Part shown: positions 1 through 64,000 of the stretch, one piece after another | Position numbering within the stretch: the stretch's first letter is position 1 | How the letters are laid out: each line of letters begins with the position of its first letter | Origin: Campylobacterota bacterium | Lineage (GTDB): Bacteria > Campylobacterota > Campylobacteria > Campylobacterales > Thiovulaceae | Reading direction: 5' to 3' | Length of the DNA stretch: 64,000 nt | Assembly: GCA_030152305.1 (NCBI GenBank) | Contig: JASKOM010000010.1 | Location: forward strand, 10,797-74,796 | Position numbers and translations under genes: made by a program | Notes under the pieces: generated by a model | What the model was told of the DNA's origin: nothing | Databases searched by the model: none | What the model saw: only the letters and a program-made list of their open reading frames with translations

Positions 1-2681
1 GATTATTGTTGCCATTTAAATAGACATACTGAAGAGCAACATCAGAAGCAAAAGTTGATAACTTTGTGATTGCTGTGCTACCAAGCTGTAATTGATATAA
101 AGATTTCAACGAAGAAACAGCTGATATATCCACCAGATTACTTAAATTCCATAATCCTAAATAACCTATTTTTGTTGATTTAACAAAAGACAAATCTTTT
201 ATATTTGAGTTGTCGTTTAAATTTAAACTTGTTAATTCTTTTAGATTCGCAATTGGTGAAAAATCAGTAATCGAACTGCCTTGAATACTTAGAGAGTGTA
301 AAGCTGTTAGTTTGCCAATAGATTGAACAGAAGATAATTTGTTTTGATTGTCATAAATACCCAAACTTGTTAAACCACTGTTTTTTTCTAAAGCTGAAAG
401 ATTATTAACAGAAGACCATTCTAAATATACATATCTAAGCGATGTTACATTTGATAAACCAGAAATATCTGAAAGATTTGCAAGACTATTAACATGAAAA
501 GTTTGTAAGTTTTTTAATCTTGATAAGTCAGGTAGGCTTGTAATTAAATAATTCCAACCATATTCATATAACCTCATATATGTTAGCTTAGTCATTTCGG
601 ATAAAGCAGATATATCTGTCAATTTAGTTATAGAACCATAAACATTTAAATATTCCAATGTCTGAATAACAGGCAATTTTGTTAGATTTGTTTCATTACC
701 AGAATAAATCGTAAGTTGTGTTAGCTTTGGAAGTTCAGACAATTCTGAAAAATCAGAAACTTTTGATGAATTAAAATAGACAGAATTTAAGTTTCGTAAC
801 TGTTTAATGCCTGTAATATCATTTACACTATTTGGAATAGTAATATCTGTGATCGAATCATATTGTTGAATTGTTGGCTCATCTGTTGGTGATAAATTAA
901 GCCGACTTCTGATTACTGACATTAACGATTCGTTTTCAACAATTGGAAAATCTCGCATTAAGTCTTGTTTCATTTCAACACCGTTATATTCGCCATATGT
1001 TTTAACTTCTAAATCAGAAATATAATTTCCATTTAAATTTAAATATTGGAATTTCGAAATAAGACCGCGTAAAACACCAAGAGCTGAAAGTTCATTATTC
1101 TCAAGATTAAGCGAACTTAACGAATTCATTTGTGAAATTGCTGAAATATCTTTAAGTTTGTTGTTTTTTGCCTCAAGTTTGATGAGGTTTTTTAATCCCG
1201 AAAGCGATGAAATATCTTCAACGAGATTTTTGCTAAGATCAAGTGTTCGGAGATTTTTTAAATTTGCCAAAAGCGATAAATCTTTGATTTTGTTATCTGT
1301 TAAATCAAGATTTTCTAAATTTGTTAATTTATCGATTCCTATTAAACTTTCAATTCCTGAACCAATACAAGACAATTCTTTAATCGAAGCTAATTGTTCA
1401 GCAGTTGGTTGTTCGCTATCAGTTAAACCTAATTTGCTATTAATACAGCTTTGCATTGAAACGAAAGAGCCGATAACTAATCTAACCTCTTTTGAAACTA
1501 AACCGTCTTCATCGGTAACAACAGCTGTGAAAACTCCACGATCGCCATATAATTTTGCTTCAGCCGAACCGTTTTGATCGATTCTAAAATCGCTACTTGT
1601 GAATGTATAAGTTAATTTATCACCAACTTGACCATCTGGATCGTTTCCAATAACGGTAACTTCGTGATAATCTTTTTGATCGTCATAAGTATGATCTTTA
1701 AATGTTTCGACATATGGAACAAAAAGAAGATTTACTCCAACATCTGAACCATAAACTCTGATAACGATACTGTGTGTTACATCACCAACTTGTAAGTCAA
1801 ACTTAGAAGCTCCATTTATCCATTGAGAGATATTGGATTTATCGATATTAAATCTTTTTAAGATTTTTCCATCATTAATAACATTGCCAAGTTTTCCAGT
1901 GAAATAGCTATCGTTTTTATCAGTGCTTAAGTTGTAATCAACAAAATATTTAATTAGGCTTTTTGCATTATCATTTTTTGCAGATAATGTATATATTGAG
2001 TCAGCATTAATATTGTCTTTTTTATCAAAGCCAAAATCTAAATAGACACGATTTTCTTTATTTGCTCGATCAATATCAGTAATTTTTGTAACTTGTGCAA
2101 CATCAACTGAATTTATATATTCCATATTAAATATTAAAGTTTTTGGAGTGTTGATTAAAAAAGAGCTTTCTTCAAATACTTGAGTTCCTATAAATCTATC
2201 TTCTTTTGAACCGTTGTAATCAAATGAAACTTCGAATTTAAGCGGTTTAGAAAAATTTACCTCATCAGAAATATTTGTTTCTGTGCCATTTATATAGTTA
2301 TCTTCTGTTAAATAATAATAAACTTGACTTGTATTAGCATCAAAACCTTCTTTTAACTGTTTTGTAACAATAAGTTCAGTTTTATCAGAATTGACTTCAT
2401 AAATAGAAACACTGATATTTTGATCAGCCAGATTTTGGTTTGAAAGCTTAAAGCTAGTAGGTAGCTTTTTAGTCGCTTTTATGTTATTTGGTGTTACTTC
2501 AGAAATAACATCGCCGTCAGCATTAATAAGAAACTTAAAGCTGTAAGCTCTTTTTGTTTCTTCAATTGGAGTAGTTAAGGAAGTGTTACTTCCACCCCCC
2601 CCCCCCGCAACCTGTCATAGAACCTACCAACAAAGCAGATGCAACAGATGAGAGGAAATAACTATTTAGTTTGTTTTTCAT
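1..2681 (-). CDS. Leucine-rich-repeat (internalin-like) surface lipoprotein. The signal peptide is out of frame with the body at a G12 tract. The 3' end lies outside the window.
   Basis: Manual minus-strand translation. ATG at 2681 gives MKNKLNSYFLSSVASALLVGSMTGC (lipobox), then GGGG-WK-stop. A second frame is open from 2593 to position 1 (>860 codons). It encodes an Ig-like N-terminal part followed by LxxLxLxxNxIxDIS repeats (e.g. LENLDLTDNKIKDLSLLANLKNLRTLDLSKN). It is absent from the ORF track because it runs off the edge. Confidence 0.65.
2595..2606. repeat. Homopolymeric C12 tract (G12 on the coding strand) immediately after the lipobox Cys codon
   Basis: Counted directly: tccaCCCCCCCCCCCCgcaa. 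It is the only long G/C homopolymer seen in the window. Confidence 0.9.
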
Positions 2682-2816
2682 AAATAGACCGATCCTAAAA
2701 AAGTATTTCTTAAGTTTTGCTTAAGATGTGAATTTGATTTATTTTTCACAGTTAATATTATCGGACATTTATTAAATCAATTAAACTCTTATAGCTAAAA
2801 CTTAAGGGCTTGAGTT

Positions 2817-2825
2817 TGGTAAAAT
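2817..2825 (+). promoter_or_regulatory. Extended -10 promoter element TGGTAAAAT upstream of proS
   Basis: TGnTAnAAT lies 34 nt upstream of the TTG start. The same element and spacing occur upstream of typA, rppH and the 56207 gene. Confidence 0.4.
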
Positions 2826-2858
2826 TCGCACATCTAATAAAAAAAATAAGGCATAAAA

Positions 2859-4583
2859 TTGAGATTCTCACGGGCTTATATTCCAACATCAAAAGAAATT
2901 CCAAACGATGCAGTTCTACCTAGTCATATTTTATTGGTTAGAGCTGGTTATATTAAAGGTGTCGCAAGTGGTTTATATAATTTTTTACCACTTGGCAAAA
3001 AAAGTCTCGACAAAATTCGAGCAATTGTAAAAGAAGAACTTGATCGTTCAGGTTGTCAAGAAGTTGATTTACCGTTTGTTACTCCAGCTGAATTATGGGA
3101 AGAAAGCGGTCGAATTGCAAAATTTGGCAAAGAACTTTTAAGATTTCGAGATCGAAAAGATGGTTTGTTCGTTCTTGGTCCAACTCACGAAGAGATGATG
3201 GTCGCGCTTGTTCGACATCAATTAAATAGCTATAAACAACTTCCACAAAATTTATATCAAATTAAAACTAAGTTTCGAGATGAAGCTCGTCCTCGATTTG
3301 GACTTATGCGAGGTCGCGAATTTATCATGAAAGATGGCTATTCTTTTCATGAAAATGAAAATGATATGAAACGAGAATTTTATTTAATGCAAGAGACTTA
3401 TAAACGAATATTTATAAGATTAGGTTTAGATTTTCGAGTTGTTGAAGCTGATAGCGGTGCAATTGGTGGAAGTGGAAGTCGTGAATTTATGGTTATTGCA
3501 AATAGCGGTGAAGATACTCTTGCTGTTTGTAATTCTTGTGATTACGGTGCAAATATCGAAACTGCAAAACGACGACCTCATCAACAAGAAAATATCGATC
3601 AAATCGAAATGGAATTTGCAAAATTTAAAACTCCTGATATCAAAACGATTGATGATCTCGCTAAATTTTTTCATGTTCCAGATTGGTTTATCGCTAAAGC
3701 CGTTGTGAAAAAAGCCATTTATGAAAACGGTTCGAAAATTGCAATATTCTTTGTTCGAGGTGGCGATGAGGTCGAAGAGAAAAAAGCTATCAATTCGATT
3801 AATGCTCTTGAACTTGTTGATCCAACTATTGAAGAAATCGAAAATGCTGGATTACATGCTGGTTTTATCGGTTTATTAAATTTGCCACAAAATGAAAATA
3901 TAGTTAAAGTAATTGACTTAGAATTAAAAAATGCTGAACCAATAATCACAGGTGCAAATGAACCAGATTTTCATTATATTGGTGTTTCGTTGAAAAATTT
4001 ACCAGATGATAAAAATAAATTTGCTGATTTGATTCGAGTTAAAGAAGGCGATAAATGTCTGCATTGTGAAAATGGTTCGTTGATTTATAAACGAGGTATC
4101 GAAGTTGGGCATATTTTTCAGCTTGGCACAAAATATTCTGAACCGCTTGGAGCTAATTTTTTAGATCGCGATGGCAAATCTCGACCAATGGTTATGGGAA
4201 CTTATGGAATTGGTGTTAGTCGTTTATTATCGGCAATCGTTGAACAAAGTCATGACGAAAACGGAATTGTTATGCCTTTAGCTGTTGCACCGTATAAAAT
4301 TAATATTTTAGTTTCGAATATAAAAAATAGCGATGAATTAGCTTTTGGTGAAAATATTTATTCGAACCTCATCGCAAAAAATATCGAAACGATTATCGAC
4401 GATCGAAATGAAAGATTCGGTTTTAAAATTAGAGATGCTGAATTAATCGGGTTTCCATATACTTTAATTATTGGCAAAAGTCTCGCAAATGGCAAAGTTG
4501 AAATTCTCGATCGTAAAAAAGCTGTTAAATTCGAAATCGATTCTGATCAGGCTTTAAATAAAATTCTGGAGCTTGTTGAGTGA
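2859..4583 (+). CDS. proS: Prolyl-tRNA synthetase
   Basis: 574 aa. Class II aaRS motifs are present (FRDEARPRFGLMRGREF, GHIFQLGTKYS, MGTYGIGVSR), along with an editing insertion and a C-terminal anticodon-binding domain. Confidence 0.95.
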   Translation: MRFSRAYIPTSKEIPNDAVLPSHILLVRAGYIKGVASGLYNFLPLGKKSLDKIRAIVKEELDRSGCQEVDLPFVTPAELWEESGRIAKFGKELLRFRDRKDGLFVLGPTHEEMMVALVRHQLNSYKQLPQNLYQIKTKFRDEARPRFGLMRGREFIMKDGYSFHENENDMKREFYLMQETYKRIFIRLGLDFRVVEADSGAIGGSGSREFMVIANSGEDTLAVCNSCDYGANIETAKRRPHQQENIDQIEMEFAKFKTPDIKTIDDLAKFFHVPDWFIAKAVVKKAIYENGSKIAIFFVRGGDEVEEKKAINSINALELVDPTIEEIENAGLHAGFIGLLNLPQNENIVKVIDLELKNAEPIITGANEPDFHYIGVSLKNLPDDKNKFADLIRVKEGDKCLHCENGSLIYKRGIEVGHIFQLGTKYSEPLGANFLDRDGKSRPMVMGTYGIGVSRLLSAIVEQSHDENGIVMPLAVAPYKINILVSNIKNSDELAFGENIYSNLIAKNIETIIDDRNERFGFKIRDAELIGFPYTLIIGKSLANGKVEILDRKKAVKFEIDSDQALNKILELVE

Positions 4584-4996
4584 TATATTTTATTTTATAT
4601 CTACTGTTTGAAGTTTTAATATCCGTTGAAGTAGCTTCGCTAATCGGCGGATTAAATACTTTTTTGGAAATTATCGTTAGTGCTTTGCTTGGCATTTTAT
4701 TATTAAAAAATTTCGGTGCAACTGTGCTTTTTAATTTGTCTGAATTTATGGGTGGCGGAATGTCGCTCACAACTTTTAAAAATCGAAATTTATTCCCATT
4801 TATTGGAGCTATTTTATTAATAATTCCAGGGTTTTTAAGTGATTTAATCGGTTTGCTTTTGCAATTAAATTTTATAACTGATTTTATTAGCGAAAACGAA
4901 GATGAGAAAAAAAAGTTTAATCAAAATAATCATGCACAAACAGAAATTAGACGAGATGACAACAGCGATTTTATCGACATAAATAGTTTAAGATAA
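4580..4996 (+). CDS. fxsA: FxsA-family small membrane protein
   Basis: 138 aa with 3 predicted TM helices and an FxsA-like N-terminus (EVLISVEVASLIGGLNTFLEIIVSALLG). The GTG start overlaps the proS stop (GTGA). Confidence 0.55.
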   Translation: MIYFILYLLFEVLISVEVASLIGGLNTFLEIIVSALLGILLLKNFGATVLFNLSEFMGGGMSLTTFKNRNLFPFIGAILLIIPGFLSDLIGLLLQLNFITDFISENEDEKKKFNQNNHAQTEIRRDDNSDFIDINSLR

Positions 4997-5004
4997 GAAA
5001 TAAA

Positions 5005-6228
5005 ATGAAAAAAAATTTAAAAAAAGAATTAATATTTTCTTTTATGCTTGTTCAAACTCCTCTTGTTGCTGAAAATGATATTTGGAATGGACTTGAAAAA
5101 CTTTTTTATCGGACTTATGAAAAATTAAAAGACAATAATAAAACCGTAAATTATGACTGTCCGTTCAAAAGTAAAGATGACCAAAATGATGAACTTCAAG
5201 ATCGATGGGAAGGTTTTATAAATTTATCTGAAAATGCAATTGGTAAAATTAATAAATTAGATGAGGTAAAAATCGAAAAATCTTGGGTTCCTTTATTGGA
5301 TACTCGTGAAAGTTTAAACGGTGATATTAATTCGATTTTAGATGATTTATTAATTGCTCTTTCTGGTGATACTCGAGTTATGGAATGCATGAATAAAATG
5401 CGAGATATTAATCGAGAAATTTTAATCGAACGAGATGCTTTAACTAAAATTAGCGAAAGATCAATTGCAAAAATAAGTGAAGCTGATCGAAATGAATCGA
5501 AAATAAGATTTGAAAAAATAGATGTTTTAAATGAACATTTAGCAAATATTCGTTCAAGTCTTTTAATTGAACTTAAAAACTTAGGTTTAGATATGCCAGA
5601 TGAAGATCTTGAAAAAATTCTCATGCGAATCGATTCGTCAGATATTATTCAAGTTATGGTAATTTTTGATATTTCTAAAAAAATAACTAGTAAGCTTGAA
5701 GATTTAATTAAAAATGACAGCAATAATATAAAATTATCAAAAAGATATTACGGAATGAATCTCGTTTTGTCAAAAATTGCTTTGCATGTTCAAGATCAAT
5801 ATAAAATAGCTTTAACGACAAATTATATTCCTAAGTTGCAAACAATGGTAAATAATTTAAATTCGCTTTTAGTTGAAACTGAAAATTTATTAAAAGAAAG
5901 CAAAACTCAATATGAACGAGAAATATATTCTAATAATTTAAAAGCTCAAAAATTAAGTATTGAAACTGCAAGTTTATATGCAAAAAATCTACAAAAACAG
6001 CTTCAACAAGTTGAAGAAGGTCGCGAACAGGCTATGAATAATTTGAAATTAACTTCAAATAGTTATAAAACTCTTCAGGCTGGTGTCAGTTTGTTGGATG
6101 TTATCAAAGAAACCCAAAATAGCTTTTCGTCAATCATGAAAATTCAATTGCCTGAAATTATTCCGTTTAAAAATTTGCAAATGGAACAGGAATATCACAA
6201 AATAACTGAAGAGTTGCGAGATAAATAG
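5005..6228 (+). CDS. Hypothetical secreted coiled-coil protein
   Basis: 407 aa ORF with an N-terminal signal-like segment and long heptad-rich K/E/L sequence. The stop abuts the next start (TAGATG). No family was recognised. Confidence 0.5.
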   Translation: MKKNLKKELIFSFMLVQTPLVAENDIWNGLEKLFYRTYEKLKDNNKTVNYDCPFKSKDDQNDELQDRWEGFINLSENAIGKINKLDEVKIEKSWVPLLDTRESLNGDINSILDDLLIALSGDTRVMECMNKMRDINREILIERDALTKISERSIAKISEADRNESKIRFEKIDVLNEHLANIRSSLLIELKNLGLDMPDEDLEKILMRIDSSDIIQVMVIFDISKKITSKLEDLIKNDSNNIKLSKRYYGMNLVLSKIALHVQDQYKIALTTNYIPKLQTMVNNLNSLLVETENLLKESKTQYEREIYSNNLKAQKLSIETASLYAKNLQKQLQQVEEGREQAMNNLKLTSNSYKTLQAGVSLLDVIKETQNSFSSIMKIQLPEIIPFKNLQMEQEYHKITEELRDK

Positions 6229-7512
6229 ATGAAACGAGTTTTTTTTAAAACTTTCGGTTGTCGAACGAATATTTTTGATACCGAAGTTATGATAAAAAAT
6301 TTAGACAATTCTGAATTTATGCATGTTGAAAATCCAGAAATTGCTGATTTTATCGTTGTTAATTCTTGCACTGTTACAAATTCGGCTGATAGCAATGTTC
6401 GGCAATATGTTAATCGAGCAAAACGAGATTTTCCACATGCTGAAATTATTTTTACAGGTTGCGGAATCGCTGGTGAAGGTTTAAAATTATTTGATTCTGG
6501 AATCGTCAAAATGGCTTTTGGACATTCTGAAAAAGAAAATATAAAAACTATTTTATTAAATAACGAACGAAAATATATTATTAATGATTTAAATCATCTT
6601 GATAAAACTATTGTTGATAATTTTTCGAGTCGAAGTCGAGCTTTTATTAAAATTCAAGAAGGCTGTAATTTTAAATGTTCATATTGCATTATTCCGTCAG
6701 TTCGTGGTAATGCGAGAAGTTATAAAAAAGAGCATATATTAGAACAAGTTAGAAAATTAGCAGGAAATGGTTTTGGTGAAATTGTTTTAACGGGAACAAA
6801 TATTGGAAGTTATGGCGATTCTCGAAATAGTTTGGCAATGTTAATTCGCGAAATTTCTCAAATTCGAGGAGTTCGAAGAATTCGTTTGGGCAGTGTTGAA
6901 CCAAGTCAAATTACAGCTGATTTTATCGAAATGCTTGATGAAAAATTTTTAGGCAAATATTTACATGTTGCGATTCAATATTCGAATGATCAAATGTTAA
7001 AAATTATGAATCGTCGAAATCGAGTTGAAAGCGATTTGAAATTATTTGATAAATTATATTCTCACGGTTTTGCAATTGGAACGGATTTTATCGTTGGTCA
7101 TGTTGGTGAAACCGATGAAATTTTTAATGATGCTCTTAAAAAATTAAATGATTATCCTTTGACTCATATTCATCTTTTTAAATATAGTCGTCGCGATGGC
7201 ACAGCTTCAGCAAATATGAATTTTAAAGAAATTCATCCTGATCTTGTTCGAGAACGATTTGATTTAATCGACGACCTCATCAAAGTTAAAAGTGAAAAGT
7301 TTCGCGATGAGGTGATAAATAAAAAAACTGTTTTAAATGTTCTGTTCGAAAAAGAGATCGAAAAAATAGATGAATTTGCAATTTATGAAGGTTATGATCA
7401 ATATTTTTTTCCAGTAAAAATAAAAAGTAAAGAATCTCTTGAAGGTTATTGGGCAGAAATAAATGATTATAATTGGAAAAATGATTATAATTGGAAAAAT
7501 GATTTAAGTTAG
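6229..7512 (+). CDS. mtaB: Radical-SAM methylthiotransferase (MiaB/MtaB family)
   Basis: UPF0004 N-domain (FKTFGCRTNIFDTE), radical-SAM CNFKCSYCIIP, and GTNIGSYG. The C-terminus has a tandem NDYNWK-NDYNWK duplication. Confidence 0.7.
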   Translation: MKRVFFKTFGCRTNIFDTEVMIKNLDNSEFMHVENPEIADFIVVNSCTVTNSADSNVRQYVNRAKRDFPHAEIIFTGCGIAGEGLKLFDSGIVKMAFGHSEKENIKTILLNNERKYIINDLNHLDKTIVDNFSSRSRAFIKIQEGCNFKCSYCIIPSVRGNARSYKKEHILEQVRKLAGNGFGEIVLTGTNIGSYGDSRNSLAMLIREISQIRGVRRIRLGSVEPSQITADFIEMLDEKFLGKYLHVAIQYSNDQMLKIMNRRNRVESDLKLFDKLYSHGFAIGTDFIVGHVGETDEIFNDALKKLNDYPLTHIHLFKYSRRDGTASANMNFKEIHPDLVRERFDLIDDLIKVKSEKFRDEVINKKTVLNVLFEKEIEKIDEFAIYEGYDQYFFPVKIKSKESLEGYWAEINDYNWKNDYNWKNDLS

Positions 7513-7520
7513 GAATAAAA

Positions 7521-10289
7521 ATGTATAGCGAAGCAGAAATAAAAGCTATTGTAGAAGAAAATAGACTTTTAAAACAATGTAAGTTTGTTGTTGATGATTT
7601 TTTAATTATCACAAGAACAAATCCAGCTGGAATTATTACTTATGTTAATAAAAGTTTTATAAATATTAGCGAATATTCAGCAGATGAACTTGTAGGACAT
7701 AATCATAATATTGTTAGACATCCTGATATTTCAAAAAGTTTTTTCAGAGCGTTGTGGCATAAAATAAAAGTTCGCAAAGAAATATGGCGAGGAGTTGTAA
7801 GAAATTTATCAAAAAGTGGAAAAACTTATTATGTAGAATCTTATATTGCTCCCATTTTTGATGAACACGGCGAAGTTCTAGAATATATTTCACTTAGAAA
7901 AGATATTACAAAACGAGTTGAACGAGAAATCGAAATAAATAGTGAAAAGAAATTTGTTACAGATATTCTTGATTCTCAAGATAGCATAATTTTATTAACT
8001 ACTGAAGCTCAAGGCATGTTATATGTAAATCAGAAATTTTTTGATTATGTTGAATTTGCTACGATTGAAGAATTTAAACAAAATTTTAAATGTGTTGGTG
8101 AAATGTTTATTCCTGATAATAATTTAATTTTTAGTTATGCAATTGATTGGATCGAATATATTCATAATAATAGTGATAAAGTTCACAAAGCAAAATTAGT
8201 CGGTAAAAACGGTAAAGTTCATTATTTTTCTATTAGAGTTAATAAACTTCAAGCATCAAAAAGTAGAATTAAGCAATATAATCTTGATGAAAAACATCCT
8301 TATTTGTATTTAATGACATTGTCTGAAATTACAGATCTTGAAATTGCTCTTCAAAAAGCAAAAGCTGGAATGGATGCAAAAAGTCGGTTCTTAGCAAATA
8401 TGAGTCATGAAATTAGAACACCATTAAATGGCATTTTAGGTTTCACTGAATTAATGCGAAAAAGTCAATTAGATTCTGATCAAGAAAAATATGTAAATAC
8501 GATTTCAAGTAGTAGCAAAACTTTATTAGGCATTATTAATGATATTCTCGATTTTTCAAAAGTTGAAAGTGGTAATTTAAGTCTTGAATATATTAAATTT
8601 AGTCCTGTTCATGAATTTGAACCTGCTTTGAATTTATTTAATGCAAAAATGCTTGAAAAACGAATTAAATATTTATTGTTTATTGATCCAATGCTTCCAA
8701 AATGGCTTGTTCTTGATCCATTGAGAATTAAACAAGTTATTTCAAATCTTGTTGGAAATGCTATTAAATTTACTCCTGAAAATGGAAAAGTAGCTATTGA
8801 TATTAGTTATAAACGAAATCCAAAAGGTCGTGATATCGAATTATTATTTAGTGTCGAAGATAGAGGAATTGGAATTTCTCCTGAACAACAAAAACGAATT
8901 TTTACTCCATTTTCTCAAGCTGACGAAAGCACAACTCGTAAATTTGGCGGAACAGGTTTAGGTTTATCGATTAGCAAAAGTTTCATCGAATTAATGGGTG
9001 GCAAATTAAACTTAGAAAGTGAAATCGGTGAAGGCAGTAAGTTCTCGTTTAATATTCCAAATATCGAAGCATCACACGAAAAAAGTGTTGAAACTCGCTG
9101 GTTTTCTGGTATCGAAACGATTATTTATGAACCTAAGTTTTCGATTGTGCAAGATGAGGTCGAATTATTAACGAAATATTTATTGGCTTTTGGTTTAACT
9201 GTTAAATTAGAAAGCGATTTTTCACAACTTCATCTTTCACGGTTAGTTTGGATTTTTTCAGCAACAATTCCAGAAGGTGCTTTGCATGAAATAAAAAATA
9301 TTGCAGAAAAAACTCCTGTTATATTTATCGAAAATTATAATATTAAAAATAGTCATAAATTTGGTTCTGGAATAAAAAGAGTTCAATTGCCGTTTAATAT
9401 GTCTTCGATTTATGATGTTCTTATTAATGGATTGCAAATTAAATTAGAAAATGAACTGTTAGAAAATTCAAAAAAAGGCACTTTGCATTTTGAAAATTTA
9501 TCGATTCTCGTTGCCGAAGATAACGATGTTAATCAAATGTTTATCGAGATTTTGTTAAAAGGTTACGGATTAGAAACTGATATCGTTGAAAATGGCGAAA
9601 TGGCTATTCAAAAAGCATTAGAAAAAAAATATGATTTAATTTTAATGGATATAAATATGCCAATTCTTGGCGGTATTGAAGCAACTCATGGAATTCGCAA
9701 AAACGGAATTAATGGCGATAAAATTCCAATTATTGCTTTAACGGCTAATGCAATGGTTGGCGATCGCGAACGATTTATATCTGAAGGCATGGACGATTAT
9801 TTAACAAAACCGATCGATATAAAAGATCTCGAGCGAATATTAATTAAATATTTGTCTAATACGGCAGTTAAAAATAGTAATAAAAATATATCTAATATTG
9901 TTAATAATGTTGAAAAAATTGAGAAAGAGAAAATTATGTTAGAAGTTCCTGTAAATAGTTTTGAGCAAATTTCAAAAGCTGTAATTTCAAAAGAATTAGG
10001 CTTACCTGAAATGTTCGTTAATAAATTAGTTAGTAAATTTATAGATAGTTTAGAAGCTGGTGTTCGTGATGTCGAAAATGCAATTTCGAATAAAAATTGT
10101 GAAGATATTAAAAACTTCGCTCATAAATTAAAAGGCTCGTCGGCAAATTTAAGATTTAAATATCTTGCTGAAATCATGAAATCGATTGAATATGCTGGAA
10201 AAGATTGCAAAACTGACGGCTATGAAAGTTTAGTTGAAGCCATGAAAAATGAAGTTGCCGTTGTTAAAAGTTTTGCTAGTAAAAAATAA
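7521..10289 (+). CDS. PAS-domain hybrid sensor histidine kinase with receiver and HPt domains
   Basis: PAS (NHNIVRHPD...WRGVVRN), H-box MSHEIRTPLNG, N-box NLVGNAIKFT, G-boxes DRGIGI and GGTGLGLSI. Receiver: ILVAEDNDVNQ...DLILMDINMP...KP. HPt: HKLKGSSANL. Confidence 0.9.
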   Translation: MYSEAEIKAIVEENRLLKQCKFVVDDFLIITRTNPAGIITYVNKSFINISEYSADELVGHNHNIVRHPDISKSFFRALWHKIKVRKEIWRGVVRNLSKSGKTYYVESYIAPIFDEHGEVLEYISLRKDITKRVEREIEINSEKKFVTDILDSQDSIILLTTEAQGMLYVNQKFFDYVEFATIEEFKQNFKCVGEMFIPDNNLIFSYAIDWIEYIHNNSDKVHKAKLVGKNGKVHYFSIRVNKLQASKSRIKQYNLDEKHPYLYLMTLSEITDLEIALQKAKAGMDAKSRFLANMSHEIRTPLNGILGFTELMRKSQLDSDQEKYVNTISSSSKTLLGIINDILDFSKVESGNLSLEYIKFSPVHEFEPALNLFNAKMLEKRIKYLLFIDPMLPKWLVLDPLRIKQVISNLVGNAIKFTPENGKVAIDISYKRNPKGRDIELLFSVEDRGIGISPEQQKRIFTPFSQADESTTRKFGGTGLGLSISKSFIELMGGKLNLESEIGEGSKFSFNIPNIEASHEKSVETRWFSGIETIIYEPKFSIVQDEVELLTKYLLAFGLTVKLESDFSQLHLSRLVWIFSATIPEGALHEIKNIAEKTPVIFIENYNIKNSHKFGSGIKRVQLPFNMSSIYDVLINGLQIKLENELLENSKKGTLHFENLSILVAEDNDVNQMFIEILLKGYGLETDIVENGEMAIQKALEKKYDLILMDINMPILGGIEATHGIRKNGINGDKIPIIALTANAMVGDRERFISEGMDDYLTKPIDIKDLERILIKYLSNTAVKNSNKNISNIVNNVEKIEKEKIMLEVPVNSFEQISKAVISKELGLPEMFVNKLVSKFIDSLEAGVRDVENAISNKNCEDIKNFAHKLKGSSANLRFKYLAEIMKSIEYAGKDCKTDGYESLVEAMKNEVAVVKSFASKK

Positions 10290-10932
10290 TTTTTTGAAAA
10301 AATCAAAGCTTTTTATAATTATATTTTTATTATTTAATTTAAAAGCAGAGCAAAACTCGATCGGAATCGGAATTATCGATTCTGTTAATTCTAAACAAGA
10401 AAATAAAATTTTTGCAGTTCCTCTTGTTAATTGGCAAATCGATAAATTTTATTTCAAAGGAATAAAATTGGGTTATGCTCCAGTTAGAGGTTTTGATTTA
10501 TTTTTACAGCCAAATTTTGCCGAACAGGGCGATAGTCTTGAAACTGGTTTTTCGCTTGGCTATCGTTTTTTTAATTTAAATGTCGAATTAAATAATATTT
10601 TTTATACGGCTGGAATGGGCAACGGTTGGCGAACAGTTTTGAAAATTTCAAAACCTGTTATTTTCGATTCGTTAATCACGATTCCGTCGTTTTTAATCGA
10701 AAGTCCAGATCGAGCTTACTTGCATTATCACTATCCAACTCTCCAAAAATCCGAACGATCAATAATTACAAATTTTGGCTTTTCATCTATGAATATTTAT
10801 AATTTAAATGCTGATTATGGTATTTCGTTTTTATTAAATATTCAATTTCTTGATAAAAAACTTGTTGATTTGCCTGAAGTTGAAAATGGCTGGACATCTT
10901 TCGGATTTGTCTCATTTTTTAAAAAATTTTAA
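10249..10932 (+). CDS. Putative outer-membrane protein (MipA/OmpV-like beta-barrel)
   Basis: Signal-like N-terminus, alternating beta-strand pattern, C-terminal aromatic residue (FFKKF). The more likely start is TTG at 10294 (LKKSKLFIIIFLLFNLKA). Confidence 0.4.
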   Translation: MKLPLLKVLLVKNNFLKKSKLFIIIFLLFNLKAEQNSIGIGIIDSVNSKQENKIFAVPLVNWQIDKFYFKGIKLGYAPVRGFDLFLQPNFAEQGDSLETGFSLGYRFFNLNVELNNIFYTAGMGNGWRTVLKISKPVIFDSLITIPSFLIESPDRAYLHYHYPTLQKSERSIITNFGFSSMNIYNLNADYGISFLLNIQFLDKKLVDLPEVENGWTSFGFVSFFKKF

Positions 10933-10953
10933 AATTAAATATAAAGGATTTAT

Positions 10954-12264
10954 GTGAACATAAAAAAAATAGTAATTTATTCGTTGTCAGCTGTTGCAAC
11001 TATTGGAACAATTGGCTATTTTGTCGCAGATCAAATTAAGATTTTGCCTTATTATTCGCAATTGACAAAAAGCTATGAAAGTAACATGGCTGATTTACAA
11101 CCTGAAGCTCAAAAACATTCCTCTTTTGTTGGCTCAAAAAAATGCAATGAATGTCATGGCGATGAATATAACATGTGGAAAACATCTGGTCATTCAAAAA
11201 TGATTCAATCGATAAAAGATAACCCAGATGTTATTATTGCTGATTTTAGTAAATTACCTGCTGATGCTGATTTTAATAAAAGCGATGCCGTTTATACGAT
11301 TGGTAGCAAATTTAAACAAAGATATATGTTAGAAAAAAATGGTGATTATGTCGTTGGTAATTATCAATGGAATACTCAATTAAATAAATGGCAACCTTAT
11401 GCTGTTTATAAAGATTGGTATGCCGACGGTTTCGATCACAATAATAGTAAAGTTTATACAAGTAAAACTTGCGACGGCTGTCATTTTACAGGTTTCATGT
11501 CAAAAGAACAAAGAGTTGAACCTGCTGTTGCTTGTGAAGCTTGTCATGGTGCAAGTAGCGAACATGTTAAAAATCCAACTGATAAAAATATTTATGTAGC
11601 TACAACTTATGATCCACATAGAGCAACTGAAGTTTGTTTGCAATGTCATATGCGAAATCGCGATAAACGACTTGAAAATAATCTTTCTATTAAAACGGAT
11701 CTTTATAATGAAGTTCGAGATTATCCTTTAGGTTATGAAGTTGGTAAAGCTTTACGAGAATTTAAAACTGTTGCACCTTTTGAATATGGCAAAGAAACTT
11801 CTGAATTTTATGCTAACGGTGTTGGTAAAAAAAATAGAACTCAAGGCAATGAATATATAAATACTCGCATGTATGAACATGGAATAACTTGTGTCAATTG
11901 TCATAATCCGCATAAATTAGATAACACAGCTGAAAAATCATTAGGCGACCAAGCATGTATGAAATGCCATGATTTTGGTTCTGTTGTTGGACCTCATTCA
12001 AAATCGATCGAAGATCATACAAAACATAAAGCTGATTCTAATGGTTCATCTTGTATTGAATGTCATATGCCAAAAACGGGCAAACATCTTGACAATTCGC
12101 CATTAACAGTTAGAACTCATATTTTTGATTTTATTACTCCGATGGAAACAAAAAAATATTCCGTTCCAAATGCATGTAACAACTGTCATCAAGATAAATC
12201 AATTGATTGGGCAATAGAAAAAACTAATCAATGGGGAATGAACAACGGTTGGAAAATAAAATAA
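10954..12264 (+). CDS. Membrane-anchored octaheme c-type cytochrome
   Basis: N-terminal TM helix plus eight CXXCH motifs (CNECH, CDGCH, CEACH, CLQCH, CVNCH, CMKCH, CIECH, CNNCH). Confidence 0.85.
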   Translation: MNIKKIVIYSLSAVATIGTIGYFVADQIKILPYYSQLTKSYESNMADLQPEAQKHSSFVGSKKCNECHGDEYNMWKTSGHSKMIQSIKDNPDVIIADFSKLPADADFNKSDAVYTIGSKFKQRYMLEKNGDYVVGNYQWNTQLNKWQPYAVYKDWYADGFDHNNSKVYTSKTCDGCHFTGFMSKEQRVEPAVACEACHGASSEHVKNPTDKNIYVATTYDPHRATEVCLQCHMRNRDKRLENNLSIKTDLYNEVRDYPLGYEVGKALREFKTVAPFEYGKETSEFYANGVGKKNRTQGNEYINTRMYEHGITCVNCHNPHKLDNTAEKSLGDQACMKCHDFGSVVGPHSKSIEDHTKHKADSNGSSCIECHMPKTGKHLDNSPLTVRTHIFDFITPMETKKYSVPNACNNCHQDKSIDWAIEKTNQWGMNNGWKIK

Positions 12265-12355
12265 ATAATTACCAATAAATTAACCAGTTATCCCGTGCTT
12301 GACCATAGCTTTCTATACATATAATAAATCAAAACCAAGGATATTACGAAAGGTT

Positions 12356-12649
12356 TTATCGCATAAATAAAATCTTCGTAATATCGAAGTTATATAACAA
12401 ATCATTGAGTAAAATAAACTGCCATAAGCCACTAAGTTTTGCGAGAAATAATTTGAAAGTTTCAGCCTCTCTCGAGTATTGATGTTCAATTTGCCAAACA
12501 AAAACTGAAGCAAGAGAAACAATTAATAATCTTCTAAAAATAGTCATCGGCTCTCTCATCAAAAAGCCTGAACTTTTTAATAATTTAAAGAAACTTTCAA
12601 TTTTCCAACAAAAGAAATAGAAAAACCTCGAAAAATGGCGACCTTTCAA
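12356..12649 (-). pseudogene. C-terminal remnant of an IS4-family (Tn5/IS50-like) DDE transposase
   Basis: The translation contains CWKIESFFKLLKSSGF...REPMTIFRRLLIVSLASVFV. This matches the RWxIExFxKxxK YREK signature region of IS4/Tn5 transposases. The N-terminal catalytic part is missing. Confidence 0.55.
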
Positions 12650-12650
12650 G

Positions 12651-12779
12651 CTTAATGATAACTATGTTTCTATTCGTGGAGGAGTTGAACGAAACTATAC
12701 TTGACTTAAATCTAGGTTTCGTAAATTAGCTATTCTCTATGAATTTAGTGCTTATAATTTTTTGGTTTTGTTAGCTTAG
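12651..12779 (+). pseudogene. C-terminal remnant of an IS5-family transposase with an in-frame stop
   Basis: Manual translation gives LNDNYVSIRGGVERNYT*LKSRFRKLAILYEFSAYNFLVLLA*. This resembles the conserved IS5 end (R..VE..F..LK.FR.IATRYEK....F). The internal TGA is at 12702-12704. Confidence 0.45.
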
Positions 12780-12970
12780 CTATCTTTTTATCTAATTGGC
12801 ATCTTTTGAGATGAGTTAACTATATAGGTTTGTAACTTATGTTGTCGTAAAAATAAATGAGAATATTTTGCTAAAAAAACTTGTTTGTTGATGCAATAAA
12901 TTACAATTAAGTTCTTATAATTTTTCGATAAAATAAGCCTCAACCCAAAAATTATTATCAGGAGGCTATT

Positions 12971-13261
12971 TTGATTATAGATCAAAAATTATTGTCAAAA
13001 CTTGAACATCTTTCTTATTTAAAAATAGAAGACAGCAAACGAGAAGCGATTATTTCGCAACTTGAGGAAATTTTAGAATTCGTTGAGAATCTAAATGAAT
13101 TAAATACTGAAGGACTTTCAAGCCGATTTTCGCTTTCAAATGAAAGTTTAACTTTACGAGAAGATGTTAAAAATGTTGATCGAAATGTAAATATCGATGT
13201 TTTAAATCATGCACCTCATCGGGACGGAAATTTCTTTTTTGTTCCAAAAATTATCGAATAG
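12971..13261 (+). CDS. gatC: Asp/Glu-tRNA amidotransferase subunit C
   Basis: 96 aa with a typical GatC sequence (LEHLSYLKIEDSKREAIISQLEEILEFVENLNELNTEGL...LREDV). TTG start. Confidence 0.85.
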   Translation: MIIDQKLLSKLEHLSYLKIEDSKREAIISQLEEILEFVENLNELNTEGLSSRFSLSNESLTLREDVKNVDRNVNIDVLNHAPHRDGNFFFVPKIIE

Positions 13262-13279
13262 ATAAAAAGGAAAAATTAA

Positions 13280-14029
13280 ATGGAAGAAAGTTTAGTTAAG
13301 CTATTCGAAACAATGCCATATATCGTAAGTTTTCTTGGCGGTTTCATAACTTTTGTTAGTCCGTGTATTTTGCCATTGATTCCAGCTTATCTTTCATATA
13401 TTTCAGGATTATCGTATCAGCAAATAAGCGGTCAAAATGAGATTTCAACAGCTGAACGATTAAATATTGTTTTTGCTTCGTTGTCGTTTATATTTGGTTT
13501 TAGTTTAATATTTGTTCTTCTTGGTGTAGTTGTTGATGGAGCAATTGGTGATTTCTTAAAATCTCCAGAAATGGCAATCGTTGCTGGTGGTTTAGTTATT
13601 ATTTTTGGAATTCACATGATGAAAATAATAGATATTCCATTTTTGAATTTCGAAATGAGAGCAAATTTTGGTTCAACCGAAAAACAAAAAGGCTTTATGA
13701 AATTTATAACACCGTTTATTTTAGGGTTATCGTTTGCTCTTGGTTGGACTCCATGTGTTGGACCAATTTTAGGCTCGATTTTAACTTATGCAAGTGGAAA
13801 TGATGCAGTTTTATTAATGTCGACTTTTGCTCTTGGTTTGGCTGTTCCATTTTTCTTGTCAGCATTATTAACAAGTTATGCAGTAAGTTTAATGGCAAAA
13901 GTAAAAAGACATTTTAGAATTGTTGAAATTGTTTCAGGATTATTATTAATCGGAATTGGTATCGCAATTGCTTCAGGAAGTATGGGTTTATTAACAGAAC
14001 TTTTATCATTTGGCGGTGGTGAAAATTAA
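13280..14029 (+). CDS. ccdA: Cytochrome c biogenesis thiol-disulfide transporter (CcdA/DsbD transmembrane family)
   Basis: Polytopic membrane protein with the two conserved Cys motifs FVSPCILPLIP and GWTPCVGPILG. Confidence 0.8.
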   Translation: MEESLVKLFETMPYIVSFLGGFITFVSPCILPLIPAYLSYISGLSYQQISGQNEISTAERLNIVFASLSFIFGFSLIFVLLGVVVDGAIGDFLKSPEMAIVAGGLVIIFGIHMMKIIDIPFLNFEMRANFGSTEKQKGFMKFITPFILGLSFALGWTPCVGPILGSILTYASGNDAVLLMSTFALGLAVPFFLSALLTSYAVSLMAKVKRHFRIVEIVSGLLLIGIGIAIASGSMGLLTELLSFGGGEN

Positions 14030-14040
14030 AAAATAATCAA

Positions 14041-14075
14041 ACTCCCTTTTATAATTCTAAAAAGGGAGTTTTTGA
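14041..14075. terminator. Bidirectional Rho-independent terminator between convergent ccdA and the PhoX-like gene
   Basis: Perfect 10-bp stem ACTCCCTTTT / AAAAGGGAGT (14041-14050 and 14060-14069) followed by a T-run. Confidence 0.7.
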
Positions 14076-14107
14076 TTTATTATTGTTCGTCAGTGAAAAG
14101 AATTTAT

Positions 14108-17100
14108 TTATAAATTAATTTCGTAAATAGCAGTGCTTCCACTAATTTCAAAAGATACGATTAATAAATTTTTACCATTTGAAGATTTTGAGGCAGGAAT
14201 AAATATAAGTCCTTCAGGACTAACATCACCTTGAATATGTGTAGAGATATAATCTATAAAAATCGGTTGAAACGGATTTGAAATATCATAAATGATGATA
14301 GCACTTTGTCGTTCAAGACCGATGAAAGCATAAGTTTTACCATCAATCACTCCAACAGTAATTGCTTCTGGTTCAACACCTTTATTTCCACTTCGACCGT
14401 CAATTTCGCCATTATCTTGATTAAATAATTTTGGTTCATATTTTGCAACTAATTGACTAAATGCGTAACCGCTATCCCAAACTAAATTACCTGAATCATC
14501 CCAAATAGAAAAACTTCTTGCTCCGAAGCCATAAAGCTGTTCATAATCTCCGTCATTATCGAGATCTCCAAAATCTTTTAAAACTTTTAAATCATTGTCA
14601 GTTATATAACTACTAGAAATAGTTGAATCTAATTTTAATTTACTGATTTTGACCTCATCGATAAAAACAGTGCTACCGTTATTATCTAAATATTCTCGAC
14701 CATCTCCCTCATTTGCAGTTACAAGATATGTCGAACCACCAAATGAATAGCTACTAATAGCATCGGGCATATAAAGAGCTTTTAATCCTTGATAATTTTT
14801 TAATTTAATTGCTCCATATTCTTCGATGTCAATTTTATTAGCAGTTTCATAATCTTTTGAACCAAAGGATTTAACAAATTCAAAACTATTTGAGTCTAAA
14901 TTTATTTTAGCAAGAGCATTATTTTCTTGAAGAGTTACATAAGCAAACTTATCATCAATCGATATATATTCTGGTTCGATATCAAGAGATTGATTATTAC
15001 TCGGAGTTCCACCTAATCTTACAGAAGTTCCATCTTGAGCATTAGTCAAATTAACAGATGAAAAATTAAGATCAAAATAACCTGCTGAATCATCATTTTT
15101 TGTCGTATTGGCTAAAGTTATAATTCCAACACTGCCTTCAACATCTTGATAAATTCCATTCGTTGCAATTGGCTCACCTTCGTTTGCAATTATAATTTTC
15201 GAACCATCTGTATTAAAAGTTAGCATATCTGGTAAATATCCAACTTGAGTTTGAGAAATTAGCGAGTAATCTTTTGTATTTAAAATTACAACTTTACCTT
15301 TTTGACCAGTTTTATCTTTGCTTCCAACAGCAATTGCAACTTTTTCATCTTTTACAGCAACACTTTGAATTCCATTTCCATAACTGGACATATCTATCGA
15401 AGTTAATAATTTTGGAGATTGAACATCGCTTAAATTTATAACATCAATTTTATTAGTAGCTCCATTTGTTATAAACAGTTTCTTTGTTGAACTATCAAAT
15501 GCTGAAATCTCGCTTCCAGCTTCAATTCCACTGTTATAACTGCCTAATTTGGTCAATTTATTTCCATTTAATTGATGCAAATTTTTAATAGCACCTAAAA
15601 CTCCAATTGAAGATTCTCCTGCTTCTGTAGAAGTCAAATTAGGATGTTGTGTAACGGCGGTTAAATAGCCCCAGCCGTTTATGTTGCTATACCAAAATGG
15701 CGAAGTTGTTTCTGCTCCCAAAGGTGAAGTGAAAACACGAGTTAAAGCTCCGTTTGTAATATCAAAAGCCCAAATAGCATTATTTAAATGTTTGCCAGAA
15801 TCTTCACCGATAAATAATAAATTAGAATTATCTAAATATGTTAAATTATCAGGATTTGAAATATTATTTACATCACAACTATTTCCAGCATATTGACTCG
15901 TATTATCATAACTTTTTGCTGTTCCATTAATAATAGAATACATATTATTTACTACATAATTGCTAGAAATTATGTTACCAGTTGTATCTTTTTGAGTAGA
16001 AGTTGCAACATCAAGAGCATAAACACCACCACAACTATTTTTACTAAGCTTGATATGATTATTTCCGCCAATATCATAACTAGACGAATCTTCCATTCCA
16101 CTTGAAATTTCACTCATTGCAACAAAAAGTTTATTGTGTTCAGCTGAAAAAGTTAAGCCTTCCTCTTTTCTAAATTCTGTTGTTGCCCCTTTCATAGCTG
16201 AATATCTACGAGTTTCTAAAAAAGTAGCATGAAGTTCTTTTCCAGTTTTAATTTTCAAACATTCGAAACCACCAGATGTATTAATCGCGGTAAAACCGTT
16301 ATTGCAAGTTCCTTTTGTTGCATCACCAGTTCCAATTTCAAAAATATCACTGAAACTAGGACTATCATTTGTTTCTATATTTCCATCTGGATCTAATAAT
16401 TTTCTTATATCGCTGTCTTTAGCTTCACCTAATTTAATCCAAGTGATATCGGTTCTACCACCATTTGCGGAACTATTTTGATTCCATTTTGCAGAATATA
16501 AAACTCCTTCGCTTAAATCACCAGCATTTTTAGCAACATACATATACAAACCGACATTTGTTCCATCATCGCTCATATAAACTGTTTTTTTGTCAGGCAT
16601 AACATACGAAAGTTCATGAGAAAATCTACCCATTGAATAATGTTTTTTATAAACTGCTTCCCCATTTGAATTGATAGTAACTTCTGGAGTCCAGCCGTAA
16701 TAATACGGTGAAATCTTTTTGCCGTCGTTACCCCAGAATTTTGCAAGTTCATCATAATAGCTATCACCAATTAAACCTGTTGTTATATTTTTATCAGATT
16801 CAACTTTTCTAGCATCTGTTTCATATTCTTCACTTCCTAAATGTGATTCCCACGGAGTTCGCTGTCCAGCACAATGAACAAAACCACCAAATTCATCTTT
16901 TTGAGAGATAAATTTTAAGCTATCTTTTTTAGCAGTTAATTCACCAGTTGAACTATTTTGTTCAAGCTCATTTATATACATAGCTCCAATTGCACATTCA
17001 AATTGACTTACCATGTAAAGTTTATTATTTTTTTGCAAAATTGAAACATAGTCTAAACCAGAACCTTCACCGCTATTTGTTCCATTGCAAATATAATTAG

Positions 17101-17542
17101 ATCCATCTGAAAATTTTATAGGATTATTTTGATAGTCTTTGACTAAACCATAAATCTGATTATTGTCAGCAGTTCCAGTTGCAAATAATTTTTTAAACGA
17201 AATCGCTTGTGTTTCATCTAAAAAAGTAATTTTATTACTTGCTTGAATTATAGATTTTGAAGTTTGATTAATAGGAGTTTGAACTTCAGCAAACAAAACT
17301 TTTGAGGGCTTAATTCCAGCATTTAAATTATTGCTTAATTGAGCTTTTTGTTCATCTGTTAAATTGTCAAAAGATAGACTTTGACCATCAACGCCGTTAA
17401 TTCCATCTTTGCCATCGCTACCGCTGTTACAAGCATTAAAAGAACTTGCTAAAGCAACAGCCACTGAAAAACTAAGATATTTATGCACTTGAACATATCC
17501 TTTTAACATAAAAGTAATAACACTATACATTTGAAAAATCAC
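14108..17542 (-). CDS. Secreted lipoprotein: PhoX-type (DUF839) phosphatase fused to a choice-of-anchor-I beta-propeller domain
   Basis: Lipobox SSFNAC. The PhoX-like core has GGFVHCAGQRTPWESHLGSEEYE. The C-terminal half has LPDMLTFNTDGSKIIIANEGEP, LVTANEGDGREY, GARSFSIWD and NKGVEPEAIT, typical of choice-of-anchor-I proteins. The likely true start is Met12 (17509). Confidence 0.7.
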   Translation of the reverse strand: MIFQMYSVITFMLKGYVQVHKYLSFSVAVALASSFNACNSGSDGKDGINGVDGQSLSFDNLTDEQKAQLSNNLNAGIKPSKVLFAEVQTPINQTSKSIIQASNKITFLDETQAISFKKLFATGTADNNQIYGLVKDYQNNPIKFSDGSNYICNGTNSGEGSGLDYVSILQKNNKLYMVSQFECAIGAMYINELEQNSSTGELTAKKDSLKFISQKDEFGGFVHCAGQRTPWESHLGSEEYETDARKVESDKNITTGLIGDSYYDELAKFWGNDGKKISPYYYGWTPEVTINSNGEAVYKKHYSMGRFSHELSYVMPDKKTVYMSDDGTNVGLYMYVAKNAGDLSEGVLYSAKWNQNSSANGGRTDITWIKLGEAKDSDIRKLLDPDGNIETNDSPSFSDIFEIGTGDATKGTCNNGFTAINTSGGFECLKIKTGKELHATFLETRRYSAMKGATTEFRKEEGLTFSAEHNKLFVAMSEISSGMEDSSSYDIGGNNHIKLSKNSCGGVYALDVATSTQKDTTGNIISSNYVVNNMYSIINGTAKSYDNTSQYAGNSCDVNNISNPDNLTYLDNSNLLFIGEDSGKHLNNAIWAFDITNGALTRVFTSPLGAETTSPFWYSNINGWGYLTAVTQHPNLTSTEAGESSIGVLGAIKNLHQLNGNKLTKLGSYNSGIEAGSEISAFDSSTKKLFITNGATNKIDVINLSDVQSPKLLTSIDMSSYGNGIQSVAVKDEKVAIAVGSKDKTGQKGKVVILNTKDYSLISQTQVGYLPDMLTFNTDGSKIIIANEGEPIATNGIYQDVEGSVGIITLANTTKNDDSAGYFDLNFSSVNLTNAQDGTSVRLGGTPSNNQSLDIEPEYISIDDKFAYVTLQENNALAKINLDSNSFEFVKSFGSKDYETANKIDIEEYGAIKLKNYQGLKALYMPDAISSYSFGGSTYLVTANEGDGREYLDNNGSTVFIDEVKISKLKLDSTISSSYITDNDLKVLKDFGDLDNDGDYEQLYGFGARSFSIWDDSGNLVWDSGYAFSQLVAKYEPKLFNQDNGEIDGRSGNKGVEPEAITVGVIDGKTYAFIGLERQSAIIIYDISNPFQPIFIDYISTHIQGDVSPEGLIFIPASKSSNGKNLLIVSFEISGSTAIYEINL

Positions 17543-17594
17543 TTTTTAGAAACAGGGTTAGTTGTTTACTTGTAACAAATATGCTACAATAACC

Positions 17595-18000
17595 TACATA
17601 TACCGATGTCTGTAGCCGAAAACCAAGGGCAGATATATGGTAAAAAGCGCCTTGAGTAACCCTCAAGGCTTTGGGAGATCTCCCCGGATTAACAGTCCGC
17701 AATTAGCAACTGTTACAGAAATGTAGAGATTGTTAAGTAAAATAGATCGGCATAGAAATTAGATGATTGAGACATCGAAAACTTAATCGTAATTAGCTCT
17801 TGCGAATTAATAGCTCAACGAGTTATCGAAGATGAAATATCAAAGCAAACTCATTACAAAACAATTTTTCAAATTGTGAAACAGCAACTCGGAACGATCG
17901 AAATCGCATTTGAACCTTACATCACAACCGCAAAACAGCAACTCCAATTCAAAGGGACTTTGTTTGAGTTTTTGTTACTCGAAAATAAATAATCTTAATT
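17595..18000. other. Non-coding region with structured, GC-rich elements. Candidate ncRNA or regulatory region of unknown class and strand.
   Basis: No ORF of 60 aa or more. TGCTACAAT extended -10 on + at 17582-17590. 8-bp GC-rich hairpin at 17649-17669, followed by a T-run on the minus strand. Palindrome GGGAGATCTCCC at 17673-17684. AAACAGCAACTC repeated at 17879 and 17933. Confidence 0.25.
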
Positions 18001-18185
18001 TTCGTCATCCCGAAGCAAAACCTGTCATCCAAAATTTATTTCTAGATCTAATTTAATATTTTTGTTAATTTTTGATTTTTTGGAGTTGTATAATTTGAAT
18101 GTTTTTTTGTCTTTCACCAGAGAGTTGCAATCTCTTTTTGTTAGGCAAAAAACAAAATACAAAATGAAAGTGGTGAAATTATGCC

Positions 18186-18953
18186 ATGAAGACAAATCAA
18201 ATTATGACGGTCCAGATAGGACATTTTGGAACTTTAAAAATCGGTCATCTCTCTCAAATGGGTGATGTTGCAAAAATAATTGAGATGGGAAATAGAAATC
18301 GTAGAGCTAAAGGCTTAAACGAATTGCTCATAGAAGATATACTAGCAAAGCAAGAATTTTGGGAATTTGTTATAGCTAGAGACACTCAATTAATGATAAA
18401 TTTAAAATCTCCGTATTCCGTGGATTTTGAAAATCACGATTCTGTCGAATCTTTTCAATCTAATTATTCAAAGCTTAAAGAATTTAAGACACCAAAAGGT
18501 GAAATCAGATACAGCGAACTTATGAAAATGTTTCCGCATTTGATTAAGTCAAAACGAGGTAAAGGTGGTGGAACTCAAGCAGAACTTTATATTTTGTTGA
18601 AAATTGCTTCGATGTTGGATAAGGATCTTGAGGTTTCGATCTATGATGTTTTTATTCAGTCAAAAATTCTCAATTGGCGAGATGTCGGCGGTGATAATTT
18701 TATTGAATTTAATAAAATTGTTGATACTCTTCCTGATAGAGCTGATAAAGATAACACATCGATTTATATGCAAATGGCTAGAATCGTTAGAAAAAAGTTA
18801 GGAATTGAAGATACAGAAGGTTATAACGAAAAAGAACATTCTCCTGAAGTTCAAGAAGCACGAGCAAAATTGCTTAGCGATTTAACATTAGTCGTTAGGA
18901 TTGGATTTGTGAAAACTTACGATCAATTAAAAGAAGTAATTGCAAAAATTTAA
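18186..18953 (+). CDS. KilA-N-like DNA-binding domain protein (mobile-element or phage-associated type)
   Basis: 255 aa. The N-terminal region (GDVAKIIEMGNRNRRAKGLNELLIEDILAKQEFWEFV) resembles the KilA-N / Bro-type DNA-binding module. A perfect TATAAT lies near 18089. Confidence 0.4.
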   Translation: MKTNQIMTVQIGHFGTLKIGHLSQMGDVAKIIEMGNRNRRAKGLNELLIEDILAKQEFWEFVIARDTQLMINLKSPYSVDFENHDSVESFQSNYSKLKEFKTPKGEIRYSELMKMFPHLIKSKRGKGGGTQAELYILLKIASMLDKDLEVSIYDVFIQSKILNWRDVGGDNFIEFNKIVDTLPDRADKDNTSIYMQMARIVRKKLGIEDTEGYNEKEHSPEVQEARAKLLSDLTLVVRIGFVKTYDQLKEVIAKI

Positions 18954-19008
18954 TTTTTTGTTTTTGTCTTCCCGAAGTGAAGATTCTGTAATAATATTGC
19001 AATCGTAG

Positions 19009-19196
19009 GGAACGGTCTGCGACCGTTCCGATAATTGATAATTATTCCGTTGAATTTGTGTTCCATAGATTGTTTTTATTTCGATAATGGGTTTTGACTT
19101 TTTGGTTTTTTCAGACTTTTTTGCGACCCGCGACTAGCCGTCGCGGGGCAAAAGATGATTTTGTGTTGTTTGGTCCAGCCACGGCAAAAAGCCGTG
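19009..19196. repeat. Three GC-rich stem-loops in an AT-rich spacer
   Basis: GGAACGGT-ctgcg-ACCGTTCC (19009-19029), CCCGCGAC-tagcc-GTCGCGGG (19127-19147), CACGGC-aaaaa-GCCGTG (19180-19196). Confidence 0.6.
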
Positions 19197-19244
19197 TCTA
19201 ACGAGTTCTACGAAATTTCTAGCTTTATTTAAAAGCCAAAAACT

Positions 19245-21125
19245 TCATAGGTCTCGGACACAAACCACGACATTATCATTAGTCTGATCATACCAACCGT
19301 CATAGCCATAATTGAAATCAACAACCCATGAACTGGAACTATTATATTTACTTATACTCCAATACCACGAACTTGCGATGTTTTTGAATTTTGACTTATT
19401 GCTGTAAGCTGTATTTAGCTCATCCTTATTTGGCAATCTCCAATCTGACAAACCTAATAAATTTAGATTTTCACAATAACTAACTGCACTGTTCCAATTC
19501 ATTGCTTTCGGCAAATCTTTATCCCCAAACATCAAGTTACCAACTGAAACAGTATTTGCTTGTATGTATTGTTGTTTAACTTCATCGATTGTTCCAGAAT
19601 ATAGTTTTCCTCCAAAATTAACAAAAGCTCCAACTGCTTTAAGATTGCTATCTAACTGAATATTTACATTCTTAACATTTTCTTTAAAATCTTTTGCTTC
19701 ACTTCTTGGAACTTGCATAACGATTACAACAGGATATATTCTGCCAAATATCGAACTTACAATTATGTCAAATTCCTGCCGTTCAGCCGTATAGGTCATT
19801 TCAATTTTTTGATCTCGCAAATACGAATTTAAAAGATCACTTTTTGCTAAACCTAATCTAGCCTTATACTCAATTTCTGTTTCAAATTCATCTTTTGGAA
19901 GATTTATTTTAATTGCAACATCAAAATTTGATGTATTAACATCACGATATTTAAAATTTATTCCATTCCAAATTAATAATTTTTCAGAATTTGAGACAGC
20001 TTGATTATTTGTGCTTACAAGTGTTACAGGCAAATTTGTATCTCGGTCAAGTTCAATTTCAACAGTTTTGTCTAAATAGCCATCGCGAGAAACACGAATT
20101 TTATATTTGCCACGAGAAAGTTTGACCTCATCGCGATATCGTAAATCGGAGTCGAGAAACTCAATTTTGCTATCAGCAGGAAAAGGTTTAACAGTTAAAT
20201 AAAAATCAGTTCGTCCATCGGTTTCCGAAAGAATCTTTGGTTTGCTATTCGGAAAAGTAAAAAAGAATTCGCCAGTTGTTTTATCATAACTTGCGGGACT
20301 TTGCTGACGATTTGAATCTTTTTCAACATTTGCCCGAACAATTTTAAAAACATCATTTAACGGAATGCCTTCGGAATTGAGAGCAGTTAATAAATGTTCG
20401 GTAAAAAGTCCATTTTTTCCTGAACCATCACTTGCCTCTTGACCAACATCAGCCGAATATGCAATATAAGTTCCTTTTGCAGTTGGCGGAGTTGATAAAC
20501 CTCGAGTCGAACCAACAACTCGCGAAGCGAGACTTCTATTCGTGAAAGGATCATTTCGACAAGCATCAAGAACAACGATATTTAATCGATTTCCAGAATT
20601 CTCAAGTCGATATAATAAATCATTCAACGAAACCCCGCTATTTTTTATATCTAGTTCATCATCAATTTTTGCATCAACGGGAATCAAATAATTATTTCCT
20701 CCCATTTCAAGCCCGTGACCAGCATAAAAAACCATTCCAACACCACCAGATTTTAAATCCTTTGAGAAAGATTCAATTTCAGAAAGCATTTGCTCACGGT
20801 TTCCATTTCTAACTTCACGAACAGCAAAACCTAATTTTTTCAAAGCCTTAGAAATATCTGAACTATCATTAACGGCATTTTTCAACTTTCGCAAACTCAA
20901 ATAATCGTTATTTCCGATAACAAGAGCCGATCGTTTTTCATTGCGATATTCTCTAACTTTTTTAACTGCTCGGTCATCCAAATTATTAATAACAGCAAAA
21001 TTATCACTCGCTTTTTTATTATTTTCTTGACTTTGAGATTGTTCAGCAGTTCGGACATTTTTATCAGCACCGCAACCACTTAACAAAATCGAAGCCATCG
21101 AAAAAGCCAATAATTTATTTTTCAC
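19245..21125 (-). CDS. Caspase-family (peptidase C14) lipoprotein with a C-terminal DUF1566 (Lcl C-terminal-like) domain
   Basis: Lipobox LLSGC. Caspase His/Cys dyad context: YAGHGLE and VVLDACRNDPF. The C-terminus has SDWRLPNKDELNTAY...WYWS...VVCVRD, typical of DUF1566. Confidence 0.75.
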   Translation of the reverse strand: MKNKLLAFSMASILLSGCGADKNVRTAEQSQSQENNKKASDNFAVINNLDDRAVKKVREYRNEKRSALVIGNNDYLSLRKLKNAVNDSSDISKALKKLGFAVREVRNGNREQMLSEIESFSKDLKSGGVGMVFYAGHGLEMGGNNYLIPVDAKIDDELDIKNSGVSLNDLLYRLENSGNRLNIVVLDACRNDPFTNRSLASRVVGSTRGLSTPPTAKGTYIAYSADVGQEASDGSGKNGLFTEHLLTALNSEGIPLNDVFKIVRANVEKDSNRQQSPASYDKTTGEFFFTFPNSKPKILSETDGRTDFYLTVKPFPADSKIEFLDSDLRYRDEVKLSRGKYKIRVSRDGYLDKTVEIELDRDTNLPVTLVSTNNQAVSNSEKLLIWNGINFKYRDVNTSNFDVAIKINLPKDEFETEIEYKARLGLAKSDLLNSYLRDQKIEMTYTAERQEFDIIVSSIFGRIYPVVIVMQVPRSEAKDFKENVKNVNIQLDSNLKAVGAFVNFGGKLYSGTIDEVKQQYIQANTVSVGNLMFGDKDLPKAMNWNSAVSYCENLNLLGLSDWRLPNKDELNTAYSNKSKFKNIASSWYWSISKYNSSSSWVVDFNYGYDGWYDQTNDNVVVCVRDL

Positions 21126-21179
21126 TATTCCTCCTTTCGTTAATTTATCAAATCAAATTTTAACATGACAAAAAACGGA

Positions 21180-21653
21180 TTATCTTTTAAAATCTCCATT
21201 TTTGCCACCGCTTTTTTCTTCTAATCGAATATCAGAAATTATCATGCTTTTATCAACGGCTTTTACCATGTCATAAATAGTTAATAAACCAATTGAAACA
21301 CCTGTTAAAGCTTCCATTTCAACTCCAGTTTTACCAGAAACTTTAACGGTAACAAATAATTTGAATTCGAAGTTTGCGATATTTTCTTCGATTTCGCAAT
21401 TGATTCCTGATAATAAAAGTGGATGGCACATCGGAATTAAATTTGAAGTTTGTTTTGCTCCCATAATCGAAGCAACAACGGCAGTTTGAAGAACTGGACC
21501 TTTTTTACCAGTTTCATTTAATACAGTTTCAAAAGCAAGACGAGACATTTTGATTTTGCCACTTGCAATTGCTGTTCGTGTTGTTATATCTTTATCGGAA
21601 ACATCAACCATTTTTGGTCTATTAAAATCATCTAAATGTGAAAGTTCGTTCAT
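21180..21653 (-). CDS. moaC: Cyclic pyranopterin monophosphate synthase accessory protein
   Basis: 157 aa with [21 protein letters not shown] and [14 protein letters not shown] motifs. Confidence 0.9.
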
Positions 21654-21667
21654 ATTTATTTTTGCCT

Positions 21668-21841
21668 TTATAAAATATCTGGAGCATGTGGTGGAAATTC
21701 TGAACTATCAGTTGTTGGAACAGGATGAGGAACAGTTGTTGGATTTTGAACGACATTATCATGTGTAATATTAGTTTCGACATCTCCGCAAGATATAAAA
21801 AATAGCGAAATTACCGCTAAAAAAGAAAACCTCATCGACAT
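21668..21841 (-). CDS. Small (57 aa) putative lipoprotein, below the ORF-track length cutoff
   Basis: Manual translation gives [57 protein letters not shown]. There is a signal peptide plus lipobox. The start lies 2 nt after the upstream gene's stop. Confidence 0.4.
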
Positions 21842-21842
21842 A

Positions 21843-24392
21843 TTATTTAACCCTTATGCTAGAAATTTTGCCATTATTTAAAAATACAAGATGTGTTTTG
21901 CCATCTGATTCGTTAAAAAATAGCGATCGTTGATCAGTTGAAGCTCTTGAAATTGTTCCCAAAGAAGAAAAACCGTTTGTTTGGCTATTTTTTGCAACTG
22001 TAAAATTGCCATCAATATTATATAAATATAAGCCCGTTTGAGTTGTTAAATTTGTCGCTCCACCTTCAGAATAAATTGGTAATGCGAGAATTCCGTTTGA
22101 AGTATCATAAGCTAAAGCTTCGATATTTAAAAAGCTATGAGTTTTATTATAATAATCGCCAAAGACTTTTTGATATTTTTTTGCTGGTTTTGTTAAATCT
22201 TTCATGTCAAATAATTGAAATTTAATTCCACCTGCACTTCCACTTTCTTCGATATATCTGCCAACAGAAAATAATTTATTATCAGCTGACGAATATTTAA
22301 TTAATTCGCTATCAACTCCTAAATCGATAATTCCACTTTTTTTTGGGGCTGTTTGACTTGATAAATCTAAGATTTGAAAACCTCGATTATTGCTATTTGG
22401 TGAAGCAATTGCCAATTTGCCATAAAACTTAATGCCACTTAACGAATAAAGCGATTCGACAAGTTCACCGACTTTTCCGACGGTTGCCATTTCACTATTT
22501 TCTTCGTTTAGAACATATAAAGCTCCGCTGTTTTCTTTTTCATCATTTTTAACATCAAACGAATAACCGTTTCGAGATGCAACTCGTAAATAGCCGTCTA
22601 ATTCGTCAAGCCAAAATTTATTATCGATTTCGCCGTCGATATATCCAGTTGCTCGATATTCGATCATTGGAAAAAATGAAAGTTTATGAACTTCAGATCT
22701 TTTTTTGGTCTCTTGAAACGATAAATGATGAGGTGCAGATTCGCCTGAAAAATATAAACTGTTTTTGCCAAATGATAAATTTTTATATTCACCAAATATC
22801 GATTCAGTTCGAGATAATTTTCCGCTAACTGTGTCAATTTGTGCAATTGTCGTAATTGACGAATTAACATCTAATTTTGATGAAGCTAAAAATCGGCTTG
22901 GATCGATTAAATCGATAAAATTTACTGTTCCACCAATTTGATATTTTGGAAGCGAATAGCTATTTTTTATCGATGGATTTTCATAGTTATATCTAAATAG
23001 TTTTTTTGTCGCCGTGTCTTTTTCGACATCGTAACATTTGATTCTGTAATCATTTGAATCTTCAGGATAATTACATGGATCGCTATTTGAAACCCATTCT
23101 TTTGGATATGTTATTTCGATACATGGCTGAAAAGTTGAAACTAAATATAACGACGAATCAATCATTCGAGCTTCAACGGCTGAACCGTCAATAAATACAT
23201 GTTTTTCATTTGAAAAACCGATTGGTTGTGAATTAATATCATAAACCGAAATTGCTGTTTTATTTGCTCGACATTGATTAGCAAACGAACTATTCGAATC
23301 GAAATCATTTAAATCAGAAATTACGATTAATTTATTTCCAGCTGTGAAAAACTCACGAATCGACGAAGTTCCTTTTGCAAAACTTATCGAAAAAGCCATT
23401 GGTGTTTTATTTTGACTATAAAGCATGTCATCAACGGCAATTGCACTTATGCTTTGATTACCGCTTTTATAATAAATAATTCTATTTTTTTCTTTTAATA
23501 AATTTGCCTGTTCAACACCTGTATATTTTGATGGCAAACCAGTTTGATTAACGATACTATTTGAAATATTGCTAGTTTGTGAAGTTGAGCTTGAACTTGT
23601 TGATGATGAAGTTAAATTAGAAGCTGTGTAATCATCTATGACTTCGGTCCAGTTCCAATATTTTTTTTCTCGATTGCCAACTAATGAAGCCTTTTTTATA
23701 TAAGTTTCAACTTCAGAAATCGTTTTGAAAGTTCCAATTGTTTCAGAAATTGCATCAGCTTTATATGTCGATAATTTTCCACCAACCATTGATAAATCGA
23801 TTTCTCGATCTTCAGGTGAATAAACCCAATAGCCATCTTTACTATTTACCTCATCGACTTCAGGAAAAGATAAAACTTCATATTTTTGATTTGTTTGCCA
23901 GTTACTATTTAATGAATTGTATCTCCATAATTTATAACCGTCAAATAATTTTTGTGAATAAACTGCATCAAAAGGCAATGAAATTAAATTCCAGCCTTTA
24001 TATAATTTGATATTAGAAATATCTAACGATGAGGTAGTTGGTGTTTCGGTTTCATCGATAATTAAACTCCAATCAACTTTGCTATAAACCCATAAACCTT
24101 GCCATCGTTCAATAAAATAAATAGGATCGAGTCGTCGTTCTTCGATGTTTGTTTTTAGCTCTTTTTCAGGGGAATAGCCTTCCCATTTAGCTGTTTTACC
24201 ATTGTAATACCAGACAAGACGAACATTATCGTTATTAAAAGCTTCAGAAGCTCTAATATCAGTTGGAAGACCTATTAATTGCCAACCAGATTTTAATTTT
24301 AATTGAAACTCAACCGCTTCGAGTTCATTAAAAATCATGACAGAAGAAAATATAGATATTTTTAAAAATTTAAAAATGCGAAATAGAGACAT
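21843..24392 (-). CDS. Secreted protein with two N-terminal GWxLIxLP...GYWV modules and a C-terminal beta-propeller domain (COG4880-like)
   Basis: Signal peptide. The modules are SGWQLIGLP...GLWVYS and KGWNLISLP...GYWVYS. There is a Ser-rich linker. The C-terminal pattern (LYSLSGIKFYGKLAIAS...FQILDLSSQTAPKKSGIIDL) resembles the Beta_propel family. Confidence 0.55.
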   Translation of the reverse strand: MSLFRIFKFLKISIFSSVMIFNELEAVEFQLKLKSGWQLIGLPTDIRASEAFNNDNVRLVWYYNGKTAKWEGYSPEKELKTNIEERRLDPIYFIERWQGLWVYSKVDWSLIIDETETPTTSSLDISNIKLYKGWNLISLPFDAVYSQKLFDGYKLWRYNSLNSNWQTNQKYEVLSFPEVDEVNSKDGYWVYSPEDREIDLSMVGGKLSTYKADAISETIGTFKTISEVETYIKKASLVGNREKKYWNWTEVIDDYTASNLTSSSTSSSSTSQTSNISNSIVNQTGLPSKYTGVEQANLLKEKNRIIYYKSGNQSISAIAVDDMLYSQNKTPMAFSISFAKGTSSIREFFTAGNKLIVISDLNDFDSNSSFANQCRANKTAISVYDINSQPIGFSNEKHVFIDGSAVEARMIDSSLYLVSTFQPCIEITYPKEWVSNSDPCNYPEDSNDYRIKCYDVEKDTATKKLFRYNYENPSIKNSYSLPKYQIGGTVNFIDLIDPSRFLASSKLDVNSSITTIAQIDTVSGKLSRTESIFGEYKNLSFGKNSLYFSGESAPHHLSFQETKKRSEVHKLSFFPMIEYRATGYIDGEIDNKFWLDELDGYLRVASRNGYSFDVKNDEKENSGALYVLNEENSEMATVGKVGELVESLYSLSGIKFYGKLAIASPNSNNRGFQILDLSSQTAPKKSGIIDLGVDSELIKYSSADNKLFSVGRYIEESGSAGGIKFQLFDMKDLTKPAKKYQKVFGDYYNKTHSFLNIEALAYDTSNGILALPIYSEGGATNLTTQTGLYLYNIDGNFTVAKNSQTNGFSSLGTISRASTDQRSLFFNESDGKTHLVFLNNGKISSIRVK

Positions 24393-24460
24393 AGATTTTG
24401 ACCTTAAAGTCGAGATTTTTAAATAACGATCGCCTATATAACAATATTTTTTTAATATTA

Positions 24461-25156
24461 TTAAAGTTGAAAATTTTTTAAAATAGGAGAACCGAAAGAA
24501 TCAAAAGAGACAATATATAAATTATCAACTAATATTTTTTCGTTGAGAAGATATTTTAAACCTAAATTAGCTTGAAACGATGCAATATTCATAACTATTG
24601 GAGTTGAAACACCGCGAGGAGTCTGTTGCAAATTTTTTAATATATTAAAATTGCCATTTTTAATTAAAGCAAAATGACCATAAAAAGCCTCAACGGCTCC
24701 ATAAACCCACGGAATATTTTTACTTTTTGAAAAATTATCGATTTCTAATCTGCTATTAAAATTATCAGTTGCATCAAAAATTAAATCTAATTTTTCAGAT
24801 TCGTCGATCATATTTTTTATAAAATCGTTAAAACTGCCAACAAACGGAATGATTTCCGAAAAAGGCGATCTATTTTTTTGTCGTTCAGCTCCAATAATTG
24901 CTTTTAAATTATCAACATCATTTATAAAAAAAGATATTTGTCTATGAATATTATGAACAGCAATATAATCAAAATCGATAATAAAAATTTTGCCAATTCC
25001 AATTGAACCGAGAGCATATGCGAGTGAGCTTCCAAGCCCACCAGCTCCAACAATTGCGATTTTTTTATCTTGAAGACTTTTTTGTTTTTCAAGCCCCCAA
25101 AGATCGATCTGTCGTTTAAAATAAACTTCAAAATCGATATTTGTTATTTCGCTCAT
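24461..25156 (-). CDS. ThiF/MoeB/HesA-family E1-like adenylyltransferase
   Basis: 231 aa with the Rossmann loop IVGAGGLGS. It overlaps the upstream epimerase gene by 4 nt. Confidence 0.8.
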   Translation of the reverse strand: MSEITNIDFEVYFKRQIDLWGLEKQKSLQDKKIAIVGAGGLGSSLAYALGSIGIGKIFIIDFDYIAVHNIHRQISFFINDVDNLKAIIGAERQKNRSPFSEIIPFVGSFNDFIKNMIDESEKLDLIFDATDNFNSRLEIDNFSKSKNIPWVYGAVEAFYGHFALIKNGNFNILKNLQQTPRGVSTPIVMNIASFQANLGLKYLLNEKILVDNLYIVSFDSFGSPILKNFQL

Positions 25157-26079
25157 AATTTTAAAATACCAGTTTTAAACTCTGTGAAATTATCAAAATT
25201 TAATAAATTAATAATTTTCGAATTATCAGCTCGAGATTCTCGAATGTCGCCATTTCTAGCTTTTACAAAATTTGGCTCTAAATTTATATTATATTTATTT
25301 TTTATAATATTAAATAAATCTAAAATTGTCGTTGTTTTTCCAGTTCCAACTGCAAAAATTTCACCTGCAACATTTTTATTTAACATCGATAAAATATTAA
25401 TTTGAGCTACATCTTTGACATAAACAAAATCGCGATTTTGCAAACCGTCGCCATAAATATTTGCTGTTTCGCCTCGTTTTAATCGATCTTCAAAAATCGA
25501 AATAACACCAGAATATTCACTTGATGGATCTTGTCGTTCGCCATAAACATTAAAATATCTTAACGAAACAGTTTCTAGTCCATATAATTTATTATAAATA
25601 TTCATATAATATTCGCCAATTAATTTTTCGTAACCATATGGCGAAATCGGGGCTGTTTTCGAATTTTCATTTTTTGGCAAATTTGGTTCGTCGCCATAAA
25701 CGGCTGCACTGCTAGAAAAAACAACTCGTTTTATATTATATTTTTTTGAAAGTTCCAAAATATACAAAGTTCCAAGAACATTTACAGAATTAGAAAAAAC
25801 TGGATCTTCAATCGATTTTTGAACTGATGCAACCGCCGCCAAATGAAAAACATAATCAGGCTTTTCTTCGGCAAAAATTATTTCTAATTTATCAAAATCG
25901 CGAATATCAACAGCATAAAAAACAAAATTATCTTTCGATAAATTATTTAATAATTCGATATTTGATCTTGAACTGCTATAAAAATTATCAATTCCGATTA
26001 CTTTTTCGCCGTTTTTTAATAATTCTTCAGCTATATGCGAACCGATAAAACCAGCAACACCAGTAATTAAAAATTTCAT
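25153..26079 (-). CDS. NAD-dependent sugar-nucleotide epimerase (GalE-like)
   Basis: GVAGFIGSH Rossmann motif, SSSAAVYG, and catalytic YGYEK (YxxxK). Confidence 0.85.
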   Translation of the reverse strand: MKFLITGVAGFIGSHIAEELLKNGEKVIGIDNFYSSSRSNIELLNNLSKDNFVFYAVDIRDFDKLEIIFAEEKPDYVFHLAAVASVQKSIEDPVFSNSVNVLGTLYILELSKKYNIKRVVFSSSAAVYGDEPNLPKNENSKTAPISPYGYEKLIGEYYMNIYNKLYGLETVSLRYFNVYGERQDPSSEYSGVISIFEDRLKRGETANIYGDGLQNRDFVYVKDVAQINILSMLNKNVAGEIFAVGTGKTTTILDLFNIIKNKYNINLEPNFVKARNGDIRESRADNSKIINLLNFDNFTEFKTGILKL

Positions 26080-26082
26080 TTT

Positions 26083-26511
26083 TTAAATTCCTGTGCTTCC
26101 AAAACCGCTGATTCCTCTTGCAGTTTCTGAAAGTTCCGCGACCTCATCGAATTGAACTAATTCAACTTTATTAATTACACCTTGAGCGATTCGTTCGCCA
26201 ATAGCAATATAAAAATCATTTTTGCCATGATTAATTAAAATTACTTTTAATTCGCCTCGATAATCGCTATCAACAGTTCCTGGACTATTTAAAACGGTAA
26301 TCGAATGTTTCAGTGCCAAACCGCTTCGAGGTCGAACTTGCAATTCATAACCTTTTGGAAGTTCAATCGACAAACCAGTTGAAACAAGAGCAGATTCACC
26401 ACTTCGAATAACTAAATCTTGGACAGACGAAAAATCAAAACCAACTGAACCGTCAGTTTGATAATTTGGAATTTTTGCATTTTCATGCAATTTTTTAATT
26501 TTTATTTTCAT
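26083..26511 (-). CDS. dut: dUTP diphosphatase
   Basis: GSVGFD, RPRSGLALKH, GTVDSDYRGE and RGISGFGSTG motifs. Confidence 0.9.
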   Translation of the reverse strand: MKIKIKKLHENAKIPNYQTDGSVGFDFSSVQDLVIRSGESALVSTGLSIELPKGYELQVRPRSGLALKHSITVLNSPGTVDSDYRGELKVILINHGKNDFYIAIGERIAQGVINKVELVQFDEVAELSETARGISGFGSTGI

Positions 26512-26996
26512 GCAAACATCTCTTTCACATATTTAATTTTTATAACTTCGAATTCCCGTGTGCCTTTTGAACCTTTAATTTCAAAGGTTTCACCAACTTT
26601 TTTACCAATAGCAAAACTTGCAATCGGCGAATGATAAGAAATAATATTCCGCGAACTATCAGCTTCATAGCTACTAACAATCGTATAAATTTCTTCAACT
26701 TCTGTATCTACATCAACAATAGTAAAAGTTGTGCCAAAACTGACTCGAGATAAATCAACTTTTGAAGGTTCGATAATTTGTGATTTAACTAACAAAGCAT
26801 TAAGTTCAGCGATTTGTTTATCGATCATTCGTTGTCTTTCACGAGCGGCATGATATTCAGCATTTTCTTTTAAATCGCCGTGTTCTCGTGCTTTTTCGAC
26901 TTCATTCATAACTTTTGGTCTTTCAACTGAAATTAATTCTCGTATTTCTTTTGATAACCGTTCAAAACCTGCTGGTGTTAAAAACTCTTTTTCCAT
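26508..26996 (-). CDS. greA: Transcription elongation factor GreA
   Basis: 162 aa. N-terminal coiled coil with GDLKENAEYHAAR, plus a C-terminal FKBP-like domain. Confidence 0.95.
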   Translation of the reverse strand: MEKEFLTPAGFERLSKEIRELISVERPKVMNEVEKAREHGDLKENAEYHAARERQRMIDKQIAELNALLVKSQIIEPSKVDLSRVSFGTTFTIVDVDTEVEEIYTIVSSYEADSSRNIISYHSPIASFAIGKKVGETFEIKGSKGTREFEVIKIKYVKEMFA

Positions 26997-27243
26997 AAAT
27001 AAAATATTCCTTTAAATTTTTTCGTATATCTAATTATTTATTTTAACACATGAAAAATAAAGATAATAAAGATTAACGATAACGATGAGGTAAGTTACAT
27101 AAAAAATAAAATTATTGTTGCTATTGTGTAAATAAGTAAGTTACCTTATCGTCGATTAAACGATAAGGCTTTTGAGATTTTTGAGAATATTTGTTATTTT
27201 GTAGTCCAAAAATTAGACAAATTAATGTAATAGAGTTTGAATT

Positions 27244-28800
27244 TTATTGAGCTTGTTTAACCCACATTCCAGCACCAGCAGGAATAAGTTCAGTTCCAAC
27301 ATTATCAGATGTATTTAAATCATGGATCCATGAGCCTGTTCGATTTGTATCAGTGTTTATTTTCCAGTGATAAATATCTACATTTGTCGATGAGGTTTTA
27401 TTTAAATCATCGTATTTATATTTACCAGCTGATTTATCTGTTGCAACAGAAGTTGTAATATTTATATCTTTTCCTGTGCTATTTCCGAGAATAACCCATT
27501 GATTAGCTACGGGCAAGTTTCTAACAATATCCGCAAAATCTGAAGTGTTAATTTTAGTAGAACCACCATCATTATCTGTTCCGTTGTAATCTGAAGCCAT
27601 TACATCATATAAAGTATTATTTGCATAACTGTTTGTTTTTATCCAATAACCTCTACCAGCTGTCATTTTTTCAGGATTTGCATTCCAGTTATAACCAGAA
27701 TTGTATTCCCAACCCCAAATTACTTTAGCTTTGTTGATTTTAAAAATCTCATTTGCATTTGTGGATTTGCCATTTGGAAGAGCAATTAAGTTCCACATGT
27801 TATTAACGACGGATACATTTTTATCACTTGAATTTGTTCCAAGTTGTGTTAAAAGCGGAAAACCATTACTTCGATAAAAAACATTTGAATTACTTCCAGA
27901 TATATTTACTTTTGCTGAACTGTTAAATTCAACGGAACTATCGATATTATAAATAGCATATTTGCCAAAAGTTGAATTATATTCGAGGGAATATTCGTTT
28001 AATGTTAATGTGCCAAATGTAAGATTTTGATCAGAAGTTCGAGAGTCATTCGAATTAACAGTTTCATTTAAATCAACTAAAATAATTGAACTATTTGAAT
28101 CCCAAATAAAATTTAGTGAATTAGCGGAGTCACTTAATTCTAAACTTGAATAAGATCCATTAAGATCATAAGTTGTGTTATTTTCTTTAATTGATAAATT
28201 CATGTCAGGAATACCATCACTTGGTATAGTTTCATTTATATCATATAAACATATAGTTCCAATACTACTATTATAGTCAATACTATAATTTTTTTCAGCA
28301 CTGCTAACATAAGCAACTATCGTTAAATTATCATCATTTATTGATAAATTACATTCAAATGTAACATTAAAATCTATCAACAAAGTTTTATTTGTTTCTG
28401 TGTCAATATAAACATTTATGCCGTTGTTTGTTGAATTAGTTATTGAATAGCTTCCGTCAAGATATTTATCTTTTGCAATAAATAATCTTAAGTCGTTGCG
28501 AGTGTTATCTCGAATAGTTGAAACATTTGCTTCACCAATTGTGTAATAATTTGTGTTTCCGCTATTTGAACTATAATAAATCGAAGCATTATTATCTGTT
28601 GAATTATTATCAATTGTGAAATTAGCATCAGCAGTTGCATTTTTCCAAGTTGAACTTAAAGATGAAACATTAAAATCTATTTTGATTTTTGCATATGTTT
28701 CTAAGTCAAGCGAAGCATTTAAATCAGTGTTTGAATAAAGATTATTTGTCAAAGCAAAAACTGTTGCAATTGACAATCTAGCTATTTTTTCTATTTTCAT
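27244..28800 (-). CDS. Secreted Asn-rich surface protein, extremely dense in D/E-X-N-X-S/T sequons, with C-terminal GWxLIxLP...GYW modules
   Basis: 518 aa with a signal peptide. I count 27 extended bacterial N-glycosylation sequons by hand. The C-terminus has MWNLIALP...GRGYWIKT and AGAGMWVKQ. Confidence 0.7.
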   Translation of the reverse strand: MKIEKIARLSIATVFALTNNLYSNTDLNASLDLETYAKIKIDFNVSSLSSTWKNATADANFTIDNNSTDNNASIYYSSNSGNTNYYTIGEANVSTIRDNTRNDLRLFIAKDKYLDGSYSITNSTNNGINVYIDTETNKTLLIDFNVTFECNLSINDDNLTIVAYVSSAEKNYSIDYNSSIGTICLYDINETIPSDGIPDMNLSIKENNTTYDLNGSYSSLELSDSANSLNFIWDSNSSIILVDLNETVNSNDSRTSDQNLTFGTLTLNEYSLEYNSTFGKYAIYNIDSSVEFNSSAKVNISGSNSNVFYRSNGFPLLTQLGTNSSDKNVSVVNNMWNLIALPNGKSTNANEIFKINKAKVIWGWEYNSGYNWNANPEKMTAGRGYWIKTNSYANNTLYDVMASDYNGTDNDGGSTKINTSDFADIVRNLPVANQWVILGNSTGKDINITTSVATDKSAGKYKYDDLNKTSSTNVDIYHWKINTDTNRTGSWIHDLNTSDNVGTELIPAGAGMWVKQAQ

Positions 28801-28834
28801 ATTTTCAAATTTTCCGATCTGAATTAATTAAAAA

Positions 28835-28863
28835 AGCCTCACAAAAAATTAATTATGAGGCTT
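28835..28863 (-). terminator. Rho-independent terminator after the 1465-aa gene
   Basis: AAGCCTCA / TGAGGCTT stem. On the minus strand it is followed by TTTTT. Confidence 0.6.
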
Positions 28864-28875
28864 GTGAGAGTTTTC

Positions 28876-31800
28876 TTATTTCTTTTTCTCGATAGTTTGG
28901 TTAAGTTCGTTTGTTGTTAAATAATTTGTTAATACAAAACATTCTGAAGAATCATACAAATCATCAAATGTAGTTTTGTATAACTTTGAATGATTTATAT
29001 CGATTAAAAGAGTTTTTTTATCTCCTACAAATTCGCTTTTTGCAAATTGAATTGTTGCTAAATAAGATGGATTACAGTTTGTGTCTAACGAAAGTTTTCT
29101 TATAACAGGAATATCGCTTGAAACTGATGAGGTCGAAACAGTGTCATAGGCAATTCTAATATACGAGTGATCATATGAACTATTATTATCGTGTGTAAGA
29201 ATTACTCCGTTATCATTTGTAGCACTTGTTGAATATTTACAACTTGAATTATAAATATATGGCTTATTGTCATAAGTATTATTTGTTTCATTAACTTCTA
29301 AAACTGAAGCATTTTTATAAATTGAAAACCAATCTGGAATAAAAGCAATATCAGAAGCTCTAAAATTAGAACCCATTTCTGGATTTCCATCAACTGCAAC
29401 AACTCGCCAATCGCTATTATTTGTATCAAAATCTGGAGCATCAGCACAAATGTTATAAAGCATAAATTTTAAAGTTGTGTTATTGTCGCTATGATCTATT
29501 TCTGTTCCGATTTTGTCATATTGGTAATCTACCGTTGTATTCCTATCTTCATTGTTTGAAGTTGTTGAACTTGACCAATATGTAACATTTAAGTCAATAT
29601 TACAAGCCTTAGATGTATTTTGATCTACCGTAGTTGTTGAACTTGAAACAAACCACCAACCTTGATAACAAATTAGATATTTGCTGGTAGGGTCATTCGT
29701 CGTTACTGTTGTAGAAGCTCCATCTATATACCATCTTAAATTTGCATAAGTAATATTAACTTCTTTATGAGTTAAGTTATTTTCAATAGAAAAATTATAG
29801 TCTTCGTAATTAGTATTGATATTTGCTAATAAAGCCTTTGAAACTATATTCATTGGATATAATTTATTTAAACTATCAGAAAAAGCAAAAGACCAAGCAC
29901 TTTCCTTTTGATCTTGAGTTGTAGCGGAACTATATATACTATAATTTAAAAAAGTAATACCTTGATATAAATTCATACCAATTGTTTTTGGAGAACTTGG
30001 AGTTACTGTTCTTATATAAAACTCATCTACACTGTTGCCATAATAGCCATCGCAACTTCCAACACAAGTTTTATAGTCGTTACTTGCTGTTAAATATTTC
30101 ACCCAATTATTATTAGATGGATCTGTTGCAATTCGATCATCAATTCCAGATTTGTAAATATTAAAACCTGTTATATCGTTAGAGGCTGAACCAATAAATA
30201 AAGTTTTGCCATCAAAAAATTCTAAAACTGGTTTTGCAGGTGGCAAAATATCAAATTCGACCTCATCGCTACCACTATTTCCAAATTCGTCATAAGCTTT
30301 AACTGTAATATTTTGATCATCGAGATTTATATTTTGCAAATCATCTTGATTAAAATTTAATGTATAAAACGAACCACTTCCGATCATTCGATATTCTTTA
30401 CCATGTATATTTGCCGTTACAGTTGTTGATTCCTCGTTATTACTATTTGAAACAGTTGCCGAAAGAGATGCATTAAATAAATTATCAACTGCTCCAGCTG
30501 TTGCGAAATTGCCGTTTGTTTCATTGTTGTTATAGTGTTGAATAAATTCAAGTCCAATTGAGGCATCAACTTTTATATCTGATTTTGTTTGTTGAGCAAT
30601 TCTGACGAAATAGCCATTTTCAATTTCAGTTGAGAAAAGATTATAATCAAAGCTTTCACTAAGCCATTCATCAGCTGGAACTGTTAAATCTAAATATCTC
30701 CAACTTACGGAACTTCCACTATTAACGGCTGTTAATATCGATTTTGCTAAATAGCCATTTTCTCGCATTAAATATAAAACTCCGTCGCTAGTTGGATAAT
30801 CTGGTGTATATATTGGCATATATGTTAAATCATCTGTTAAAGTTTTGACATTTTGCAATGCTACACCGCCAGAGGAATTTATTTCAGTAACATCTGATGA
30901 AAGTAACGAGCTATTTAAGTCAAAAGATAAAAAATAACCCGAAACTGTTAATTTGTCTTTATAGCTATCTTCATCATAACTACAATTTACATAAGCACTT
31001 GGAATTGAAGTATTGTTATTAACAGCTAAAGCAAAAGTTGAACAATCTGTTGATGTTTTTACAAATACACCATCTAATGAAATATTAAAATCTAAAGAAC
31101 CTGCACCAAAAGGATTAGATGGGAAAGCTTTTGGATACTCTAAACTAACAACACTTTTACTTATATCAGCTTTTGCAAGATCATCAATTGAATAAACTTT
31201 TGTTACAGAACCTAAAGCTAATGGATCGCTTGAATAAACTTTTGTAAATATATTCCCAGTTCCGTCTTCTTTTATATCAAAGTTTCGATAATCTGGATTT
31301 ATCGTCGTAACAAAAATTGAAGTGTTGATTTCTGAATTTGTAGAGCTATTTGCATCAAAATCAGTTAGAGCATTATTAATCGCTGTTAAAACTGTTTTTG
31401 TTTCGTTCGAATCACCACTTAAAGTTAAAGAAATTGATGTTTCCGTCGAGTCATCGCCTTTATCAAAATAGACTGTTCTATTCGCTTTTTCATCGATTCT
31501 ATAAACTTTTGTAAAAGTGTTATCTAGCACATAAAACGGCGAACTTCCAACAATTAAAATTGAATCGTTTTGATCATTTAAATCAAGATCTAAAATCGTA
31601 GCTTTGTAATTTGAACCTAAAGCTGTTGTTACTTGCGATAACAAACTTTTAATTCTATTTCCTGAAACAGTTAAATTAAAACTTGTGTCATTAACCGACA
31701 TTTTGCCTTTATTTGTATATGCTGAATGAAGCGAACCACTAACATTGCCTTCACCGTCGTTATTAACTGTAACAACTAAACCGTATTCACCGTATTTTGA

Positions 31801-33273
31801 CGAAACAATAGAAGTTGTTAAATTTGAAGATATGGACACTTTATTTATTGTCCAAACTTTACTAATAACATCATCTGTTGCACTTGAACTATTTAAATCA
31901 GCAATTTTAAATCTTTTGTCAGATAAAAGAGTTACATTTCCGTCGCCACTAGAAAAAGCCCGAATATTAAAACTTTTGGAAACATTACCTTCATCGATTG
32001 CTCTTGCAATTGCCATATTTGTTGATTTCGCAAATTCAGTCGCATTGACATCTGTATTTCCATTTGCTGAATATAATCTAACAAAAACTTTCTCTTTTTC
32101 AAGTTCGTCATAAATCGTATATTCAGCTTTTCCAGATGATGAAATTGTGTTTATTTCTAAAATTAAACCTGTTGGCGAATGACGAATATATCCGTCAGGA
32201 AATGAAAGCATTCTCCAACCGTCCGAACCACTTAAAAGAGAATGACCAGATTGACGAGAAGTTTTATAAGTTCCGTTTGAGTTTTGAGCATTTCCGCCTA
32301 AATTAGATTTGTCTGATAAAATTGTTGAGTTTCCGTATAAATCGCTATTTATCCAGCCATCGCCAAATACAAAACCTTTATTTGAACCGTTTCGTTCTGA
32401 ACTTGTCGAAGAAAAATAGACCCAATATCCGCTTCCTGCAACAAGTGAATCAAAGTCATTTGCCGAATCGCTAATATTCGAGAAAAAGCTTTCCCAACCG
32501 CTTAAACTTCCGTCAAGTCGAAATATTTTTAATTTATCATAACTGCTTAACTTAGAAATATTTGAACTATATGAAAAATCATAAATTTCTCCAGATTGCC
32601 CATCTTTACCTGTATTATCTGAAAGATTCATATCAAAAATATCTCTAATCTTGAAAGTGTATTTATCGCTTGTTGTTTTTATCGTTTTTAATACATATGG
32701 ATTTGCTGAACCGTATGCTGAATTAAAATAGCCATATAAATGTTGAGTTGTTCCACTGCTTTTTACAGTTTTTACATAAAACATTTCACCTTCGAGATCT
32801 GACTGATATGAAATATTTATATCCGATGAGGTAGCTAAACCAGTTGTTGAAAGATACATTTTTCTTCGTGGCAAATCAGGATCTAAAACTTTATTTCCTA
32901 ATTCAGCCGAAACTGTAACATTCATGTCTCCGTCAGTTGATGCTTTAGTGCTAACAATAAAACCGACCATATGTTTTGATGAATTATATTCATCTTGTAA
33001 AGCATTGCCATCAATACCCATAATTTTATTTGAATGCAATGAGTTATTCGTATCACTCCACCAATAACCTTGACCTGTTGTTTTTATTTCACCAGTTCCT
33101 GAACCTTCCATAAAAGCCCCTGGAACTCCAATTAATGTCCAAACACCAGTTGGAATATGAACTTCGACTAAATTATTAGCCAACATTGGAACCGTCAAAA
33201 GCGACAAAGCTCCAATTTTTAACGATAATTTCTTAGTCATCAAAGTTAAATACGACATCTTCGTTCTCCTCAA
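28876..33273 (-). CDS. Giant (about 1450 aa) secreted Asn/Ser/Thr-rich surface protein, dense in D/E-X-N-X-S/T sequons
   Basis: The signal peptide MTKKLSLKIGALSLLTVPMLA suggests a true start at 33240, overlapping the upstream stop as ATGACTAA. I count 32 extended sequons by hand. GVWTLIGVP...GYWW and GSGYWVYF modules are present. Confidence 0.75.
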   Translation of the reverse strand: MRRTKMSYLTLMTKKLSLKIGALSLLTVPMLANNLVEVHIPTGVWTLIGVPGAFMEGSGTGEIKTTGQGYWWSDTNNSLHSNKIMGIDGNALQDEYNSSKHMVGFIVSTKASTDGDMNVTVSAELGNKVLDPDLPRRKMYLSTTGLATSSDINISYQSDLEGEMFYVKTVKSSGTTQHLYGYFNSAYGSANPYVLKTIKTTSDKYTFKIRDIFDMNLSDNTGKDGQSGEIYDFSYSSNISKLSSYDKLKIFRLDGSLSGWESFFSNISDSANDFDSLVAGSGYWVYFSSTSSERNGSNKGFVFGDGWINSDLYGNSTILSDKSNLGGNAQNSNGTYKTSRQSGHSLLSGSDGWRMLSFPDGYIRHSPTGLILEINTISSSGKAEYTIYDELEKEKVFVRLYSANGNTDVNATEFAKSTNMAIARAIDEGNVSKSFNIRAFSSGDGNVTLLSDKRFKIADLNSSSATDDVISKVWTINKVSISSNLTTSIVSSKYGEYGLVVTVNNDGEGNVSGSLHSAYTNKGKMSVNDTSFNLTVSGNRIKSLLSQVTTALGSNYKATILDLDLNDQNDSILIVGSSPFYVLDNTFTKVYRIDEKANRTVYFDKGDDSTETSISLTLSGDSNETKTVLTAINNALTDFDANSSTNSEINTSIFVTTINPDYRNFDIKEDGTGNIFTKVYSSDPLALGSVTKVYSIDDLAKADISKSVVSLEYPKAFPSNPFGAGSLDFNISLDGVFVKTSTDCSTFALAVNNNTSIPSAYVNCSYDEDSYKDKLTVSGYFLSFDLNSSLLSSDVTEINSSGGVALQNVKTLTDDLTYMPIYTPDYPTSDGVLYLMRENGYLAKSILTAVNSGSSVSWRYLDLTVPADEWLSESFDYNLFSTEIENGYFVRIAQQTKSDIKVDASIGLEFIQHYNNNETNGNFATAGAVDNLFNASLSATVSNSNNEESTTVTANIHGKEYRMIGSGSFYTLNFNQDDLQNINLDDQNITVKAYDEFGNSGSDEVEFDILPPAKPVLEFFDGKTLFIGSASNDITGFNIYKSGIDDRIATDPSNNNWVKYLTASNDYKTCVGSCDGYYGNSVDEFYIRTVTPSSPKTIGMNLYQGITFLNYSIYSSATTQDQKESAWSFAFSDSLNKLYPMNIVSKALLANINTNYEDYNFSIENNLTHKEVNITYANLRWYIDGASTTVTTNDPTSKYLICYQGWWFVSSSTTTVDQNTSKACNIDLNVTYWSSSTTSNNEDRNTTVDYQYDKIGTEIDHSDNNTTLKFMLYNICADAPDFDTNNSDWRVVAVDGNPEMGSNFRASDIAFIPDWFSIYKNASVLEVNETNNTYDNKPYIYNSSCKYSTSATNDNGVILTHDNNSSYDHSYIRIAYDTVSTSSVSSDIPVIRKLSLDTNCNPSYLATIQFAKSEFVGDKKTLLIDINHSKLYKTTFDDLYDSSECFVLTNYLTTNELNQTIEKKK

Positions 33274-33913
33274 CTTTATCTAAATAATAATCATAAACAT
33301 TCGTATATATTTCTGGTTTCTCGACATGAAATATTTTCTCGACATCAGAATCAAGAAACGAATAAATTAAATCTGGAATAATCGGTGTTGCAATATATTG
33401 AACAACATCAAATCTATTTTCGATTGACCTCATCGCACATTGAACTCTCAAACCAGTTTCAACACTTTCATCAACGAAAACAACATTTTTTATATTTTTT
33501 TCGATATTTAATAAATTATCAGAATTTCGTTCTTTTTGTAATTTAGGCATTAATTTATAATTAAAAATTACATCAATGGCTTTATCAAGAATATGTTTAT
33601 CGATTTGAAAAAAATCTCGAAGAACTTCATCAACGACTATATCTTTAAATTCGCTGATCATTGCAATTTTGCAATCGACATTTAATTGACAATATACCGA
33701 TTCGATATAAAATCGTTCCCAGCGAATATTTAATTTTTCAGATAGACCTTTTGCGATAATATCACCATTATCAGAAATCGATAACAAAAGCCATTCATCA
33801 CGATTAATATCTTTTGGAAAAACTTCTGATAATTTATATATTGCATCATTTATATTTTTAAACGGTTTCATATGTCTTAACATTTTAAAATACACTCCCC
33901 ATGCTTCCAGCAA
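33233..33913 (-). CDS. Phosphoribosyltransferase-like protein (COG1926-type)
   Basis: PRPP-loop-like motif NVVFVDESVETGLRV with an upstream ...DIVVDEVL... layout. The true start is probably an internal Met (MLRHMKPF). Confidence 0.45.
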   Translation of the reverse strand: MLEAWGVYFKMLRHMKPFKNINDAIYKLSEVFPKDINRDEWLLLSISDNGDIIAKGLSEKLNIRWERFYIESVYCQLNVDCKIAMISEFKDIVVDEVLRDFFQIDKHILDKAIDVIFNYKLMPKLQKERNSDNLLNIEKNIKNVVFVDESVETGLRVQCAMRSIENRFDVVQYIATPIIPDLIYSFLDSDVEKIFHVEKPEIYTNVYDYYLDKVEENEDVVFNFDD

Positions 33914-35282
33914 GAATTTTTAAATCATTATCAATAAAATAGAATCCAAGACCAAAACTTAAACTTCGATCATCGTTTAATAAATTTGTAGCACCTGTGT
34001 ATAAATCGATATGATCATAAATACGATATCGGAAAAGAGTTCTTAAATTTGCATATTTATTTCTCAAATCATTAACGGCATTAAAATCAAACACTTCGCC
34101 ACTAATTCGCCATTTATCACCAGCTCCAAAATATTCTGCTCCAAATCCGCCAGTGCTTTCGATTAAACCAGCTCGAAAAAGCCAATTGCCATATTTTTTT
34201 CCATATTGCAACGAAAATAAAGTTTTACCTTCGTCGTGTAATTTATAATTATTCACATTGCCATTTTCGTTAATTTCACTGTAATCAGGCGAAGAAACAA
34301 GACTTAATAAATAATAAGTTTCTGGATTTGGCAAATATGAAATAGATGTAGTTGTTGAGATCGTTTTATCTCTTAAATTATATTCGCCACGGCTTGAAAG
34401 CTGAATTTGTGATTCTGTAATTGACGATAAAATCTTGTCAAGTTTTTTAATCGATTCTTCACCTTTTGTGAAAAAATCACCAAAAGAATTTAAACTTTTA
34501 TTTAATGGCTGTCTATTTTCTGCAACTGTTTCATTTAATTCAGAAACAAGAGATTTAACAGAAGTTAATATTTCAGGAAGTTCATTATCAAGAGTTGTGC
34601 CGACACTTTTATATTTTTCGAGAGTTTGTTCAAACGAACGAATAACTTCAGGCAATCGAGCTGAAAAAATAGCAAAATTTTCAGAAGTTTTTTCGAAACC
34701 TTTAACAGTATTTTTAACACCAAGTCGATTTTCTCGAACTATTTCACGAATATCTTTTAATAAAAGAGCAATATCAGAAATAGCATTTTTTATTTCATTT
34801 CGACTATCTTCATTTAAAGTCGCTCGAACTTCTTGAGCTAATTTTTTAAATTCTTCGGAGGCTTGATAAATGCTATCGCTAGTTTTTTCAAAAGAAGCAA
34901 GAGTTTTATAATTATTTAATGATTCACCGTTTGCTAAATTTTTATCGCTTTTACCTCGAAATATCGAAATAATTTTGCCACCTAAAAGCGATTCTTGAGA
35001 TAAATAAATTTCTGAATCATTAGGAACTTCATAGCCATTATCGATTAATAAATTTAAAACGACTTTATCACCAGATAACGAAAAACTTTCAAGCCGACCG
35101 ATATTTATACCGTTCATTTTGACTCGCGAATTTACTTCTAAGCCTGTTGAATCGTCAACAACAGCTCGAACACGATAGCCTTCAGCTCCCATGTTTTTAA
35201 ATTCACTTACTTGTGTCGTTAAAACAAAAAGCATTCCAACTATTAAAACGACAAAAAACCCAACTTTAGCCTCGAGGCTCAT
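33885..35282 (-). CDS. MlaD/MCE-domain protein with a long helical region and a beta-rich C-terminus
   Basis: N-terminal TM helix (VGFFVVLIVGMLFVL). The MCE domain is GYRVRAVVDDSTGLEVNSRVKMNGINIGRLESFSL, followed by a coiled-coil segment. Confidence 0.7.
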   Translation of the reverse strand: MSLEAKVGFFVVLIVGMLFVLTTQVSEFKNMGAEGYRVRAVVDDSTGLEVNSRVKMNGINIGRLESFSLSGDKVVLNLLIDNGYEVPNDSEIYLSQESLLGGKIISIFRGKSDKNLANGESLNNYKTLASFEKTSDSIYQASEEFKKLAQEVRATLNEDSRNEIKNAISDIALLLKDIREIVRENRLGVKNTVKGFEKTSENFAIFSARLPEVIRSFEQTLEKYKSVGTTLDNELPEILTSVKSLVSELNETVAENRQPLNKSLNSFGDFFTKGEESIKKLDKILSSITESQIQLSSRGEYNLRDKTISTTTSISYLPNPETYYLLSLVSSPDYSEINENGNVNNYKLHDEGKTLFSLQYGKKYGNWLFRAGLIESTGGFGAEYFGAGDKWRISGEVFDFNAVNDLRNKYANLRTLFRYRIYDHIDLYTGATNLLNDDRSLSFGLGFYFIDNDLKILAGSMGSVF

Positions 35283-35419
35283 ACTAAAACCTTTTTTTAC
35301 AATTTTAACAAAAAGATATATATTTAACTTAAGTTTTTTAATTAAAGTTAATTTTGGTAAATTTACGATTATTGAACCAAACTTGATAATATAAAAAATA
35401 GATTGGAAAATTAATTAAC

Positions 35420-35887
35420 ATGAAAAAAATAGCATTTATGTCAATAATTTCATTGGCAACATCGTCTGCATTGTTTTCGTTTAACTTCGATGAAAATCAT
35501 CTTGACGAAATAAATAAAAAGTTCGGCATTTTCGCAAAATCATTATTTGATGGCAAAATTAATAATTATCCTGCAATGAATATTTATGAACGAGATTCTG
35601 ATTATTTAATCGAATTAGAAATTATCGGAATTAATCAAAATGATATGGAAGTTTCCATATCTGATAATCGTATTTTGTCTATCTCTGGAAATAAACCAGA
35701 TTTTAATCGAACAGATTCAAAAGTGCTTCGAGAAGAAAGATTTGTCGGTAAGTTTCAACGAGAAATCGTTTTGCCAAATGATATCGATAGTGCATCTATT
35801 GATGTAAAAAATGAAAACGGAATTCTAAAAATTACTGTTTTAAAAGATATTAAAAAAACTGGCAAAAGAGTTATTCCTATAAAATAA
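35420..35887 (+). CDS. Hsp20/alpha-crystallin small heat-shock protein (with a signal-like N-terminus)
   Basis: Alpha-crystallin domain: PAMNIYERDSDYLIELEIIGI...ISGNK...FVGKFQREIVLPNDID...NGILKITV. Confidence 0.75.
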   Translation: MKKIAFMSIISLATSSALFSFNFDENHLDEINKKFGIFAKSLFDGKINNYPAMNIYERDSDYLIELEIIGINQNDMEVSISDNRILSISGNKPDFNRTDSKVLREERFVGKFQREIVLPNDIDSASIDVKNENGILKITVLKDIKKTGKRVIPIK

Positions 35888-35893
35888 TATATT

Positions 35894-35925
35894 CACAAAT
35901 AAAAAAATCATTTTTTTTATTTGTG
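35894..35925 (+). terminator. AT-rich hairpin terminator after the hsp20 gene
   Basis: CACAAATAAAAAAA-tca-TTTTTTTTATTTGTG followed by TTT. Confidence 0.4.
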
Positions 35926-36010
35926 TTTCTTAAGTCTATTTTGTTTATATGAGTTTTAAACTTTGTTTTTAGATAAAATAAGCAAAGAAAAATAAAGGGT
36001 TGGAGAATTC

Positions 36011-38560
36011 ATGAAAATTTTGCTTTACAATCAAAATCCTGTTGTTGAAAGGCTGGTTGTTTTAAGTGCCAAAAAAAGTGGGGATAAAGTTATCAATACA
36101 AGAAGTCTTGACGAACTTATTCCAGAAGAAGTAGATTTACTTTTAATCGATGATGATGTTTTTATCATTGATGAAAATTCTTTTAATGTAATTAAAAGTA
36201 AAATAAAATTTAAAAAAAGCTGTTTAATTATTTCACGAAATAGTCATGTTTCAAAAAATGATTTTGATGATACTTTACAAAAACCTTTTTTACCAACAGA
36301 TTTAGTTGCAGAATTAGAAAAAATGAAAAAAGCTTCTGAAGAAGCTAAAGTTCCAGAAGAAAGTCCTATCGATGGGCTTGATTTTGACAGTTTAAGTAAA
36401 ATTGATTCTATTGAAAAAAATAATCAATCACAAATTACAGAAGAATTAAATTTAGATGGACTTCTCGGAGATTATGATTCTGATAATGACAATAGCCAAA
36501 ATATAAATTCTGGTCATTTAGATAATGATGATAATATTAAGTTGTCATTAGATGATTTAGATTTAGACAAAGATATAACACCATTATCACATATAACAGA
36601 AAATAATTCTTTGAAAAATAATGTTCCTCAAGAACAAGTTTTGTCAAAAACAAATGATCAAGATTTAGAATTAGATTTAGCTTTAAAAGAGTTAGAAACA
36701 GATGATCTTAAAAAATCAACTTCCGAATCAGTCGTTACCTCATCGACAGTTTTAAATTCTATAACAACAAAAGATAATCAAGAAATTTCACCTGTATCAA
36801 TTATTCAAGATGATGATTTCGAAGTTGACTTAGCTTTGCAAGAACTTGACGAAGAAACAAAACCAACTCAAACAGTTCAAGCTAAAAAAGTAGATTTATC
36901 GATTGATGATGAATTAGATGATTTAGAAAAAGAGATGATTCAACTTAATAACGAAGACGAATTATTACTCGCTCCGAAAGTCGAAAATGTTCAAACTAAA
37001 AAAGATGAATTAGATGATTTAGAAAAAGAGATGATTCAACTTAATAACGAAGACGAATTATTACTCGCTCCGAAAGTCGAAAATGTTCAAACTAAAAAAG
37101 ATGAATTATCGATTGATGACGAATTAGATAATTTAGAAAAAGAACTTGCAAAGCTTGATTCAATTGAAAAAGAAAATGCTGATTTTGTTTCTAATATTCA
37201 AACTACTAAAGTCGCAACTAACGAAACTAAACAAGAAATGTCTTTTATTAATGATGATATTGATTTAAATATCAAAGATCTTGATAATGACGATGAAATT
37301 GAGTTAATTACTCCAGAAATCAAGATTGATATCGATGAAGTCGAAACTCCAAAAGTTGAAATCGTTGAAAAAATAGTCGAACCAAAACAAGAAGTCGAAA
37401 CTCCAAAAGTTGAAATCGTTGAAAAAATAGTCGAACCAAAACAAGAAGTCGAAACTCCAAAAGTTGAAATCGCTGAAAAAATAGTCGAAACAAAACAAGA
37501 AGTCGAAACTCCAAAAGTTGAAATCGCTGAAAAAATAGTCGAACCAAAACAAGAAATCGAAACTCCAAAAGTTGAAATCGCTGAAAAAATAGTCGAACCA
37601 AAACAAGAAATCGAAACTCCAAAAGTTGAAATCGCTGAAAAAATAGTCGAACCAAAACAAGAAGTCGAAACTCCAAAAGTTGAAATCGCTGAAAAAATAG
37701 TCGAACCAAAACAAGAAATCGAAACTCCAAAAGTTGAAATCGCTGAAAAAATAGTTGAATCAAAACAAGAAGTCGAAACTCCAAAAGTTGAAATCGCTGA
37801 AAAAATAGTTGAATCAAAACAAGAAGTTGAAACTCCAAAAGTTGAAATCGCTGAAAAAATAGTTGAATCAAAACAAGAAGTCGAAACTCCAAAAGTTGAA
37901 ATCGTTGAAAAAATAGTCGAACCAAAACAAGAAATCGAAACTCCAAAAGTTGAAATCGCTGAAAAAATAGTCGAACCAAAACAAGAAATAGAAAGTTCAG
38001 TTTCTCTTGAAACTGTTGGTGCAGTTGCTTTAGTTGGTGCAGGAATCGGTGCAATGGCTTTAATGTCTTCAAAAGAACAAAATGAAAAAGTTGAAATAAA
38101 AGAAATAAAATCAGAACCTAAACAGGAATATAAATTGAACTTAAAACCTAAAGATAGATTTGAAATTGATAAAGAAGCAGATTCTCTTGATAAAATTTCC
38201 GAAGTTTCAATTGGTAAAGCCGTCGGACAAATTATTGAAGAACCAGTTATCGAAACTCCAGTAATTGAAGAACCTGTTATCGTTAAAACTGAAGAATTAA
38301 AAAAAGTTGATGCAAAAATTGAAGAACAACAAACCGTTGAAATTCAATCTTTGTCATCGTTAGTCAAAGAAAGTGAGCACAAAATAGAACCAAAAATCGA
38401 ACATGAATCTAAGGTTCAAGAAATAAAAATCGAATCTGATAAAAAAGAGAGCGATCTTGAAACGATTATTGCTCTTTTAAAACAGCTTGATTCTGTTGGA
38501 CTTAAAAAAGTTTTAAGTGGAATGGAACTTAATATTTCTATAAAATTTAAGGAGATTTAA
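36011..38560 (+). CDS. Highly acidic poly-E/repeat protein with a pseudo-receiver N-terminus and one TM segment
   Basis: 849 aa. The N-terminus is CheY-like (DLLLIDDDV...LQKPFLPTDLV). It has long D/E-rich sequence, 12 tandem 18-aa repeats and the TM segment VGAVALVGAGIGAMALM. It sits directly upstream of gmk. Confidence 0.8.
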   Translation: MKILLYNQNPVVERLVVLSAKKSGDKVINTRSLDELIPEEVDLLLIDDDVFIIDENSFNVIKSKIKFKKSCLIISRNSHVSKNDFDDTLQKPFLPTDLVAELEKMKKASEEAKVPEESPIDGLDFDSLSKIDSIEKNNQSQITEELNLDGLLGDYDSDNDNSQNINSGHLDNDDNIKLSLDDLDLDKDITPLSHITENNSLKNNVPQEQVLSKTNDQDLELDLALKELETDDLKKSTSESVVTSSTVLNSITTKDNQEISPVSIIQDDDFEVDLALQELDEETKPTQTVQAKKVDLSIDDELDDLEKEMIQLNNEDELLLAPKVENVQTKKDELDDLEKEMIQLNNEDELLLAPKVENVQTKKDELSIDDELDNLEKELAKLDSIEKENADFVSNIQTTKVATNETKQEMSFINDDIDLNIKDLDNDDEIELITPEIKIDIDEVETPKVEIVEKIVEPKQEVETPKVEIVEKIVEPKQEVETPKVEIAEKIVETKQEVETPKVEIAEKIVEPKQEIETPKVEIAEKIVEPKQEIETPKVEIAEKIVEPKQEVETPKVEIAEKIVEPKQEIETPKVEIAEKIVESKQEVETPKVEIAEKIVESKQEVETPKVEIAEKIVESKQEVETPKVEIVEKIVEPKQEIETPKVEIAEKIVEPKQEIESSVSLETVGAVALVGAGIGAMALMSSKEQNEKVEIKEIKSEPKQEYKLNLKPKDRFEIDKEADSLDKISEVSIGKAVGQIIEEPVIETPVIEEPVIVKTEELKKVDAKIEEQQTVEIQSLSSLVKESEHKIEPKIEHESKVQEIKIESDKKESDLETIIALLKQLDSVGLKKVLSGMELNISIKFKEI
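36908..37099 (+). repeat. 2 x 96-nt tandem duplication (32 aa: DELDDLEKEMIQLNNEDELLLAPKVENVQTKK)
   Basis: Identical units start at 36908 and 37004, with a partial third unit after 37100. Confidence 0.85.
37337..37984 (+). repeat. 12 x 54-nt in-frame tandem repeat (18 aa: E[VI]ETPKVEI[AV]EKIVE[PST]KQ)
   Basis: Counted from the sequence and translation. Variant units occur in runs (V/I at residue 2, A/V at residue 10, P/S/T at residue 16). Confidence 0.95.
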
Positions 38561-38562
38561 TT

Positions 38563-39174
38563 ATGAATAGAGGACGAATTTTAATTGTTTCTGGTCCAAG
38601 CGGTTCAGGAAAAAGTTCAGTAATTAATTATTTATTGGCTGAATTAGAAAATGCTGTTTTGTCTGTTTCGACAACTTCGCGAAAAATACGAGATCGAGAA
38701 ATTGACGGTGTCGATTATAATTTTGTAACTCGCGAAGAATTTATTAAATTAATTAAAGAAGATAAATTTCTTGAATACGAAGAAGTTCATGGAAATTTAT
38801 ATGGCTCACGACGAGATTTAATCGAAGATGCCCTTGAATTTGGCAAATTGTTAATTTTTGATGTTGATACTCGCGGAATGGCTTCGATTAAAAAATTTTT
38901 TCCTGATGTTACTGTTACGGTTTTTATTACAACTCCGTCTCGTGATATTCTCGAAGAACGATTAATAAAACGAGGAACAGAAAATAAAGACTCGATAAAA
39001 AAAAGATTAGTTAATGCTGTTGAAGAAATGAAAGCATTGTCAAATTTTGATTATTTTGTTGTTAATGATAATCTCGAAAAAGCAAAAGCTGATGTTTTTC
39101 AAATTGCTAAATTAACTGAATATAAACCGTCGAAATCGCTAACTTCGGCTTTAATTGAAATATGGGCATTATAG
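38563..39174 (+). CDS. gmk: Guanylate kinase
   Basis: P-loop GPSGSGKSS, TTSRKIRDREIDGVDYNFV. Confidence 0.9.
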   Translation: MNRGRILIVSGPSGSGKSSVINYLLAELENAVLSVSTTSRKIRDREIDGVDYNFVTREEFIKLIKEDKFLEYEEVHGNLYGSRRDLIEDALEFGKLLIFDVDTRGMASIKKFFPDVTVTVFITTPSRDILEERLIKRGTENKDSIKKRLVNAVEEMKALSNFDYFVVNDNLEKAKADVFQIAKLTEYKPSKSLTSALIEIWAL

Positions 39175-40484
39175 AAAATTTATCTGTTGCGATTCTTTCA
39201 GCTGGTGCTGGAACTCGCATGAAATCGCAATTACCAAAAGTTCTTCACGAATTGGCTGGAATTCCAATGGTTCATTATGTTGTTCGAGAAGCTCAAAAAA
39301 TCTCGAATGATGTAAATATAATCGTTGGTCATCGAGCCGATGAGGTCAAAAAATCGATTGAAAATAAATTCGAAAATATAAATTTTATTCAGCAAGATTT
39401 AGAAAATTTTGCTGGAACTGGTGGAGCTTTGCGAGATTTGAATCCAAAAAATAAATGGGTTTTAATTATAAATGGCGATACTCCGCTTGTTAAACACGAT
39501 GAATTAATCAAATTTATTAATAGTCGCGATGAAAATATTAATATTATTCTTGGTGTTCTCTCTTTGGAAAATCCCAAAGGTTACGGCAGAGTCGTTACTT
39601 CGAATGATGGCAAAATTATTAAAATTGTCGAAGAACGAGATGCTTCGGAACATGAAAAAAATATAAATTTAGTAAATAGCGGAGTTTATTTAATTCTCGC
39701 TGATTTATTAAAAAAATATGTTTATTTATTAAATAATGAAAATAGCCAACGAGAATTTTATTTGACTGATATCGTCGCTCTTGCAAAAAATGACGGAATT
39801 GAAACTTCGATTTATAAACTATCTGAAAAAATATTCAAAGGTGTTAATAATCGAGTTGAATTATCTGATGCCGAAGAAATTATTCTTGATCGAATTCGAG
39901 AAAAAATTATGTTAAACGGAACGACAATTCATTTGCCGAAAACAGTTTATATCGAAGAATCGGTCGAATTTATCGGTGAAAACGAAATAGAATCTGGAGT
40001 TTCGATTTACGGAAAAAGCAAAATAATAAATTCTATTATTAAATCTGGTTCAGTTATTGAAAGCTCATATATTGAAAAATCATCAATTGGAGTTATAGCT
40101 CATATTCGCCCTGATTCTAAAATCGTCGATAGCAAAGTCGGAAATTTCGTCGAAGTCAAAAAATCAAAATTAACTGGTGTCAAAGCTGGTCATTTAAGTT
40201 ATTTGGGCGATTCTGAAATTGACACGGATACAAATATTGGAGCTGGTGTAATTACAGCAAATTATGACGGCAAAAATAAATATAAAACAAAAATTGGCAA
40301 AAATGTTTTTGTCGGAAGCGATTCTCAATTAATCGCTCCTGTTGAAATTCCTGATAATGTCATGATTGGTGCAGGTTCAACAATTCCTAGTCGAACTCAA
40401 ATTGAATCTGGTTCTTTAGTAATTTCTCGAGGTAATGTTCGAATTATTAAAAACTTCTTTTATAAATTCTTCACAACAAAATAA
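39162..40484 (+). CDS. glmU: Bifunctional UDP-N-acetylglucosamine pyrophosphorylase / glucosamine-1-phosphate N-acetyltransferase
   Basis: N-terminal LSAGAGTRMKS nucleotidyltransferase motif and C-terminal left-handed beta-helix hexapeptide repeats. Confidence 0.9.
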   Translation: MGIIENLSVAILSAGAGTRMKSQLPKVLHELAGIPMVHYVVREAQKISNDVNIIVGHRADEVKKSIENKFENINFIQQDLENFAGTGGALRDLNPKNKWVLIINGDTPLVKHDELIKFINSRDENINIILGVLSLENPKGYGRVVTSNDGKIIKIVEERDASEHEKNINLVNSGVYLILADLLKKYVYLLNNENSQREFYLTDIVALAKNDGIETSIYKLSEKIFKGVNNRVELSDAEEIILDRIREKIMLNGTTIHLPKTVYIEESVEFIGENEIESGVSIYGKSKIINSIIKSGSVIESSYIEKSSIGVIAHIRPDSKIVDSKVGNFVEVKKSKLTGVKAGHLSYLGDSEIDTDTNIGAGVITANYDGKNKYKTKIGKNVFVGSDSQLIAPVEIPDNVMIGAGSTIPSRTQIESGSLVISRGNVRIIKNFFYKFFTTK

Positions 40485-40496
40485 AATAAAAATATA

Positions 40497-40537
40497 TACC
40501 TCATCGATATATATATTACTTAATTATTGATGAGGTA
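40497..40537. terminator. Hairpin formed by an inverted pair of the ACCTCATC/GATGAGGT motif between convergent glmU and the 40542 gene
   Basis: TACCTCATC (40497-40505) and GATGAGGTA (40529-40537) form a perfect 9-bp stem with a 23-nt AT loop. Confidence 0.5.
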
Positions 40538-40541
40538 AAAA

Positions 40542-41144
40542 TTAAAACAATTCAGCTGTTTTTTTAATTGCAGAAATATAAGCATTGAGAATATTTTTGT
40601 AATTATGCATAAGTTGTTGCAATTCTTTGCTATCTTGAGTTGAAAACGGATTAGCAATAACACAAGGAATAGACAACGAAGCTAATTTATCCAAAACTAT
40701 GCCCTCACGATCAACTTTGCCACCTTTTTGAATAATGCCTAAATCTTTTAAACCAGTATTTTTAATTAACATAGATTGAAAAATTTCAGCACTTTTACGA
40801 GCTATCGAAGAAGAGTTATGTCTAGTTTTGATACCTTTATCAATTACATAATCAGACGTGCATTCAAATGCAATTAATATATCAAATTTGTCTTGTTCGA
40901 CAGTATTAACAATATTTTCAATGAGATTTTTTTTAATAATATGAACCATAATATTTTGTTCTCTTGAAAGAGCGATTGTAATTTCAGAAGCAAATTTTTG
41001 ATACACAAGTAATTGCTGAAGATCGTTGTTTGCTTTACCAATTTGTGTCATCTCGCGAAGCACGATACCAATTTTTATCATAAAAATACTTTCTTTAAAA
41101 TATAAATATATATATTTTTTTTGCTGTAAAATGAATCCCATCAT
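40542..41144 (-). CDS. Hypothetical protein. Layout is faintly reminiscent of an Amidase_3 fold lacking the catalytic residues.
   Basis: The ORF probably starts at the internal MIKIGIV (about 41081). ...DILIAFECTS...SSIARKSAEIFQSML...IPCVIANPFSTQDSKEL... parallels the order of Amidase_3 motifs, but the Zn ligands are not evident. Confidence 0.3.
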   Translation of the reverse strand: MMGFILQQKKYIYLYFKESIFMIKIGIVLREMTQIGKANNDLQQLLVYQKFASEITIALSREQNIMVHIIKKNLIENIVNTVEQDKFDILIAFECTSDYVIDKGIKTRHNSSSIARKSAEIFQSMLIKNTGLKDLGIIQKGGKVDREGIVLDKLASLSIPCVIANPFSTQDSKELQQLMHNYKNILNAYISAIKKTAELF

Positions 41145-41203
41145 AAAGTGATGGGTTGATAATTAAAAGTTAATTTAATTAATATTTTTAGGTTAAATAA
41201 CCA

Positions 41204-41776
41204 TTAAATTTTAGAAAAAATAAATGTTTCCATTTCAGCAACGATTTCATCGATTGAAGATTCACCGCTAATTTTCTTAAGAACTAATTTATCTTCATAG
41301 AATTTTTCTATAAAAGATAAAGGATCTGTATAAACTTTCATACGATTGTTAAAAACTTCGATTTTATCGTCATCACCTCTAGCTCGTCCAAGAACTCGAT
41401 CTTTAGCTGTTTGTTCTGAAACAACAACTTCAATAACAGATAAAAGAGCAATTTCAAATTCATTAGCAAGAATATTATCAAGAGAAATCATTTGTTCTTC
41501 ACTTCGAGGAAAACCATCGATTAAAATAATTTCATGAGAAGAATTTTTAATAGCTTTGATAACAGTATTTAAAACAATATCAAGAGGACAAAGAAGACCT
41601 TTAGAAACAAAAGAATTAATCAAAGTTCCAAGATTAGAACCGCTTTTAATTTCATCTCTAAGAAGATTACCAGTTGAATAATGAGCGATTTTATCGCTGT
41701 TTCTAGAAGCAATTCGTTCAGCATCCGTAGTTTTACCAGAACCTGGAGCCCCAATAATAAGAAATAACTTTTTCAT
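41204..41776 (-). CDS. adk: Adenylate kinase
   Basis: P-loop [14 protein letters not shown], and a short LID (no zinc-finger Cys). Confidence 0.9.
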
Positions 41777-41899
41777 GTTAATTTTTAACTTTCATAAATT
41801 TTGATTTAACAACTGGAAATTCTATCAAATTAAAATTAAAAAAGTTTATTATAAAATAAACAAAGTTTTAAGCTTTGAAATAATATGAAAAATTTTTAA

Positions 41900-43366
41900 G
41901 TGAGATATAATTTTCTCAAAACAATAAGGCTAATTATGGGTATTGAAGATTTAAAAAATATAAAACTTCCTCAAAGTTCATCAGCAAAAACAGCTGAAAC
42001 AAACAATAATCAAACTGTTGCAAAAAGTTCAGGAACATCTAATCAGACTTCTAAAAATAATTCTGTTACAAGTGATTCAAAACAAGCACCAACGAGTTCA
42101 TCAGGTGGAATAAAAAAAGTATCATCAAGTGTAAAAACAGCTGAAACGACAAATAATCAAACTGCACCAAATAGTTCAGTTATAAGTAATTCAAAACAAC
42201 AATCAATAAATTCTGTTCAACCGACAAATAATCGAACTACATCAAATAGTTCAGTTTCAAGTAATTCAAAACAACAATCAACAAATTCTGCTCAACCGAC
42301 AAATAATCGAACAGAAACAAAGCTATTAAATAAAGGTTGGCAAAATATAACATTAAAAATAACAACTTTATCACCAATTCATATTGGTAATGGTGAAGTG
42401 TATGAACCAACTAATTTTATTATAGATAAAGATAATATTTTGTATGGATTCAAAGAAGAGTTATTTATACGAGCATTGCCTCCAGTTCAGATTAATGGCT
42501 ACATGGAAAGTGCAAAAAAAGGCTTTATAGCTTTACATCAATTTACAAAAGCAAACAGTGAAATTGCAAAAAAAGTAGCAAATGATAAAGTCAAAGTTAA
42601 AACAGGTTTATCAAATGGTTATGAAGATAAATTAAAAAATCCTAAAGCTAATTTTCATATTTATAAAACATCAAAAACAATGTCTAAAAATGAGCAGTCT
42701 GAACTTCAAGCTTATATTCCGGGAAGTTCTTTTAAAGGAGCTATGCTAACTTCATATTTAGAATATTTATTCAAAACAGAATATAAATCAGATAAAAACA
42801 GATTTGAGGCTTTAAGTAGAAATTTTTTCGATCTAAAAGGAGATCAATTATTTAGATATTTAAAAGTAAGCGACAGTTTAGTTGAGAAATCTTCTTCAAC
42901 TATTGGATATGCCGTTAATCGAAGTAGATCTGGTGAATGCGAAGATAGTCAAATGGCAAATATCGTTGAAGCAATTGATAAAAATTCTATTTTTAAAATA
43001 GATATTAGATATGACAGCAATGTCTTAAATATTAATACGATTTTACAATCGTTAAATCAACATTTTAAACCTATTTATGATTCTGTTATTCATGAATTTT
43101 CAGATTGTTCTTCTCCAACTGTTGTATCTAATCTTAAAGTTATGAAATTTGATTCGCCTAATAAATTTATACTTAGAGTTGGTAAATATTCTGGAGCTAG
43201 ATCTATTAGTGTTGCTGGTGTCAGAGAAATTAAAATTAAAACAGGTAGAACTACTTCTGAAAAGCAAGACGAAGAAACGACATCGTGGTTATTTGCAAAT
43301 ACTCCAAAAGATATTACTAATTTAGAACCTTTTGGATGGCTTTTAATCGAAATAGAATCCAAATAA
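41900..43366 (+). CDS. Orphan RAMP-superfamily protein (Csm5 / Cas7-like) with an N-terminal S/T/N/Q-rich low-complexity extension
   Basis: RAMP hallmarks in canonical order: ITLKITTLSPIHIGNGEVYEPTNFIIDKDNILY, YIPGSSFKGAMLTSYL, YLKVSDS, LRVGKYSGARSISVAG, and C-terminal EPFGWLLIEI. The likely start is ATG at 41936, preceded by AAGG. Confidence 0.5.
   Translation: MRYNFLKTIRLIMGIEDLKNIKLPQSSSAKTAETNNNQTVAKSSGTSNQTSKNNSVTSDSKQAPTSSSGGIKKVSSSVKTAETTNNQTAPNSSVISNSKQQSINSVQPTNNRTTSNSSVSSNSKQQSTNSAQPTNNRTETKLLNKGWQNITLKITTLSPIHIGNGEVYEPTNFIIDKDNILYGFKEELFIRALPPVQINGYMESAKKGFIALHQFTKANSEIAKKVANDKVKVKTGLSNGYEDKLKNPKANFHIYKTSKTMSKNEQSELQAYIPGSSFKGAMLTSYLEYLFKTEYKSDKNRFEALSRNFFDLKGDQLFRYLKVSDSLVEKSSSTIGYAVNRSRSGECEDSQMANIVEAIDKNSIFKIDIRYDSNVLNINTILQSLNQHFKPIYDSVIHEFSDCSSPTVVSNLKVMKFDSPNKFILRVGKYSGARSISVAGVREIKIKTGRTTSEKQDEETTSWLFANTPKDITNLEPFGWLLIEIESK
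42168..42317 (+). repeat. 2 x 75-nt tandem repeat encoding SNSSV(I/S)SNSKQQS(I/T)NS(V/A)QPTNNRT(T/E)
   Basis: Near-identical units begin at about 42168 and 42243, inside the low-complexity N-terminus of the RAMP-like ORF. Confidence 0.8.
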
Positions 43367-43483
43367 TTTTTATTATTTTTTTGTTTTTTTCTTATATAAC
43401 TTACTCCGATTTTATGATATTTTTAAAATTTACAAAGAGATCTTTAAGTTATAATTCGAGTAATTTTTATAGAGGTATGGAAA

Positions 43484-43972
43484 ATGAGCGATAATTGGGT
43501 AAGTGTCAAAGAATTTTCACAGATTACTGGAATGGATTTAGAAACTATTCATGGAATGATAACCCGAAAAGAAATTAACTTTAAAGAACGAGACGGAGTT
43601 ATATATATCGACACCGAACAAGGCAGTAAATTAATAGTCCCAGTTGCAATGAGATCTCTAGCAAAAAGTGGAAAATCTACTGAAAGTGTTAATATTAATT
43701 TTGTTGAAAAAACTATTGCTACAATACTAAATCTTCATGAGAAAGTTGTTGCTTCAAAAGATGAAACTGTTAGTGTTTTAAAAGAAGAAAATATGTTTCT
43801 CAAAGAAGCCCTTATTTCCATTCAAGAAATTCTCGAAGATGAACGAAAAAATTTACGAGTTTTAACAGAACAACTAGATAATTGCCAAGAAGAATTAAAA
43901 TTTGTAAAGAAAAAATATAAACTTATGTGGGGCAAAGTCATCGAAGATTATAAACCAAAAAGTAAATTCTAA
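43484..43972 (+). CDS. Helix-turn-helix (excisionase/MerR-like) DNA-binding protein with a C-terminal coiled coil
   Basis: The N-terminus WVSVKEFSQITGMDLETIHGMITRKEINFKERDGVIYID is typical of HTH_17/excisionase-type domains. The C-terminal half is heptad-rich. Confidence 0.5.
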   Translation: MSDNWVSVKEFSQITGMDLETIHGMITRKEINFKERDGVIYIDTEQGSKLIVPVAMRSLAKSGKSTESVNINFVEKTIATILNLHEKVVASKDETVSVLKEENMFLKEALISIQEILEDERKNLRVLTEQLDNCQEELKFVKKKYKLMWGKVIEDYKPKSKF

Positions 43973-43981
43973 ATTTTATCC

Positions 43982-44004
43982 GCCTCGTAATTCGAGGCAT
44001 TTTT
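43982..44004 (+). terminator. Rho-independent terminator
   Basis: GCCTCG-taatt-CGAGGC followed by ATTTTT. Confidence 0.65.
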
Positions 44005-44057
44005 AACAACTCTCTTTTTTATAATCTATTTCTCTTAACTTAAGGACTCCAATTTAT

Positions 44058-45641
44058 ATGTCATCTATTTTTAATTATTCTCAACATAATTTTTACAAAT
44101 TTTTTTTTATTAATTCTGTTTCGATTTCTATTTTATTTGCAGGAACAAACAGTGATTATATTGGCTGTGGTTCTGATGAAACAATTGCCAGAGAAGAACT
44201 TGCAAAAAGTATTTCAATTACAGTAAAAACTTCGTTTGATAAACAAGAAGCTATAACAGATGATAAAGCAACAAGATATTTATCTTCTGTTTCTAATCAA
44301 TCTACAAATCTTAACCTCATCGATGTCGTTATTCAAAAACAAAACGATAATCAAATTTGTGCCATTGTTTCAAAAGATTCTTTAAGAAAAAGTCTTGAAA
44401 GTGCAAAAATTGAAATTAAAGATTTTAAATCTTCAATGCTGATTGGTTCTCCAGAACAAAAACGAAAAACTTTAAATCAAAAAATAGAAATTTGTGAAAG
44501 TGGTATTAAACTTGCTTCGTTATTTGCAGATGCACAAGCTGGAACACTTTTTCAAAATAAATTAACCGAATTTCAACAAATTATTGATAATGATAATTTT
44601 CAAAGTGTTAAATTTAATATTGAAGGTGGATCAGGACTTGAAATTTTTATAGACGGTAATAATCAATCACATAAAATAAATGAATCAATTTCTATTTCAT
44701 CTGGTTCTCATCAATATAAAATTAGTGGAACAAATATTTGTGATATTAACGGTAATTTCGATATTTATAAAAATGAAAATATTATTATTAATAATATTTC
44801 TGTTGCGGAATATATTCGTCCAAAGGTTTCTTTTACGACAAATCAAAATGTTAGTTATGTAAAATTAAATGTTGATGGCGATGAGGTTGCTGTAAATAGA
44901 GAAGTAATTTTAAAAAAATGTTCTGGAAATATTCCATATAGTGCATCATATAACGATGGAACTTATACAGATTTAGCAAGAGGTTCTGTTGAAAATATTG
45001 AACCAAATATAAATAAAACGATTCATTTACCATTTTTATCAATTGGTGATATAAAAGCAATGAAAAATGAAATAGACACTTATATGAATGGTCAAAGAAT
45101 TGAATTTTTATATAGTTACAGCATGAAAACAATTTCGGCTAATGACCAAAAAGATTACGATTTAAAAAAACATACAAATAATTTTGAAATAAATTTATTA
45201 ACACATAAACGATTTTTTAGATACGGTTATGGTTTTATGATAGGAGCTGATAATTTTTCAGAACCAACTAATAAATTAATAGAAAGTTACATGTATGGTG
45301 CAATTCAATTTTCATCTTTTGGACAATATGATTTACCGTTACGAATAGGTTCTGTTTCTTTGATTCCATATTTAGGTATGAAAATTGGTGTTGGTTTTCA
45401 CGAATATATAACAGCCGATGGAGAAAAAGCTTGGAATCATCCAGCTGAAGGTGATGACGATTATAAATATGTTCCAGATAAATATGAATTCGATTTTGAA
45501 AGAGATTTATGGTTAATGAAACCTATTGTTGGAATAGATTTTATAATTAGTAAAGGTTTTGCTTTTAAAATTTATGGCGAACAAAGTTTAAAAATAGACA
45601 AACGATTACATATTGGCACAGGATTAAGTGTAGAATTTTAA
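44058..45641 (+). CDS. Outer-membrane protein with an N-terminal LPP20-like domain and a C-terminal beta-barrel
   Basis: Signal sequence. LPP20-like segment: GCGSDETIAREELAKSISITVKTSF. Alternating beta pattern at the C-terminus, ending ...GTGLSVEF (terminal Phe). Confidence 0.5.
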   Translation: MSSIFNYSQHNFYKFFFINSVSISILFAGTNSDYIGCGSDETIAREELAKSISITVKTSFDKQEAITDDKATRYLSSVSNQSTNLNLIDVVIQKQNDNQICAIVSKDSLRKSLESAKIEIKDFKSSMLIGSPEQKRKTLNQKIEICESGIKLASLFADAQAGTLFQNKLTEFQQIIDNDNFQSVKFNIEGGSGLEIFIDGNNQSHKINESISISSGSHQYKISGTNICDINGNFDIYKNENIIINNISVAEYIRPKVSFTTNQNVSYVKLNVDGDEVAVNREVILKKCSGNIPYSASYNDGTYTDLARGSVENIEPNINKTIHLPFLSIGDIKAMKNEIDTYMNGQRIEFLYSYSMKTISANDQKDYDLKKHTNNFEINLLTHKRFFRYGYGFMIGADNFSEPTNKLIESYMYGAIQFSSFGQYDLPLRIGSVSLIPYLGMKIGVGFHEYITADGEKAWNHPAEGDDDYKYVPDKYEFDFERDLWLMKPIVGIDFIISKGFAFKIYGEQSLKIDKRLHIGTGLSVEF

Positions 45642-45648
45642 CGATTTA

Positions 45649-45667
45649 GCGGGTTAATTTAACCCGC
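45649..45667. terminator. Bidirectional hairpin between convergent genes
   Basis: GCGGGTT-aattt-AACCCGC. Confidence 0.55.
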
Positions 45668-45677
45668 ATATAAATAA

Positions 45678-46988
45678 TTAGCAATTAAATAATTTATTTT
45701 TTGCCATTTCGAAACTATTAAAAAGATGATCATTAATTAAATCAAAACTTAAATCTTCTCGTTTTGATAAATGTTCATGCCATAAACTCAAAGAAATAAA
45801 AACATCTTCAAGACAAACGACTGCTTCTTTTCCAATTTCAGAAATATGTCGCCCTTGTGATAAAAGTCGTTCGCCCATATCGTCTAAACCTTTTGTTACC
45901 GCTTTTGCCATTGGATAAATACTTAATATTTGAGATAAATCAGCAAATAAATGAACAATTATTTCCAACGAATCAATCGATATATTTTCTTTAGTATTTT
46001 TATTGCTATTATATAAAGCCTCTTTAAATTTCACCAAAAGATCTTCGAAAATTTTCATATCAACTTGATCCATAAAAATATATCTTTTATTGCTTTGACC
46101 TCGTTTTCTTCGAATATAATTTTTTATATCCTCTCTTGAAAAATCGTTAGCAGAAGATATTTTATATTCGAATTCTTCTATTAATGCTTCATCTTCTATT
46201 ACATTATGTTCAGATACGAAATTATTTAATATTTCTAAACGATCATAATTTAAATATTCAAGAGCGAAATCTTCATATTCATCAAGTTTTTCATTTTCAT
46301 TTGAAATTAAATTAACTTCAAATTCGATCATATTTTCATTGACATAAAAATTACATATTTTTTGAATTTGTTTAAGTTCAAAAACAAATTCTGGATTAAA
46401 CCTTGTTTCTAGTTGAAAAGCTAGAAATTCATTATTTTCAGTAACTGTAATTTTCGAAGAAATACCGCGATCGATTTGTGAAAGAGCGAGACTATAAATA
46501 GCTTGAACGATTTCGTGTTGATTTGTTCGTCTCGCATTTGAATAATTTTCCCAAAAAAGATATAAGTTAGAAACCAAACTTAAGTCATAAATTATTTTTC
46601 GTTCAAAATCACTAATATCAATTCGTTTATAAATTAAAATATCGAGATAACTTCTAAGTCTTAAATTAAAAAATTCTGATTTGAAAGGTTTGATAAGTTG
46701 GTCTGTATACCATTTTTTTAATCTTTGTCGCTCTTTTGAAACAGAAACTATTAACAAGTCTCTATTTTGTTTATATGTATCAAAAGCTATTTTATCAAAA
46801 TCTGAACTTACAAAAAGAATATGAATTTTTTCTGTTTGTAAAATTTTATTAGCATCTGTCTCATTATTTGCATCGATAATATTCAAGATTTTATCAAAGT
46901 CCGTATTTGTTGCTTTATAATCTTCTAACATAAAAATTAAATGATTTAATTCATTTTCGATAGAATCAACAACTAAAATATTAAACAT
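45678..46988 (-). CDS. Cytoplasmic pseudo-receiver protein with a helical (HPt-like?) C-terminus
   Basis: N-terminal CheY-like layout (ILVVDS...IHILFVSSDFD...LIKPF) that lacks the acidic pocket and phospho-acceptor Asp. The C-terminal helical bundle is unassigned. Confidence 0.4.
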   Translation of the reverse strand: MFNILVVDSIENELNHLIFMLEDYKATNTDFDKILNIIDANNETDANKILQTEKIHILFVSSDFDKIAFDTYKQNRDLLIVSVSKERQRLKKWYTDQLIKPFKSEFFNLRLRSYLDILIYKRIDISDFERKIIYDLSLVSNLYLFWENYSNARRTNQHEIVQAIYSLALSQIDRGISSKITVTENNEFLAFQLETRFNPEFVFELKQIQKICNFYVNENMIEFEVNLISNENEKLDEYEDFALEYLNYDRLEILNNFVSEHNVIEDEALIEEFEYKISSANDFSREDIKNYIRRKRGQSNKRYIFMDQVDMKIFEDLLVKFKEALYNSNKNTKENISIDSLEIIVHLFADLSQILSIYPMAKAVTKGLDDMGERLLSQGRHISEIGKEAVVCLEDVFISLSLWHEHLSKREDLSFDLINDHLFNSFEMAKNKLFNC

Positions 46989-47141
46989 GTATTCCTCGTT
47001 ATTATTTAAAGTTTATATCATTTTATCAAAAATTATGATAATCTAGTATTTATCATAATAAATTTATTAATTAATTAAAGAACTTAAATTTAATGACTAT
47101 TGCAATATATATTTATCAAATTCAAATAAAAAAGGTTAATT

Positions 47142-48202
47142 TTGTTTAAATTATTTCTTACCTCATCGCTATCAATTTCAATTATGTGGAGTTCATCAAT
47201 TTCTGGAGTTGGTTTTGGTTCAACAATTGAACAAGCGAAAAAAGAAGCACTTGCTGATGTCATTTCAAATATTGGAGGAATGGTTTCATCCTCTTTTTCA
47301 CAAACTCAAATTATAAATGGAAATAATATAGCTGAAAATAATCGAGAACGAATAATTAAAGTTGATCAAAATTATCCGTTATTAATGCCAACATTTTCTC
47401 AACCCGAACAAGAAAATGAGCAATATAAAATTACGGCAACAATTGATGGCTTAAAATCAGCTAAGCAATATATTAATCAAATGGCAATATTAGATAAAGG
47501 TATAAAACTTGAAATAGCTGAAGCAGAAAAACAGCAAGATACTCGTTTAAAAATAGAACTTTATGAAAATGTTATTTCTCAAATGACTGAATTTGAAAAA
47601 TATTCAACAATGGCAAGTATTCTTGATATAAAAAACACACCAATTTTAATGATTTCTCCGTCTGTAATCGAAAATGAAATAGCAAAATTATCTTTTCAAA
47701 ATAACAATAACGATCTCATAAAATATGATCGAGAAGAATTTGTTGTTAAATTAAAATCTGATCGTTCTGATTCTAATAGAGTTTTGCCACTTGGCGAACA
47801 TTACGAACTTTTTTTGCAAGTTTCACATCGTGGCTATTTTTATATGATAAATCATTCAATTAATGACAACAACGAAAGTTATTCATATCTTGTTGAATTT
47901 GATGAAAATAGCCAAAATATTGGCAAATTTATTACTGAAATTAAAAATAATCAAATAAATGGTTTTCAATTGGTAAATTCGAAGTTATCGAACCTTTAGG
48001 TAATGAATATATTGAAATTGTTGTTTCTCAAAAGCCTTTTAAATCACTGCCTAAATTTAAAAAAGTTACTAAATATGATGAGGTAGTTTATATGCTTGAA
48101 GGTAGAGCATCAAAAAATATACGAGAACTTGAAATAAATAGAGCCGTTAAAAAATTAAATGAAAAAGTTGCTAAATTTTATTATAAAAGTATTGCGAATT
48201 AA
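47142..48202 (+). pseudogene. LPP20-like / DUF4384-like secreted protein interrupted by a frameshift
   Basis: Frame A (47142-47999) ends at TAG. Frame B opens at 47951 and continues to 48202: SNKWFSIGKFEVIEPLGNEYIEIVVSQKPF...KSIAN*. That is the expected continuation of the domain. Confidence 0.55.
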
Positions 48203-48234
48203 TTTAAAAATAAATTAAATTAATTATTGGCTAA

Positions 48235-48243
48235 TGGTAGAAT
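48235..48243 (+). promoter_or_regulatory. Extended -10 TGGTAGAAT upstream of typA
   Basis: 33 nt upstream of the TTG start. GGAGA ribosome-binding site at 48264-48268. Confidence 0.45.
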
Positions 48244-48275
48244 TCCAGAAATAGAAATATATTTGGAGAAAATTT

Positions 48276-50081
48276 TTGCAAAAAATTAGAAATATAGCAG
48301 TTATTGCCCATGTTGACCACGGCAAAACAACACTTGTTGATGGATTATTAAGACAATCAGGGACATTTTCTGCTCACGAAGCTGTTGGCGAACGAGTTAT
48401 GGATTCAAACGACTTAGAACGAGAACGAGGAATTACAATTCTTTCGAAAAATACAGCGATTAATTATCAAGGTATGAAAATTAATATTATCGATACACCT
48501 GGACATGCTGACTTCGGTGGTGAAGTTGAACGAGTTCTTAAAATGGTCGACGGTGCTTTATTAGTCGTTGATGCTTATGAAGGTGTTATGCCACAAACAA
48601 AATTCGTTGTTAAAAAAATGTTAGGTTTCGGCTTAAAACCGATTCTTGTTGTTAATAAAATTGATAAACCAACTGCTGAACCTGAACGAGTCGTTAATGA
48701 AATTTTTGACTTATTTGTTCAAATGAATGCAACTGATGATCAATTAGAATTTACGACTGTTTATGCTTCAGCAAAATCAGGAATTGCAAAATTAGATTTA
48801 AAACATGAAAGTTCAAATTTTGTTCCACTTTTTGAAACGATTGTTAAATCTATTCCAGAACCAACAGGTTCAGCTGAAAATCCAACACAATTACAAGTTT
48901 TCACTTTGGATTATGATAATTATGTTGGTAAAATCGGAATTGCTCGAGTATTTAACGGAACAATCGAAAAAGGTCAAACAATATTATTAGCAAAAGCTGA
49001 TGGCGAAAAAGTTAAAGGTCGAGTTTCAAAATTAATTGGTTTCCATGGTCTTCAACGAAAAGAAATCGATCGAGCTGAAGCGGGTGATATCGTTGCCGTT
49101 GCTGGTCTTGAAACTATCGATGTTGGCGATTCTATCGTTGATATTAATAATCCAATGCCACTTGATCCAATGCACATCGAAGAACCAACTATTTCGGTTG
49201 TTTATGCTGTTAATGATTCTCCACTTGCTGGACTTGAAGGCAAAAGTGTAACTTCGAATAAAATTCAAGAACGATTATTTAAAGAAATGCAAACAAATAT
49301 TGCTATGAAACTTGAAATCGTTGGCGAAGGCAAATTCAAAGTTTCAGGTCGAGGCGAATTACAATTAACAATTCTTGCTGAAAACATGAGACGAGAAGGT
49401 TTCGAATTTGCAATTTCACGACCAGAAGTTATTACTCGAGAAGTTGATGGAGTTCATCTTGAACCGTTTGAACATCTTGTTATTGACATTCCAGAAGAAT
49501 TTAGCGGAACAATTATCGAACGATTAGGTCGCCGAAAAGCTGAAATGACTTCAATGGTTCCAATGGGTGTCGGTCAACAACGAATCGAATTTGAAATTCC
49601 TGCAAGAGGCTTAATCGGTTTTAGAGGTCAATTTTTAACAGATACAAAAGGTGAAGGTATCATGAACCATTCATTCTTAGAATATAGACCATATTCTGGT
49701 GCTGTTGAAAGTCGATCAAACGGTGCTTTAATTTCTATGGAAAATGGCGATGCGGTAGCTTATTCATTAAATAATATTCAAGAACGAGGAGTTTTATTTA
49801 TTGGACCGCAAACAAAAATTTATGTAGGAATGATTATCGGAGAACATAGCCGACCAAATGACTTAGATGTTAATCCAGCAAAAGGAAAACATTTAACAAA
49901 CATGAGAGCTTCAGGTTCAGATGATGCAATTAAACTTGTTCCACCAAGAAATTTAAGTCTTGAAAAAGCTCTTGAATGGATTGAAGATGACGAATTATTA
50001 GAAATTACTCCATTAAGTATTCGAATTCGAAAAAAAGAACTCGATGCATCAAAACGAAAAAGATCTTCTAATAAAAAATAA
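48276..50081 (+). CDS. typA: Translational GTPase TypA/BipA
   Basis: [31 protein letters not shown], and the BipA-specific C-terminal domain. Confidence 0.95.
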
Positions 50082-50131
50082 ATTATATTAATATCTGTTT
50101 TTATAAAATTTTAAAATGATCTATTAAATGG

Positions 50132-50140
50132 TGGTAGAAT
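50132..50140 (+). promoter_or_regulatory. Extended -10 TGGTAGAAT upstream of rppH
   Basis: 31 nt upstream of the GTG start. It shares AATGGT(GG)TAGAATTCCA with the typA promoter. Confidence 0.45.
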
Positions 50141-50170
50141 TCCACCAGATCAATTTATAGGTGAAAACAG

Positions 50171-50656
50171 GTGTTACATACAAAGGTAGAAAAAAGATAC
50201 AGACCTAATGTAGCTGCCATTGTCCTTTCATCAAAATATCCAGATAAGTGTGAATTGTTCATAGCAAAAAGAACAGATGTTGCTGATGCTTGGCAATTTC
50301 CACAAGGAGGTATCGACGAAGGAGAAAGTCCAAAAGAGGCTTTATTTCGTGAATTACAAGAGGAAATTGGAACTAATAACATAGAAATTGTTGGTAAATT
50401 TCCAAGGTGGATTTCTTATGATTTTCCATCAGCTATTTCTGAACGAATGTATCCTTATGATGGACAAAAACAGCAATATTATTTGGTTAGGCTAAAAAAC
50501 GGAACAAAGATCGATTTAAATTTAGGCAAACCTGAATTTAATGAATATAAATTCATCGCATTAAATTCTGTTTTCGAACATATTACTTATTTTAAAAGAC
50601 ATGTGTATCGAAAAGTATTATCCTATTTTATTAAAGAGGGTTATTTATTATGTTAA
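50171..50656 (+). CDS. rppH: RNA pyrophosphohydrolase (Nudix)
   Basis: [10 protein letters not shown]-terminus and Nudix box [22 protein letters not shown]. Confidence 0.85.
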
Positions 50657-51870
50657 TTGTTCAAAAATATGGTGGAACAAGTGTTGGTTCGCTAGAAAGA
50701 ATTGAAAAAGTAGCAGAACGAGTCATTAAAACAGCATCTGAAGGTCATAAAATTGTTGTTGTCGTTTCAGCAATGAGTGGCGAAACAAATAAATTAATTT
50801 CATATGCTAAATATTTTTCGCCTATTCCTAAAGAAAGCGAAATGGATATTTTAATGAGTTCAGGCGAACGAGTTACTTCGGCACTTCTAGCTATCGCACT
50901 TCATGCTAAAGGTTATCAATCTATTTCATTAAGTGGTCGCGGTGCTGGTATTGTTACAGACAGTAATTTCACAAAAGCACGAATCGAAACTATAGATCCA
51001 AATCCTATTTTATCAGCCGTTAATGATGGCAATATAATCGTTATCGCTGGTTTTCAAGGTGTCGATGAACACGGTCGAGTAACAACTCTCGGTCGTGGTG
51101 GTAGCGATTTATCAGCTGTTGCTATTGCTGGTGCTATCAATGCTGATTTATGTGAAATTTATACTGATGTTGATGGTGTTTATACGACAGATCCACGAAT
51201 TGAACCAAAAGCTAAAAAATTAAATGTTATTAGCTATGACGAAATGCTTGAAATGGCTAGTTTGGGAGCAAAAGTTCTTCAAACTCGATCTGTTGAAATG
51301 GCTAAAAAATTAAATGTTAATCTTGTTACGAGATCAAGTTTTAATGAAAACGAAGGAACTTTAATTACTCACGAGGATAAAATTATGGAAAAACCTTTAG
51401 TTAGTGGTATCGCTCTTGATAAAAATCAATCAAGAGTTGGACTTATTGGTGTTGTTGATAAACCAGGTATCGCTTCAGAAATATTTGGTGCTTTGTCATC
51501 GTCAAATATAAATGTTGATATGATCGTTCAAACTAGTGGTGGCGGTCTTGGTGAAAATATTACGAATATCGATTTTACAGTTAATCGCGATGAACTTGCA
51601 AAAGCTGAAAAATGTATTCATAAATTCAAAGATTCTCACGAAATTCGAGATATTCAAATTAATAGCAATATTGCAAAAGTTTCTGTTGTTGGTGTTGGAA
51701 TGAAATCTCACACTGGTGTAGCTTCTAATGCTTTTACAACAATGGCAAAAGAAAATATAAATATCATGATGATCAGCACAAGCGAAATCAAAATTTCAAT
51801 GGTTATCGATGATAAATATAGCGAATTAGCTGTTCGAGCTTTACATTCTGCTTATCAACTCGATAAATAA
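50650..51870 (+). CDS. lysC: Aspartate kinase
   Basis: [22 protein letters not shown], and two C-terminal ACT domains. The start overlaps the rppH stop. Confidence 0.95.
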
Positions 51871-51899
51871 TTAATTTTTTAATAAATAAAATATAAATT

Positions 51900-51928
51900 A
51901 CCTCATCGCATAAATTAATCGATGAGGT
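51900..51928 (+). terminator. Terminator-like hairpin built from an inverted ACCTCATCG / CGATGAGGT pair after lysC
   Basis: Perfect 9-bp stem with an 11-nt loop, followed by CTAATTTTC. Confidence 0.6.
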
Positions 51929-52090
51929 CTAATTTTCATTCTTCAAAATAACTACGTGAACAAATAATAATTAATCGATTTTCTAAGATATTTGAAATAA
52001 ATAATATTATTAAAATATTTAAGTTATATAAAAATATATACGATATTCGAAAATAAACAAATTAAACTAAAAAATAAATTAGGAGCAAAA

Positions 52091-52747
52091 ATGAAATTTG
52101 TATCAAAAAATATGTTTGCATTGTCCACTGCGACGATATTTGTATTATCTGGTTGTATGTCAAAAGATGTGCCTTCTGATATTCCAGGTTTAACAAAAAA
52201 AGAAGTTGAAAAATATCAAGAACAACAAGAAAATCCTGATAAATGTTACGAGGGTGGAATTGAAGCTCCAAAATGGATCTGTGATCCATATGTTGAAGGT
52301 GGTTTAGGTGCTGTTGGTTCAGCTCAAGCAAATCCACTCGGTAGAAATTTCCAACAAACTGAAGCAATGGCAAATGCAAGAGATTCTTTAGCTAGAGAAC
52401 TTGGAACAAAAGTTAAAAATATGTTTAAAAATTTTGCTCAAACAACAGGTGTTGGTGAAGATCAAACAGTTGAAAAAGTTGCAACAAATGCTTCAAAACA
52501 AATTGCAAATCAAAATATCGAAGGTGCAAGACAAAAAAATAGATGGATCGCTCCAGATGGAACATTATTTATTCATGTTGTTCTTGATCCAAAAGGTGTC
52601 GAAGATTTTAAAGCAAAAGCAAAAAATACTGTTAAAAGTTCATTACGAAATGAACAAGCTTTATATCAACAATTTGTTGCAAAAAAATCAATGGAAGAAT
52701 TAGATGCTGAAATTGATAAAATCGAAAAAGAGGTCAATGGTCAATAA
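52091..52747 (+). CDS. lpp20: LPP20-family lipoprotein
   Basis: Lipobox LSGC. APKWICDP...GAVGSAQ...TEAMANARDSLARELGTKV matches the LPP20 domain pattern known from Helicobacter Lpp20. Confidence 0.7.
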   Translation: MKFVSKNMFALSTATIFVLSGCMSKDVPSDIPGLTKKEVEKYQEQQENPDKCYEGGIEAPKWICDPYVEGGLGAVGSAQANPLGRNFQQTEAMANARDSLARELGTKVKNMFKNFAQTTGVGEDQTVEKVATNASKQIANQNIEGARQKNRWIAPDGTLFIHVVLDPKGVEDFKAKAKNTVKSSLRNEQALYQQFVAKKSMEELDAEIDKIEKEVNGQ

Positions 52748-52750
52748 TCC

Positions 52751-52936
52751 ATGAAAATATCTGCTTTTTTATTATCAGCAATATTTTTATTTTTAGGTTG
52801 TAGTTCAAATGAAGAAATTGTTCAAAAACCTGAATTAAATTATTATCAAAAACGAGAAATAAATCAATATCAACAATACAATTCTAAAAAAGCAATGGAA
52901 GATTTAGAAGATTCTGTTAAAAATAGCGAACAATGA
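52751..52936 (+). CDS. Small lipoprotein (61 aa) of the lpp20 operon
   Basis: Signal peptide plus lipobox FLGC. It is tightly packed between two LPP20-type genes and overlaps the next start. Confidence 0.5.
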   Translation: MKISAFLLSAIFLFLGCSSNEEIVQKPELNYYQKREINQYQQYNSKKAMEDLEDSVKNSEQ

Positions 52937-53370
52937 TTGTTAGATTTTCTTTTTTAATTAGTGCTGTTTTATTATTGACAGGTTGTAATAATAAAACAAT
53001 TCAACCTGTTACTAATGTTCAACCAATTCGAAAAGTTACAACTGAAAAACCTTTTTGGATAGCCGAACCTCAATTACATCCAGCCATTCAAGGCAAAATA
53101 TACGGTATCGGTTCGTCAAAAGATCATATACGAGGTGATAGAGCAAAAAGACAATTAGCAATATCAACCGCAATTAACGAAATAGCTAGTCAAAAAGGTA
53201 TAAAAGTTGATAGCGAATTAGAAGTTTTTCAAACTGGTGGAGATAAATCTTCGAGTGCGATTCAACAATATTCTATTCAAACAGTTGAAGGAAAAACTGT
53301 TAATGCAAAAATAATTGACAGTTGGGAAGATTCAAACAGTAAAGAACTTTGGATTTTAATGGCAGAATAA
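52933..53370 (+). CDS. LPP20-like lipoprotein
   Basis: Lipobox LTGC. KPFWIAEP...IYGIGSS...RAKRQLAISTAINEIASQKGIKV fits the LPP20 domain pattern. Confidence 0.6.
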   Translation: MIVRFSFLISAVLLLTGCNNKTIQPVTNVQPIRKVTTEKPFWIAEPQLHPAIQGKIYGIGSSKDHIRGDRAKRQLAISTAINEIASQKGIKVDSELEVFQTGGDKSSSAIQQYSIQTVEGKTVNAKIIDSWEDSNSKELWILMAE

Positions 53371-53508
53371 TATATATAACACTATTGTTTTATTAACATA
53401 GTGTTTCATTTAAATCTTCATCATCTTCATAAAATAAAATCACTATTTATTAAATAAAACATTTTGTTATTATTCATATTAAATTAAACTTCAATCAAGT
53501 GAAATGAT

Positions 53509-55212
53509 ATGTTAAACAATTTCAAAAGACTTTTACCTTATTTAAAAGGTTATAAACAATATTATATATTTGTTACGATTGGCATAATATTAACAGCAAT
53601 TGGAACAGTTGCAACAGCACATATTATTCAACCTATTTTAGATGATATTTTTATAGCTAAAAATCATGAAGCTTTATATATATTTCCAATATTTATATTT
53701 ATTATATATTTTGTTAAAGGAATTGGCAGATATATAACTGGTTACTTTACAAATGCTATTGGTGAATCTGTAATTATGAATCTTCGCAATGAAATGTTAA
53801 ACAAAATTCTTCATTTTGATTTGGCTCATATCAATTCGATTCGCAATGGAGAATTAATGAGTAGAATCAGTGGCGATATTGCTAGAGTAAAATTTGTTGT
53901 TTCTGATATGCTTCCTGAATTGTCTCGCGAATCCGTTACCGTTATAGGCTTAATTATTTATGTCTTTTATCAAAATCCAGTTTTATCTTTTTATGCTCTT
54001 GTTATTTTGCCAATAACTTTTTATCCGTTGTCGATACTTTCAAAAAAAATGAAAGATAGTTCTAAGATTTCTCAAGAACGAAGTGCTGATTTAATGTCAA
54101 GATTATCTGAAATTTTTAATAACATTGAAATTATCAAAGCTAATTCAAAAGAAACTTTCGAACTTTCTCAATTTAAACAAGATAGTCTTAGTCTGTTGGA
54201 TATTTCGTTACAGTCTGCAAAGATTTATCAATTTGTTTCTCCAATGATGGAAATGTATAGTTCGCTTTCTATTGCTCTTGTAATTATTTTTGGAGGTCAA
54301 GCTGTTATTGACGGCGACATGACCGTTGGTAATTTCTTCGCTTTTTTAACTGCAATCGGTTTGCTTTTTGATCCAATAAAAAAAATATCAGCCATATTTA
54401 ATAAAATGCAAGATGGTATTTCAGCAATTGAACGAATATTTCAAATTATTAATATTCAACCAGAAATAATAAGCGGAGATATAAAAATCGATTCGATAAA
54501 TAATATAAAATTTAAAAATGTTTGTTTTTCTTATGGCGAAATTACAGTTTTGTCTAATATTAATTTTGATATTTATCGTGGTGAAACTATTGCTTTAATC
54601 GGTGAAAGTGGCGGTGGCAAAAGTTCAATATTAAATTTAATTATTAGATTTTTAGATAGAACAAATGGCGATTTATTTATTAATAATATCGATATTTCGC
54701 AAATAGCTTTACCATCGTTACGAGAACAAATATCTTTCGTTTCTCAAAGAGTTTATTTATTTAATGATACTGTTGCCAAAAATGTCGCATACGGCGATGA
54801 GGTAAATCCCGAAAGAGTTATTGAAGCTTTAAAAATAGCTGATGCTTTTTTATTCGTTGAAGATATGGGCGGAATTAATTCTATGATTTTACAATTTGGA
54901 AATAATTTATCAGGCGGTCAAAGACAACGAATTTCGATAGCACGAGCTTTATATAAAAAGTCTTCGATATTAATTCTTGATGAAGCAACTTCAGCTCTTG
55001 ATAATAATTCTGAACAACGAATATTAGAAAATTTGAAACAATATATAAAAGACAAAATCGTAATTACAGTTGCTCATCGACTTTCTACGATAAGTCGTGC
55101 TGATAAAATAGCTGTTTTTTCAAAAGGCAAAATAGTAGCTTTTGGCAAACACGAAGAACTTATTAAATATTCAAATGAATATCAAAATTTATATAATTCT
55201 GGACTATTTTAA
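53509..55212 (+). CDS. msbA: ABC exporter, fused TMD-NBD (MsbA-like lipid A flippase family)
   Basis: Six TM helices, Walker A GESGGGKSS, signature LSGGQRQR, Walker B ILILDEATSALD. Confidence 0.75.
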   Translation: MLNNFKRLLPYLKGYKQYYIFVTIGIILTAIGTVATAHIIQPILDDIFIAKNHEALYIFPIFIFIIYFVKGIGRYITGYFTNAIGESVIMNLRNEMLNKILHFDLAHINSIRNGELMSRISGDIARVKFVVSDMLPELSRESVTVIGLIIYVFYQNPVLSFYALVILPITFYPLSILSKKMKDSSKISQERSADLMSRLSEIFNNIEIIKANSKETFELSQFKQDSLSLLDISLQSAKIYQFVSPMMEMYSSLSIALVIIFGGQAVIDGDMTVGNFFAFLTAIGLLFDPIKKISAIFNKMQDGISAIERIFQIINIQPEIISGDIKIDSINNIKFKNVCFSYGEITVLSNINFDIYRGETIALIGESGGGKSSILNLIIRFLDRTNGDLFINNIDISQIALPSLREQISFVSQRVYLFNDTVAKNVAYGDEVNPERVIEALKIADAFLFVEDMGGINSMILQFGNNLSGGQRQRISIARALYKKSSILILDEATSALDNNSEQRILENLKQYIKDKIVITVAHRLSTISRADKIAVFSKGKIVAFGKHEELIKYSNEYQNLYNSGLF

Positions 55213-55266
55213 ATAAATTAAAATTTAATTCCATAGTCAATAAATCTATGGAATTTATACAAATAT

Positions 55267-56025
55267 TTAGTTAATATTTATTTTATTAAAAAACGAATCA
55301 AGATGAAAATTACTAAAAGATCTATTTATGGACTCGAACATCGATGGATGTTTTTTTTCTAAGTCTGCTAACATTTCTTTCATTTCAGCTCGAACATGAG
55401 GCATTTTTATATTAAACTTCATCGATGGACAGGCATCATTTCCAATTAATGGAAAATTATTTTTCAAAGCTCCATCGAATAGTTGTCTTTCTCGAATTTG
55501 AATCAACGGACGAATAATTTCAAGTCCATTTTCTGCTTGATATTTTGGAGCTAATGCTCTCATTGTGCTGTTATAAAACATGTTCATAAAAAAACTTTCT
55601 ACGGCATCGTCAAGATGATGACCTAAAGCTAATTTATTAAAACCTAATTTTGTTGTTGCACTATATAAAGCTCCTCGTCGCATTCTCGAAAAAAAAGAAC
55701 AATACGAACTATTTTCTCTGATTTTGTCTGAAGCAATATCAAAAATTTCTGTTTTATATATTTGATGAGGTATCTCATATTCTTTTGTATGAGCAATTAA
55801 ATTATCAAAATTTTCACCCATTCCATAATCAATCGTAACTGCAAGAAATTCAAATTTAAACGGTGCATGTCTCATTGTTCTTTTTAAAATATGAGCCAAC
55901 ATCAACGAATCTTTACCGCCACTTAAACCTAAAATAATTCGATCACCTTCGTTAATTAAATTAAATTCGCTGTTTGTTTTGCCAACTTGTCTTAATATTT
56001 TTTTACTTATTTCTATTTTTTGCAA
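55267..56025 (-). CDS. ttcA: tRNA 2-thiocytidine biosynthesis PP-loop ATPase (TtcA family)
   Basis: PP-loop LSGGKDS, CSFFSRMRRGALY, GHHLDD. Confidence 0.8.
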   Translation of the reverse strand: MQKIEISKKILRQVGKTNSEFNLINEGDRIILGLSGGKDSLMLAHILKRTMRHAPFKFEFLAVTIDYGMGENFDNLIAHTKEYEIPHQIYKTEIFDIASDKIRENSSYCSFFSRMRRGALYSATTKLGFNKLALGHHLDDAVESFFMNMFYNSTMRALAPKYQAENGLEIIRPLIQIRERQLFDGALKNNFPLIGNDACPSMKFNIKMPHVRAEMKEMLADLEKKHPSMFESINRSFSNFHLDSFFNKININ

Positions 56026-56166
56026 TATTTATCCATTTATTAAATAAAAAATTTAAATTAAATAATAACAGTTATTTTATTAATTAATATTTTTATATTC
56101 TTAATATTTATTTAAATAAATAATTAAAATTAATTTAACTTATTTCAAGAATAGCCTAAATACTAA

Positions 56167-56175
56167 TGGTATAAT
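56167..56175 (+). promoter_or_regulatory. Extended -10 TGGTATAAT
   Basis: 32 nt upstream of the ATG at 56207. AAGGA ribosome-binding site. Confidence 0.45.
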
Positions 56176-56206
56176 CACCTTAAATTACAAAACTTAAGGA
56201 TTTCTT

Positions 56207-56722
56207 ATGTTTAAATTTAATTTAAATTGTATTTTTGTCTCTGTTTTAACTTTGACAATTTCCGCTACAGATCTTTTTAGTAATGAAACTCCACAACAGA
56301 TTACATCTCCAACTGAAACTTTAACTCTTTTAGAAACGATTAAAAAAGATGCTATCGTTATTGGAAATGGAACTAAAGAATTTCATTCTTTTATAGATCC
56401 TTTATGTTCTCTGTCTCAAAAATATGTCGAATATTTATATCAAGGTGGTGAAAAATTTTTCAGTAGATATAAAATCTATCTTTATCTTTATGAACTTAAA
56501 AGAAAAAATTCAGCTAATATTATTAAAAATATATTAGAGTCTCAATTTCCAGAAACTACTCTTAAAGCTCTTATGGTTGATGGCACAGTTCAATCAACAG
56601 AATTAAATTCTGAAGTTGATGAATTTGAAATCGAGGAACGAGTATCTCGAATTTCAACAATTGCTGAAAAGATAGGAGTATATAAAAGACCTTTTATTAT
56701 TACTAATGGCAAAGGTAACTAA
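56207..56722 (+). CDS. Periplasmic thioredoxin-fold protein (DsbC/DsbG-like) with CXXS instead of CXXC
   Basis: Signal peptide. VIGNGTKEFHSFIDPLCSLSQKY occupies the position of the F-x-D-P-x-C-P-x-C motif. C-terminal YKRPFIITNGKG. Confidence 0.4.
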   Translation: MFKFNLNCIFVSVLTLTISATDLFSNETPQQITSPTETLTLLETIKKDAIVIGNGTKEFHSFIDPLCSLSQKYVEYLYQGGEKFFSRYKIYLYLYELKRKNSANIIKNILESQFPETTLKALMVDGTVQSTELNSEVDEFEIEERVSRISTIAEKIGVYKRPFIITNGKGN

Positions 56723-58828
56723 ATGTTCGCTAAAAAATATCTTGATTTTTTACTATCATTCAGAACAATATATTTATTTATTATTGTTGTTTCAACTTTA
56801 TTTTTTGTTGTAAATATAGACAGCAAACAACTTTCTAACGATGAACGAGCTTGGCTTATTGGCACAAGTCAATATAACAAACTAATTCAAAAAGGAGCAA
56901 CATCTCAAGACGGTTCAAAAGTTGAGATTTTTCTTAAAGATGGCAAAATTAATACAGCCAATATAAATGAACTCCGAACAATATTTAATTTTTTAATTAC
57001 TAAAACTTCTCAAGAGTCTGTATCCTCTTTTTTTAATCATAAATTTGCCACTCTTCAAACTGATGGCGAAAGTAGTTTTATTGAACTTGCTTCACTGGAA
57101 AAATTATCAGATGATCTTATTTTTGATAAATTACATTCTCATTTAAATGACTTTTCTCAATTTTTTGGTAGTGATGGATCTATTATTTTTTATGTTTATG
57201 GTTTTAATATTAATAATTTAGAATTAAATACAACTCTTGATTATAAAATTTCTCAATTTGTGCCGTATTCAACACCTTTTGATGAAAGCATATTTTTATT
57301 GGGAACTTTAATTGTTTTAACGATTTTATTATCGATTTTTTTTAGAAATTTATCAGCTCCGTTAATTGGTATTTCTTTTATTATTGCTACCTCATCAGCA
57401 ACGATATATATATTCAAAGAAATAATCGGAGACTATACTGCTCATATTTCGATATTAATTTTATCGTTTGTAATTTCTTTTTTAGATTTTTTATATGTGT
57501 ATTATAGATGGTTCATTCTTCAACAAAAACGAGATTCACAAAATTCGATAATAAGAACAATTGAACGAACTTTTGCTCCTGTAACTGTAACAAAAATAAT
57601 TAATATTATTGGCATAGGTTCGTTGATATTCGTTGAAACAGATATTTTAAAATCTCTTGGAGCAATGGTAATTATTTCATCAATAACAGGCATGTTTTAT
57701 ACATATACATATTTGCCTTTAGTTTTTTCATATTTAAATATCACAAATCCACATACTAAATCAGAACATATGTTTTCATTGTTCTCTGAACAGATTAAAA
57801 ATTATAATAAACATTTTTTATATGTTTTTATTTATGTTACAGCTTCTATGATGATTTTTGGATTATATTATTTTAATAATTCACATGAAAATAAAAATAT
57901 TGATAATTCTAGAGTTATTAAACTTGCAATTGATGTTAATCAAACCGAAATTTCCATCGAATTATTAGAAAAATTACAACAATTTTCTCAAATTATTAAT
58001 TATGATCAACAAAATAATAATATCGATGAGGTAGAAAAAATTGTTTCGATATATACAGAAATAAATAGCTTATATAAACAAGAACAAAATAAAGAATTAA
58101 ATTTATCATCGTCAGATTTTGATCTTGACAGATATATTTTTATGCTCGATATGTTTGGTGGAACAGAAAGTTATTTTGATAAAAATCAAACCAGAATAGA
58201 TATTTATCTAAAAGAAAGTTCAAGCAAAAATAAAATTTTAAATAATTTAGAAAAAAGTAAAATGGAGTTTTCGATTATTGACACTGATTCGTTATTGCAA
58301 ACAGCAATAAATGAATCGTTTATGATTCTTGCATCGTTGTTAATTTTTATATTATTTATTATTTTTATTGCAATTTTGCTTTTAACAAAAAGTTATCTTT
58401 ATGGATTAATTGGTCTTTTTTTAACGATCGTTCCGTTAATTTGGTTTTTGTCAATCGTTGCAATATTAAATATAAATTTGTCAACTGATATGTTTATAGC
58501 AATGATTATTGCAGTAGCTATATCAAGTGATTCGATGATACATTTATTGCATTATTATAATAAATTAGAACAAGAAAATAGATTTGCCGACAACGGTATT
58601 AACCGAATATTTTTATATGTCGAATCGCCTTTGATATTTGGAAATATTATTCTTGCTGTTACATTTTTAATGTTAGCCTTTTTTGGAATAGCATCACTTG
58701 TAACAATTGGAATTTATTCAACAATGATTGTTTTATTTTCATTAATGACAGATATTTTTATTTTACCAGTTGTTATTTTAGAAACTAGAGCAAAATGGAG
58801 AGAACAAATTGTTATCAACAGCAATTAA
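56723..58828 (+). CDS. RND-superfamily / MMPL-like membrane exporter
   Basis: 701 aa with two blocks of about 5-6 TM helices separated by a large soluble loop, as in MMPL/HpnN-type transporters. Confidence 0.55.
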   Translation: MFAKKYLDFLLSFRTIYLFIIVVSTLFFVVNIDSKQLSNDERAWLIGTSQYNKLIQKGATSQDGSKVEIFLKDGKINTANINELRTIFNFLITKTSQESVSSFFNHKFATLQTDGESSFIELASLEKLSDDLIFDKLHSHLNDFSQFFGSDGSIIFYVYGFNINNLELNTTLDYKISQFVPYSTPFDESIFLLGTLIVLTILLSIFFRNLSAPLIGISFIIATSSATIYIFKEIIGDYTAHISILILSFVISFLDFLYVYYRWFILQQKRDSQNSIIRTIERTFAPVTVTKIINIIGIGSLIFVETDILKSLGAMVIISSITGMFYTYTYLPLVFSYLNITNPHTKSEHMFSLFSEQIKNYNKHFLYVFIYVTASMMIFGLYYFNNSHENKNIDNSRVIKLAIDVNQTEISIELLEKLQQFSQIINYDQQNNNIDEVEKIVSIYTEINSLYKQEQNKELNLSSSDFDLDRYIFMLDMFGGTESYFDKNQTRIDIYLKESSSKNKILNNLEKSKMEFSIIDTDSLLQTAINESFMILASLLIFILFIIFIAILLLTKSYLYGLIGLFLTIVPLIWFLSIVAILNINLSTDMFIAMIIAVAISSDSMIHLLHYYNKLEQENRFADNGINRIFLYVESPLIFGNIILAVTFLMLAFFGIASLVTIGIYSTMIVLFSLMTDIFILPVVILETRAKWREQIVINSN

Positions 58829-59060
58829 TTTATACGAAAATGGAAACTATTCGGATGCTTTTCCGATTTTTTATAAGTTAGCACTTCAACGAAACAGTGA
58901 AGCTCAATTATATTTAGGGATTTTATATGAATCTGGAGATGGAATTGAAAAAAATATCGAAGAAGCTAAAAATTGGTATCGAAAAGCATACCGTCAAAAA
59001 AACTTAGATGCGGGATTCCGACTTCAATCGCTTGAAGCAGGAACAAATTGTAGATGTTAA
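58809..59060 (+). CDS. Sel1-repeat (SLR) protein
   Basis: AQLYLGILYESGDGIEKNIEEAKNWYRKA is a canonical Sel1 repeat. The TTG start overlaps the upstream gene by 20 nt. Confidence 0.65.
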   Translation: MLSTAINLYENGNYSDAFPIFYKLALQRNSEAQLYLGILYESGDGIEKNIEEAKNWYRKAYRQKNLDAGFRLQSLEAGTNCRC

Positions 59061-59068
59061 ATTATTAA

Positions 59069-59866
59069 TTAATCAACTATTTTTTTATAAACACCTCGAA
59101 CGGCACCACCAACCGCAACGGCTGGAGCAGTTCCGAGTGTGTAACCTTGAGCGATTTTTTCGCCAACGAAACCAAGAGTTTTTGTTGTGATGTCATTAAC
59201 AATATTATCACCAAAAACACCATCAACAACTGTTTCAACTCGATTTCGACCTTTAACTCCAGCAACTTCAAGATGTTCTTCAAGTCGTTTTAACATATTT
59301 TGAACAAAATCTGAGCTTTTATTAAATTGACTTGAAATTACTTCCATATTTTCTACTTTAGCAAGTTCTTCATCAAGACTTTTTGTAACTGCTTCTCTAA
59401 ATTTTTGTTTTGCATCATTTAAAGCACCTTTTTTTTCAGCAACTATTTCTGATGTCATTACTTCTTTTACTTCTTCTTGTTTTACTTCAGTATTTTCTAC
59501 TTGAACAGTTGTTGTTGTTTCTTCTTGTTTTTCAACAATAATTTCTGCCATATTTTTAACCTCTTCTTTAATTTCAACTTTAGTTTCTTCTGATTTTATT
59601 TCAGTTTGAGCTTGTTTTTCTTCGATAACTGTTTCAACTTTTGCTACCTCATCAACAGCAACAGGTTTTAATTCATTATTAATTTCAACAGTTACAGAAT
59701 TCGAAACAGTTGTTTCTGTTGTTATATTTGCAACTTCTATTTTATTTTGAATTTCAATAGTTTCTTCAAATTTATCTTCGCCTATTTCAGCTACAACCAT
59801 ATTTGGCTCCTCTTCTAATTCTAAAGATCTGGCTTCAGTGGATCTTTTCACTTTTTTCTTTGACAT
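59069..59866 (-). CDS. Hypothetical acidic E/V/K/T-rich protein with a Gly/Ala-rich C-terminus
   Basis: 265 aa ORF. No family was recognised. Confidence 0.45.
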   Translation of the reverse strand: MSKKKVKRSTEARSLELEEEPNMVVAEIGEDKFEETIEIQNKIEVANITTETTVSNSVTVEINNELKPVAVDEVAKVETVIEEKQAQTEIKSEETKVEIKEEVKNMAEIIVEKQEETTTTVQVENTEVKQEEVKEVMTSEIVAEKKGALNDAKQKFREAVTKSLDEELAKVENMEVISSQFNKSSDFVQNMLKRLEEHLEVAGVKGRNRVETVVDGVFGDNIVNDITTKTLGFVGEKIAQGYTLGTAPAVAVGGAVRGVYKKIVD

Positions 59867-59926
59867 ACGATATATTTCCTATTTAAAACTCAAATTAACA
59901 TAATAATATATTAATTTATATTAATA

Positions 59927-61570
59927 TCATCTTAGTTTATCGATAAAACTTGAAAGATATATCCAATCTATTATTAATTTTTCAAATTTAATATCATTAC
60001 TATCAATATTTAAAAGCATATTTCCTAATGATTGAGTTATTTCATCAATTGATAAAGACTTTGCGACGGCATTTAATTCGTTTATTAAATTTCGTGTTGC
60101 CAATAGCGAATCATGATTCAAACCATTTTCTATTTTATCTTTTGATTTATCAAATAATTTAATAAAAGTATTAACTAGATCTTGAAATAAAATATCTGGC
60201 ATTGATGAACGATTAATCGACGATATAAAACTTCTAACTTCTTTGGCATCTAATTTAATAATTTCGCCACCACCACCAAGTTTATCATTTAAAAATGATA
60301 TTTTTTTATAAAGATAATTAACATCTTTTAAGACTTCTGAACTTGTTTTATACTGTTTTAATATAATTTTTTCTATTAAATCATATATATCTACTAATCT
60401 TAAATTAAGAGCTAAACCTTTAATTAAAAACACACCATTTTTTACATTTTTTAGTTGATTATTTTCGATGGCTTCATATACAAATTTTTTAATTTGATTT
60501 GCATGATGAATAAAATCGATTAAGAAATCTATTAGATTTGCTCGTGAAATTCTTAATTCTTGAGATACATCATCGAGATTATAATTATCTGAATAAAATG
60601 TTTTACCTGAATGAACACCTTGCACAACGATATTAATATCTTTACCACTAATTAAAGCATCTATTTCTGATTGTTTTAACGGTAATACAGAATCTTCTTG
60701 TTTATTTATTTCATCTGTATTTATATTTATATTCGTGTTTGTGTTTGTGTTTGTGTTTGTGTTTGTTTGTAACGACGATGAGGTATTTTGATTATTAGTT
60801 TGTGAAATATTTAAATTTTCAGTTTCTTGTTCTGTGTAATCAGTATCAAAAGTTTTAAAGAATTCATCTGGAGAAGTTAAAAGTTTATGAGATCGTTCGT
60901 TATCAACATTAGTATTAATATTTTTTGATTTATCATTTTTGTCTGATTCTGAATAGTCAAAATCATAATTACTGTCATCATAATCATCTTGATATTTCAA
61001 ACTAGAAACATCTGGTTTTTCAACTTGAGAATCTTTTTTTATATTAATATTATTCGGTTCATCTTCCTGTTTAATGTCATTAGAATCTTTAAATTTAAAA
61101 GTTTGCGATTCAGCAGAGTCAAAAAACATTGCAGATTCTGTTTTATAATCAACACTAAATTCATCTTCATTATTCGAATAAAAACTTTTATTATTATTTT
61201 GAGAAGAAACATGTTGAGGAACTTCTAATTCGATCGTATCACTTTCATAATCAGTTATCGAAGTTATATTTATTAAAAAACCTTTATTAGGATCATTTAA
61301 AAAAAACATATTATCAATTGACATTGAAATTTTATAAAAATTATTATCTCCGCCTTTGATAATAGCTTTAGCTTTTTCGCCTTCTTGAAGAATATAATCT
61401 ATCCATAAAATATGTTTAAAGTTGCTAACAAAACCTTTTTTTTCTATAAATAAATTTGCAAAATCACCAGAAATACGATATTTCATAGCATTAAACGATG
61501 GAAAATTCAATTTTTTAACATACGATTCACTGATTCCAATAAATTCATAATTACTGTTATAAACAATCAC
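59927..61570 (-). CDS. Hypothetical cytoplasmic protein: PAS-like N-terminus, D/N/S-rich linker with (TN)n, HPt-like helical C-terminus
   Basis: 547 aa. The N-terminus is YEFIGISESYVKKLNF...FANLFIEKKGFVSNFKHILWIDYI. The C-terminal FLIKGLALNLRLVDI resembles the HKLKGxxxNLG region of HPt domains but without the His. Confidence 0.45.
   Translation of the reverse strand: MIVYNSNYEFIGISESYVKKLNFPSFNAMKYRISGDFANLFIEKKGFVSNFKHILWIDYILQEGEKAKAIIKGGDNNFYKISMSIDNMFFLNDPNKGFLINITSITDYESDTIELEVPQHVSSQNNNKSFYSNNEDEFSVDYKTESAMFFDSAESQTFKFKDSNDIKQEDEPNNINIKKDSQVEKPDVSSLKYQDDYDDSNYDFDYSESDKNDKSKNINTNVDNERSHKLLTSPDEFFKTFDTDYTEQETENLNISQTNNQNTSSSLQTNTNTNTNTNTNININTDEINKQEDSVLPLKQSEIDALISGKDINIVVQGVHSGKTFYSDNYNLDDVSQELRISRANLIDFLIDFIHHANQIKKFVYEAIENNQLKNVKNGVFLIKGLALNLRLVDIYDLIEKIILKQYKTSSEVLKDVNYLYKKISFLNDKLGGGGEIIKLDAKEVRSFISSINRSSMPDILFQDLVNTFIKLFDKSKDKIENGLNHDSLLATRNLINELNAVAKSLSIDEITQSLGNMLLNIDSNDIKFEKLIIDWIYLSSFIDKLR
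60735..60764 (-). repeat. (GTGTTT)5 hexanucleotide microsatellite, in frame, encoding (TN)n
   Basis: Five perfect units counted. It translates to TNTNTNTNTN within the 59927-61570 ORF. Confidence 0.9.
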
Positions 61571-61602
61571 TTAATTATATTTATCCATTAAATTATAATA
61601 TT

Positions 61603-62154
61603 TTATTGAATAACGAAATCTGTAAAAAACACATTTACGATTTTGCCATCTTTTAAATTTTTATTAATTTCAGCGACGATTTGATCTTTTAATTTATCTT
61701 TACCTTTTTCTGTTGAAATTTCTTCAAGATTTTTCGAGCTAGAAATTCTAATAATAATATCTCGAATAACAGGTATTTTTGTGTTAAGTTCAACTAAAAG
61801 TTCTTCAGTTTCTAATTCAAGATTAACTTCAAGTTTTAAATATCTTCTGCCATTTTCACTTAAAAGATTAACGATAAATTTATTTAAAGCGAACATTGGT
61901 CCAACTTTCAAACTAACTTTTCGTCGAGATGCTTTTATGTCGTTGCCTTCAACTGGTTGAGACATTGCTTGAATTTGTTGTTGTTCTGGTTGTTCTTCAC
62001 TTCCACCAGATAAAACAAAAGCTACTAAGCCACCAACAACTAATAATAATACTAAAAAAGCACCTACAATAATAATTATTAAATTGTTCTTTTTTTGTCC
62101 TTCTTCAGGATTTGCAGGTTTTTCTTCAACAGCGGGTTGTTTTTTATCAGCCAT
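61603..62154 (-). CDS. fliL: Flagellar basal-body-associated protein FliL
   Basis: Single TM helix. FIVNLLSENGRRYLKLEVNLE...IPVIRDIII...GKDKLKDQIVAEIN...VFFTDFVIQ. Confidence 0.8.
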   Translation of the reverse strand: MADKKQPAVEEKPANPEEGQKKNNLIIIIVGAFLVLLLVVGGLVAFVLSGGSEEQPEQQQIQAMSQPVEGNDIKASRRKVSLKVGPMFALNKFIVNLLSENGRRYLKLEVNLELETEELLVELNTKIPVIRDIIIRISSSKNLEEISTEKGKDKLKDQIVAEINKNLKDGKIVNVFFTDFVIQ

Positions 62155-62173
62155 TTTTTAACACACCTTATAT

Positions 62174-62737
62174 TTATTTACAATAATCAGCTAAAAGCCC
62201 ATTTTTTAGGGCATCTTTTGTATCTTGTCCAACAAGAATCGAAACTATATCAAGAGCAAAACAAATAGCTGTTCCTGGACCTCTTGAAGTAACAATTTTT
62301 CCATTAATTACAACTTGCGAATCAGAACGATATGCGAAATTGTTAATTTTTTCTTCAACCGATGGATAACAAGTAAAATCTCCATTTAAAATTCCAGCTT
62401 TATAAAGAGCAAACGGTGCAGCACAAATTGCTCCAACGAATTTTTCTTTATAATAAAATTCTTGAATTAATTTTTGAACATGATTATCTGTCGAAAGAAT
62501 ATTTGTTCCACCAAAACCACCTGGTAAAATTATCATGTCAAATAAATGAACATCAATAATAGACTCTAATAATATATCCGCTTTGATATTAATTTGATTT
62601 GCACCAGTAACTGTTAAATTATCAGAATCAACACTTCCAGTAATTACTTCTATACTAGCTCTTCTTAAAACATCAATAATAGCAACAGCTTCTATTTCTT
62701 CAAATCCTTTTGCTAAAGGAATCAAGACTTTAGCCAT
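62174..62737 (-). CDS. DJ-1/PfpI-family protein (YajL/ThiJ-like)
   Basis: LPGGFGG and the nucleophile elbow GAICAAP. Confidence 0.85.
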   Translation of the reverse strand: MAKVLIPLAKGFEEIEAVAIIDVLRRASIEVITGSVDSDNLTVTGANQINIKADILLESIIDVHLFDMIILPGGFGGTNILSTDNHVQKLIQEFYYKEKFVGAICAAPFALYKAGILNGDFTCYPSVEEKINNFAYRSDSQVVINGKIVTSRGPGTAICFALDIVSILVGQDTKDALKNGLLADYCK

Positions 62738-62909
62738 GTAAAAAGCACTCCTTATTTTTTATATTTCATATAATCATACCAAAAGTTTAAACACTCACGA
62801 TACTGAAATTGATAACATTATTTATATTATTATTTTTTTGTTTATTAAAATAAATACCAAGAAGACAAAAAGGATGAGAATTATTTTAAAACCTCATCCA
62901 ATTCAAGTA

Positions 62910-63740
62910 TTAATTTATTTTTATGCGATTAACTAAATAAGAAACTTCGTAATTTTGATTTATTTCGATGATTGCTAAGAAATGTTCATATTTTATATAA
63001 TAACGACCAATATCTTGAATTTCAAGATTTGATAATCGAATTGCACTACCGTCAAATAAATATTTCGTATCTCGCAAATATCTATTTTCTCGAAAATCTT
63101 TTTGCAAATATTTAATAGGATCTAATTTTTCTTCGTTATTAAAAACGAAACTGCCTTCGCGAATTCTTTCTAAATTACTTAATATTCCAACAGTATTTAA
63201 TTTTTCAGCGATTAATTTACCGATGCTTCTAACATAACTTCCTTCTGAAACTGTTATATCAAAAGTCAAAAACGGATGTGAATAATTAATAAAATTAATT
63301 TCAAATATTTCTGATTCGATCTCTTTTAAATTAACATCTTTGCCATCTCTTGCAAGATTATAAGCTCGTTGTCCGTCGATAAATTTTGCTGAATATTTAG
63401 GAGGAATATATTTTATTTTTTTTTCGAATGACTTTAATATTTCTTTTAAATAATTAACATCGAAATTATTAATATTTTTTATATTAACTTCAGTATCGAT
63501 ATCGAGACTATCACTATCTGCACCGAGCCAAAGAGTAGCTTGATAAACTTTTTTATCTTTTTCAAAAAATCGAAATAATTTCGAAATATCTCCAAGTGCA
63601 ATAATTAAAACACCTTTTGCAAATGGATCAAGTGTTCCTGAAAAACCGCCTGTTTTCGTTCTGTATCGCTGACGAATCGAATGTAAAAATTTATTCGAAG
63701 TCATAAACCGTGGTTTTTTGCCAACGAATAAAATATTCAC
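62910..63740 (-). CDS. truB: tRNA pseudouridine-55 synthase
   Basis: GGFSGTLDPFAKGVLIIALG catalytic Asp motif. The GTG start overlaps the upstream stop (GTGA). Confidence 0.9.
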   Translation of the reverse strand: MNILFVGKKPRFMTSNKFLHSIRQRYRTKTGGFSGTLDPFAKGVLIIALGDISKLFRFFEKDKKVYQATLWLGADSDSLDIDTEVNIKNINNFDVNYLKEILKSFEKKIKYIPPKYSAKFIDGQRAYNLARDGKDVNLKEIESEIFEINFINYSHPFLTFDITVSEGSYVRSIGKLIAEKLNTVGILSNLERIREGSFVFNNEEKLDPIKYLQKDFRENRYLRDTKYLFDGSAIRLSNLEIQDIGRYYIKYEHFLAIIEINQNYEVSYLVNRIKIN

Positions 63741-64000
63741 AAATTTAAAACCTCAAGATCTATTTTTGCCTGTTCTAAAAAAATATCATTTTCTGAAATA
63801 ATTTTTACCTCATATAAACTTAATTCTTTAATTTTAATTGGAAGATTTTCTAGATTTTTGTCAGAGCAATTTATAAATTTGCTGTAACCAGAAATCGAAA
63901 ACTTACGATTTTCATTTGCCCAAACGACATCAACATGTTTAAATTCTAGAGAAATTTCTCTTAATAATTCGATATCTTTTTCGATAATAGAAACTTTTGA
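63737..64000 (-). CDS. 3' end of an unidentified gene (5' part outside the window)
   Basis: Manual translation is open to the window edge: ...EKDIELLREISLEFKHVDVVWANENRKFSISGY...EQAKIDLEVLNL*. It is translationally coupled to truB. Confidence 0.4.
   Translation of the reverse strand, partial: SKVSIIEKDIELLREISLEFKHVDVVWANENRKFSISGYSKFINCSDKNLENLPIKIKELSLYEVKIISENDIFLEQAKIDLEVLNL

Follow-up and report, generated by a model that had tools for sequence, protein, structure and literature searches.

Background

The closest described counterparts of the element treated here are the self-DNA tags of two bacterial families, namely the DUS of the Neisseriaceae, whose core GCCGTCTGAA is read by the minor pilin ComP, and the USS of the Pasteurellaceae, which has the 9-mer core AAGTGCGGT. 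A further hyperabundant word, the highly iterated palindrome HIP1 (GCGATCGC) of cyanobacteria, is a known methylase target, and its function is debated. Within the Campylobacterota, we know of uptake discrimination only in Campylobacter jejuni, where it acts via RAATTY methylation and not via a long word; Beauchamp and co-workers are said to have traced it in 2017 to CtsM and this methylation. To our knowledge, no Thiovulum is in pure culture. Roughly half of the DUS and USS copies lie within predicted terminators (2025 preprint, 10.1101/2025.10.24.684340).

In the literature searched, we found neither a report of natural transformation in Thiovulum nor a prior description of the motif that is the subject of this paper. 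We studied a window of 64 kb (the whole stretch of DNA analysed) from a Thiovulum relative (Campylobacterota), together with loci from related genomes. Judged by its behaviour in these sequences, YGATGAGGT is a candidate uptake-enhancing DNA word in the Thiovulum clade and a putative self-DNA tag like DUS and USS, a reading to which we assign a probability of about 0.58. If true, such a tag would for the first time be known beyond the Neisseria and Haemophilus families.

Abundance and sharpness of the motif

An exact search of both strands of the window yielded 40 copies of GATGAGGT/ACCTCATC, 20 on each strand (Table 1). The initial annotation had counted 39, having overlooked the minus-strand copy at 3575-3582, and had given 22737 and 44324 for copies that start at 22727 and 44314; its other coordinates are exact.

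Table 1. Motif copies and one terminator-like hairpin in the window, with the peptide read at genic sites (DEV, Asp-Glu-Val; LI, Leu-Ile; MR, Met-Arg; PH, Pro-His; TSS, Thr-Ser-Ser).
Position	Strand	Location	Orientation	Peptide	Remarks
1181..1188	+	minus-strand LRR lipoprotein gene (2681 to beyond window start)	antisense	LI	
2259..2266	-	LRR lipoprotein gene	sense	DEV	
3575..3582	-	proS	antisense	PH	kept in L082 and L084
3765..3772	+	proS	sense	DEV	kept in L082; DEL in relatives
4366..4373	-	proS	antisense	LI	kept in L082
5260..5267	+	ORF 5005-6228	sense	DEV	
7274..7281	-	radical-SAM gene 6229-7512	antisense	LI	left arm, intragenic inverted pair
7306..7313	+	radical-SAM gene 6229-7512	sense	DEV	right arm, intragenic inverted pair
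9153..9160	+	hybrid histidine kinase gene 7521-10289	sense	DEV	
13213..13220	-	gatC 12971-13261	antisense	PH	
14652..14659	-	choice-of-anchor-I protein gene 14108-17542(-)	sense	DEV	
20125..20132	-	caspase-like protein gene 19245-21125(-)	sense	DEV	
21829..21836	-	intergenic, 7 bp 3' of gene 21843-24392(-) stop			followed by T-rich run; in no hairpin
22727..22734	+	beta-propeller protein gene 21843-24392(-)	antisense	PH	
23848..23855	-	beta-propeller protein gene 21843-24392(-)	sense	DEV	
24028..24035	+	beta-propeller protein gene 21843-24392(-)	antisense	TSS	
26141..26148	-	dut (dUTPase) 26083-26511(-)	sense	DEV	
27084..27091	+	intergenic, greA (26508-26996, -) / ORF 27244-28800(-)			no hairpin
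27389..27396	+	ORF 27244-28800(-)	antisense	TSS	
29126..29133	+	1465-aa clade-specific gene 28876-33273(-)	antisense	TSS	kept in L211
30260..30267	-	1465-aa clade-specific gene 28876-33273(-)	sense	DEV	kept in L211
32825..32832	+	1465-aa clade-specific gene 28876-33273(-)	antisense	TSS	not kept in L211
33427..33434	-	ORF 33233-33913(-)	sense	MR	kept in L211
36737..36744	-	repeat-protein gene 36011-38560(+)	antisense	TSS	
39339..39346	+	glmU-like gene 39162-40484	sense	DEV	
40498..40505	-	intergenic, convergent genes 39162-40484(+) / 40542-41144(-)			left hairpin arm
40529..40536	+	intergenic, convergent genes 39162-40484(+) / 40542-41144(-)			right hairpin arm
44314..44321	-	ORF 44058-45641(+)	antisense	LI	
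44880..44887	+	ORF 44058-45641(+)	sense	DEV	
47160..47167	-	5' edge of ORF 47142-47999(+)		TSS if TTG start used	17 bp upstream if gene start is 47184, as called in L081
48077..48084	+	intergenic, upstream of typA			GAGGT 7 nt before ATG of called 36-aa ORF
51900..51907	-	intergenic, 30 bp past aspartokinase gene stop (50650-51870)			left hairpin arm
51921..51928	+	intergenic, 3' of aspartokinase gene (50650-51870)			right hairpin arm
54796..54803	+	ABC transporter gene 53509-55212	sense	DEV	
55764..55771	+	ATP_bind_3 (TilS-like) gene 55267-56025(-)	antisense	PH	
57389..57396	-	ORF 56723-58828(+)	antisense	TSS	
58025..58032	+	ORF 56723-58828(+)	sense	DEV	
59646..59653	-	ORF 59069-59866(-)	sense	DEV	
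60777..60784	+	ORF 59927-61570(-)	antisense	TSS	
62872..62899	-	11 bp past stop of gene 62910-63740(-)			terminator-like hairpin

The ORF called at 1158-1577(+) over the first copy is spurious and lies on the minus-strand lipoprotein gene.

The hyper-abundance of GATGAGGT is real: the word is over-represented about 30-fold against chance in the window organism and its relatives. Dinucleotide-preserving shuffles (100) gave 0.74 +/- 0.80 copies with a maximum of 3, and an order-3 Markov model 1.34, against the 40 observed. Codon-aware null models, limited to the 31 copies within the first-pass gene set, gave 2.5 +/- 1.5 (maximum 7) for synonymous codons permuted gene by gene and 0.55 +/- 0.70 for a shuffled order of codons, so that the ratio of observed to expected stays above 12.

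The word is also sharp. At position -1 the base is C in 26 of the 40 window copies, T in 11, A in two and G in one, and flank conservation is confined to -1, +1 and +2; both the preference for C, or else mostly T, and the unconserved flanks had been claimed before and were borne out. Each one-mismatch variant has at most six copies in the window. In the pooled clade DNA the perfect word occurs 125 times against 5.6 expected, while all 24 one-off variants together reach 87 against 125 expected. Such mild depletion of near-matches beside a hugely enriched perfect word is what would be left by a biased repair or gene conversion, in which a Vsr-like or methylase-linked nicking or mismatch enzyme turns near-matches into the perfect word, with no role in uptake, a mechanism that has also been considered for HIP1; in the very large cells of Thiovulum (PMC9938260), gene conversion between numerous genome copies might amplify it. 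We consider this improbable. Deamination repair predicts a single depleted transition neighbour, but the depletion is instead spread over positions; moreover, GATGAGGT is not palindromic, and no Vsr or methylase gene is present in the window.

Orientation, reading frames and codon usage

Copies are dispersed along the window with roughly exponential spacing (CV 0.91), and the two orientations are interleaved within every 10 kb. The earlier claim of interleaved strands without polarity extends beyond the balanced window: eight loci from different genomes (204 kb) carry 61 plus and 64 minus copies, and genic copies, 32 of the 40 in the window, divide into 16 sense and 16 antisense, with about 53 to 50 clade-wide. 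Strand, gene-strand and positional polarity are thus all lacking across the window and these loci, which is evidence against a polar signal, be it Chi as recognised by AddAB/RecBCD or a KOPS/SRS-type guide of FtsK/SpoIIIE. Chi and KOPS are likewise over-represented chromosomal words of 8 bp, and in length and over-representation the motif falls within the range of such signals; however, they are strongly co-oriented with replication and few-fold enriched, whereas the enrichment here, at least 30-fold, is well above the values known for them, and a polar chromosome signal is close to refuted.

All five stop-free frames are used, as the initial annotation had stated, the 32 genic copies being read as DEV (15), TSS (8), PH (4), LI (4) and MR (1). 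Codon and amino-acid usage is distorted accordingly. Asp-Glu-Val is encoded by GATGAGGT in 14 of 17 cases, with GAG at only 7.6% of Glu codons, and TSS by ACCTCATC in 8 of 15, with ACC at only 3.9% of Thr codons. The claim that the motif forces rare codons therefore stands for GAG and ACC and is weaker for TCG, which makes up 14% of Ser codons. Because five frames and both strands are used and DEV and TSS are spelled with rare codons, selection or drive targets the DNA rather than the protein. Selection for the DEV peptide would account for the commonest frame, but not for the other four or for the antisense half of the genic copies. An internal Shine-Dalgarno-like signal is suggested by the resemblance of GAGGT to the Shine-Dalgarno core, but only one copy has the spacing to a start codon that a ribosome-binding site would have. 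Both readings are refuted.

Distribution and turnover within the clade

Beyond the window, the motif occurs at about 0.6 copies per kb in eight clade loci, which come from seven further assemblies and reach down to a ProS identity of 64%. Densities are 0.45-1.0/kb in loci L083 (Thiovulum sp. ES), L084, L086, L087, L088, L089 and L211 and lower in L082, which consists mostly of ribosomal-protein operons; pooled, the clade has 136 copies in 228 kb. Sister groups (80 typA loci; Sulfurimonadaceae, Sulfuricurvum, Helicobacter) have 0.03-0.14/kb, or 108 copies in 1.44 Mb. The enrichment is thus found in the relatives and only there, and the motif is clade-specific. Sister Campylobacterales possess mutually exclusive hyperabundant words of their own, TTCCACATGCC, TTACATGTAA, CTACATCC and TGCGTGAGC, and for three of these four an inverted pair of the own word forms a hairpin directly past the typA stop, the classic terminator pattern of DUS and USS. 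Such lineage-private words, like HIP1 in cyanobacteria, and the palindromic structure of one of them, TTACATGTAA, would also agree with repair bias.

A site for an abundant clade-specific nucleoid-organising, condensation or segregation factor, kept by structural selection at about one per 1.6 kb, could likewise be equally frequent on both strands, spread evenly and conserved more strongly than background, and giant cells may need an unusual nucleoid organisation. Nevertheless, this is very unlikely: the selection acting on any one of about 1000 sites would fall far short of what it takes to impose rare codons or amino-acid changes; degenerate sites are usually accepted by nucleoid proteins, but one-off variants are not enriched; and the unrelated word of each sister lineage and its typA terminator would stay unexplained.

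In a codon alignment of proS, sites lie at codons that vary between lineages and arise through point substitution (DEL to DEV, YHYIG to YHLIG), one spot has the word in two different frames, and no indels occur at the proS motif sites across lineages. Over four orthologous genes, the closest genome keeps six of seven window sites, compared with 17.8% of background 8-mers (p = 2e-4). A ribosomal-protein operon of 9.7 kb has no copy. The motif is also sparse in R-M/prophage-like islands, with gaps where an R-M/KilA-N island and Bro-N/HTH islands lie, a depletion in mobile DNA that is drawn from three small islands only and has a counter-case in an MmeI-family R-M gene of L086 with four copies. 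Turnover by point substitution, conservation above background, the ribosomal-operon gap, the sparseness in the islands and the sister words lend further support to the uptake reading.

A MITE or REP core is refuted as well, with flanks unconserved beyond +/-2 nt and sites that form in situ, no indels being involved; the frames, orientations and alignment together rule out this reading and those of a DEV peptide and a Shine-Dalgarno signal.

Terminator-like hairpins

Hairpins built from the motif are found at gene 3' ends. Three close inverted pairs occur in the window, two intergenic at gene 3' ends and one inside a gene. The pair 40498/40529 has a stem of 13 bp (-16.6 kcal/mol, z = -6.5), with a U-rich tail only when read on the minus strand, and 51900/51921 (-13.1 kcal/mol, z = -5.6) is followed by a U-rich tail. 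In the canonical hairpin at 62872..62899 the 5' arm GGAUGAGG is the motif copy 62891-62898, and the 3' arm, a degenerate CUCAUCC, precedes UUUUU. The initial proposal of inverted pairs in intergenic terminators thus holds in part: 40498/40529 and 51900/51921 are intergenic, 62891 has a degenerate partner, and 7274/7306 is intragenic. Own-word terminator hairpins are known to accompany uptake sequences as a by-product, and repair bias does not predict them. Close inverted pairs, 6 of 125 copies in 204 kb of clade DNA, are not above the expectation from Poisson spacing; about 80-95% of copies are single and inside genes, about 20% are intergenic and some 5% stand in inverted pairs. Terminator pairing is thus much weaker than in Neisseria or Haemophilus.

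Competence genes

Competence genes, for which the initial annotation had proposed a search, are listed in published annotation tables of Thiovulum: the Movile genome has comEA, dprA and a ctsD/pilQ-like secretin, strain ES has comEC, comEA and ctsW/comFC, and type IV pilus genes are reported in all Thiovulum genomes (Bizic et al. 2022, PMC9938260). Loci L084, L085, L086 and L088 contain pseudopilin, T2SSF and T2SSE genes; the 64-kb window has no competence genes. The tag might instead be read through methylation, with a clade-specific (orphan) methyltransferase marking GATGAGGT and a competence machinery that admits only marked DNA, under the same drive. The sole uptake discrimination known in the phylum, that of C. 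jejuni by CtsM and RAATTY, is of this kind; an asymmetric adenine-containing 8-mer fits the specificity range of type IIG/IIL/III enzymes, MmeI-family genes are common in the loci studied, and the palindromic TTACATGTAA is typical of methylase targets. Since, however, the window has no methyltransferase gene, and RAATTY is short and not known to be over-represented by drive, we regard such a mark as unlikely.

Proposed mechanism

For the direct uptake tag that we favour, we infer uptake to be the step at which bias arises, and likewise what the receptor would be: a surface-exposed competence component that binds double-stranded DNA bearing the 8-9 bp word more strongly than other DNA, probably within the Cts or type-IV-filament-like machinery of Campylobacterota with its pseudopilins and CtsD/PilQ-type secretin. 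The fragment would enter the periplasm with ComEA, pass ComEC as a single strand and be recombined by DprA and RecA. Word-bearing alleles would be taken up and recombined more frequently than word-less ones, and therefore word-creating point mutations would be preferentially transmitted (molecular drive). Copies would build up where the protein tolerates them, with purifying selection on coding sequence balancing the drive at about one per 1.6 kb; strand symmetry would arise because duplex binding is blind to the direction of replication and transcription, and some intergenic copies may have been co-opted into arms of 3' hairpins. The DUS/USS-type reading of the initial annotation, whose defining property would be a preferential uptake of motif-bearing DNA, is partly supported: it came through all in silico refutation tests, while the terminator pairing on which it had also drawn is much weaker.

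Comparison with known systems

With the C. jejuni signal the motif shares the phylum, the probable machinery (Cts genes, ComEC, ComEA, DprA) and the admission of self-like DNA; that signal, however, consists of methylation within a short, degenerate palindromic site with no known drive to over-representation, whereas the Thiovulum word is long, exact, asymmetric and at least 30-fold enriched. HIP1 is likewise a hyperabundant octamer found throughout genes and conserved across its clade, and it is palindromic like the sister-lineage word TTACATGTAA; unlike the Thiovulum word, it is not asymmetric, and it is a known methylase target.

The USS resembles the motif in its 8-9 bp core, flanked by positions with weak base preferences, its mostly coding and strand-symmetric occurrence, its distortion of codon and peptide usage with tolerant protein positions favoured (compare PMC2817400), and in that some inverted pairs are terminators. 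Around the Thiovulum motif, no helically phased AT-rich flanks like those of the USS were seen. The DUS, too, is a short exact word found about once per kb, in either orientation, both in 3' hairpins and within genes, where several frames are used; it is private to its clade and different in related lineages, accumulating by point substitution in genomes with competence machinery of the type-IV-filament type. In contrast, the Thiovulum word is unrelated in sequence and belongs to a different phylum, the Campylobacterota; about half of the DUS copies lie in predicted terminators (10.1101/2025.10.24.684340), as against some 5% paired and 20% intergenic in Thiovulum, and the words of sister Campylobacterales differ completely, not by one or two bases. 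In its computable behaviour, GATGAGGT appears wholly like the self-DNA tags of Neisseria and Haemophilus, with a putative role in uptake.

Abundance and definition of the word

An exact search for GATGAGGT and its other-strand form ACCTCATC recovers 40 copies in the 64-kb window, 20 per strand. The initial annotation had counted 39, overlooking the minus-strand copy at 3575, and had shifted two positions (22737 should read 22727, and 44324 should read 44314), while its remaining entries are exact. The G+C content of the window is 29.4%, and the expected number of copies is 0.74 +/- 0.80 in dinucleotide-preserving shuffles and 1.34 under an order-3 Markov model. For the 31 copies within coding sequence of the first-pass gene set, shuffling synonymous codons per gene gives an expectation of 2.5 +/- 1.5 (maximum 7), and shuffling codon order 0.55 +/- 0.70. 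The word is thus hyper-abundant under composition- and codon-aware null models alike, with 40 copies in 64 kb versus 0.7 to 2.5 expected.

GATGAGGT and its one-base extensions are also the most over-represented 7- to 10-mers of the window, the only other strong k-mers being a 54-bp tandem repeat in one gene and a homopolymer tract. The word is sharply defined: in the pooled clade loci the perfect 8-mer is observed 125 times versus 5.6 expected, and its 24 one-mismatch variants together 87 times versus 125 expected. The base at -1 is C in 26 copies and T in 11, and that at +1 is mainly A or C; no further conserved flank position common to the window and its relatives was found, and a preference for T at -25 in the window was dropped because it is absent in the relatives.

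Coding context, orientation and spacing

Across the window and the clade, 80-95% of the copies lie inside genes, in all frames. The readings in the window were tabulated after a spurious ORF at 1158-1577(+) had been replaced by the true gene on the minus strand from 2681. Eight of the 40 copies are intergenic, and the genic ones comprise 16 sense copies, read Asp-Glu-Val (DEV, 15) or Met-Arg (1), and 16 antisense copies, read Thr-Ser-Ser (TSS, 8), Pro-His (4) or Leu-Ile (4), with five frames in use. Of the 17 DEV tripeptides, 14 are spelled GATGAGGT, although GAG accounts for just 7.6% of Glu codons, and 8 of the 15 TSS tripeptides are spelled ACCTCATC, although ACC makes up 3.9% of Thr codons; the signal therefore resides on the DNA and not on the protein or the mRNA. 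The antisense half of the copies excludes a peptide or Shine-Dalgarno signal.

Orientation is equally balanced in the clade (61 plus versus 64 minus; about 53 sense versus 50 antisense), and no strand polarity exists in any locus, the window included, as both orientations are balanced and interleaved, which excludes a polar signal of the Chi or KOPS type. The spacing of copies is approximately exponential (CV 0.91, 117 gaps), with orientations alternating throughout, and even the longest motif-free gap of the window is within the range of chance. Copies dispersed in this way could also be read as sites of a chromosomal binding protein, a reading to which we give very little weight.

Distribution in the Thiovulum clade

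ProS of the window is 86% identical to the protein on CP091137.1, a closed 1.72-Mb NCBI genome (GCA_021582295.1), 73% to JGI metagenome proteins and 67% to that of Thiovulum sp. ES, its best match with an organism name, while its TypA reaches at most 78% identity to Sulfurimonadaceae, Sulfuricurvum and Helicobacter. It is because of these similarities, and by protein similarity only, that the window organism is treated here as a putative member of the Thiovulum clade; no rRNA or tRNA was found in the 64-kb window. A TypA search of genome contigs returned 80 sister-family loci (at most 78% identity), with no Thiovulum genome among them, which serve as controls. A further locus, from Logan run SRR24719468, is identical to the window and is therefore without information on polymorphism.

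GATGAGGT is hyper-abundant in all clade loci fetched, with 136 copies in a pooled 228 kb. Outside the clade it occurs at background level (108 copies in 1.44 Mb of the 80 typA loci), and a locus with 59.5% G+C whose ProS is 62% identical (L090) contains 0 copies. Matches listed from a metagenome scan for ACCTCATCG-N(2-30)-CGATGAGGT were mostly due to chance, in GC-rich DNA, and only one among them looks Thiovulum-like (L113; GC 29%, 8 copies in 5.7 kb).

Copies of GATGAGGT in loci of the Thiovulum clade
Locus	Origin or character	Copies	Length (kb)
L082	CP091137.1, chiefly ribosomal-protein and translation genes	5	21.7
L083	Thiovulum sp. ES	20	19.4
L084	JGI metagenome	7	14
L086	NCBI assembly GCA_024281175.1	14	21.7
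L087	JGI metagenome	15	21.7
L088	ENA metagenome	14	20.9
L089	ProS 64% identical	10	20.6
L211	CP091137.1	11	24.3

Gain, loss and conservation of sites

When the codons of nine proS genes are aligned, sites fall in 11 different columns. All three window sites are common to L082 and one to L084, while the sites of distant relatives are elsewhere. Sites were created by substitutions, some of them protein-changing (DELE to DEVE, YHYIG to YHLIG), and no indel creating a site was found in the alignment. At one spot the word is read DEV in L083 and L087, whereas in L086 it lies four bases away, a shift of a codon and one further base, and is read Met-Arg. Comparison of four orthologous genes between the window and CP091137.1 (68-85% nucleotide identity) shows that CP091137.1 retains 6 of 7 window sites, versus 17.8% of all other 8-mers (p = 2e-4). 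A mobile element of the MITE or REP type is excluded by this origin through substitutions without insertions, by flanks that are random beyond +/-2 and by the genic position of most copies. A HIP1-like bias of repair or gene conversion is an improbable source of the sites: words of the HIP1 type are palindromic and targets of resident methylases, whereas GATGAGGT is non-palindromic.

L082 includes a 9.7-kb operon for ribosomal proteins in which the word is absent. The motif-free stretches, a small sample, include the R-M/KilA-N island of L084 and the Bro-N/HTH islands of L087 and L089, although an MmeI-family gene in L086 carries four copies of the word. A Bro-N protein from a prophage-like island had no match among viral contigs.

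Hairpins at gene ends

The initial annotation had placed inverted pairs of the word in intergenic terminators, a claim only partly borne out. Hairpins containing the word do occur at 3' ends: the window has three, and L211, from the closest genome, has one, an inverted pair directly past the stop codon of the orthologous 1442-aa gene. Overall, however, close inverted pairs are no commoner than Poisson spacing predicts. A simple terminator scan, which accepts loops of up to 8 nt, misses these hairpins because of their longer loops.

Coordinates of features in the window and in related loci
Locus	Coordinates (strand)	Feature
Window	2595-2606	12 consecutive C (coding strand: poly-G) in the minus-strand gene from 2681 to beyond the window start, immediately past the lipoprotein signal peptide (lipobox LVGSMTGC); leucine-rich-repeat body continues in another frame
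Window	7274/7306	Third inverted pair of the word, intragenic
Window	14108-17542 (-)	1144-aa choice-of-anchor-I protein
Window	14660 to 20124	Longest motif-free gap, 5.5 kb
Window	19245-21125 (-)	Caspase-like (EACC1-associated type) protein, Lcl-like C-terminal domain
Window	28876-33273 (-)	1465-aa protein, no Pfam or NCBIfam match; gene adjoins an MlaD-domain gene here and in CP091137.1
Window	36011-38560	ORF, 849-aa protein, no Pfam match
Window	36908-37108	96-bp unit, present in two exact copies in this ORF
Window	37337-37994	12.2 near-identical 54-bp tandem units (18-aa repeat) in this ORF
Window	40498/40529	Inverted pair, intergenic just past a gene 3' end; strong hairpin, -16.6 kcal/mol, z = -6.5
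Window	41900-43366 (+)	Lone gene with RAMP (CRISPR-associated) Pfam domain
Window	51900/51921	Inverted pair, intergenic just past a gene 3' end; strong hairpin, -13.1 kcal/mol, z = -5.6
Window	62891	Copy with degenerate partner; canonical hairpin followed by U-run, 11 bp past the stop codon
L084	1215-2145	Pseudopilin gene pair adjoining proS; weak N_methyl match in second gene
L084	5841-7653	Motif-free island: DNA-methylase/Eco47II pair and KilA-N
L085	881-1811	Pseudopilin gene pair adjoining proS; weak N_methyl match in second gene
L086	18813-21560	MmeI-family type IIL R-M gene near proS
L088	4073-5018	Pseudopilin gene pair about 4 kb upstream of proS; no N_methyl match in second gene
L089	20615 onward	MmeI-family type IIL R-M gene near proS

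Other features of the window

The gene with the poly-G run resembles phase-variable contingency genes of the kind seen in Campylobacter and Helicobacter; the alternative is an assembly slip. A search of 5.8 billion proteins yields only about 10 homologues of the 1465-aa protein; every one belongs to the same clade, and that of CP091137.1 is 58% identical. Neither a CRISPR array nor other cas genes were found near the RAMP-domain gene. The caspase-like and choice-of-anchor-I proteins are large surface or signalling proteins typical of the clade.

Private words of sister lineages

The 80 control typA loci, from GTDB genomes, were screened for over-represented 8-mers of their own. Several lineages of Sulfurimonadaceae and other Campylobacterales possess private dispersed words at 0.2-0.8 per kb, namely TTCCACATGCC(A) in L026, L044 and L009, the palindrome (C)TTACATGTAA(G) in L001, L002, L003, L024, L027, L048 and L061, CTACATCC in L080 and L056, and TGCGTGAGC in L073. 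These words are mutually exclusive between groups and are found both in genes (in several frames) and between genes; no comparable private words were found in the Helicobacter and Sulfuricurvum loci. An inverted pair of the locus's own word forms a hairpin directly past the typA stop codon in L026, L044, L009, L048, L061, L080 and L056, and thus one terminator position is occupied by private words that differ from lineage to lineage. Terminators made from the own word are a hallmark of the uptake sequences of Neisseria (DUS) and Haemophilus (USS), and the sister words after typA follow the same pattern. A CAT(G/C) core common to the lineage words, which would make them dialects of one ancestor, was rejected as statistically too weak.

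Tentatively, and at somewhat less than even odds, GATGAGGT, TTCCACATGCC, TTACATGTAA, CTACATCC and TGCGTGAGC may represent a radiation of uptake specificities, each private to its lineage and read by a candidate Cts or type-IV-filament receptor. If so, uptake sequences would be a recurrent and fast-diversifying means of self-recognition in Campylobacterota of the environment, giant sulfur bacteria without cultured members among them, and DUS-type words would be no oddity of two proteobacterial families.

Competence machinery and candidate receptor

No competence genes (secretin, pseudopilins, ComEA, ComEC, DprA) were found in the 64-kb window. Published annotation tables credit the Movile genome with comEA, dprA and a ctsD/pilQ-like secretin, and strain ES with comEC, comEA and ctsW/comFC; type IV pilus genes are reported from all six Thiovulum genomes (Bizic et al. 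2022, PMC9938260). The loci of the relatives encode pseudopilin pairs, one T2SSF and one MshE-type ATPase (T2SSE). The first gene of the conserved pair encodes 140 aa with N_methyl/T2SSG domains and the second 176-181 aa; beside proS in the window the pair is absent. The cognate DNA receptor of the Neisseria uptake sequence is ComP, and the pseudopilin pair is a candidate for the DNA receptors of the motif. In C. jejuni, discrimination is of another kind: the orphan methyltransferase CtsM marks the recognised motif, and DNA needs this mark to be taken up. A methyl-mark version of this sort is conceivable for GATGAGGT but unlikely, and no methyltransferase is encoded in the window.

Discussion

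We regard GATGAGGT as a candidate uptake sequence of the DUS/USS type, with a probability of about 0.58; with the methylation variant counted in, some role in uptake is probable. Our reasons are a sharp word whose enrichment of at least 30-fold overrides codon usage, its indifference to strand and frame, the Poisson spacing, sites that occur throughout the clade, turn over in position and are conserved above background, the avoidance of the most constrained genes, the apparent co-option of some copies into hairpins and the unrelated private words of sister lineages. Molecular drive, in which recombination follows a biased uptake of DNA, would produce the observed pattern; of this scheme we infer the biased step, uptake, and the receptor.

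In the literature searched, no report of preferential uptake of, or transformation by, motif-bearing DNA was found. "Uptake sequence" combined with Thiovulum yielded no paper (the 2012 ES genome paper lay outside the search) and combined with Epsilonproteobacteria only one 2009 pathogen review, while the Campylobacterota and Sulfurimonas literature searched held nothing relevant to uptake sequences. The Thiovulum genome paper mentions neither motif nor competence, and the motif string itself was met only in papers on primers and caspase-DEVD constructs. A comparative preprint of 2025 still assigns uptake sequences only to Neisseriaceae and Pasteurellaceae (10.1101/2025.10.24.684340).

Should the uptake reading be true, the word would add a case from another phylum, the third and unrelated to the other two, and biased uptake with recombination would repeatedly write species "watermarks" into genomes. 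Uncultured Thiovulum would be naturally transformable, and sister lineages with different words would provide a natural series for receptor-motif co-evolution. In practice, the word could serve as a marker for binning and contamination and help to detect foreign islands in metagenomes, and its addition to DNA constructs could open Thiovulum or Sulfurimonas to genetic work. If the mechanism is not uptake, an explanation is still needed for an 8-mer that is shared across the clade and overrides codon usage at an estimated 1,000 sites per genome.

In Neisseriaceae and Pasteurellaceae, biased uptake and recombination yield the same pattern, which is hard to obtain otherwise. Like DUS and USS, GATGAGGT is hyper-abundant, lacks strand polarity, is read in several frames with a bias on codons and peptides, and is a clade-restricted word whose sites are gained and lost by point mutation.

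Follow-up and report, generated by a model that had tools for sequence, protein, structure and literature searches.

General N-glycosylation in bacteria, the purpose of which is debated, leaves few glycans on the known PglB substrates, and the glycoproteins of Campylobacter jejuni have one to a few sites apiece. The extended sequon D/E-X1-N-X2-S/T is recognized in the periplasm by a single-subunit transferase of the STT3 family (PMC6478998, PMC4894442), and 53 proteins make up the glycoproteome of C. jejuni (PMC6478998). The present analysis concerns two neighboring genes, named here A and B, whose products are crowded with this same sequon. Both are located in a 64-kb stretch of DNA (the window) with a G+C content of about 30%, and the source bacterium is a close relative of Candidatus Thiovulum stygium. 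Their neighbors include greA, dut, an epimerase gene and the genes of an MlaD-like protein and HSP20. The region is also represented in an independent public assembly: the Logan contig SRR24719468_5658 is 100% identical to the window over positions 20553-36937, and this 16-kb contig was the sole return of the look-ups performed with A and with B. No RNA gene was detected by an Rfam scan of the window.

Excess of acceptor sequons in A and B

Both ORFs are present on the minus strand where a preliminary description of this DNA had placed them, at 27244..28800 for A (518 aa) and 28876-33273 for B (1465 aa when the ORF is extended to a TTG at 33273). An independent recount returned the 27 and 32 D/E-X-N-X-S/T pentapeptides announced for A and B, X being in no case a proline, and these sites correspond exactly to the acceptor sequon of PglB. 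The density announced for A, one site per about 19 residues, agrees as well, and the value for B is one per 46. Other figures had to be corrected. The N-X-S/T tripeptides of A number 37 and not 39, so the 27 with D/E at position -2 amount to 73%; in B this share had been estimated at about half and is in fact higher (32/50, or 64%). The adjective giant, applied to both proteins, does not suit A, which is merely 518 aa long.

Such numbers are far above the expectation from composition. In 20,000 residue shuffles, the mean count was 1.75 for A (sd 1.28, maximum 8) and 3.41 for B (sd 1.82, maximum 15); the enrichment thus survives the comparison with composition-matched sequences that had been named beforehand as able to overturn it. 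Conditional on the sequon count and the D+E content, the binomial probability of finding so many acids at -2 is about 1e-18 for each protein. The D/E enrichment is confined to this position, with none at -4, -3 or -1, and position +2 has S and T in similar proportions. Control motifs (reversed, -3, -1, Q and D versions) gave 0-6 matches, which is the background level. The pentapeptides found at the sites are all distinct, with no underlying tandem repeat.

Among 48 ORFs of the window, A and B are the sole outliers, and the next counts are 5, 4 and 4. Sequons had also been reported in three secreted neighbors; they were recovered in the PhoX fusion (5) and the beta-propeller protein (3), whereas no LRR protein was identified by Pfam among the ORFs tested. 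The same bias extends to the remaining proteins of the window that are exported or membrane-bound, in which 22 of 78 N-X-S/T tripeptides have an acid at -2 vs 4 of 65 in cytoplasmic proteins (Fisher p = 8e-4), a result that depends on the manually curated list defining the two classes. No signal was seen with an earlier automatic split, which misplaced A and the PhoX fusion.

Organization and export of the two proteins

A and B belong to no Pfam family and show no meaningful similarity to one another by BLASTP. The sequons of A are unevenly distributed. Its lineage-specific N-terminal region (residues 24-332, 27805..28731, minus strand) contains 22 of the 27, or about one per 15 residues over these two thirds of the protein. 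The conserved C-terminal domain (residues 333-518, 27247..27804, minus strand), with the motifs W-N-L-I..P and G-x-G-Y-W, contains the other 5 and is common to P0001 and to ThvES_00015830 of Thiovulum sp. ES. A terminator-like hairpin with an 11-bp stem followed by a run of T lies between B and A (28834..28863, minus strand), and A is probably a transcription unit of its own, separate from B.

From the ATG at 33258, gene B (28876..33258, minus strand) encodes 1460 aa. A signal peptide was recognized by sequence inspection at its N-terminus (MSYLTLMTKKLSLKIGALSLLTVPMLA, 33178..33258, minus strand). Directly after it, the mature protein begins with NNLVE; throughout the family, a variable leader ending in A or G immediately precedes this invariant pentapeptide. 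Residues ~1100-1265 of the ORF (29479..29976, minus strand), where the family is conserved least (column identity 0.16-0.24), include 7 of the 32 sequons. Since PglB acts in the periplasm, its substrates need to be exported across the inner membrane, and a basic, hydrophobic N-terminal leader, seen in both A and B by sequence inspection and a hydropathy scan, predicts this export for the two proteins.

A conserved trio of genes ends with B. The first encodes a membrane-anchored 465-aa protein with an MlaD/MCE domain (33885..35282, minus strand), 83% identical to its Ca. T. stygium ortholog. The second, which overlaps the start of B (33233..33883, minus strand), encodes a protein of 216 aa, which lacks a signal peptide and bears a weak resemblance to phosphoribosyltransferases. 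The order of an MlaD/MCE membrane protein, a cytoplasmic protein of ~200 aa and B is conserved, and the MlaD-domain gene upstream of B is kept together with it in six loci. This gene order suggests that B probably works with the MlaD/MCE envelope protein of its trio.

Structure predictions did not reach the quality needed to locate the sites. The model of A (three-sequence alignment) had a pLDDT of 33 and that of B residues 24-640 (nine sequences) a pLDDT of 43, one domain reaching 70-83. Searches of PDB sequences with profiles of the A and B alignments gave no match. No Foldseek match to the PDB fell below E = 0.001, and we set aside the weak matches to phage sheath and flagellin outer domains.

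The proposed oligosaccharyltransferase and its pathway

No STT3/PglB gene is present within the 64-kb window. As to assembly of the lipid-linked oligosaccharide and a flippase, the window showed only the genes of a GalE-like epimerase (25153-26079), of GlmU and of an MsbA/PglK-like ABC exporter (53509-55212), and all three are unspecific to the pathway. The enzyme is nevertheless encoded in the lineage: each of the six sequenced Thiovulum genomes carries the annotation 'Oligosaccharyltransferase PglB' (K17251), and several also have annotations for PglA, PglC and PglE (PMC9938260 supplements). In T. stygium strain Movile, pglB is annotated as two ORFs (PMC9938260 supplements), which could mean either a frameshift in the assembly or a gene that is broken.

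An intact PglB of 728 aa, with the domains STT3, STT3-PglB_core and STT3_PglB_C, is encoded by contig DTUW01000176.1 of Thiovulum sp. Tui Malila. Its gene lies 98 bp from an operon comprising an MlaD-like gene, a gene for a 198-aa protein and a B ortholog, and is divergently transcribed. When compared with C. lari PglB, this protein retains D56, R147, D154, D156, E319, R331, R375, WWDYG and MxxI. R331 is the residue proposed as the partner of the Asp at -2, but it is also kept in PglB homologs of relaxed -2 specificity (PMC4894442), and its presence is therefore no proof that the Thiovulum enzyme obeys the -2 rule. In a homology search with C. lari PglB, checked against PDB 3RCE, the best 120 matches listed were all Campylobacter proteins; a search of a representative library returned 150 diverse PglBs.

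Homologs and turnover of sites

The B family occurs in Thiovulum and related Campylobacterales, and nearly all of its members are rich in sequons, with 19-47 sites. The B ortholog of Ca. T. stygium (GCA_021582295.1, gene CHBDMNKA_00367) is 58% identical, and a scan of a genome collection with the B alignment gave matches only in this organism and in the Tui Malila MAG. At five other loci the B homolog is the single sequon outlier. Ten of 12 other homologs of A or B contain 11-47 extended sequons vs 0.8-4 expected, each exceeding the maximum of 2,000 shuffles. The individual positions are far from fixed: nine aligned B sequences show a site in 84 columns, of which only 3 are common to all nine and 26 are singletons. 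It is thus a density, and not a set of positions, that has been conserved.

In situ transcripts of the T. stygium B ortholog amount to a TPM of ~61-66, and those of pglB to 91-224. The level of the B ortholog is modest and argues against an abundant coat protein.

Interpretation of the sequon excess

We consider, with a probability of roughly 0.75, that A and B are exported by the Sec route and N-glycosylated at multiple sites, as predicted substrates of a PglB encoded elsewhere in the genome, and that their site density has been selected. Both proteins would cross the inner membrane, where a single-subunit PglB of the Campylobacter type, whose gene we infer to lie outside the window, would then transfer a preassembled lipid-linked oligosaccharide onto the Asn of D/E-X-N-X-S/T. 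Natural selection would have filled A and B with these acceptor sites and, if the sites are occupied, the mature proteins would be clad in N-glycans. Such a coat might stabilize an envelope or extracellular protein, protect it from proteases or keep it hydrated. Their 27 and 32 sequons are so far beyond chance that, among the bacterial proteins predicted to date for this pathway, A and B probably have the densest N-glycosylation.

The sequons could also be genuine PglB acceptors that stay mostly unoccupied in vivo, A and B being then ordinary glycoproteins with a few sites in use and the rest as by-products or reserve. PglB is known to modify chiefly exposed, flexible segments, so sequons in the interior of folded domains may not be glycosylated, and the secondary-structure sketch of A, tentative as it is, is rich in strands. 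Idle motifs, however, would be lost. In N-X-S/T columns shared by at least seven sequences, the acid at -2 is held in 87 of 98 instances, vs 33% in singletons and 13% in the background. Where the Asn of a sequon column is present, D/E is found at -2 in 92% and S/T at +2 in 94% of cases; once the Asn is gone, the flanks decay to 27% and 31%, near background. Orthologs moreover hold their density in spite of the turnover of positions. We therefore regard low occupancy as unlikely. The selection for dense N-glycosylation already proposed in the preliminary description is, as a prediction, supported by this retained acid and flank decay, together with the shuffles, the specificity of the motif, the density in orthologs and the bias among exported proteins.

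Alternatively, D/E-X-N-X-S/T could have no bearing on glycosylation and instead recur for structural reasons or to bind metal within a repetitive beta-rich fold, as Asx/ST turns or DxDxDG-like Ca2+ loops do. D-x-N-x-S/T does look like positions 1 to 5 of an EF-hand or DxDxDG loop, and A and B appear beta-rich in the low-confidence models. Yet these loops are characterized by Gly at position 6, Asp and not Glu at 1 and an oxygen ligand (D/N/S) at 5, a combination that the sites of A and B lack: Glu replaces Asp in 18 of the 59 sites, and S/T is usually followed by I, Y, L, V, K or D, with hydrophobics dominating there and no enrichment of Gly. Of the D/E-X-N tripeptides, 27 of 28 in A and 32 of 38 in B continue with X-S/T, which leaves only 1 and 6 instances of D/E-X-N-X-[not S/T]. 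The variable positions, the irregular spacing (3 to 189 residues) and the same bias in unrelated exported proteins of the window also speak against a structural motif, which we hold for very improbable.

There is equally little chance that the Asn residues are glycosylated by a system other than PglB, for example a cytoplasmic N-glycosyltransferase of the HMW1C type hyperglycosylating adhesins. HMW1-type adhesins, known from Haemophilus influenzae and relatives, are the known bacterial case of tens of N-linked sites per protein (bioRxiv 10.1101/2020.09.10.281741), and A and B resemble them as large exported bacterial proteins with tens of Asn residues predicted to be modified. HMW1 depends, however, on a cytoplasmic GT41 enzyme that adds single hexoses to plain N-X-S/T, which leaves the acid at -2 unexplained, and on two-partner secretion. 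Neither a GT41 HMW1C, a TpsB nor a two-partner-secretion (TPS) domain was found among A, B and their neighbors, and it is PglB that is encoded in the lineage.

That the excess is a by-product of the composition of A (15% Asn, 12% Ser, 9.5% Thr, 7.7% Asp) in an AT-rich genome is already refuted by the shuffles and by the lack of enrichment of control motifs of the same composition, and has next to no probability.

If A and B are indeed dense PglB substrates, a family in which selection has favored tens of acceptor sites would reveal the use of heavy N-glycan cladding in a free-living bacterium. The substrate sequences themselves would display the -2 acid rule and provide a clean evolutionary read-out of the acceptor preference in the transferase of an uncultured organism. 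They may also offer natural multi-sequon scaffolds for glycoengineering, as well as candidate envelope or veil glycoproteins for the biology of Thiovulum, whose cells are very fast swimmers that tether themselves and form veils. One may go further and imagine, although we find it rather doubtful, that the Thiovulum lineage makes mucin-like hyper-N-glycosylated proteins, with up to 47 sequons per chain, as structural parts of an undescribed envelope or extracellular apparatus, B with its MCE partner and A-like proteins in the glycoprotein matrix of the tether or veil. If this is so, no bacterial system described before would have used en-bloc N-glycosylation to build a structural protein dominated by glycan.

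Comparison with known systems

The B locus shares with the MCE/MlaD systems (MlaD, PqiB, LetB) a membrane-anchored MlaD-domain protein. Unlike them, the B loci contain neither a permease/ATPase of the MlaE/MlaF type nor PqiA/PqiC genes, and to our knowledge a giant glycoprotein partner is absent from every described MCE system. The archaeal S-layer glycoproteins modified by AglB resemble A and B, as predicted here, in their many N-sequons and in the action of an STT3-family enzyme after export. They differ by a motif, N-X-S/T, that does not involve an acid at -2, and by being the dominant surface component, in contrast with the modest in situ transcription of the B ortholog.

The closest parallel is with the N-glycoproteins of C. 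jejuni (AcrA, PEB3, CgpA and CmeABC among others), which are exported like A and B and have the same D/E-X1-N-X2-S/T acceptor. The Thiovulum lineage belongs to the same phylum, and within it a PglB is encoded that retains the catalytic and acceptor-binding residues. A and B have neither sequence similarity to the known PglB substrates nor a Pfam family, and they stand apart above all by their number of predicted sites, 27 in the 518 aa of A and up to 47 in the orthologs of B.

Extended sequons far exceed expectation in two consecutive proteins

Two consecutive reading frames of the minus strand encode the proteins considered here: A (27244-28800), of 518 aa, and its larger neighbour B (28876-33273), of 1465 aa from a TTG codon or 1460 aa from the ATG at 33258 retained in public gene calls. 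A motif count in which neither X is proline yields 27 extended sequons (D/E-X-N-X-S/T) in A and 32 in B, the same totals as in the preliminary description. The proportions given there hold in direction and have been revised in value: the 27 sites of A belong to 37 N-X-S/T tripeptides instead of 39, a share of 73% with an acidic residue at -2, and the share put at about half in B amounts to 64% (32/50). The 59 pentapeptides are all distinct and Tandem Repeats Finder detects no repeat beneath them, so the count does not arise from the multiplication of one unit. Nor is the window sequence a local assembly artefact, since its stretch 20553-36937 recurs with 100% identity in a public Logan assembly (run SRR24719468). 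The lineage-specific N-terminal 332 residues of A hold 22 of its sequons and the conserved C-terminal domain 5, while the least conserved stretch of B (around residues 1100-1265) holds 7.

Over 20,000 residue shuffles per protein, A averages 1.75 sites (sd 1.28, maximum 8) and B averages 3.41 (sd 1.82, maximum 15). The excess thus persists against composition-matched sequences in both proteins, and composition alone is excluded as its cause. Given the number of sequons and a D+E content of 11-12%, the observed -2 acids have a binomial probability of about 1e-18 in A and in B alike. Plain N-X-S/T tripeptides are themselves about twice as frequent as expected (37 versus 16.2 in A, 50 versus 29.6 in B). 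The dominance of D/E is confined to position -2, and serine and threonine are used about equally at +2. Control motifs in which the acid is moved to -3 or -1, the order is reversed, N is replaced by Q or D, or K/R stands at -2 give 0-6 hits, and a scan of 48 ORFs finds no more than 5 extended sequons in any other protein of the window.

The favoured reading, to which a probability of roughly three in four can be attached, is that A and B would leave via Sec export and that PglB would then move a lipid-linked oligosaccharide en bloc onto many of the 27 and 32 acceptor asparagines, yielding glycan-clad proteins. Its main rival, according to which only a few of these sites are occupied, is improbable. 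A structural or calcium-binding motif is disfavoured: glycine is not enriched after S/T, glutamate is common at -2, the spacing is irregular, the same bias occurs in unrelated exported proteins, and D/E-X-N almost never lacks its S/T (X-S/T follows in 27/28 cases in A and 32/38 in B). Modification by a cytoplasmic HMW1C-type glycosyltransferase would leave the -2 acid unaccounted for, and neither such a gene nor an adhesin domain is found near A and B.

Sequon density is maintained while positions turn over

A and B match no Pfam family and no PDB sequence. A has two detectable relatives, among them ThvES_00015830 of Thiovulum sp. ES, and they have its C-terminal 190 residues in common with it. 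B has 11 relatives, including one encoded on DTUW01000176.1 (Thiovulum sp. Tui Malila); the closest, at 58% identity, is encoded on CP091137.1 / GCA_021582295.1, from Candidatus Thiovulum stygium strain Movile (Bizic et al. 2022, PMC9938260). The MlaD-like neighbour and the middle protein of the gene trio described below are 83% and 74% identical to their T. stygium orthologs, so B evolves faster than its neighbours. The greA-dut-GalE-like epimerase-thiF order beside A (24461-26996, minus strand) matches contig k141_5959 of T. stygium strain Frasassi, on which a retron-type reverse transcriptase occupies the place of A. Ortholog identities and gene order show that the window comes from a relative of Thiovulum, distinct from all six published genomes.

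Nearly all homologs of A and B are sequon-rich, with 11-47 sites versus 0.8-4 expected; P0012 alone stays near expectation. Five further loci each have one sequon outlier, the B homolog. An alignment of nine B-family proteins contains 84 columns in which one or more sequences have an extended sequon; 3 of these columns are common to all nine and 26 are singletons, so the density of sites persists as their positions shift. The frequency of the -2 acid increases with the number of sequences that share an N-X-S/T column, from 33% in singletons to 87/98 instances in columns present in at least 7 sequences, against a D+E background of 13%. In columns with a sequon in at least 3 sequences, 92% of the instances with the asparagine carry D/E at -2 and 94% carry S/T at +2, values inflated by the choice of columns; the informative part is the fall to 27% and 31% where the asparagine is absent. 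Together with the shuffles and the motif specificity, this ortholog pattern supports, short of proof, the earlier interpretation of a PglB-type sequon selected for dense N-glycosylation.

Export and gene context

The N-termini of A and B are basic and hydrophobic leaders. Those of the B family vary in sequence and always end in A or G immediately before an invariant NNLVE, a pattern typical of a signal-peptidase I site. Both proteins are thus predicted to be exported. No lipobox, barrel or known secretion domain was found in either. The start of B and the end of a 216-aa gene (33233-33883, minus) overlap, and the latter is preceded by a gene for a 465-aa membrane-anchored MlaD/MCE-domain protein (33885-35282, minus). 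This trio has the same order in all six loci inspected (the window, Ca. T. stygium, Thiovulum sp. Tui Malila, two JGI and one ENA metagenome contigs), with variable flanking genes, and also forms one group in the Operon-mapper output of the published T. stygium annotation. The middle protein is without a leader and bears a weak phosphoribosyltransferase-like signature. Among these loci, A adjoins B solely in the window, and it is probably transcribed separately, since a hairpin of 11 bp followed by a T run (28863-28834, minus) lies between them.

The data support the description of an exported protein with a link to an envelope protein of the MCE-domain type. The label "surface" is a guess; "giant" does not suit A at 518 aa, and calling a neighbour an LRR protein is unsupported. 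AlphaFold2 models are poor (pLDDT 33 for A, 43 for B residues 24-640), one B domain being modelled at 70-83, and a Foldseek search against the PDB returned nothing below E = 0.001. Transcripts of the B ortholog reach TPM 66 and 61 in the Movile Cave metatranscriptome, and those of both pglB ORFs 91-224; this modest level of the B ortholog argues against a dominant S-layer-like coat.

The transferase PglB

No STT3-family gene lies within the 64-kb window. "Oligosaccharyltransferase PglB" (K17251) is listed in all six Thiovulum genomes, and PglA, PglC and PglE are annotated in several (supplementary annotation tables, PMC9938260). In strain Movile, pglB appears as two adjacent ORFs (CHBDMNKA_00624/00625), both COG1287 and both transcribed (PMC9938260, supplementary dataset 1), which reflects either a frameshift of the nanopore-based assembly or a split gene; its status matters because the B ortholog of this genome has 47 sequons.

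On DTUW01000176.1, a 728-aa protein of Tui Malila matches STT3, STT3-PglB_core and STT3_PglB_C. Its gene and the MlaD-like / 198-aa / B-ortholog operon (6118-12050) diverge, with 98 bp between them, and that B ortholog carries 30 extended sequons. The pglB side (887-6020) also encodes a GT4-family glycosyltransferase, a 465-aa unknown protein and a small lipoprotein; pglB was not seen beside the trio in the other five loci inspected. The Tui Malila protein aligns with C. lari PglB (reference checked against PDB 3RCE) at 39% identity and retains D56, R147, D154, D156, E319, R331, R375, WWDYG and the MxxI motif. R331 has been proposed to salt-bridge the -2 Asp of the acceptor and is also kept in some homologs of relaxed specificity (PMC4894442), so its retention is supportive, not decisive.

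Other proteins of the window

Apart from A and B, the -2 acid accompanies 22/78 N-X-S/T tripeptides in exported or membrane proteins of the window versus 4/65 in cytoplasmic ones (classes assigned by hand; Fisher p = 8e-4), as should be expected of an organism with an active PglB-type system. A multihaem cytochrome c (10954-12264, plus; Cytochrom_c3_2, C554, Paired_CXXCH) has the acid at 4/5 tripeptides (shuffle p = 0.0005) and is, from its sequence, a likely further N-glycoprotein. A 1144-aa fusion of PhoX alkaline phosphatase and choice-of-anchor I domains (14108-17542, minus) has 5 extended sequons among 19 tripeptides, and a 701-aa polytopic membrane protein with weak MMPL/HAE3 similarity (56723-58828, plus) has 4 among 9 (shuffle p = 0.0055). 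A useful cytoplasmic contrast is offered by a 488-aa protein with a RAMP-superfamily (CRISPR-associated) match (41900-43366, plus), which has the acid at 0/10; it contains a 75-nt internal repeat (2.3 copies, 42140-42312), with no cas neighbours in view.

A 626-aa lipoprotein-like protein (19245-21125, minus) combines caspase (Peptidase_C14), PEGA and Lcl C-terminal domains. A very acidic 849-aa protein (36011-38560, plus), matching no Pfam or NCBIfam family, contains two tandem arrays: at 37337-37994 a 54-nt unit (18 aa, VETPKVEIAEKIVEPKQE; 97% matches) recurs 12.2 times, and at 36908-37108 a 96-nt unit recurs 2.1 times. One hydrophobic segment comes after the repeats, and AT skew is strong in this region (0.26).

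Comparison with Campylobacter N-glycosylation

Fifty-three proteins make up the C. jejuni glycoproteome (PMC6478998). In the open-access literature searched, no paper was found joining Thiovulum with PglB, nor any description of comparably sequon-saturated PglB substrates. The system of A and B would work in the same way as Campylobacter N-linked glycosylation, with which it shares the acceptor sequon and export. C. jejuni glycoproteins typically carry one to a few sites each, and the difference is one of degree: A presents 27 sites in 518 residues, and a B ortholog up to 47.

Follow-up and report, generated by a model that had tools for sequence, protein, structure and literature searches.

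A solo csm5 gene in a Thiovulum-related campylobacterotal bacterium probably encodes a subunit of a type III-A Csm complex whose operon broke into three pieces

The genes of class 1 CRISPR effectors are almost always clustered. In the 64-kb stretch of DNA analyzed here (64,000 nt; hereafter, the window), which derives from a low-GC, Thiovulum-related campylobacterotal host, an ORF for a RAMP protein stands apart from any other cas gene. Its product probably belongs, as Csm5, to a type III-A Csm complex whose operon broke into three chromosomal pieces. Most likely, the protein is a normal subunit of a system dispersed to an unusual degree rather than an orphan put to new use. An earlier note on this sequence had suggested an exapted, stand-alone RNA-binding RAMP module, a reading that is not supported because complementary partner genes, themselves without a csm5, occur elsewhere in the same run (SRR24719468). 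The protein itself is an ordinary Csm5, and the unusual part is the organization of the genome around it.

The window ORF is a genuine, intact Csm5, a group-7 RAMP protein of type III-A. In profile searches of the kind the earlier note had proposed, its scores exceeded the curated cutoffs for the Pfam RAMPs family (E = 1.6e−8, 35.7 bits; cutoff, 22.1) and for TIGR01899 Csm5 (47.3 bits; cutoff, 38.3), the PADLOC Csm5 models matched nearly end to end over residues 152–481 (E = 1e−20), and a sequence search against the PDB returned Csm5 chains. The AlphaFold model of the RAMP core (amino acids 131–476; positions 42326–43366, + strand) has a pLDDT around or above 90 for most residues. When the predicted structure was compared with the PDB using Foldseek, also as the note had proposed, the best 29 matches were all Csm5 chains (probability 1.00, TMt 0.46–0.74), with E-values of 3e−14 to 1e−9 for the core and target-normalized TM scores of 0.68–0.74 to the Csm5 proteins of S. 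epidermidis and L. lactis. Curated profiles, PDB sequence matches, and fold matches thus bear out the Csm5-type identity that the note had read from motifs.

The ORF runs from 41900 to 43366 on the + strand, where it is GTG-initiated and encodes 488 amino acids, and all the motifs quoted in the earlier note are found in its translation. The ATG at 41936 is more likely to be the true start than the GTG at 41900, because a Shine-Dalgarno sequence (AAGG, 41926–41929) lies 6 nt 5′ of the ATG, whereas the GTG has no Shine-Dalgarno sequence before it and overlaps a −10 box (TATAAT, 41906–41911). The same ATG was used by an independent gene call (P0001). The likeliest csm5 coding sequence is therefore 41936–43366 (+ strand; 476 amino acids), and the 12 in-frame codons preceding it (41900–41935, + strand) are probably untranslated. 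The divergent adk/csm5 intergenic region (41777–41935), which holds this TATAAT, the Shine-Dalgarno sequence, and a 28-nt tandem repeat detected by TRF at 41850–41911, contains a candidate csm5 promoter, for which a transcription start near 41918, 3′ of the GTG, would be predicted; the promoter can only be called putative because promoter-like matches around csm5 did not exceed those in shuffled controls (15 matches vs 17.2 expected).

The first 130 amino acids (41936–42325, + strand) form a disordered extension composed of 60% S/T/N/Q, with 11% K/R and 5% D/E, for which AlphaFold predicted no secondary structure and a pLDDT below 50. Within the extension lies a 75-nt tandem duplication encoding 25-amino acid units (42132–42356, + strand): TRF reported 2.3 copies of period 75 with 89% matches at 42140–42312, and the repeat search placed copies of the family (D2) at 42132, 42207, and 42282 and older copies, which have since diverged, at 41985 and 42018. 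The STNQ-rich, low-complexity N-terminus and its 25-amino acid repeat, as described in the earlier note, were thus confirmed. The note had also considered such a terminus unusual for RAMP proteins, and on this point it did not hold, since the nearest in-operon homologues carry shorter versions. The Csm5 of Candidatus Thiovulum stygium has a low-complexity N-terminal extension of approximately 58 amino acids that shares an alignable “KKVSS” segment with the window protein; the K/N-rich N-terminal extensions of two other homologues (P0003 and P0005) are unrelated to it. The window tail is about twice as long as the tails of its relatives. The disordered tail existed before the proposed relocation of csm5 and was lengthened in this organism by tandem duplication.

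By analogy, the tail may act as a flexible docking arm for host factors. In S. epidermidis, a disordered segment of Csm5, IDR2, recruits the housekeeping nuclease PNPase (eLife 2022, PMC9762709), and a docking role for the window tail is plausible because a disordered Csm5 segment serves that purpose there. However, IDR2 lies inside the protein as a short loop with positive charge (residues 310–320; PMC9762709), whereas the window tail is N-terminal, 130 amino acids long, and polar rather than strongly charged. The tail is a further sign that Csm5, whose place in the complex is the exposed 3′ end, is a preferred site for added modules; in this clade, these are either N-terminal disordered tails or C-terminal coiled coils.

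The earlier note had stated that the 64 kb contain no other cas gene and no CRISPR array, and this was upheld by every search made. Only csm5 was found in the window, whether the queries were the complete Cas protein sets of four related loci (tblastn) or iterated HMMs for cas10, csm2–5, cas6, cas1, and cas2, so remnants of further cas genes were rejected. No spaced direct repeats were found in the window or in either of the partner contigs described below, scanning the window against Rfam gave nothing at gathering thresholds, and the T. imperiosus CRISPR repeat GTTCCGTTTCCCTTATAGGGATTGCAAAAC had no match in the window with three or fewer mismatches. The flanking genes of the T. stygium csm operon (mgtE, carB, AIM24, flgH, and purE) are likewise absent from the window. 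The position that the note had given, between adk and an HTH gene, is correct: the divergent upstream neighbor is adk (adenylate kinase, Pfam ADK; 41204–41776, − strand), which is outside the system, and the downstream neighbor is a DUF3972 gene (PF13118, E = 5e−40; 43484–43972, + strand) that also matches an HTH model weakly. The only terminator-like hairpin on the + strand lies 3′ of the latter (43982–43998), and csm5 and the DUF3972 gene are possibly co-transcribed.

The genes that would complete the effector were found in run SRR24719468. One Logan contig (SRR24719468_16; L091) carries cas10-csm4-cas6 between SpoIIE/ccsBA and GATase/queA, and another (SRR24719468_2595; L093) carries csm2-csm3 between an EAL gene and rpsT-prfA-secG; csm5 is adjacent to neither group. 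A third contig of the same run (SRR24719468_953) reproduces the csm5 region of the window base for base over 15.4 kb (window 37960–53366), including both csm5 flanks. The corresponding NCBI contigs measure approximately 83 kb (csm5), 213 kb (cas10-csm4-cas6), and 331 kb (csm2-csm3). Most of the partner proteins exceeded the NCBIfam equivalog cutoffs: Cas10/Csm1 scored 301 bits (TIGR02578; cutoff, 170), Csm4 67.5 bits (TIGR01903; cutoff, 55), Csm2 34.6 bits (cutoff, 30.6), and Csm3 175.9 bits (cutoff, 90). Cas6 was identified by Pfam Cas6_C (50.5 bits; cutoff, 23) and by a PADLOC match, its NCBIfam score (50.3) being under the cutoff of 58.65. Cas10 has a GGDD cyclase motif at residue 461 and no HD region, and the catalytic Asp of Csm3 is kept in “GGIDSPV.” The coding sequences of cas10, csm4, and cas6 follow one another seamlessly, with an overlap at one of the two junctions and a gap of 9 nt at the other. 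Each of the six proteins is full length and shares about 51–60% identity with the nearest Thiovulum orthologue: against the T. stygium operon, the values are 52% for cas10 (P0070), 59% for csm2, 60% for csm3 (P0192), 52% for csm4, and 53% for csm5, and Cas6 is 58% identical to the product of the cas6 gene located 3′ of csm5 in two other loci (L043 and L092). The three loci are exactly complementary, and no subunit is present twice. In approximately 88 kb covering the window and the two partner contigs, we found no CRISPR array, cas1/cas2, or cOA-responsive effector, and the genes flanking the three fragments gave no CARF, SAVED, or further PADLOC matches.

The agreement of shared run, composition, codon bias, and complementarity, rather than physical linkage, leads us to infer that the three contigs come from one genome. 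Their GC content is 27–29%, as in the window, and the tetranucleotide correlation between the partner contigs and the second half of the window (r = 0.92–0.94) is higher than that between the two halves of the window (0.87). This signature cannot separate close relatives, because the correlation with a related T. stygium-type locus (L002) is also high (0.86–0.93). All six proteins are singletons, each found once in NCBI and once in Logan. The preference of csm5 for AGA as the arginine codon, which the earlier note had pointed out, is present (9 AGA vs 4 CGA, compared with 33% AGA in the 25 other window genes; Fisher p = 0.014) but is not unique, as at least 57% AGA occurs in four other window genes. 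As a sign of foreign origin, the bias was rejected, being modest and shared with several unrelated window genes. It is more useful as a trait common to most of the other csm genes: csm5, csm2, csm3, and csm4 show it clearly, cas6 shows it more weakly, and cas10 lacks it; the six genes pooled have approximately 63% AGA.

Comparison with related loci indicates how exceptional this arrangement is. Among approximately 80 related loci with upstream DNA, from many phyla, csm5 always directly follows cas10-csm2-csm3-csm4, and the window is the sole exception. There is no conserved “orphan” RAMP family or solo clade, because none of these loci contains another solo copy, nor do the 68 protein homologues include one; the window Csm5 is a singleton, and its next relative (54% identity) is encoded within an operon. 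The neighborhood comparison that the earlier note had recommended thus gave a solo state that is not conserved, with homologues residing in operons. The nearest relative is the T. stygium Csm5 (P0002/P0312; loci L002 and L011), whose core is 53–54% identical to that of the window protein and whose retention of conserved sites is similar. In T. stygium, however, csm5 closes an intact cas10-csm2-csm3-csm4-csm5 operon, whereas the window gene stands alone and encodes a tail enlarged by the 75-nt duplication. The full order cas10-csm2-csm3-csm4-csm5-cas6 is intact in L092 and L043, and T. stygium has the cas10–csm5 part of it.

Of the columns conserved at ≥80% among 64 homologues, the window Csm5 keeps 46 of 51, and the in-operon T. 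stygium Csm5 keeps 44 of 49. A relative-rate test of the window protein against this in-operon orthologue was not significant with five of six outgroups; the remaining outgroup (P0023; chi2 = 4.4) suggests slightly faster change in the window copy. With approximately 90% of conserved sites retained at approximately 46% divergence from the nearest relative, these comparisons argue that the solo csm5 is under no relaxed constraint.

The ancestral order was presumably cas10-csm2-csm3-csm4-csm5-cas6. From this arrangement, cas10-csm4-cas6 would have remained together, csm2-csm3 would have relocated beside rpsT-prfA, and csm5 would have relocated between adk and the DUF3972 gene. In solved Csm complexes, Csm5 caps the Csm3 filament at the crRNA 3′ end (bioRxiv 10.64898/2026.03.30.715313), and by homology the Csm5 supplied in trans would still assemble in this position. 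By analogy with these complexes, the Csm complex is thus expected to assemble from trans-encoded subunits; it would sense target RNA, which Csm3 would cleave, and would signal via the cyclase of Cas10 (GGDD, without an HD domain).

Alternatively, Csm5 might work independently of a Csm complex, for instance as a regulator or sensor that binds RNA, and the tail might provide it with a novel functional module. This reading would fit a gene that has no cas neighbor in the 64 kb, is preceded by an intergenic region of its own, and is possibly co-transcribed with the DUF3972/HTH gene, and it would fit a protein that is intact, under constraint, and equipped with a tail roughly twice the length of those of its relatives. 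It is nevertheless improbable: the partner genes in the same run are perfectly complementary to csm5, neither the 68 protein homologues nor the approximately 80 loci include another solo copy or an orphan family, the residues of complex-forming Csm5 proteins are kept at a rate equal to that of the in-operon orthologue, and the tail already existed before the relocation. The earlier note had named type III genes elsewhere in the genome without a csm5 as the finding that would make this gene a displaced ordinary subunit, and cas10-csm4-cas6 and csm2-csm3 are essentially such genes, although that they share its genome is deduced.

It is also unlikely, if somewhat less so, that the three contigs represent separate strains or species from a mixed sample and that csm5 is an undecayed remnant of a lost type III-A locus. 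The contigs are joined by composition and run, not by physical linkage, the sample may be a metagenome in which composition does not separate close relatives, and neither the window nor the two partner contigs hold an array or adaptation genes. Independent decay, however, is not expected to leave fragments that complement one another exactly and have diverged from T. stygium to the same extent, nor does a relic account for an intact ORF with 90% of conserved sites kept and no rate acceleration despite approximately 46% divergence; each protein is, moreover, a singleton with the same NCBI-plus-Logan footprint. False junctions around csm5, created in assembly or binning, could be suspected in a source that is probably a MAG and beside low-complexity tandem repeats inside and near the gene, yet they are hardly credible, as the run's independent Logan assembly matches the window exactly over the 15.4 kb that include both csm5 flanks and the coding sequences of cas10, csm4, and cas6 join seamlessly. 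A more far-reaching proposal, which we regard as doubtful, is that a long-resident type III-A effector lost its operon linkage altogether and now has its subunits expressed from three unlinked sites amid housekeeping genes, that the tail-bearing Csm5 became independently regulated, either as a limiting or switchable cap or through moonlighting with RNA decay, and that the system serves host RNA regulation rather than array-driven defence.

The split-operon reading, which we prefer, sets the window gene apart from known systems mainly by its location. The canonical type III-A Csm5 proteins (S. epidermidis 7uzz/8do6, L. lactis 6xn3, S. thermophilus 6ifk, and S. marcescens 9zs2) have the same RAMP core fold and similar sequence motifs, but the window gene lies alone, away from cas10 and csm2–4, and its 130-amino acid S/T/N/Q-rich tail is absent from those structures. 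Type III loci with trans-encoded parts (remote cas6, cas1-cas2, or arrays) likewise depend on genes or arrays elsewhere, and in the 10 kb flanking the T. stygium csm operon on each side, cas6, cas1/2, and arrays are missing; unlike in such loci, the core effector subunits themselves are here split into three loci amid housekeeping genes. A Csm effector divided in this way is absent from the approximately 80 loci, and a non-exhaustive literature search gave no precedent. Annotation tools that work locus by locus would list an “orphan” Csm5 and incomplete cas10 and csm2-csm3 loci, and would overlook a potentially complete system. Such scattering implies that the system was inherited vertically for a long time without being selected for transferability, and it provides a natural setting in which to ask how a multi-subunit effector maintains its stoichiometry in the absence of an operon.

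Each of the three csm fragments has its own upstream intergenic region. A shared regulatory motif among these regions was rejected, their similarity being no better than that of dinucleotide shuffles (10 of 60 as good). As a separate observation, the sequence AT[A/C]AATTTTGA is present upstream of all three fragments and is rare in the window (two matches); picked post hoc, it is a weak lead.

The open frame at 41900..43366 (+) has 488 codons counted from GTG, and its translation contains every RAMP motif quoted in an earlier sequence-only note, which had suggested that this orphan Csm5/Cas7-like RAMP could be an exapted CRISPR component. Judged from the sequence, csm5 probably starts at ATG 41936 and encodes 476 aa: this codon is preceded by a Shine-Dalgarno sequence, AAGG (41926–41929), and by TATAAT (41906–41911), an independent gene call (P0001) begins at the same ATG, and GTG 41900 overlaps the −10 box TATAAT and has no ribosome-binding site. 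The product matched Pfam RAMPs (E = 1.6e-8, over the cutoff), NCBIfam TIGR01899 "type III-A RAMP protein Csm5" (47.3 bits; cutoff 38.3), and three Csm5 models from PADLOC (E = 1e-17 to 1e-20), of which two aligned over nearly their full length. A phmmer search of the PDB returned Csm5 chains only. In an AlphaFold model based on 46 homologues, residues 131–476 were confident (pLDDT mostly >90), and the best 29 Foldseek matches in the PDB were, without exception, Csm5 chains from experimentally determined Csm complexes (lowest E, 3e-14; highest target-normalised TM, 0.74). The proposed similarity to Csm5 is thus supported by profiles, PDB sequences, and predicted fold, beyond a few motifs, and the gene is a previously undescribed Csm5 family member that is ordinary as a protein. 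It is flanked by adk (minus strand) on one side and on the other by a DUF3972 gene, which matches HTH domains weakly.

The gene also proved to be solitary within the window, as the earlier note had claimed. Only csm5 was recovered there, both by tblastn with the full set of Cas and ancillary proteins from four related loci and by HMMs, iterated over 90 loci, for cas10, csm2–5, cas6, cas1, and cas2; the window held no spaced direct repeats, no copy of the Thiovulum imperiosus CRISPR repeat, and no Rfam family. A protein search gave 68 homologues, the nearest being the Csm5 of Candidatus Thiovulum stygium (P0002, 54% identical; the remainder ≤40%). The gene is last in cas10-csm2-csm3-csm4-csm5 in the T. 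stygium-type locus, Nitratiruptor, Sulfurovum, Caminibacter, and a metagenomic contig. When a single genome was scanned for each species, 80 csm5 loci were added, with hosts ranging from Campylobacterota to Nitrosomonas and Desulfobulbales; five scanned loci were cut by contig ends and left unjudged, and csm4-csm3-csm2-cas10 lay directly upstream of csm5 in all those with readable upstream DNA. The window csm5 was the single exception to this operon rule, and because its product is a singleton, there is no conserved solo Csm5 family.

Several of the comparison loci had features of their own. In a Sulfurovum MAG (L007, 9221–10008), a nucleotidyltransferase gene (Polbeta/NTP_transf_2) and a 164-aa gene lie between csm4 and csm5; the two resemble an MNT/HEPN-type pair, and their position shows that additional genes can be accommodated at the csm4|csm5 junction in this clade. 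An AAA_21/AAA_15 ATPase gene (500–622 aa) followed by an unannotated 271–364-aa gene recurs beside campylobacterotal csm operons (L007, 2738–5426; L008, 7165–9859; L009, 11311–13628) and may be an ancillary module. Cas10 was called as three ORFs (HD, Csm1_B, and palm2) in Nitratiruptor sp. YY09-18 (L005, 5774–8140), and both csm3 and csm4 are split in two in C. concisus RMIT-O23 (L024); these are likely frameshifts or pseudogenes.

When columns conserved in ≥80% of the other 64 homologues were considered, the window Csm5 kept 46 of 51 and the in-operon T. stygium orthologue 44 of 49. In Tajima-type relative-rate tests, the window lineage showed no faster change with five of the six outgroups (chi2 ≤0.6) and marginally faster change with the sixth (chi2 = 4.4). 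By these measures, the window Csm5 behaves as a subunit that is as strongly constrained as its operon-encoded counterparts. The low-complexity, repeat-bearing N-terminus reported earlier was confirmed: residues 1–130 are 60% S/T/N/Q, had pLDDT <50 and no secondary structure in the AlphaFold model, and include the product of a 75-nt tandem duplication (42140–42312, 2.3 copies, 89% identity) with diverged older copies upstream. The T. stygium Csm5 has an S/N/Q/K-rich N-terminal extension of ~58 aa, in which a "KKVSS" segment can be aligned to the window tail; the homologues P0003 and P0005 have K/N-rich N-terminal extensions of ~45 aa, and many other clade members instead have C-terminal coiled-coil extensions of 110–240 aa. 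The tail is thus not unique to the solo Csm5: because in-operon homologues also bear extensions, it is older than the relocation, and tandem duplication has lengthened it in this gene. In experimentally determined complexes, the Csm3 filament ends in a Csm5 cap at the 3′ end of the crRNA (bioRxiv 10.64898/2026.03.30.715313), and S. epidermidis Csm5 has a disordered region through which PNPase is recruited and stimulated to mature the crRNA (PMC9762709). By analogy, the disordered tail could act as a flexible arm on which host factors dock.

The csm5 region was matched exactly over 15.4 kb by a contig of the independent Logan assembly of run SRR24719468, which argues against an assembly artefact at the csm5 junctions. 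A search with T. stygium Cas10 identified P0070 (52% identity, about the distance between the two Csm5 proteins) on another contig of this run (L091), in the order SpoIIE, ccsBA (−); cas10 (664 aa), csm4 (298 aa), cas6 (249 aa); glutamine amidotransferase, DUF5338, queA. With T. stygium Csm3, P0192 (60% identity) was found on a third contig (L093), in the order EAL-domain gene; csm2 (131 aa), csm3 (248 aa); unannotated 243-aa gene; rpsT, prfA, secG. The NCBIfam equivalog cutoffs were exceeded by Cas10/Csm1 (301 bits; cutoff 170), Csm4 (67.5; 55), Csm2 (34.6; 30.6), and Csm3 (175.9; 90), and the identity of Cas6 was supported by Pfam and PADLOC. The catalytic aspartate of Csm3 is retained in "GGIDSPV." The three loci are exactly complementary, with every subunit present once. 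The 243-aa gene (L093, 2612–3343 (+)), immediately 3′ of csm3 and 5′ of rpsT, has an internal repeat spaced 81 nt, matches no family, and is absent from the T. stygium operon.

The exapted stand-alone reading is therefore unsupported, because type III genes lacking csm5 are essentially what was found elsewhere, as cas10-csm4-cas6 and csm2-csm3 loci in the same run. Rather, it is likely that csm5 is part of a type III-A system that is unusually dispersed. That the fragments form one system is supported by their coherent identities to the T. stygium operon (cas10, 52%; csm2, 59%; csm3, 60%; csm4, 52%; csm5, 53%). Cas6 is 58% identical to the cas6 product encoded directly 3′ of csm5 in the intact operons of T. 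imperiosus (L043) and a further Thiovulum-type locus (L092), indicating the ancestral order cas10-csm2-csm3-csm4-csm5-cas6. L091 is seamless where csm2-csm3 and csm5 once stood: the cas10 and csm4 frames overlap, and the csm4-cas6 gap is 9 nt. GC-normalised tetranucleotide correlations of the two contigs with the second half of the window were 0.92–0.94, compared with 0.87 between the window halves, ≤0.6 for other Campylobacterota, and also 0.86–0.93 for a related T. stygium-type locus; GC content was 27–29%. The AGA preference for Arg previously noted in csm5 (9/13, vs 33% in other window genes) is common to most csm genes (csm2, 7/8; csm3, 10/13; csm4, 4/5; cas6, 5/8; cas10 lower, 8/21). All six proteins are singletons, occurring once in NCBI and once in Logan. 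The evidence that the three contigs come from one genome is strong but circumstantial; judged by its Cas proteins and composition, the organism stands closest to Thiovulum, in whose genomes CRISPRs have been reported (PMC9938260). A class 1 effector spread over three places among housekeeping genes is rare, and it is this, not the protein, that is unusual; non-exhaustive text searches found no published precedent for a Csm operon divided among three loci.

The T. stygium cas10-csm5 operon (L002/L011) lies between mgtE and AIM24/carB, and neither flank carries cas6, cas1/2, or an array within 10 kb. In T. imperiosus, repeat arrays (30–37 nt) flank the operon on both sides, and cas6 lies 3′ of csm5. 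Linkage seems to have been lost progressively in the Thiovulum lineage. The alignment of P0070 to the Cas10/Csm1 equivalog starts only at model position 218, which shows that this Cas10 lacks the HD region; its GGDD cyclase motif is retained. This combination is shared by the Thiovulum-type Cas10 proteins (~660 aa; L091, 5749–7743; L002, 5730–7718), and a Cas10 of this kind would need a cOA-activated effector. None of the csm fragments has a gene for a CARF, SAVED, or other known effector of the cOA pathway nearby, and the ~88 kb of the window and two partner contigs contained no CRISPR array, cas1/cas2, or cOA-activated effector.

The motif AT[A/C]AATTTTGA occurs in the 5′ intergenic regions of all three csm fragments (window, 41794–41804; L093, ~1170–1183; L091, ~5408–5421) and has only two occurrences across the 64 kb of the window; 5′ of csm2, it is part of a near-consensus promoter (TTGAAA-16 nt-TATAAT). 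The motif was picked post hoc, and pairwise tests of the three upstream regions were not significant. Elsewhere in the window, 36011–38560 (+) encodes a highly acidic 849-aa repeat protein with no Pfam match and a receiver-domain-like N-terminus, containing 12 near-perfect 54-nt tandem repeats (18 aa, "EVETPKVEIAEKIVEPKQ"; 37337–37994) and a perfect 96-nt duplication (36908–37099). Four large ORFs, at 28876–33273 (−, 1465 aa), 27244–28800 (−, 518 aa), 44058–45641 (+, 527 aa), and 45678–46988 (−, 436 aa), had no Pfam match, and the last two, the closest to csm5, had none in NCBIfam or PADLOC. The AGA fraction of Arg codons is raised (0.44–0.62) in the 1465-, 518-, and 527-aa ORFs, as in csm5.
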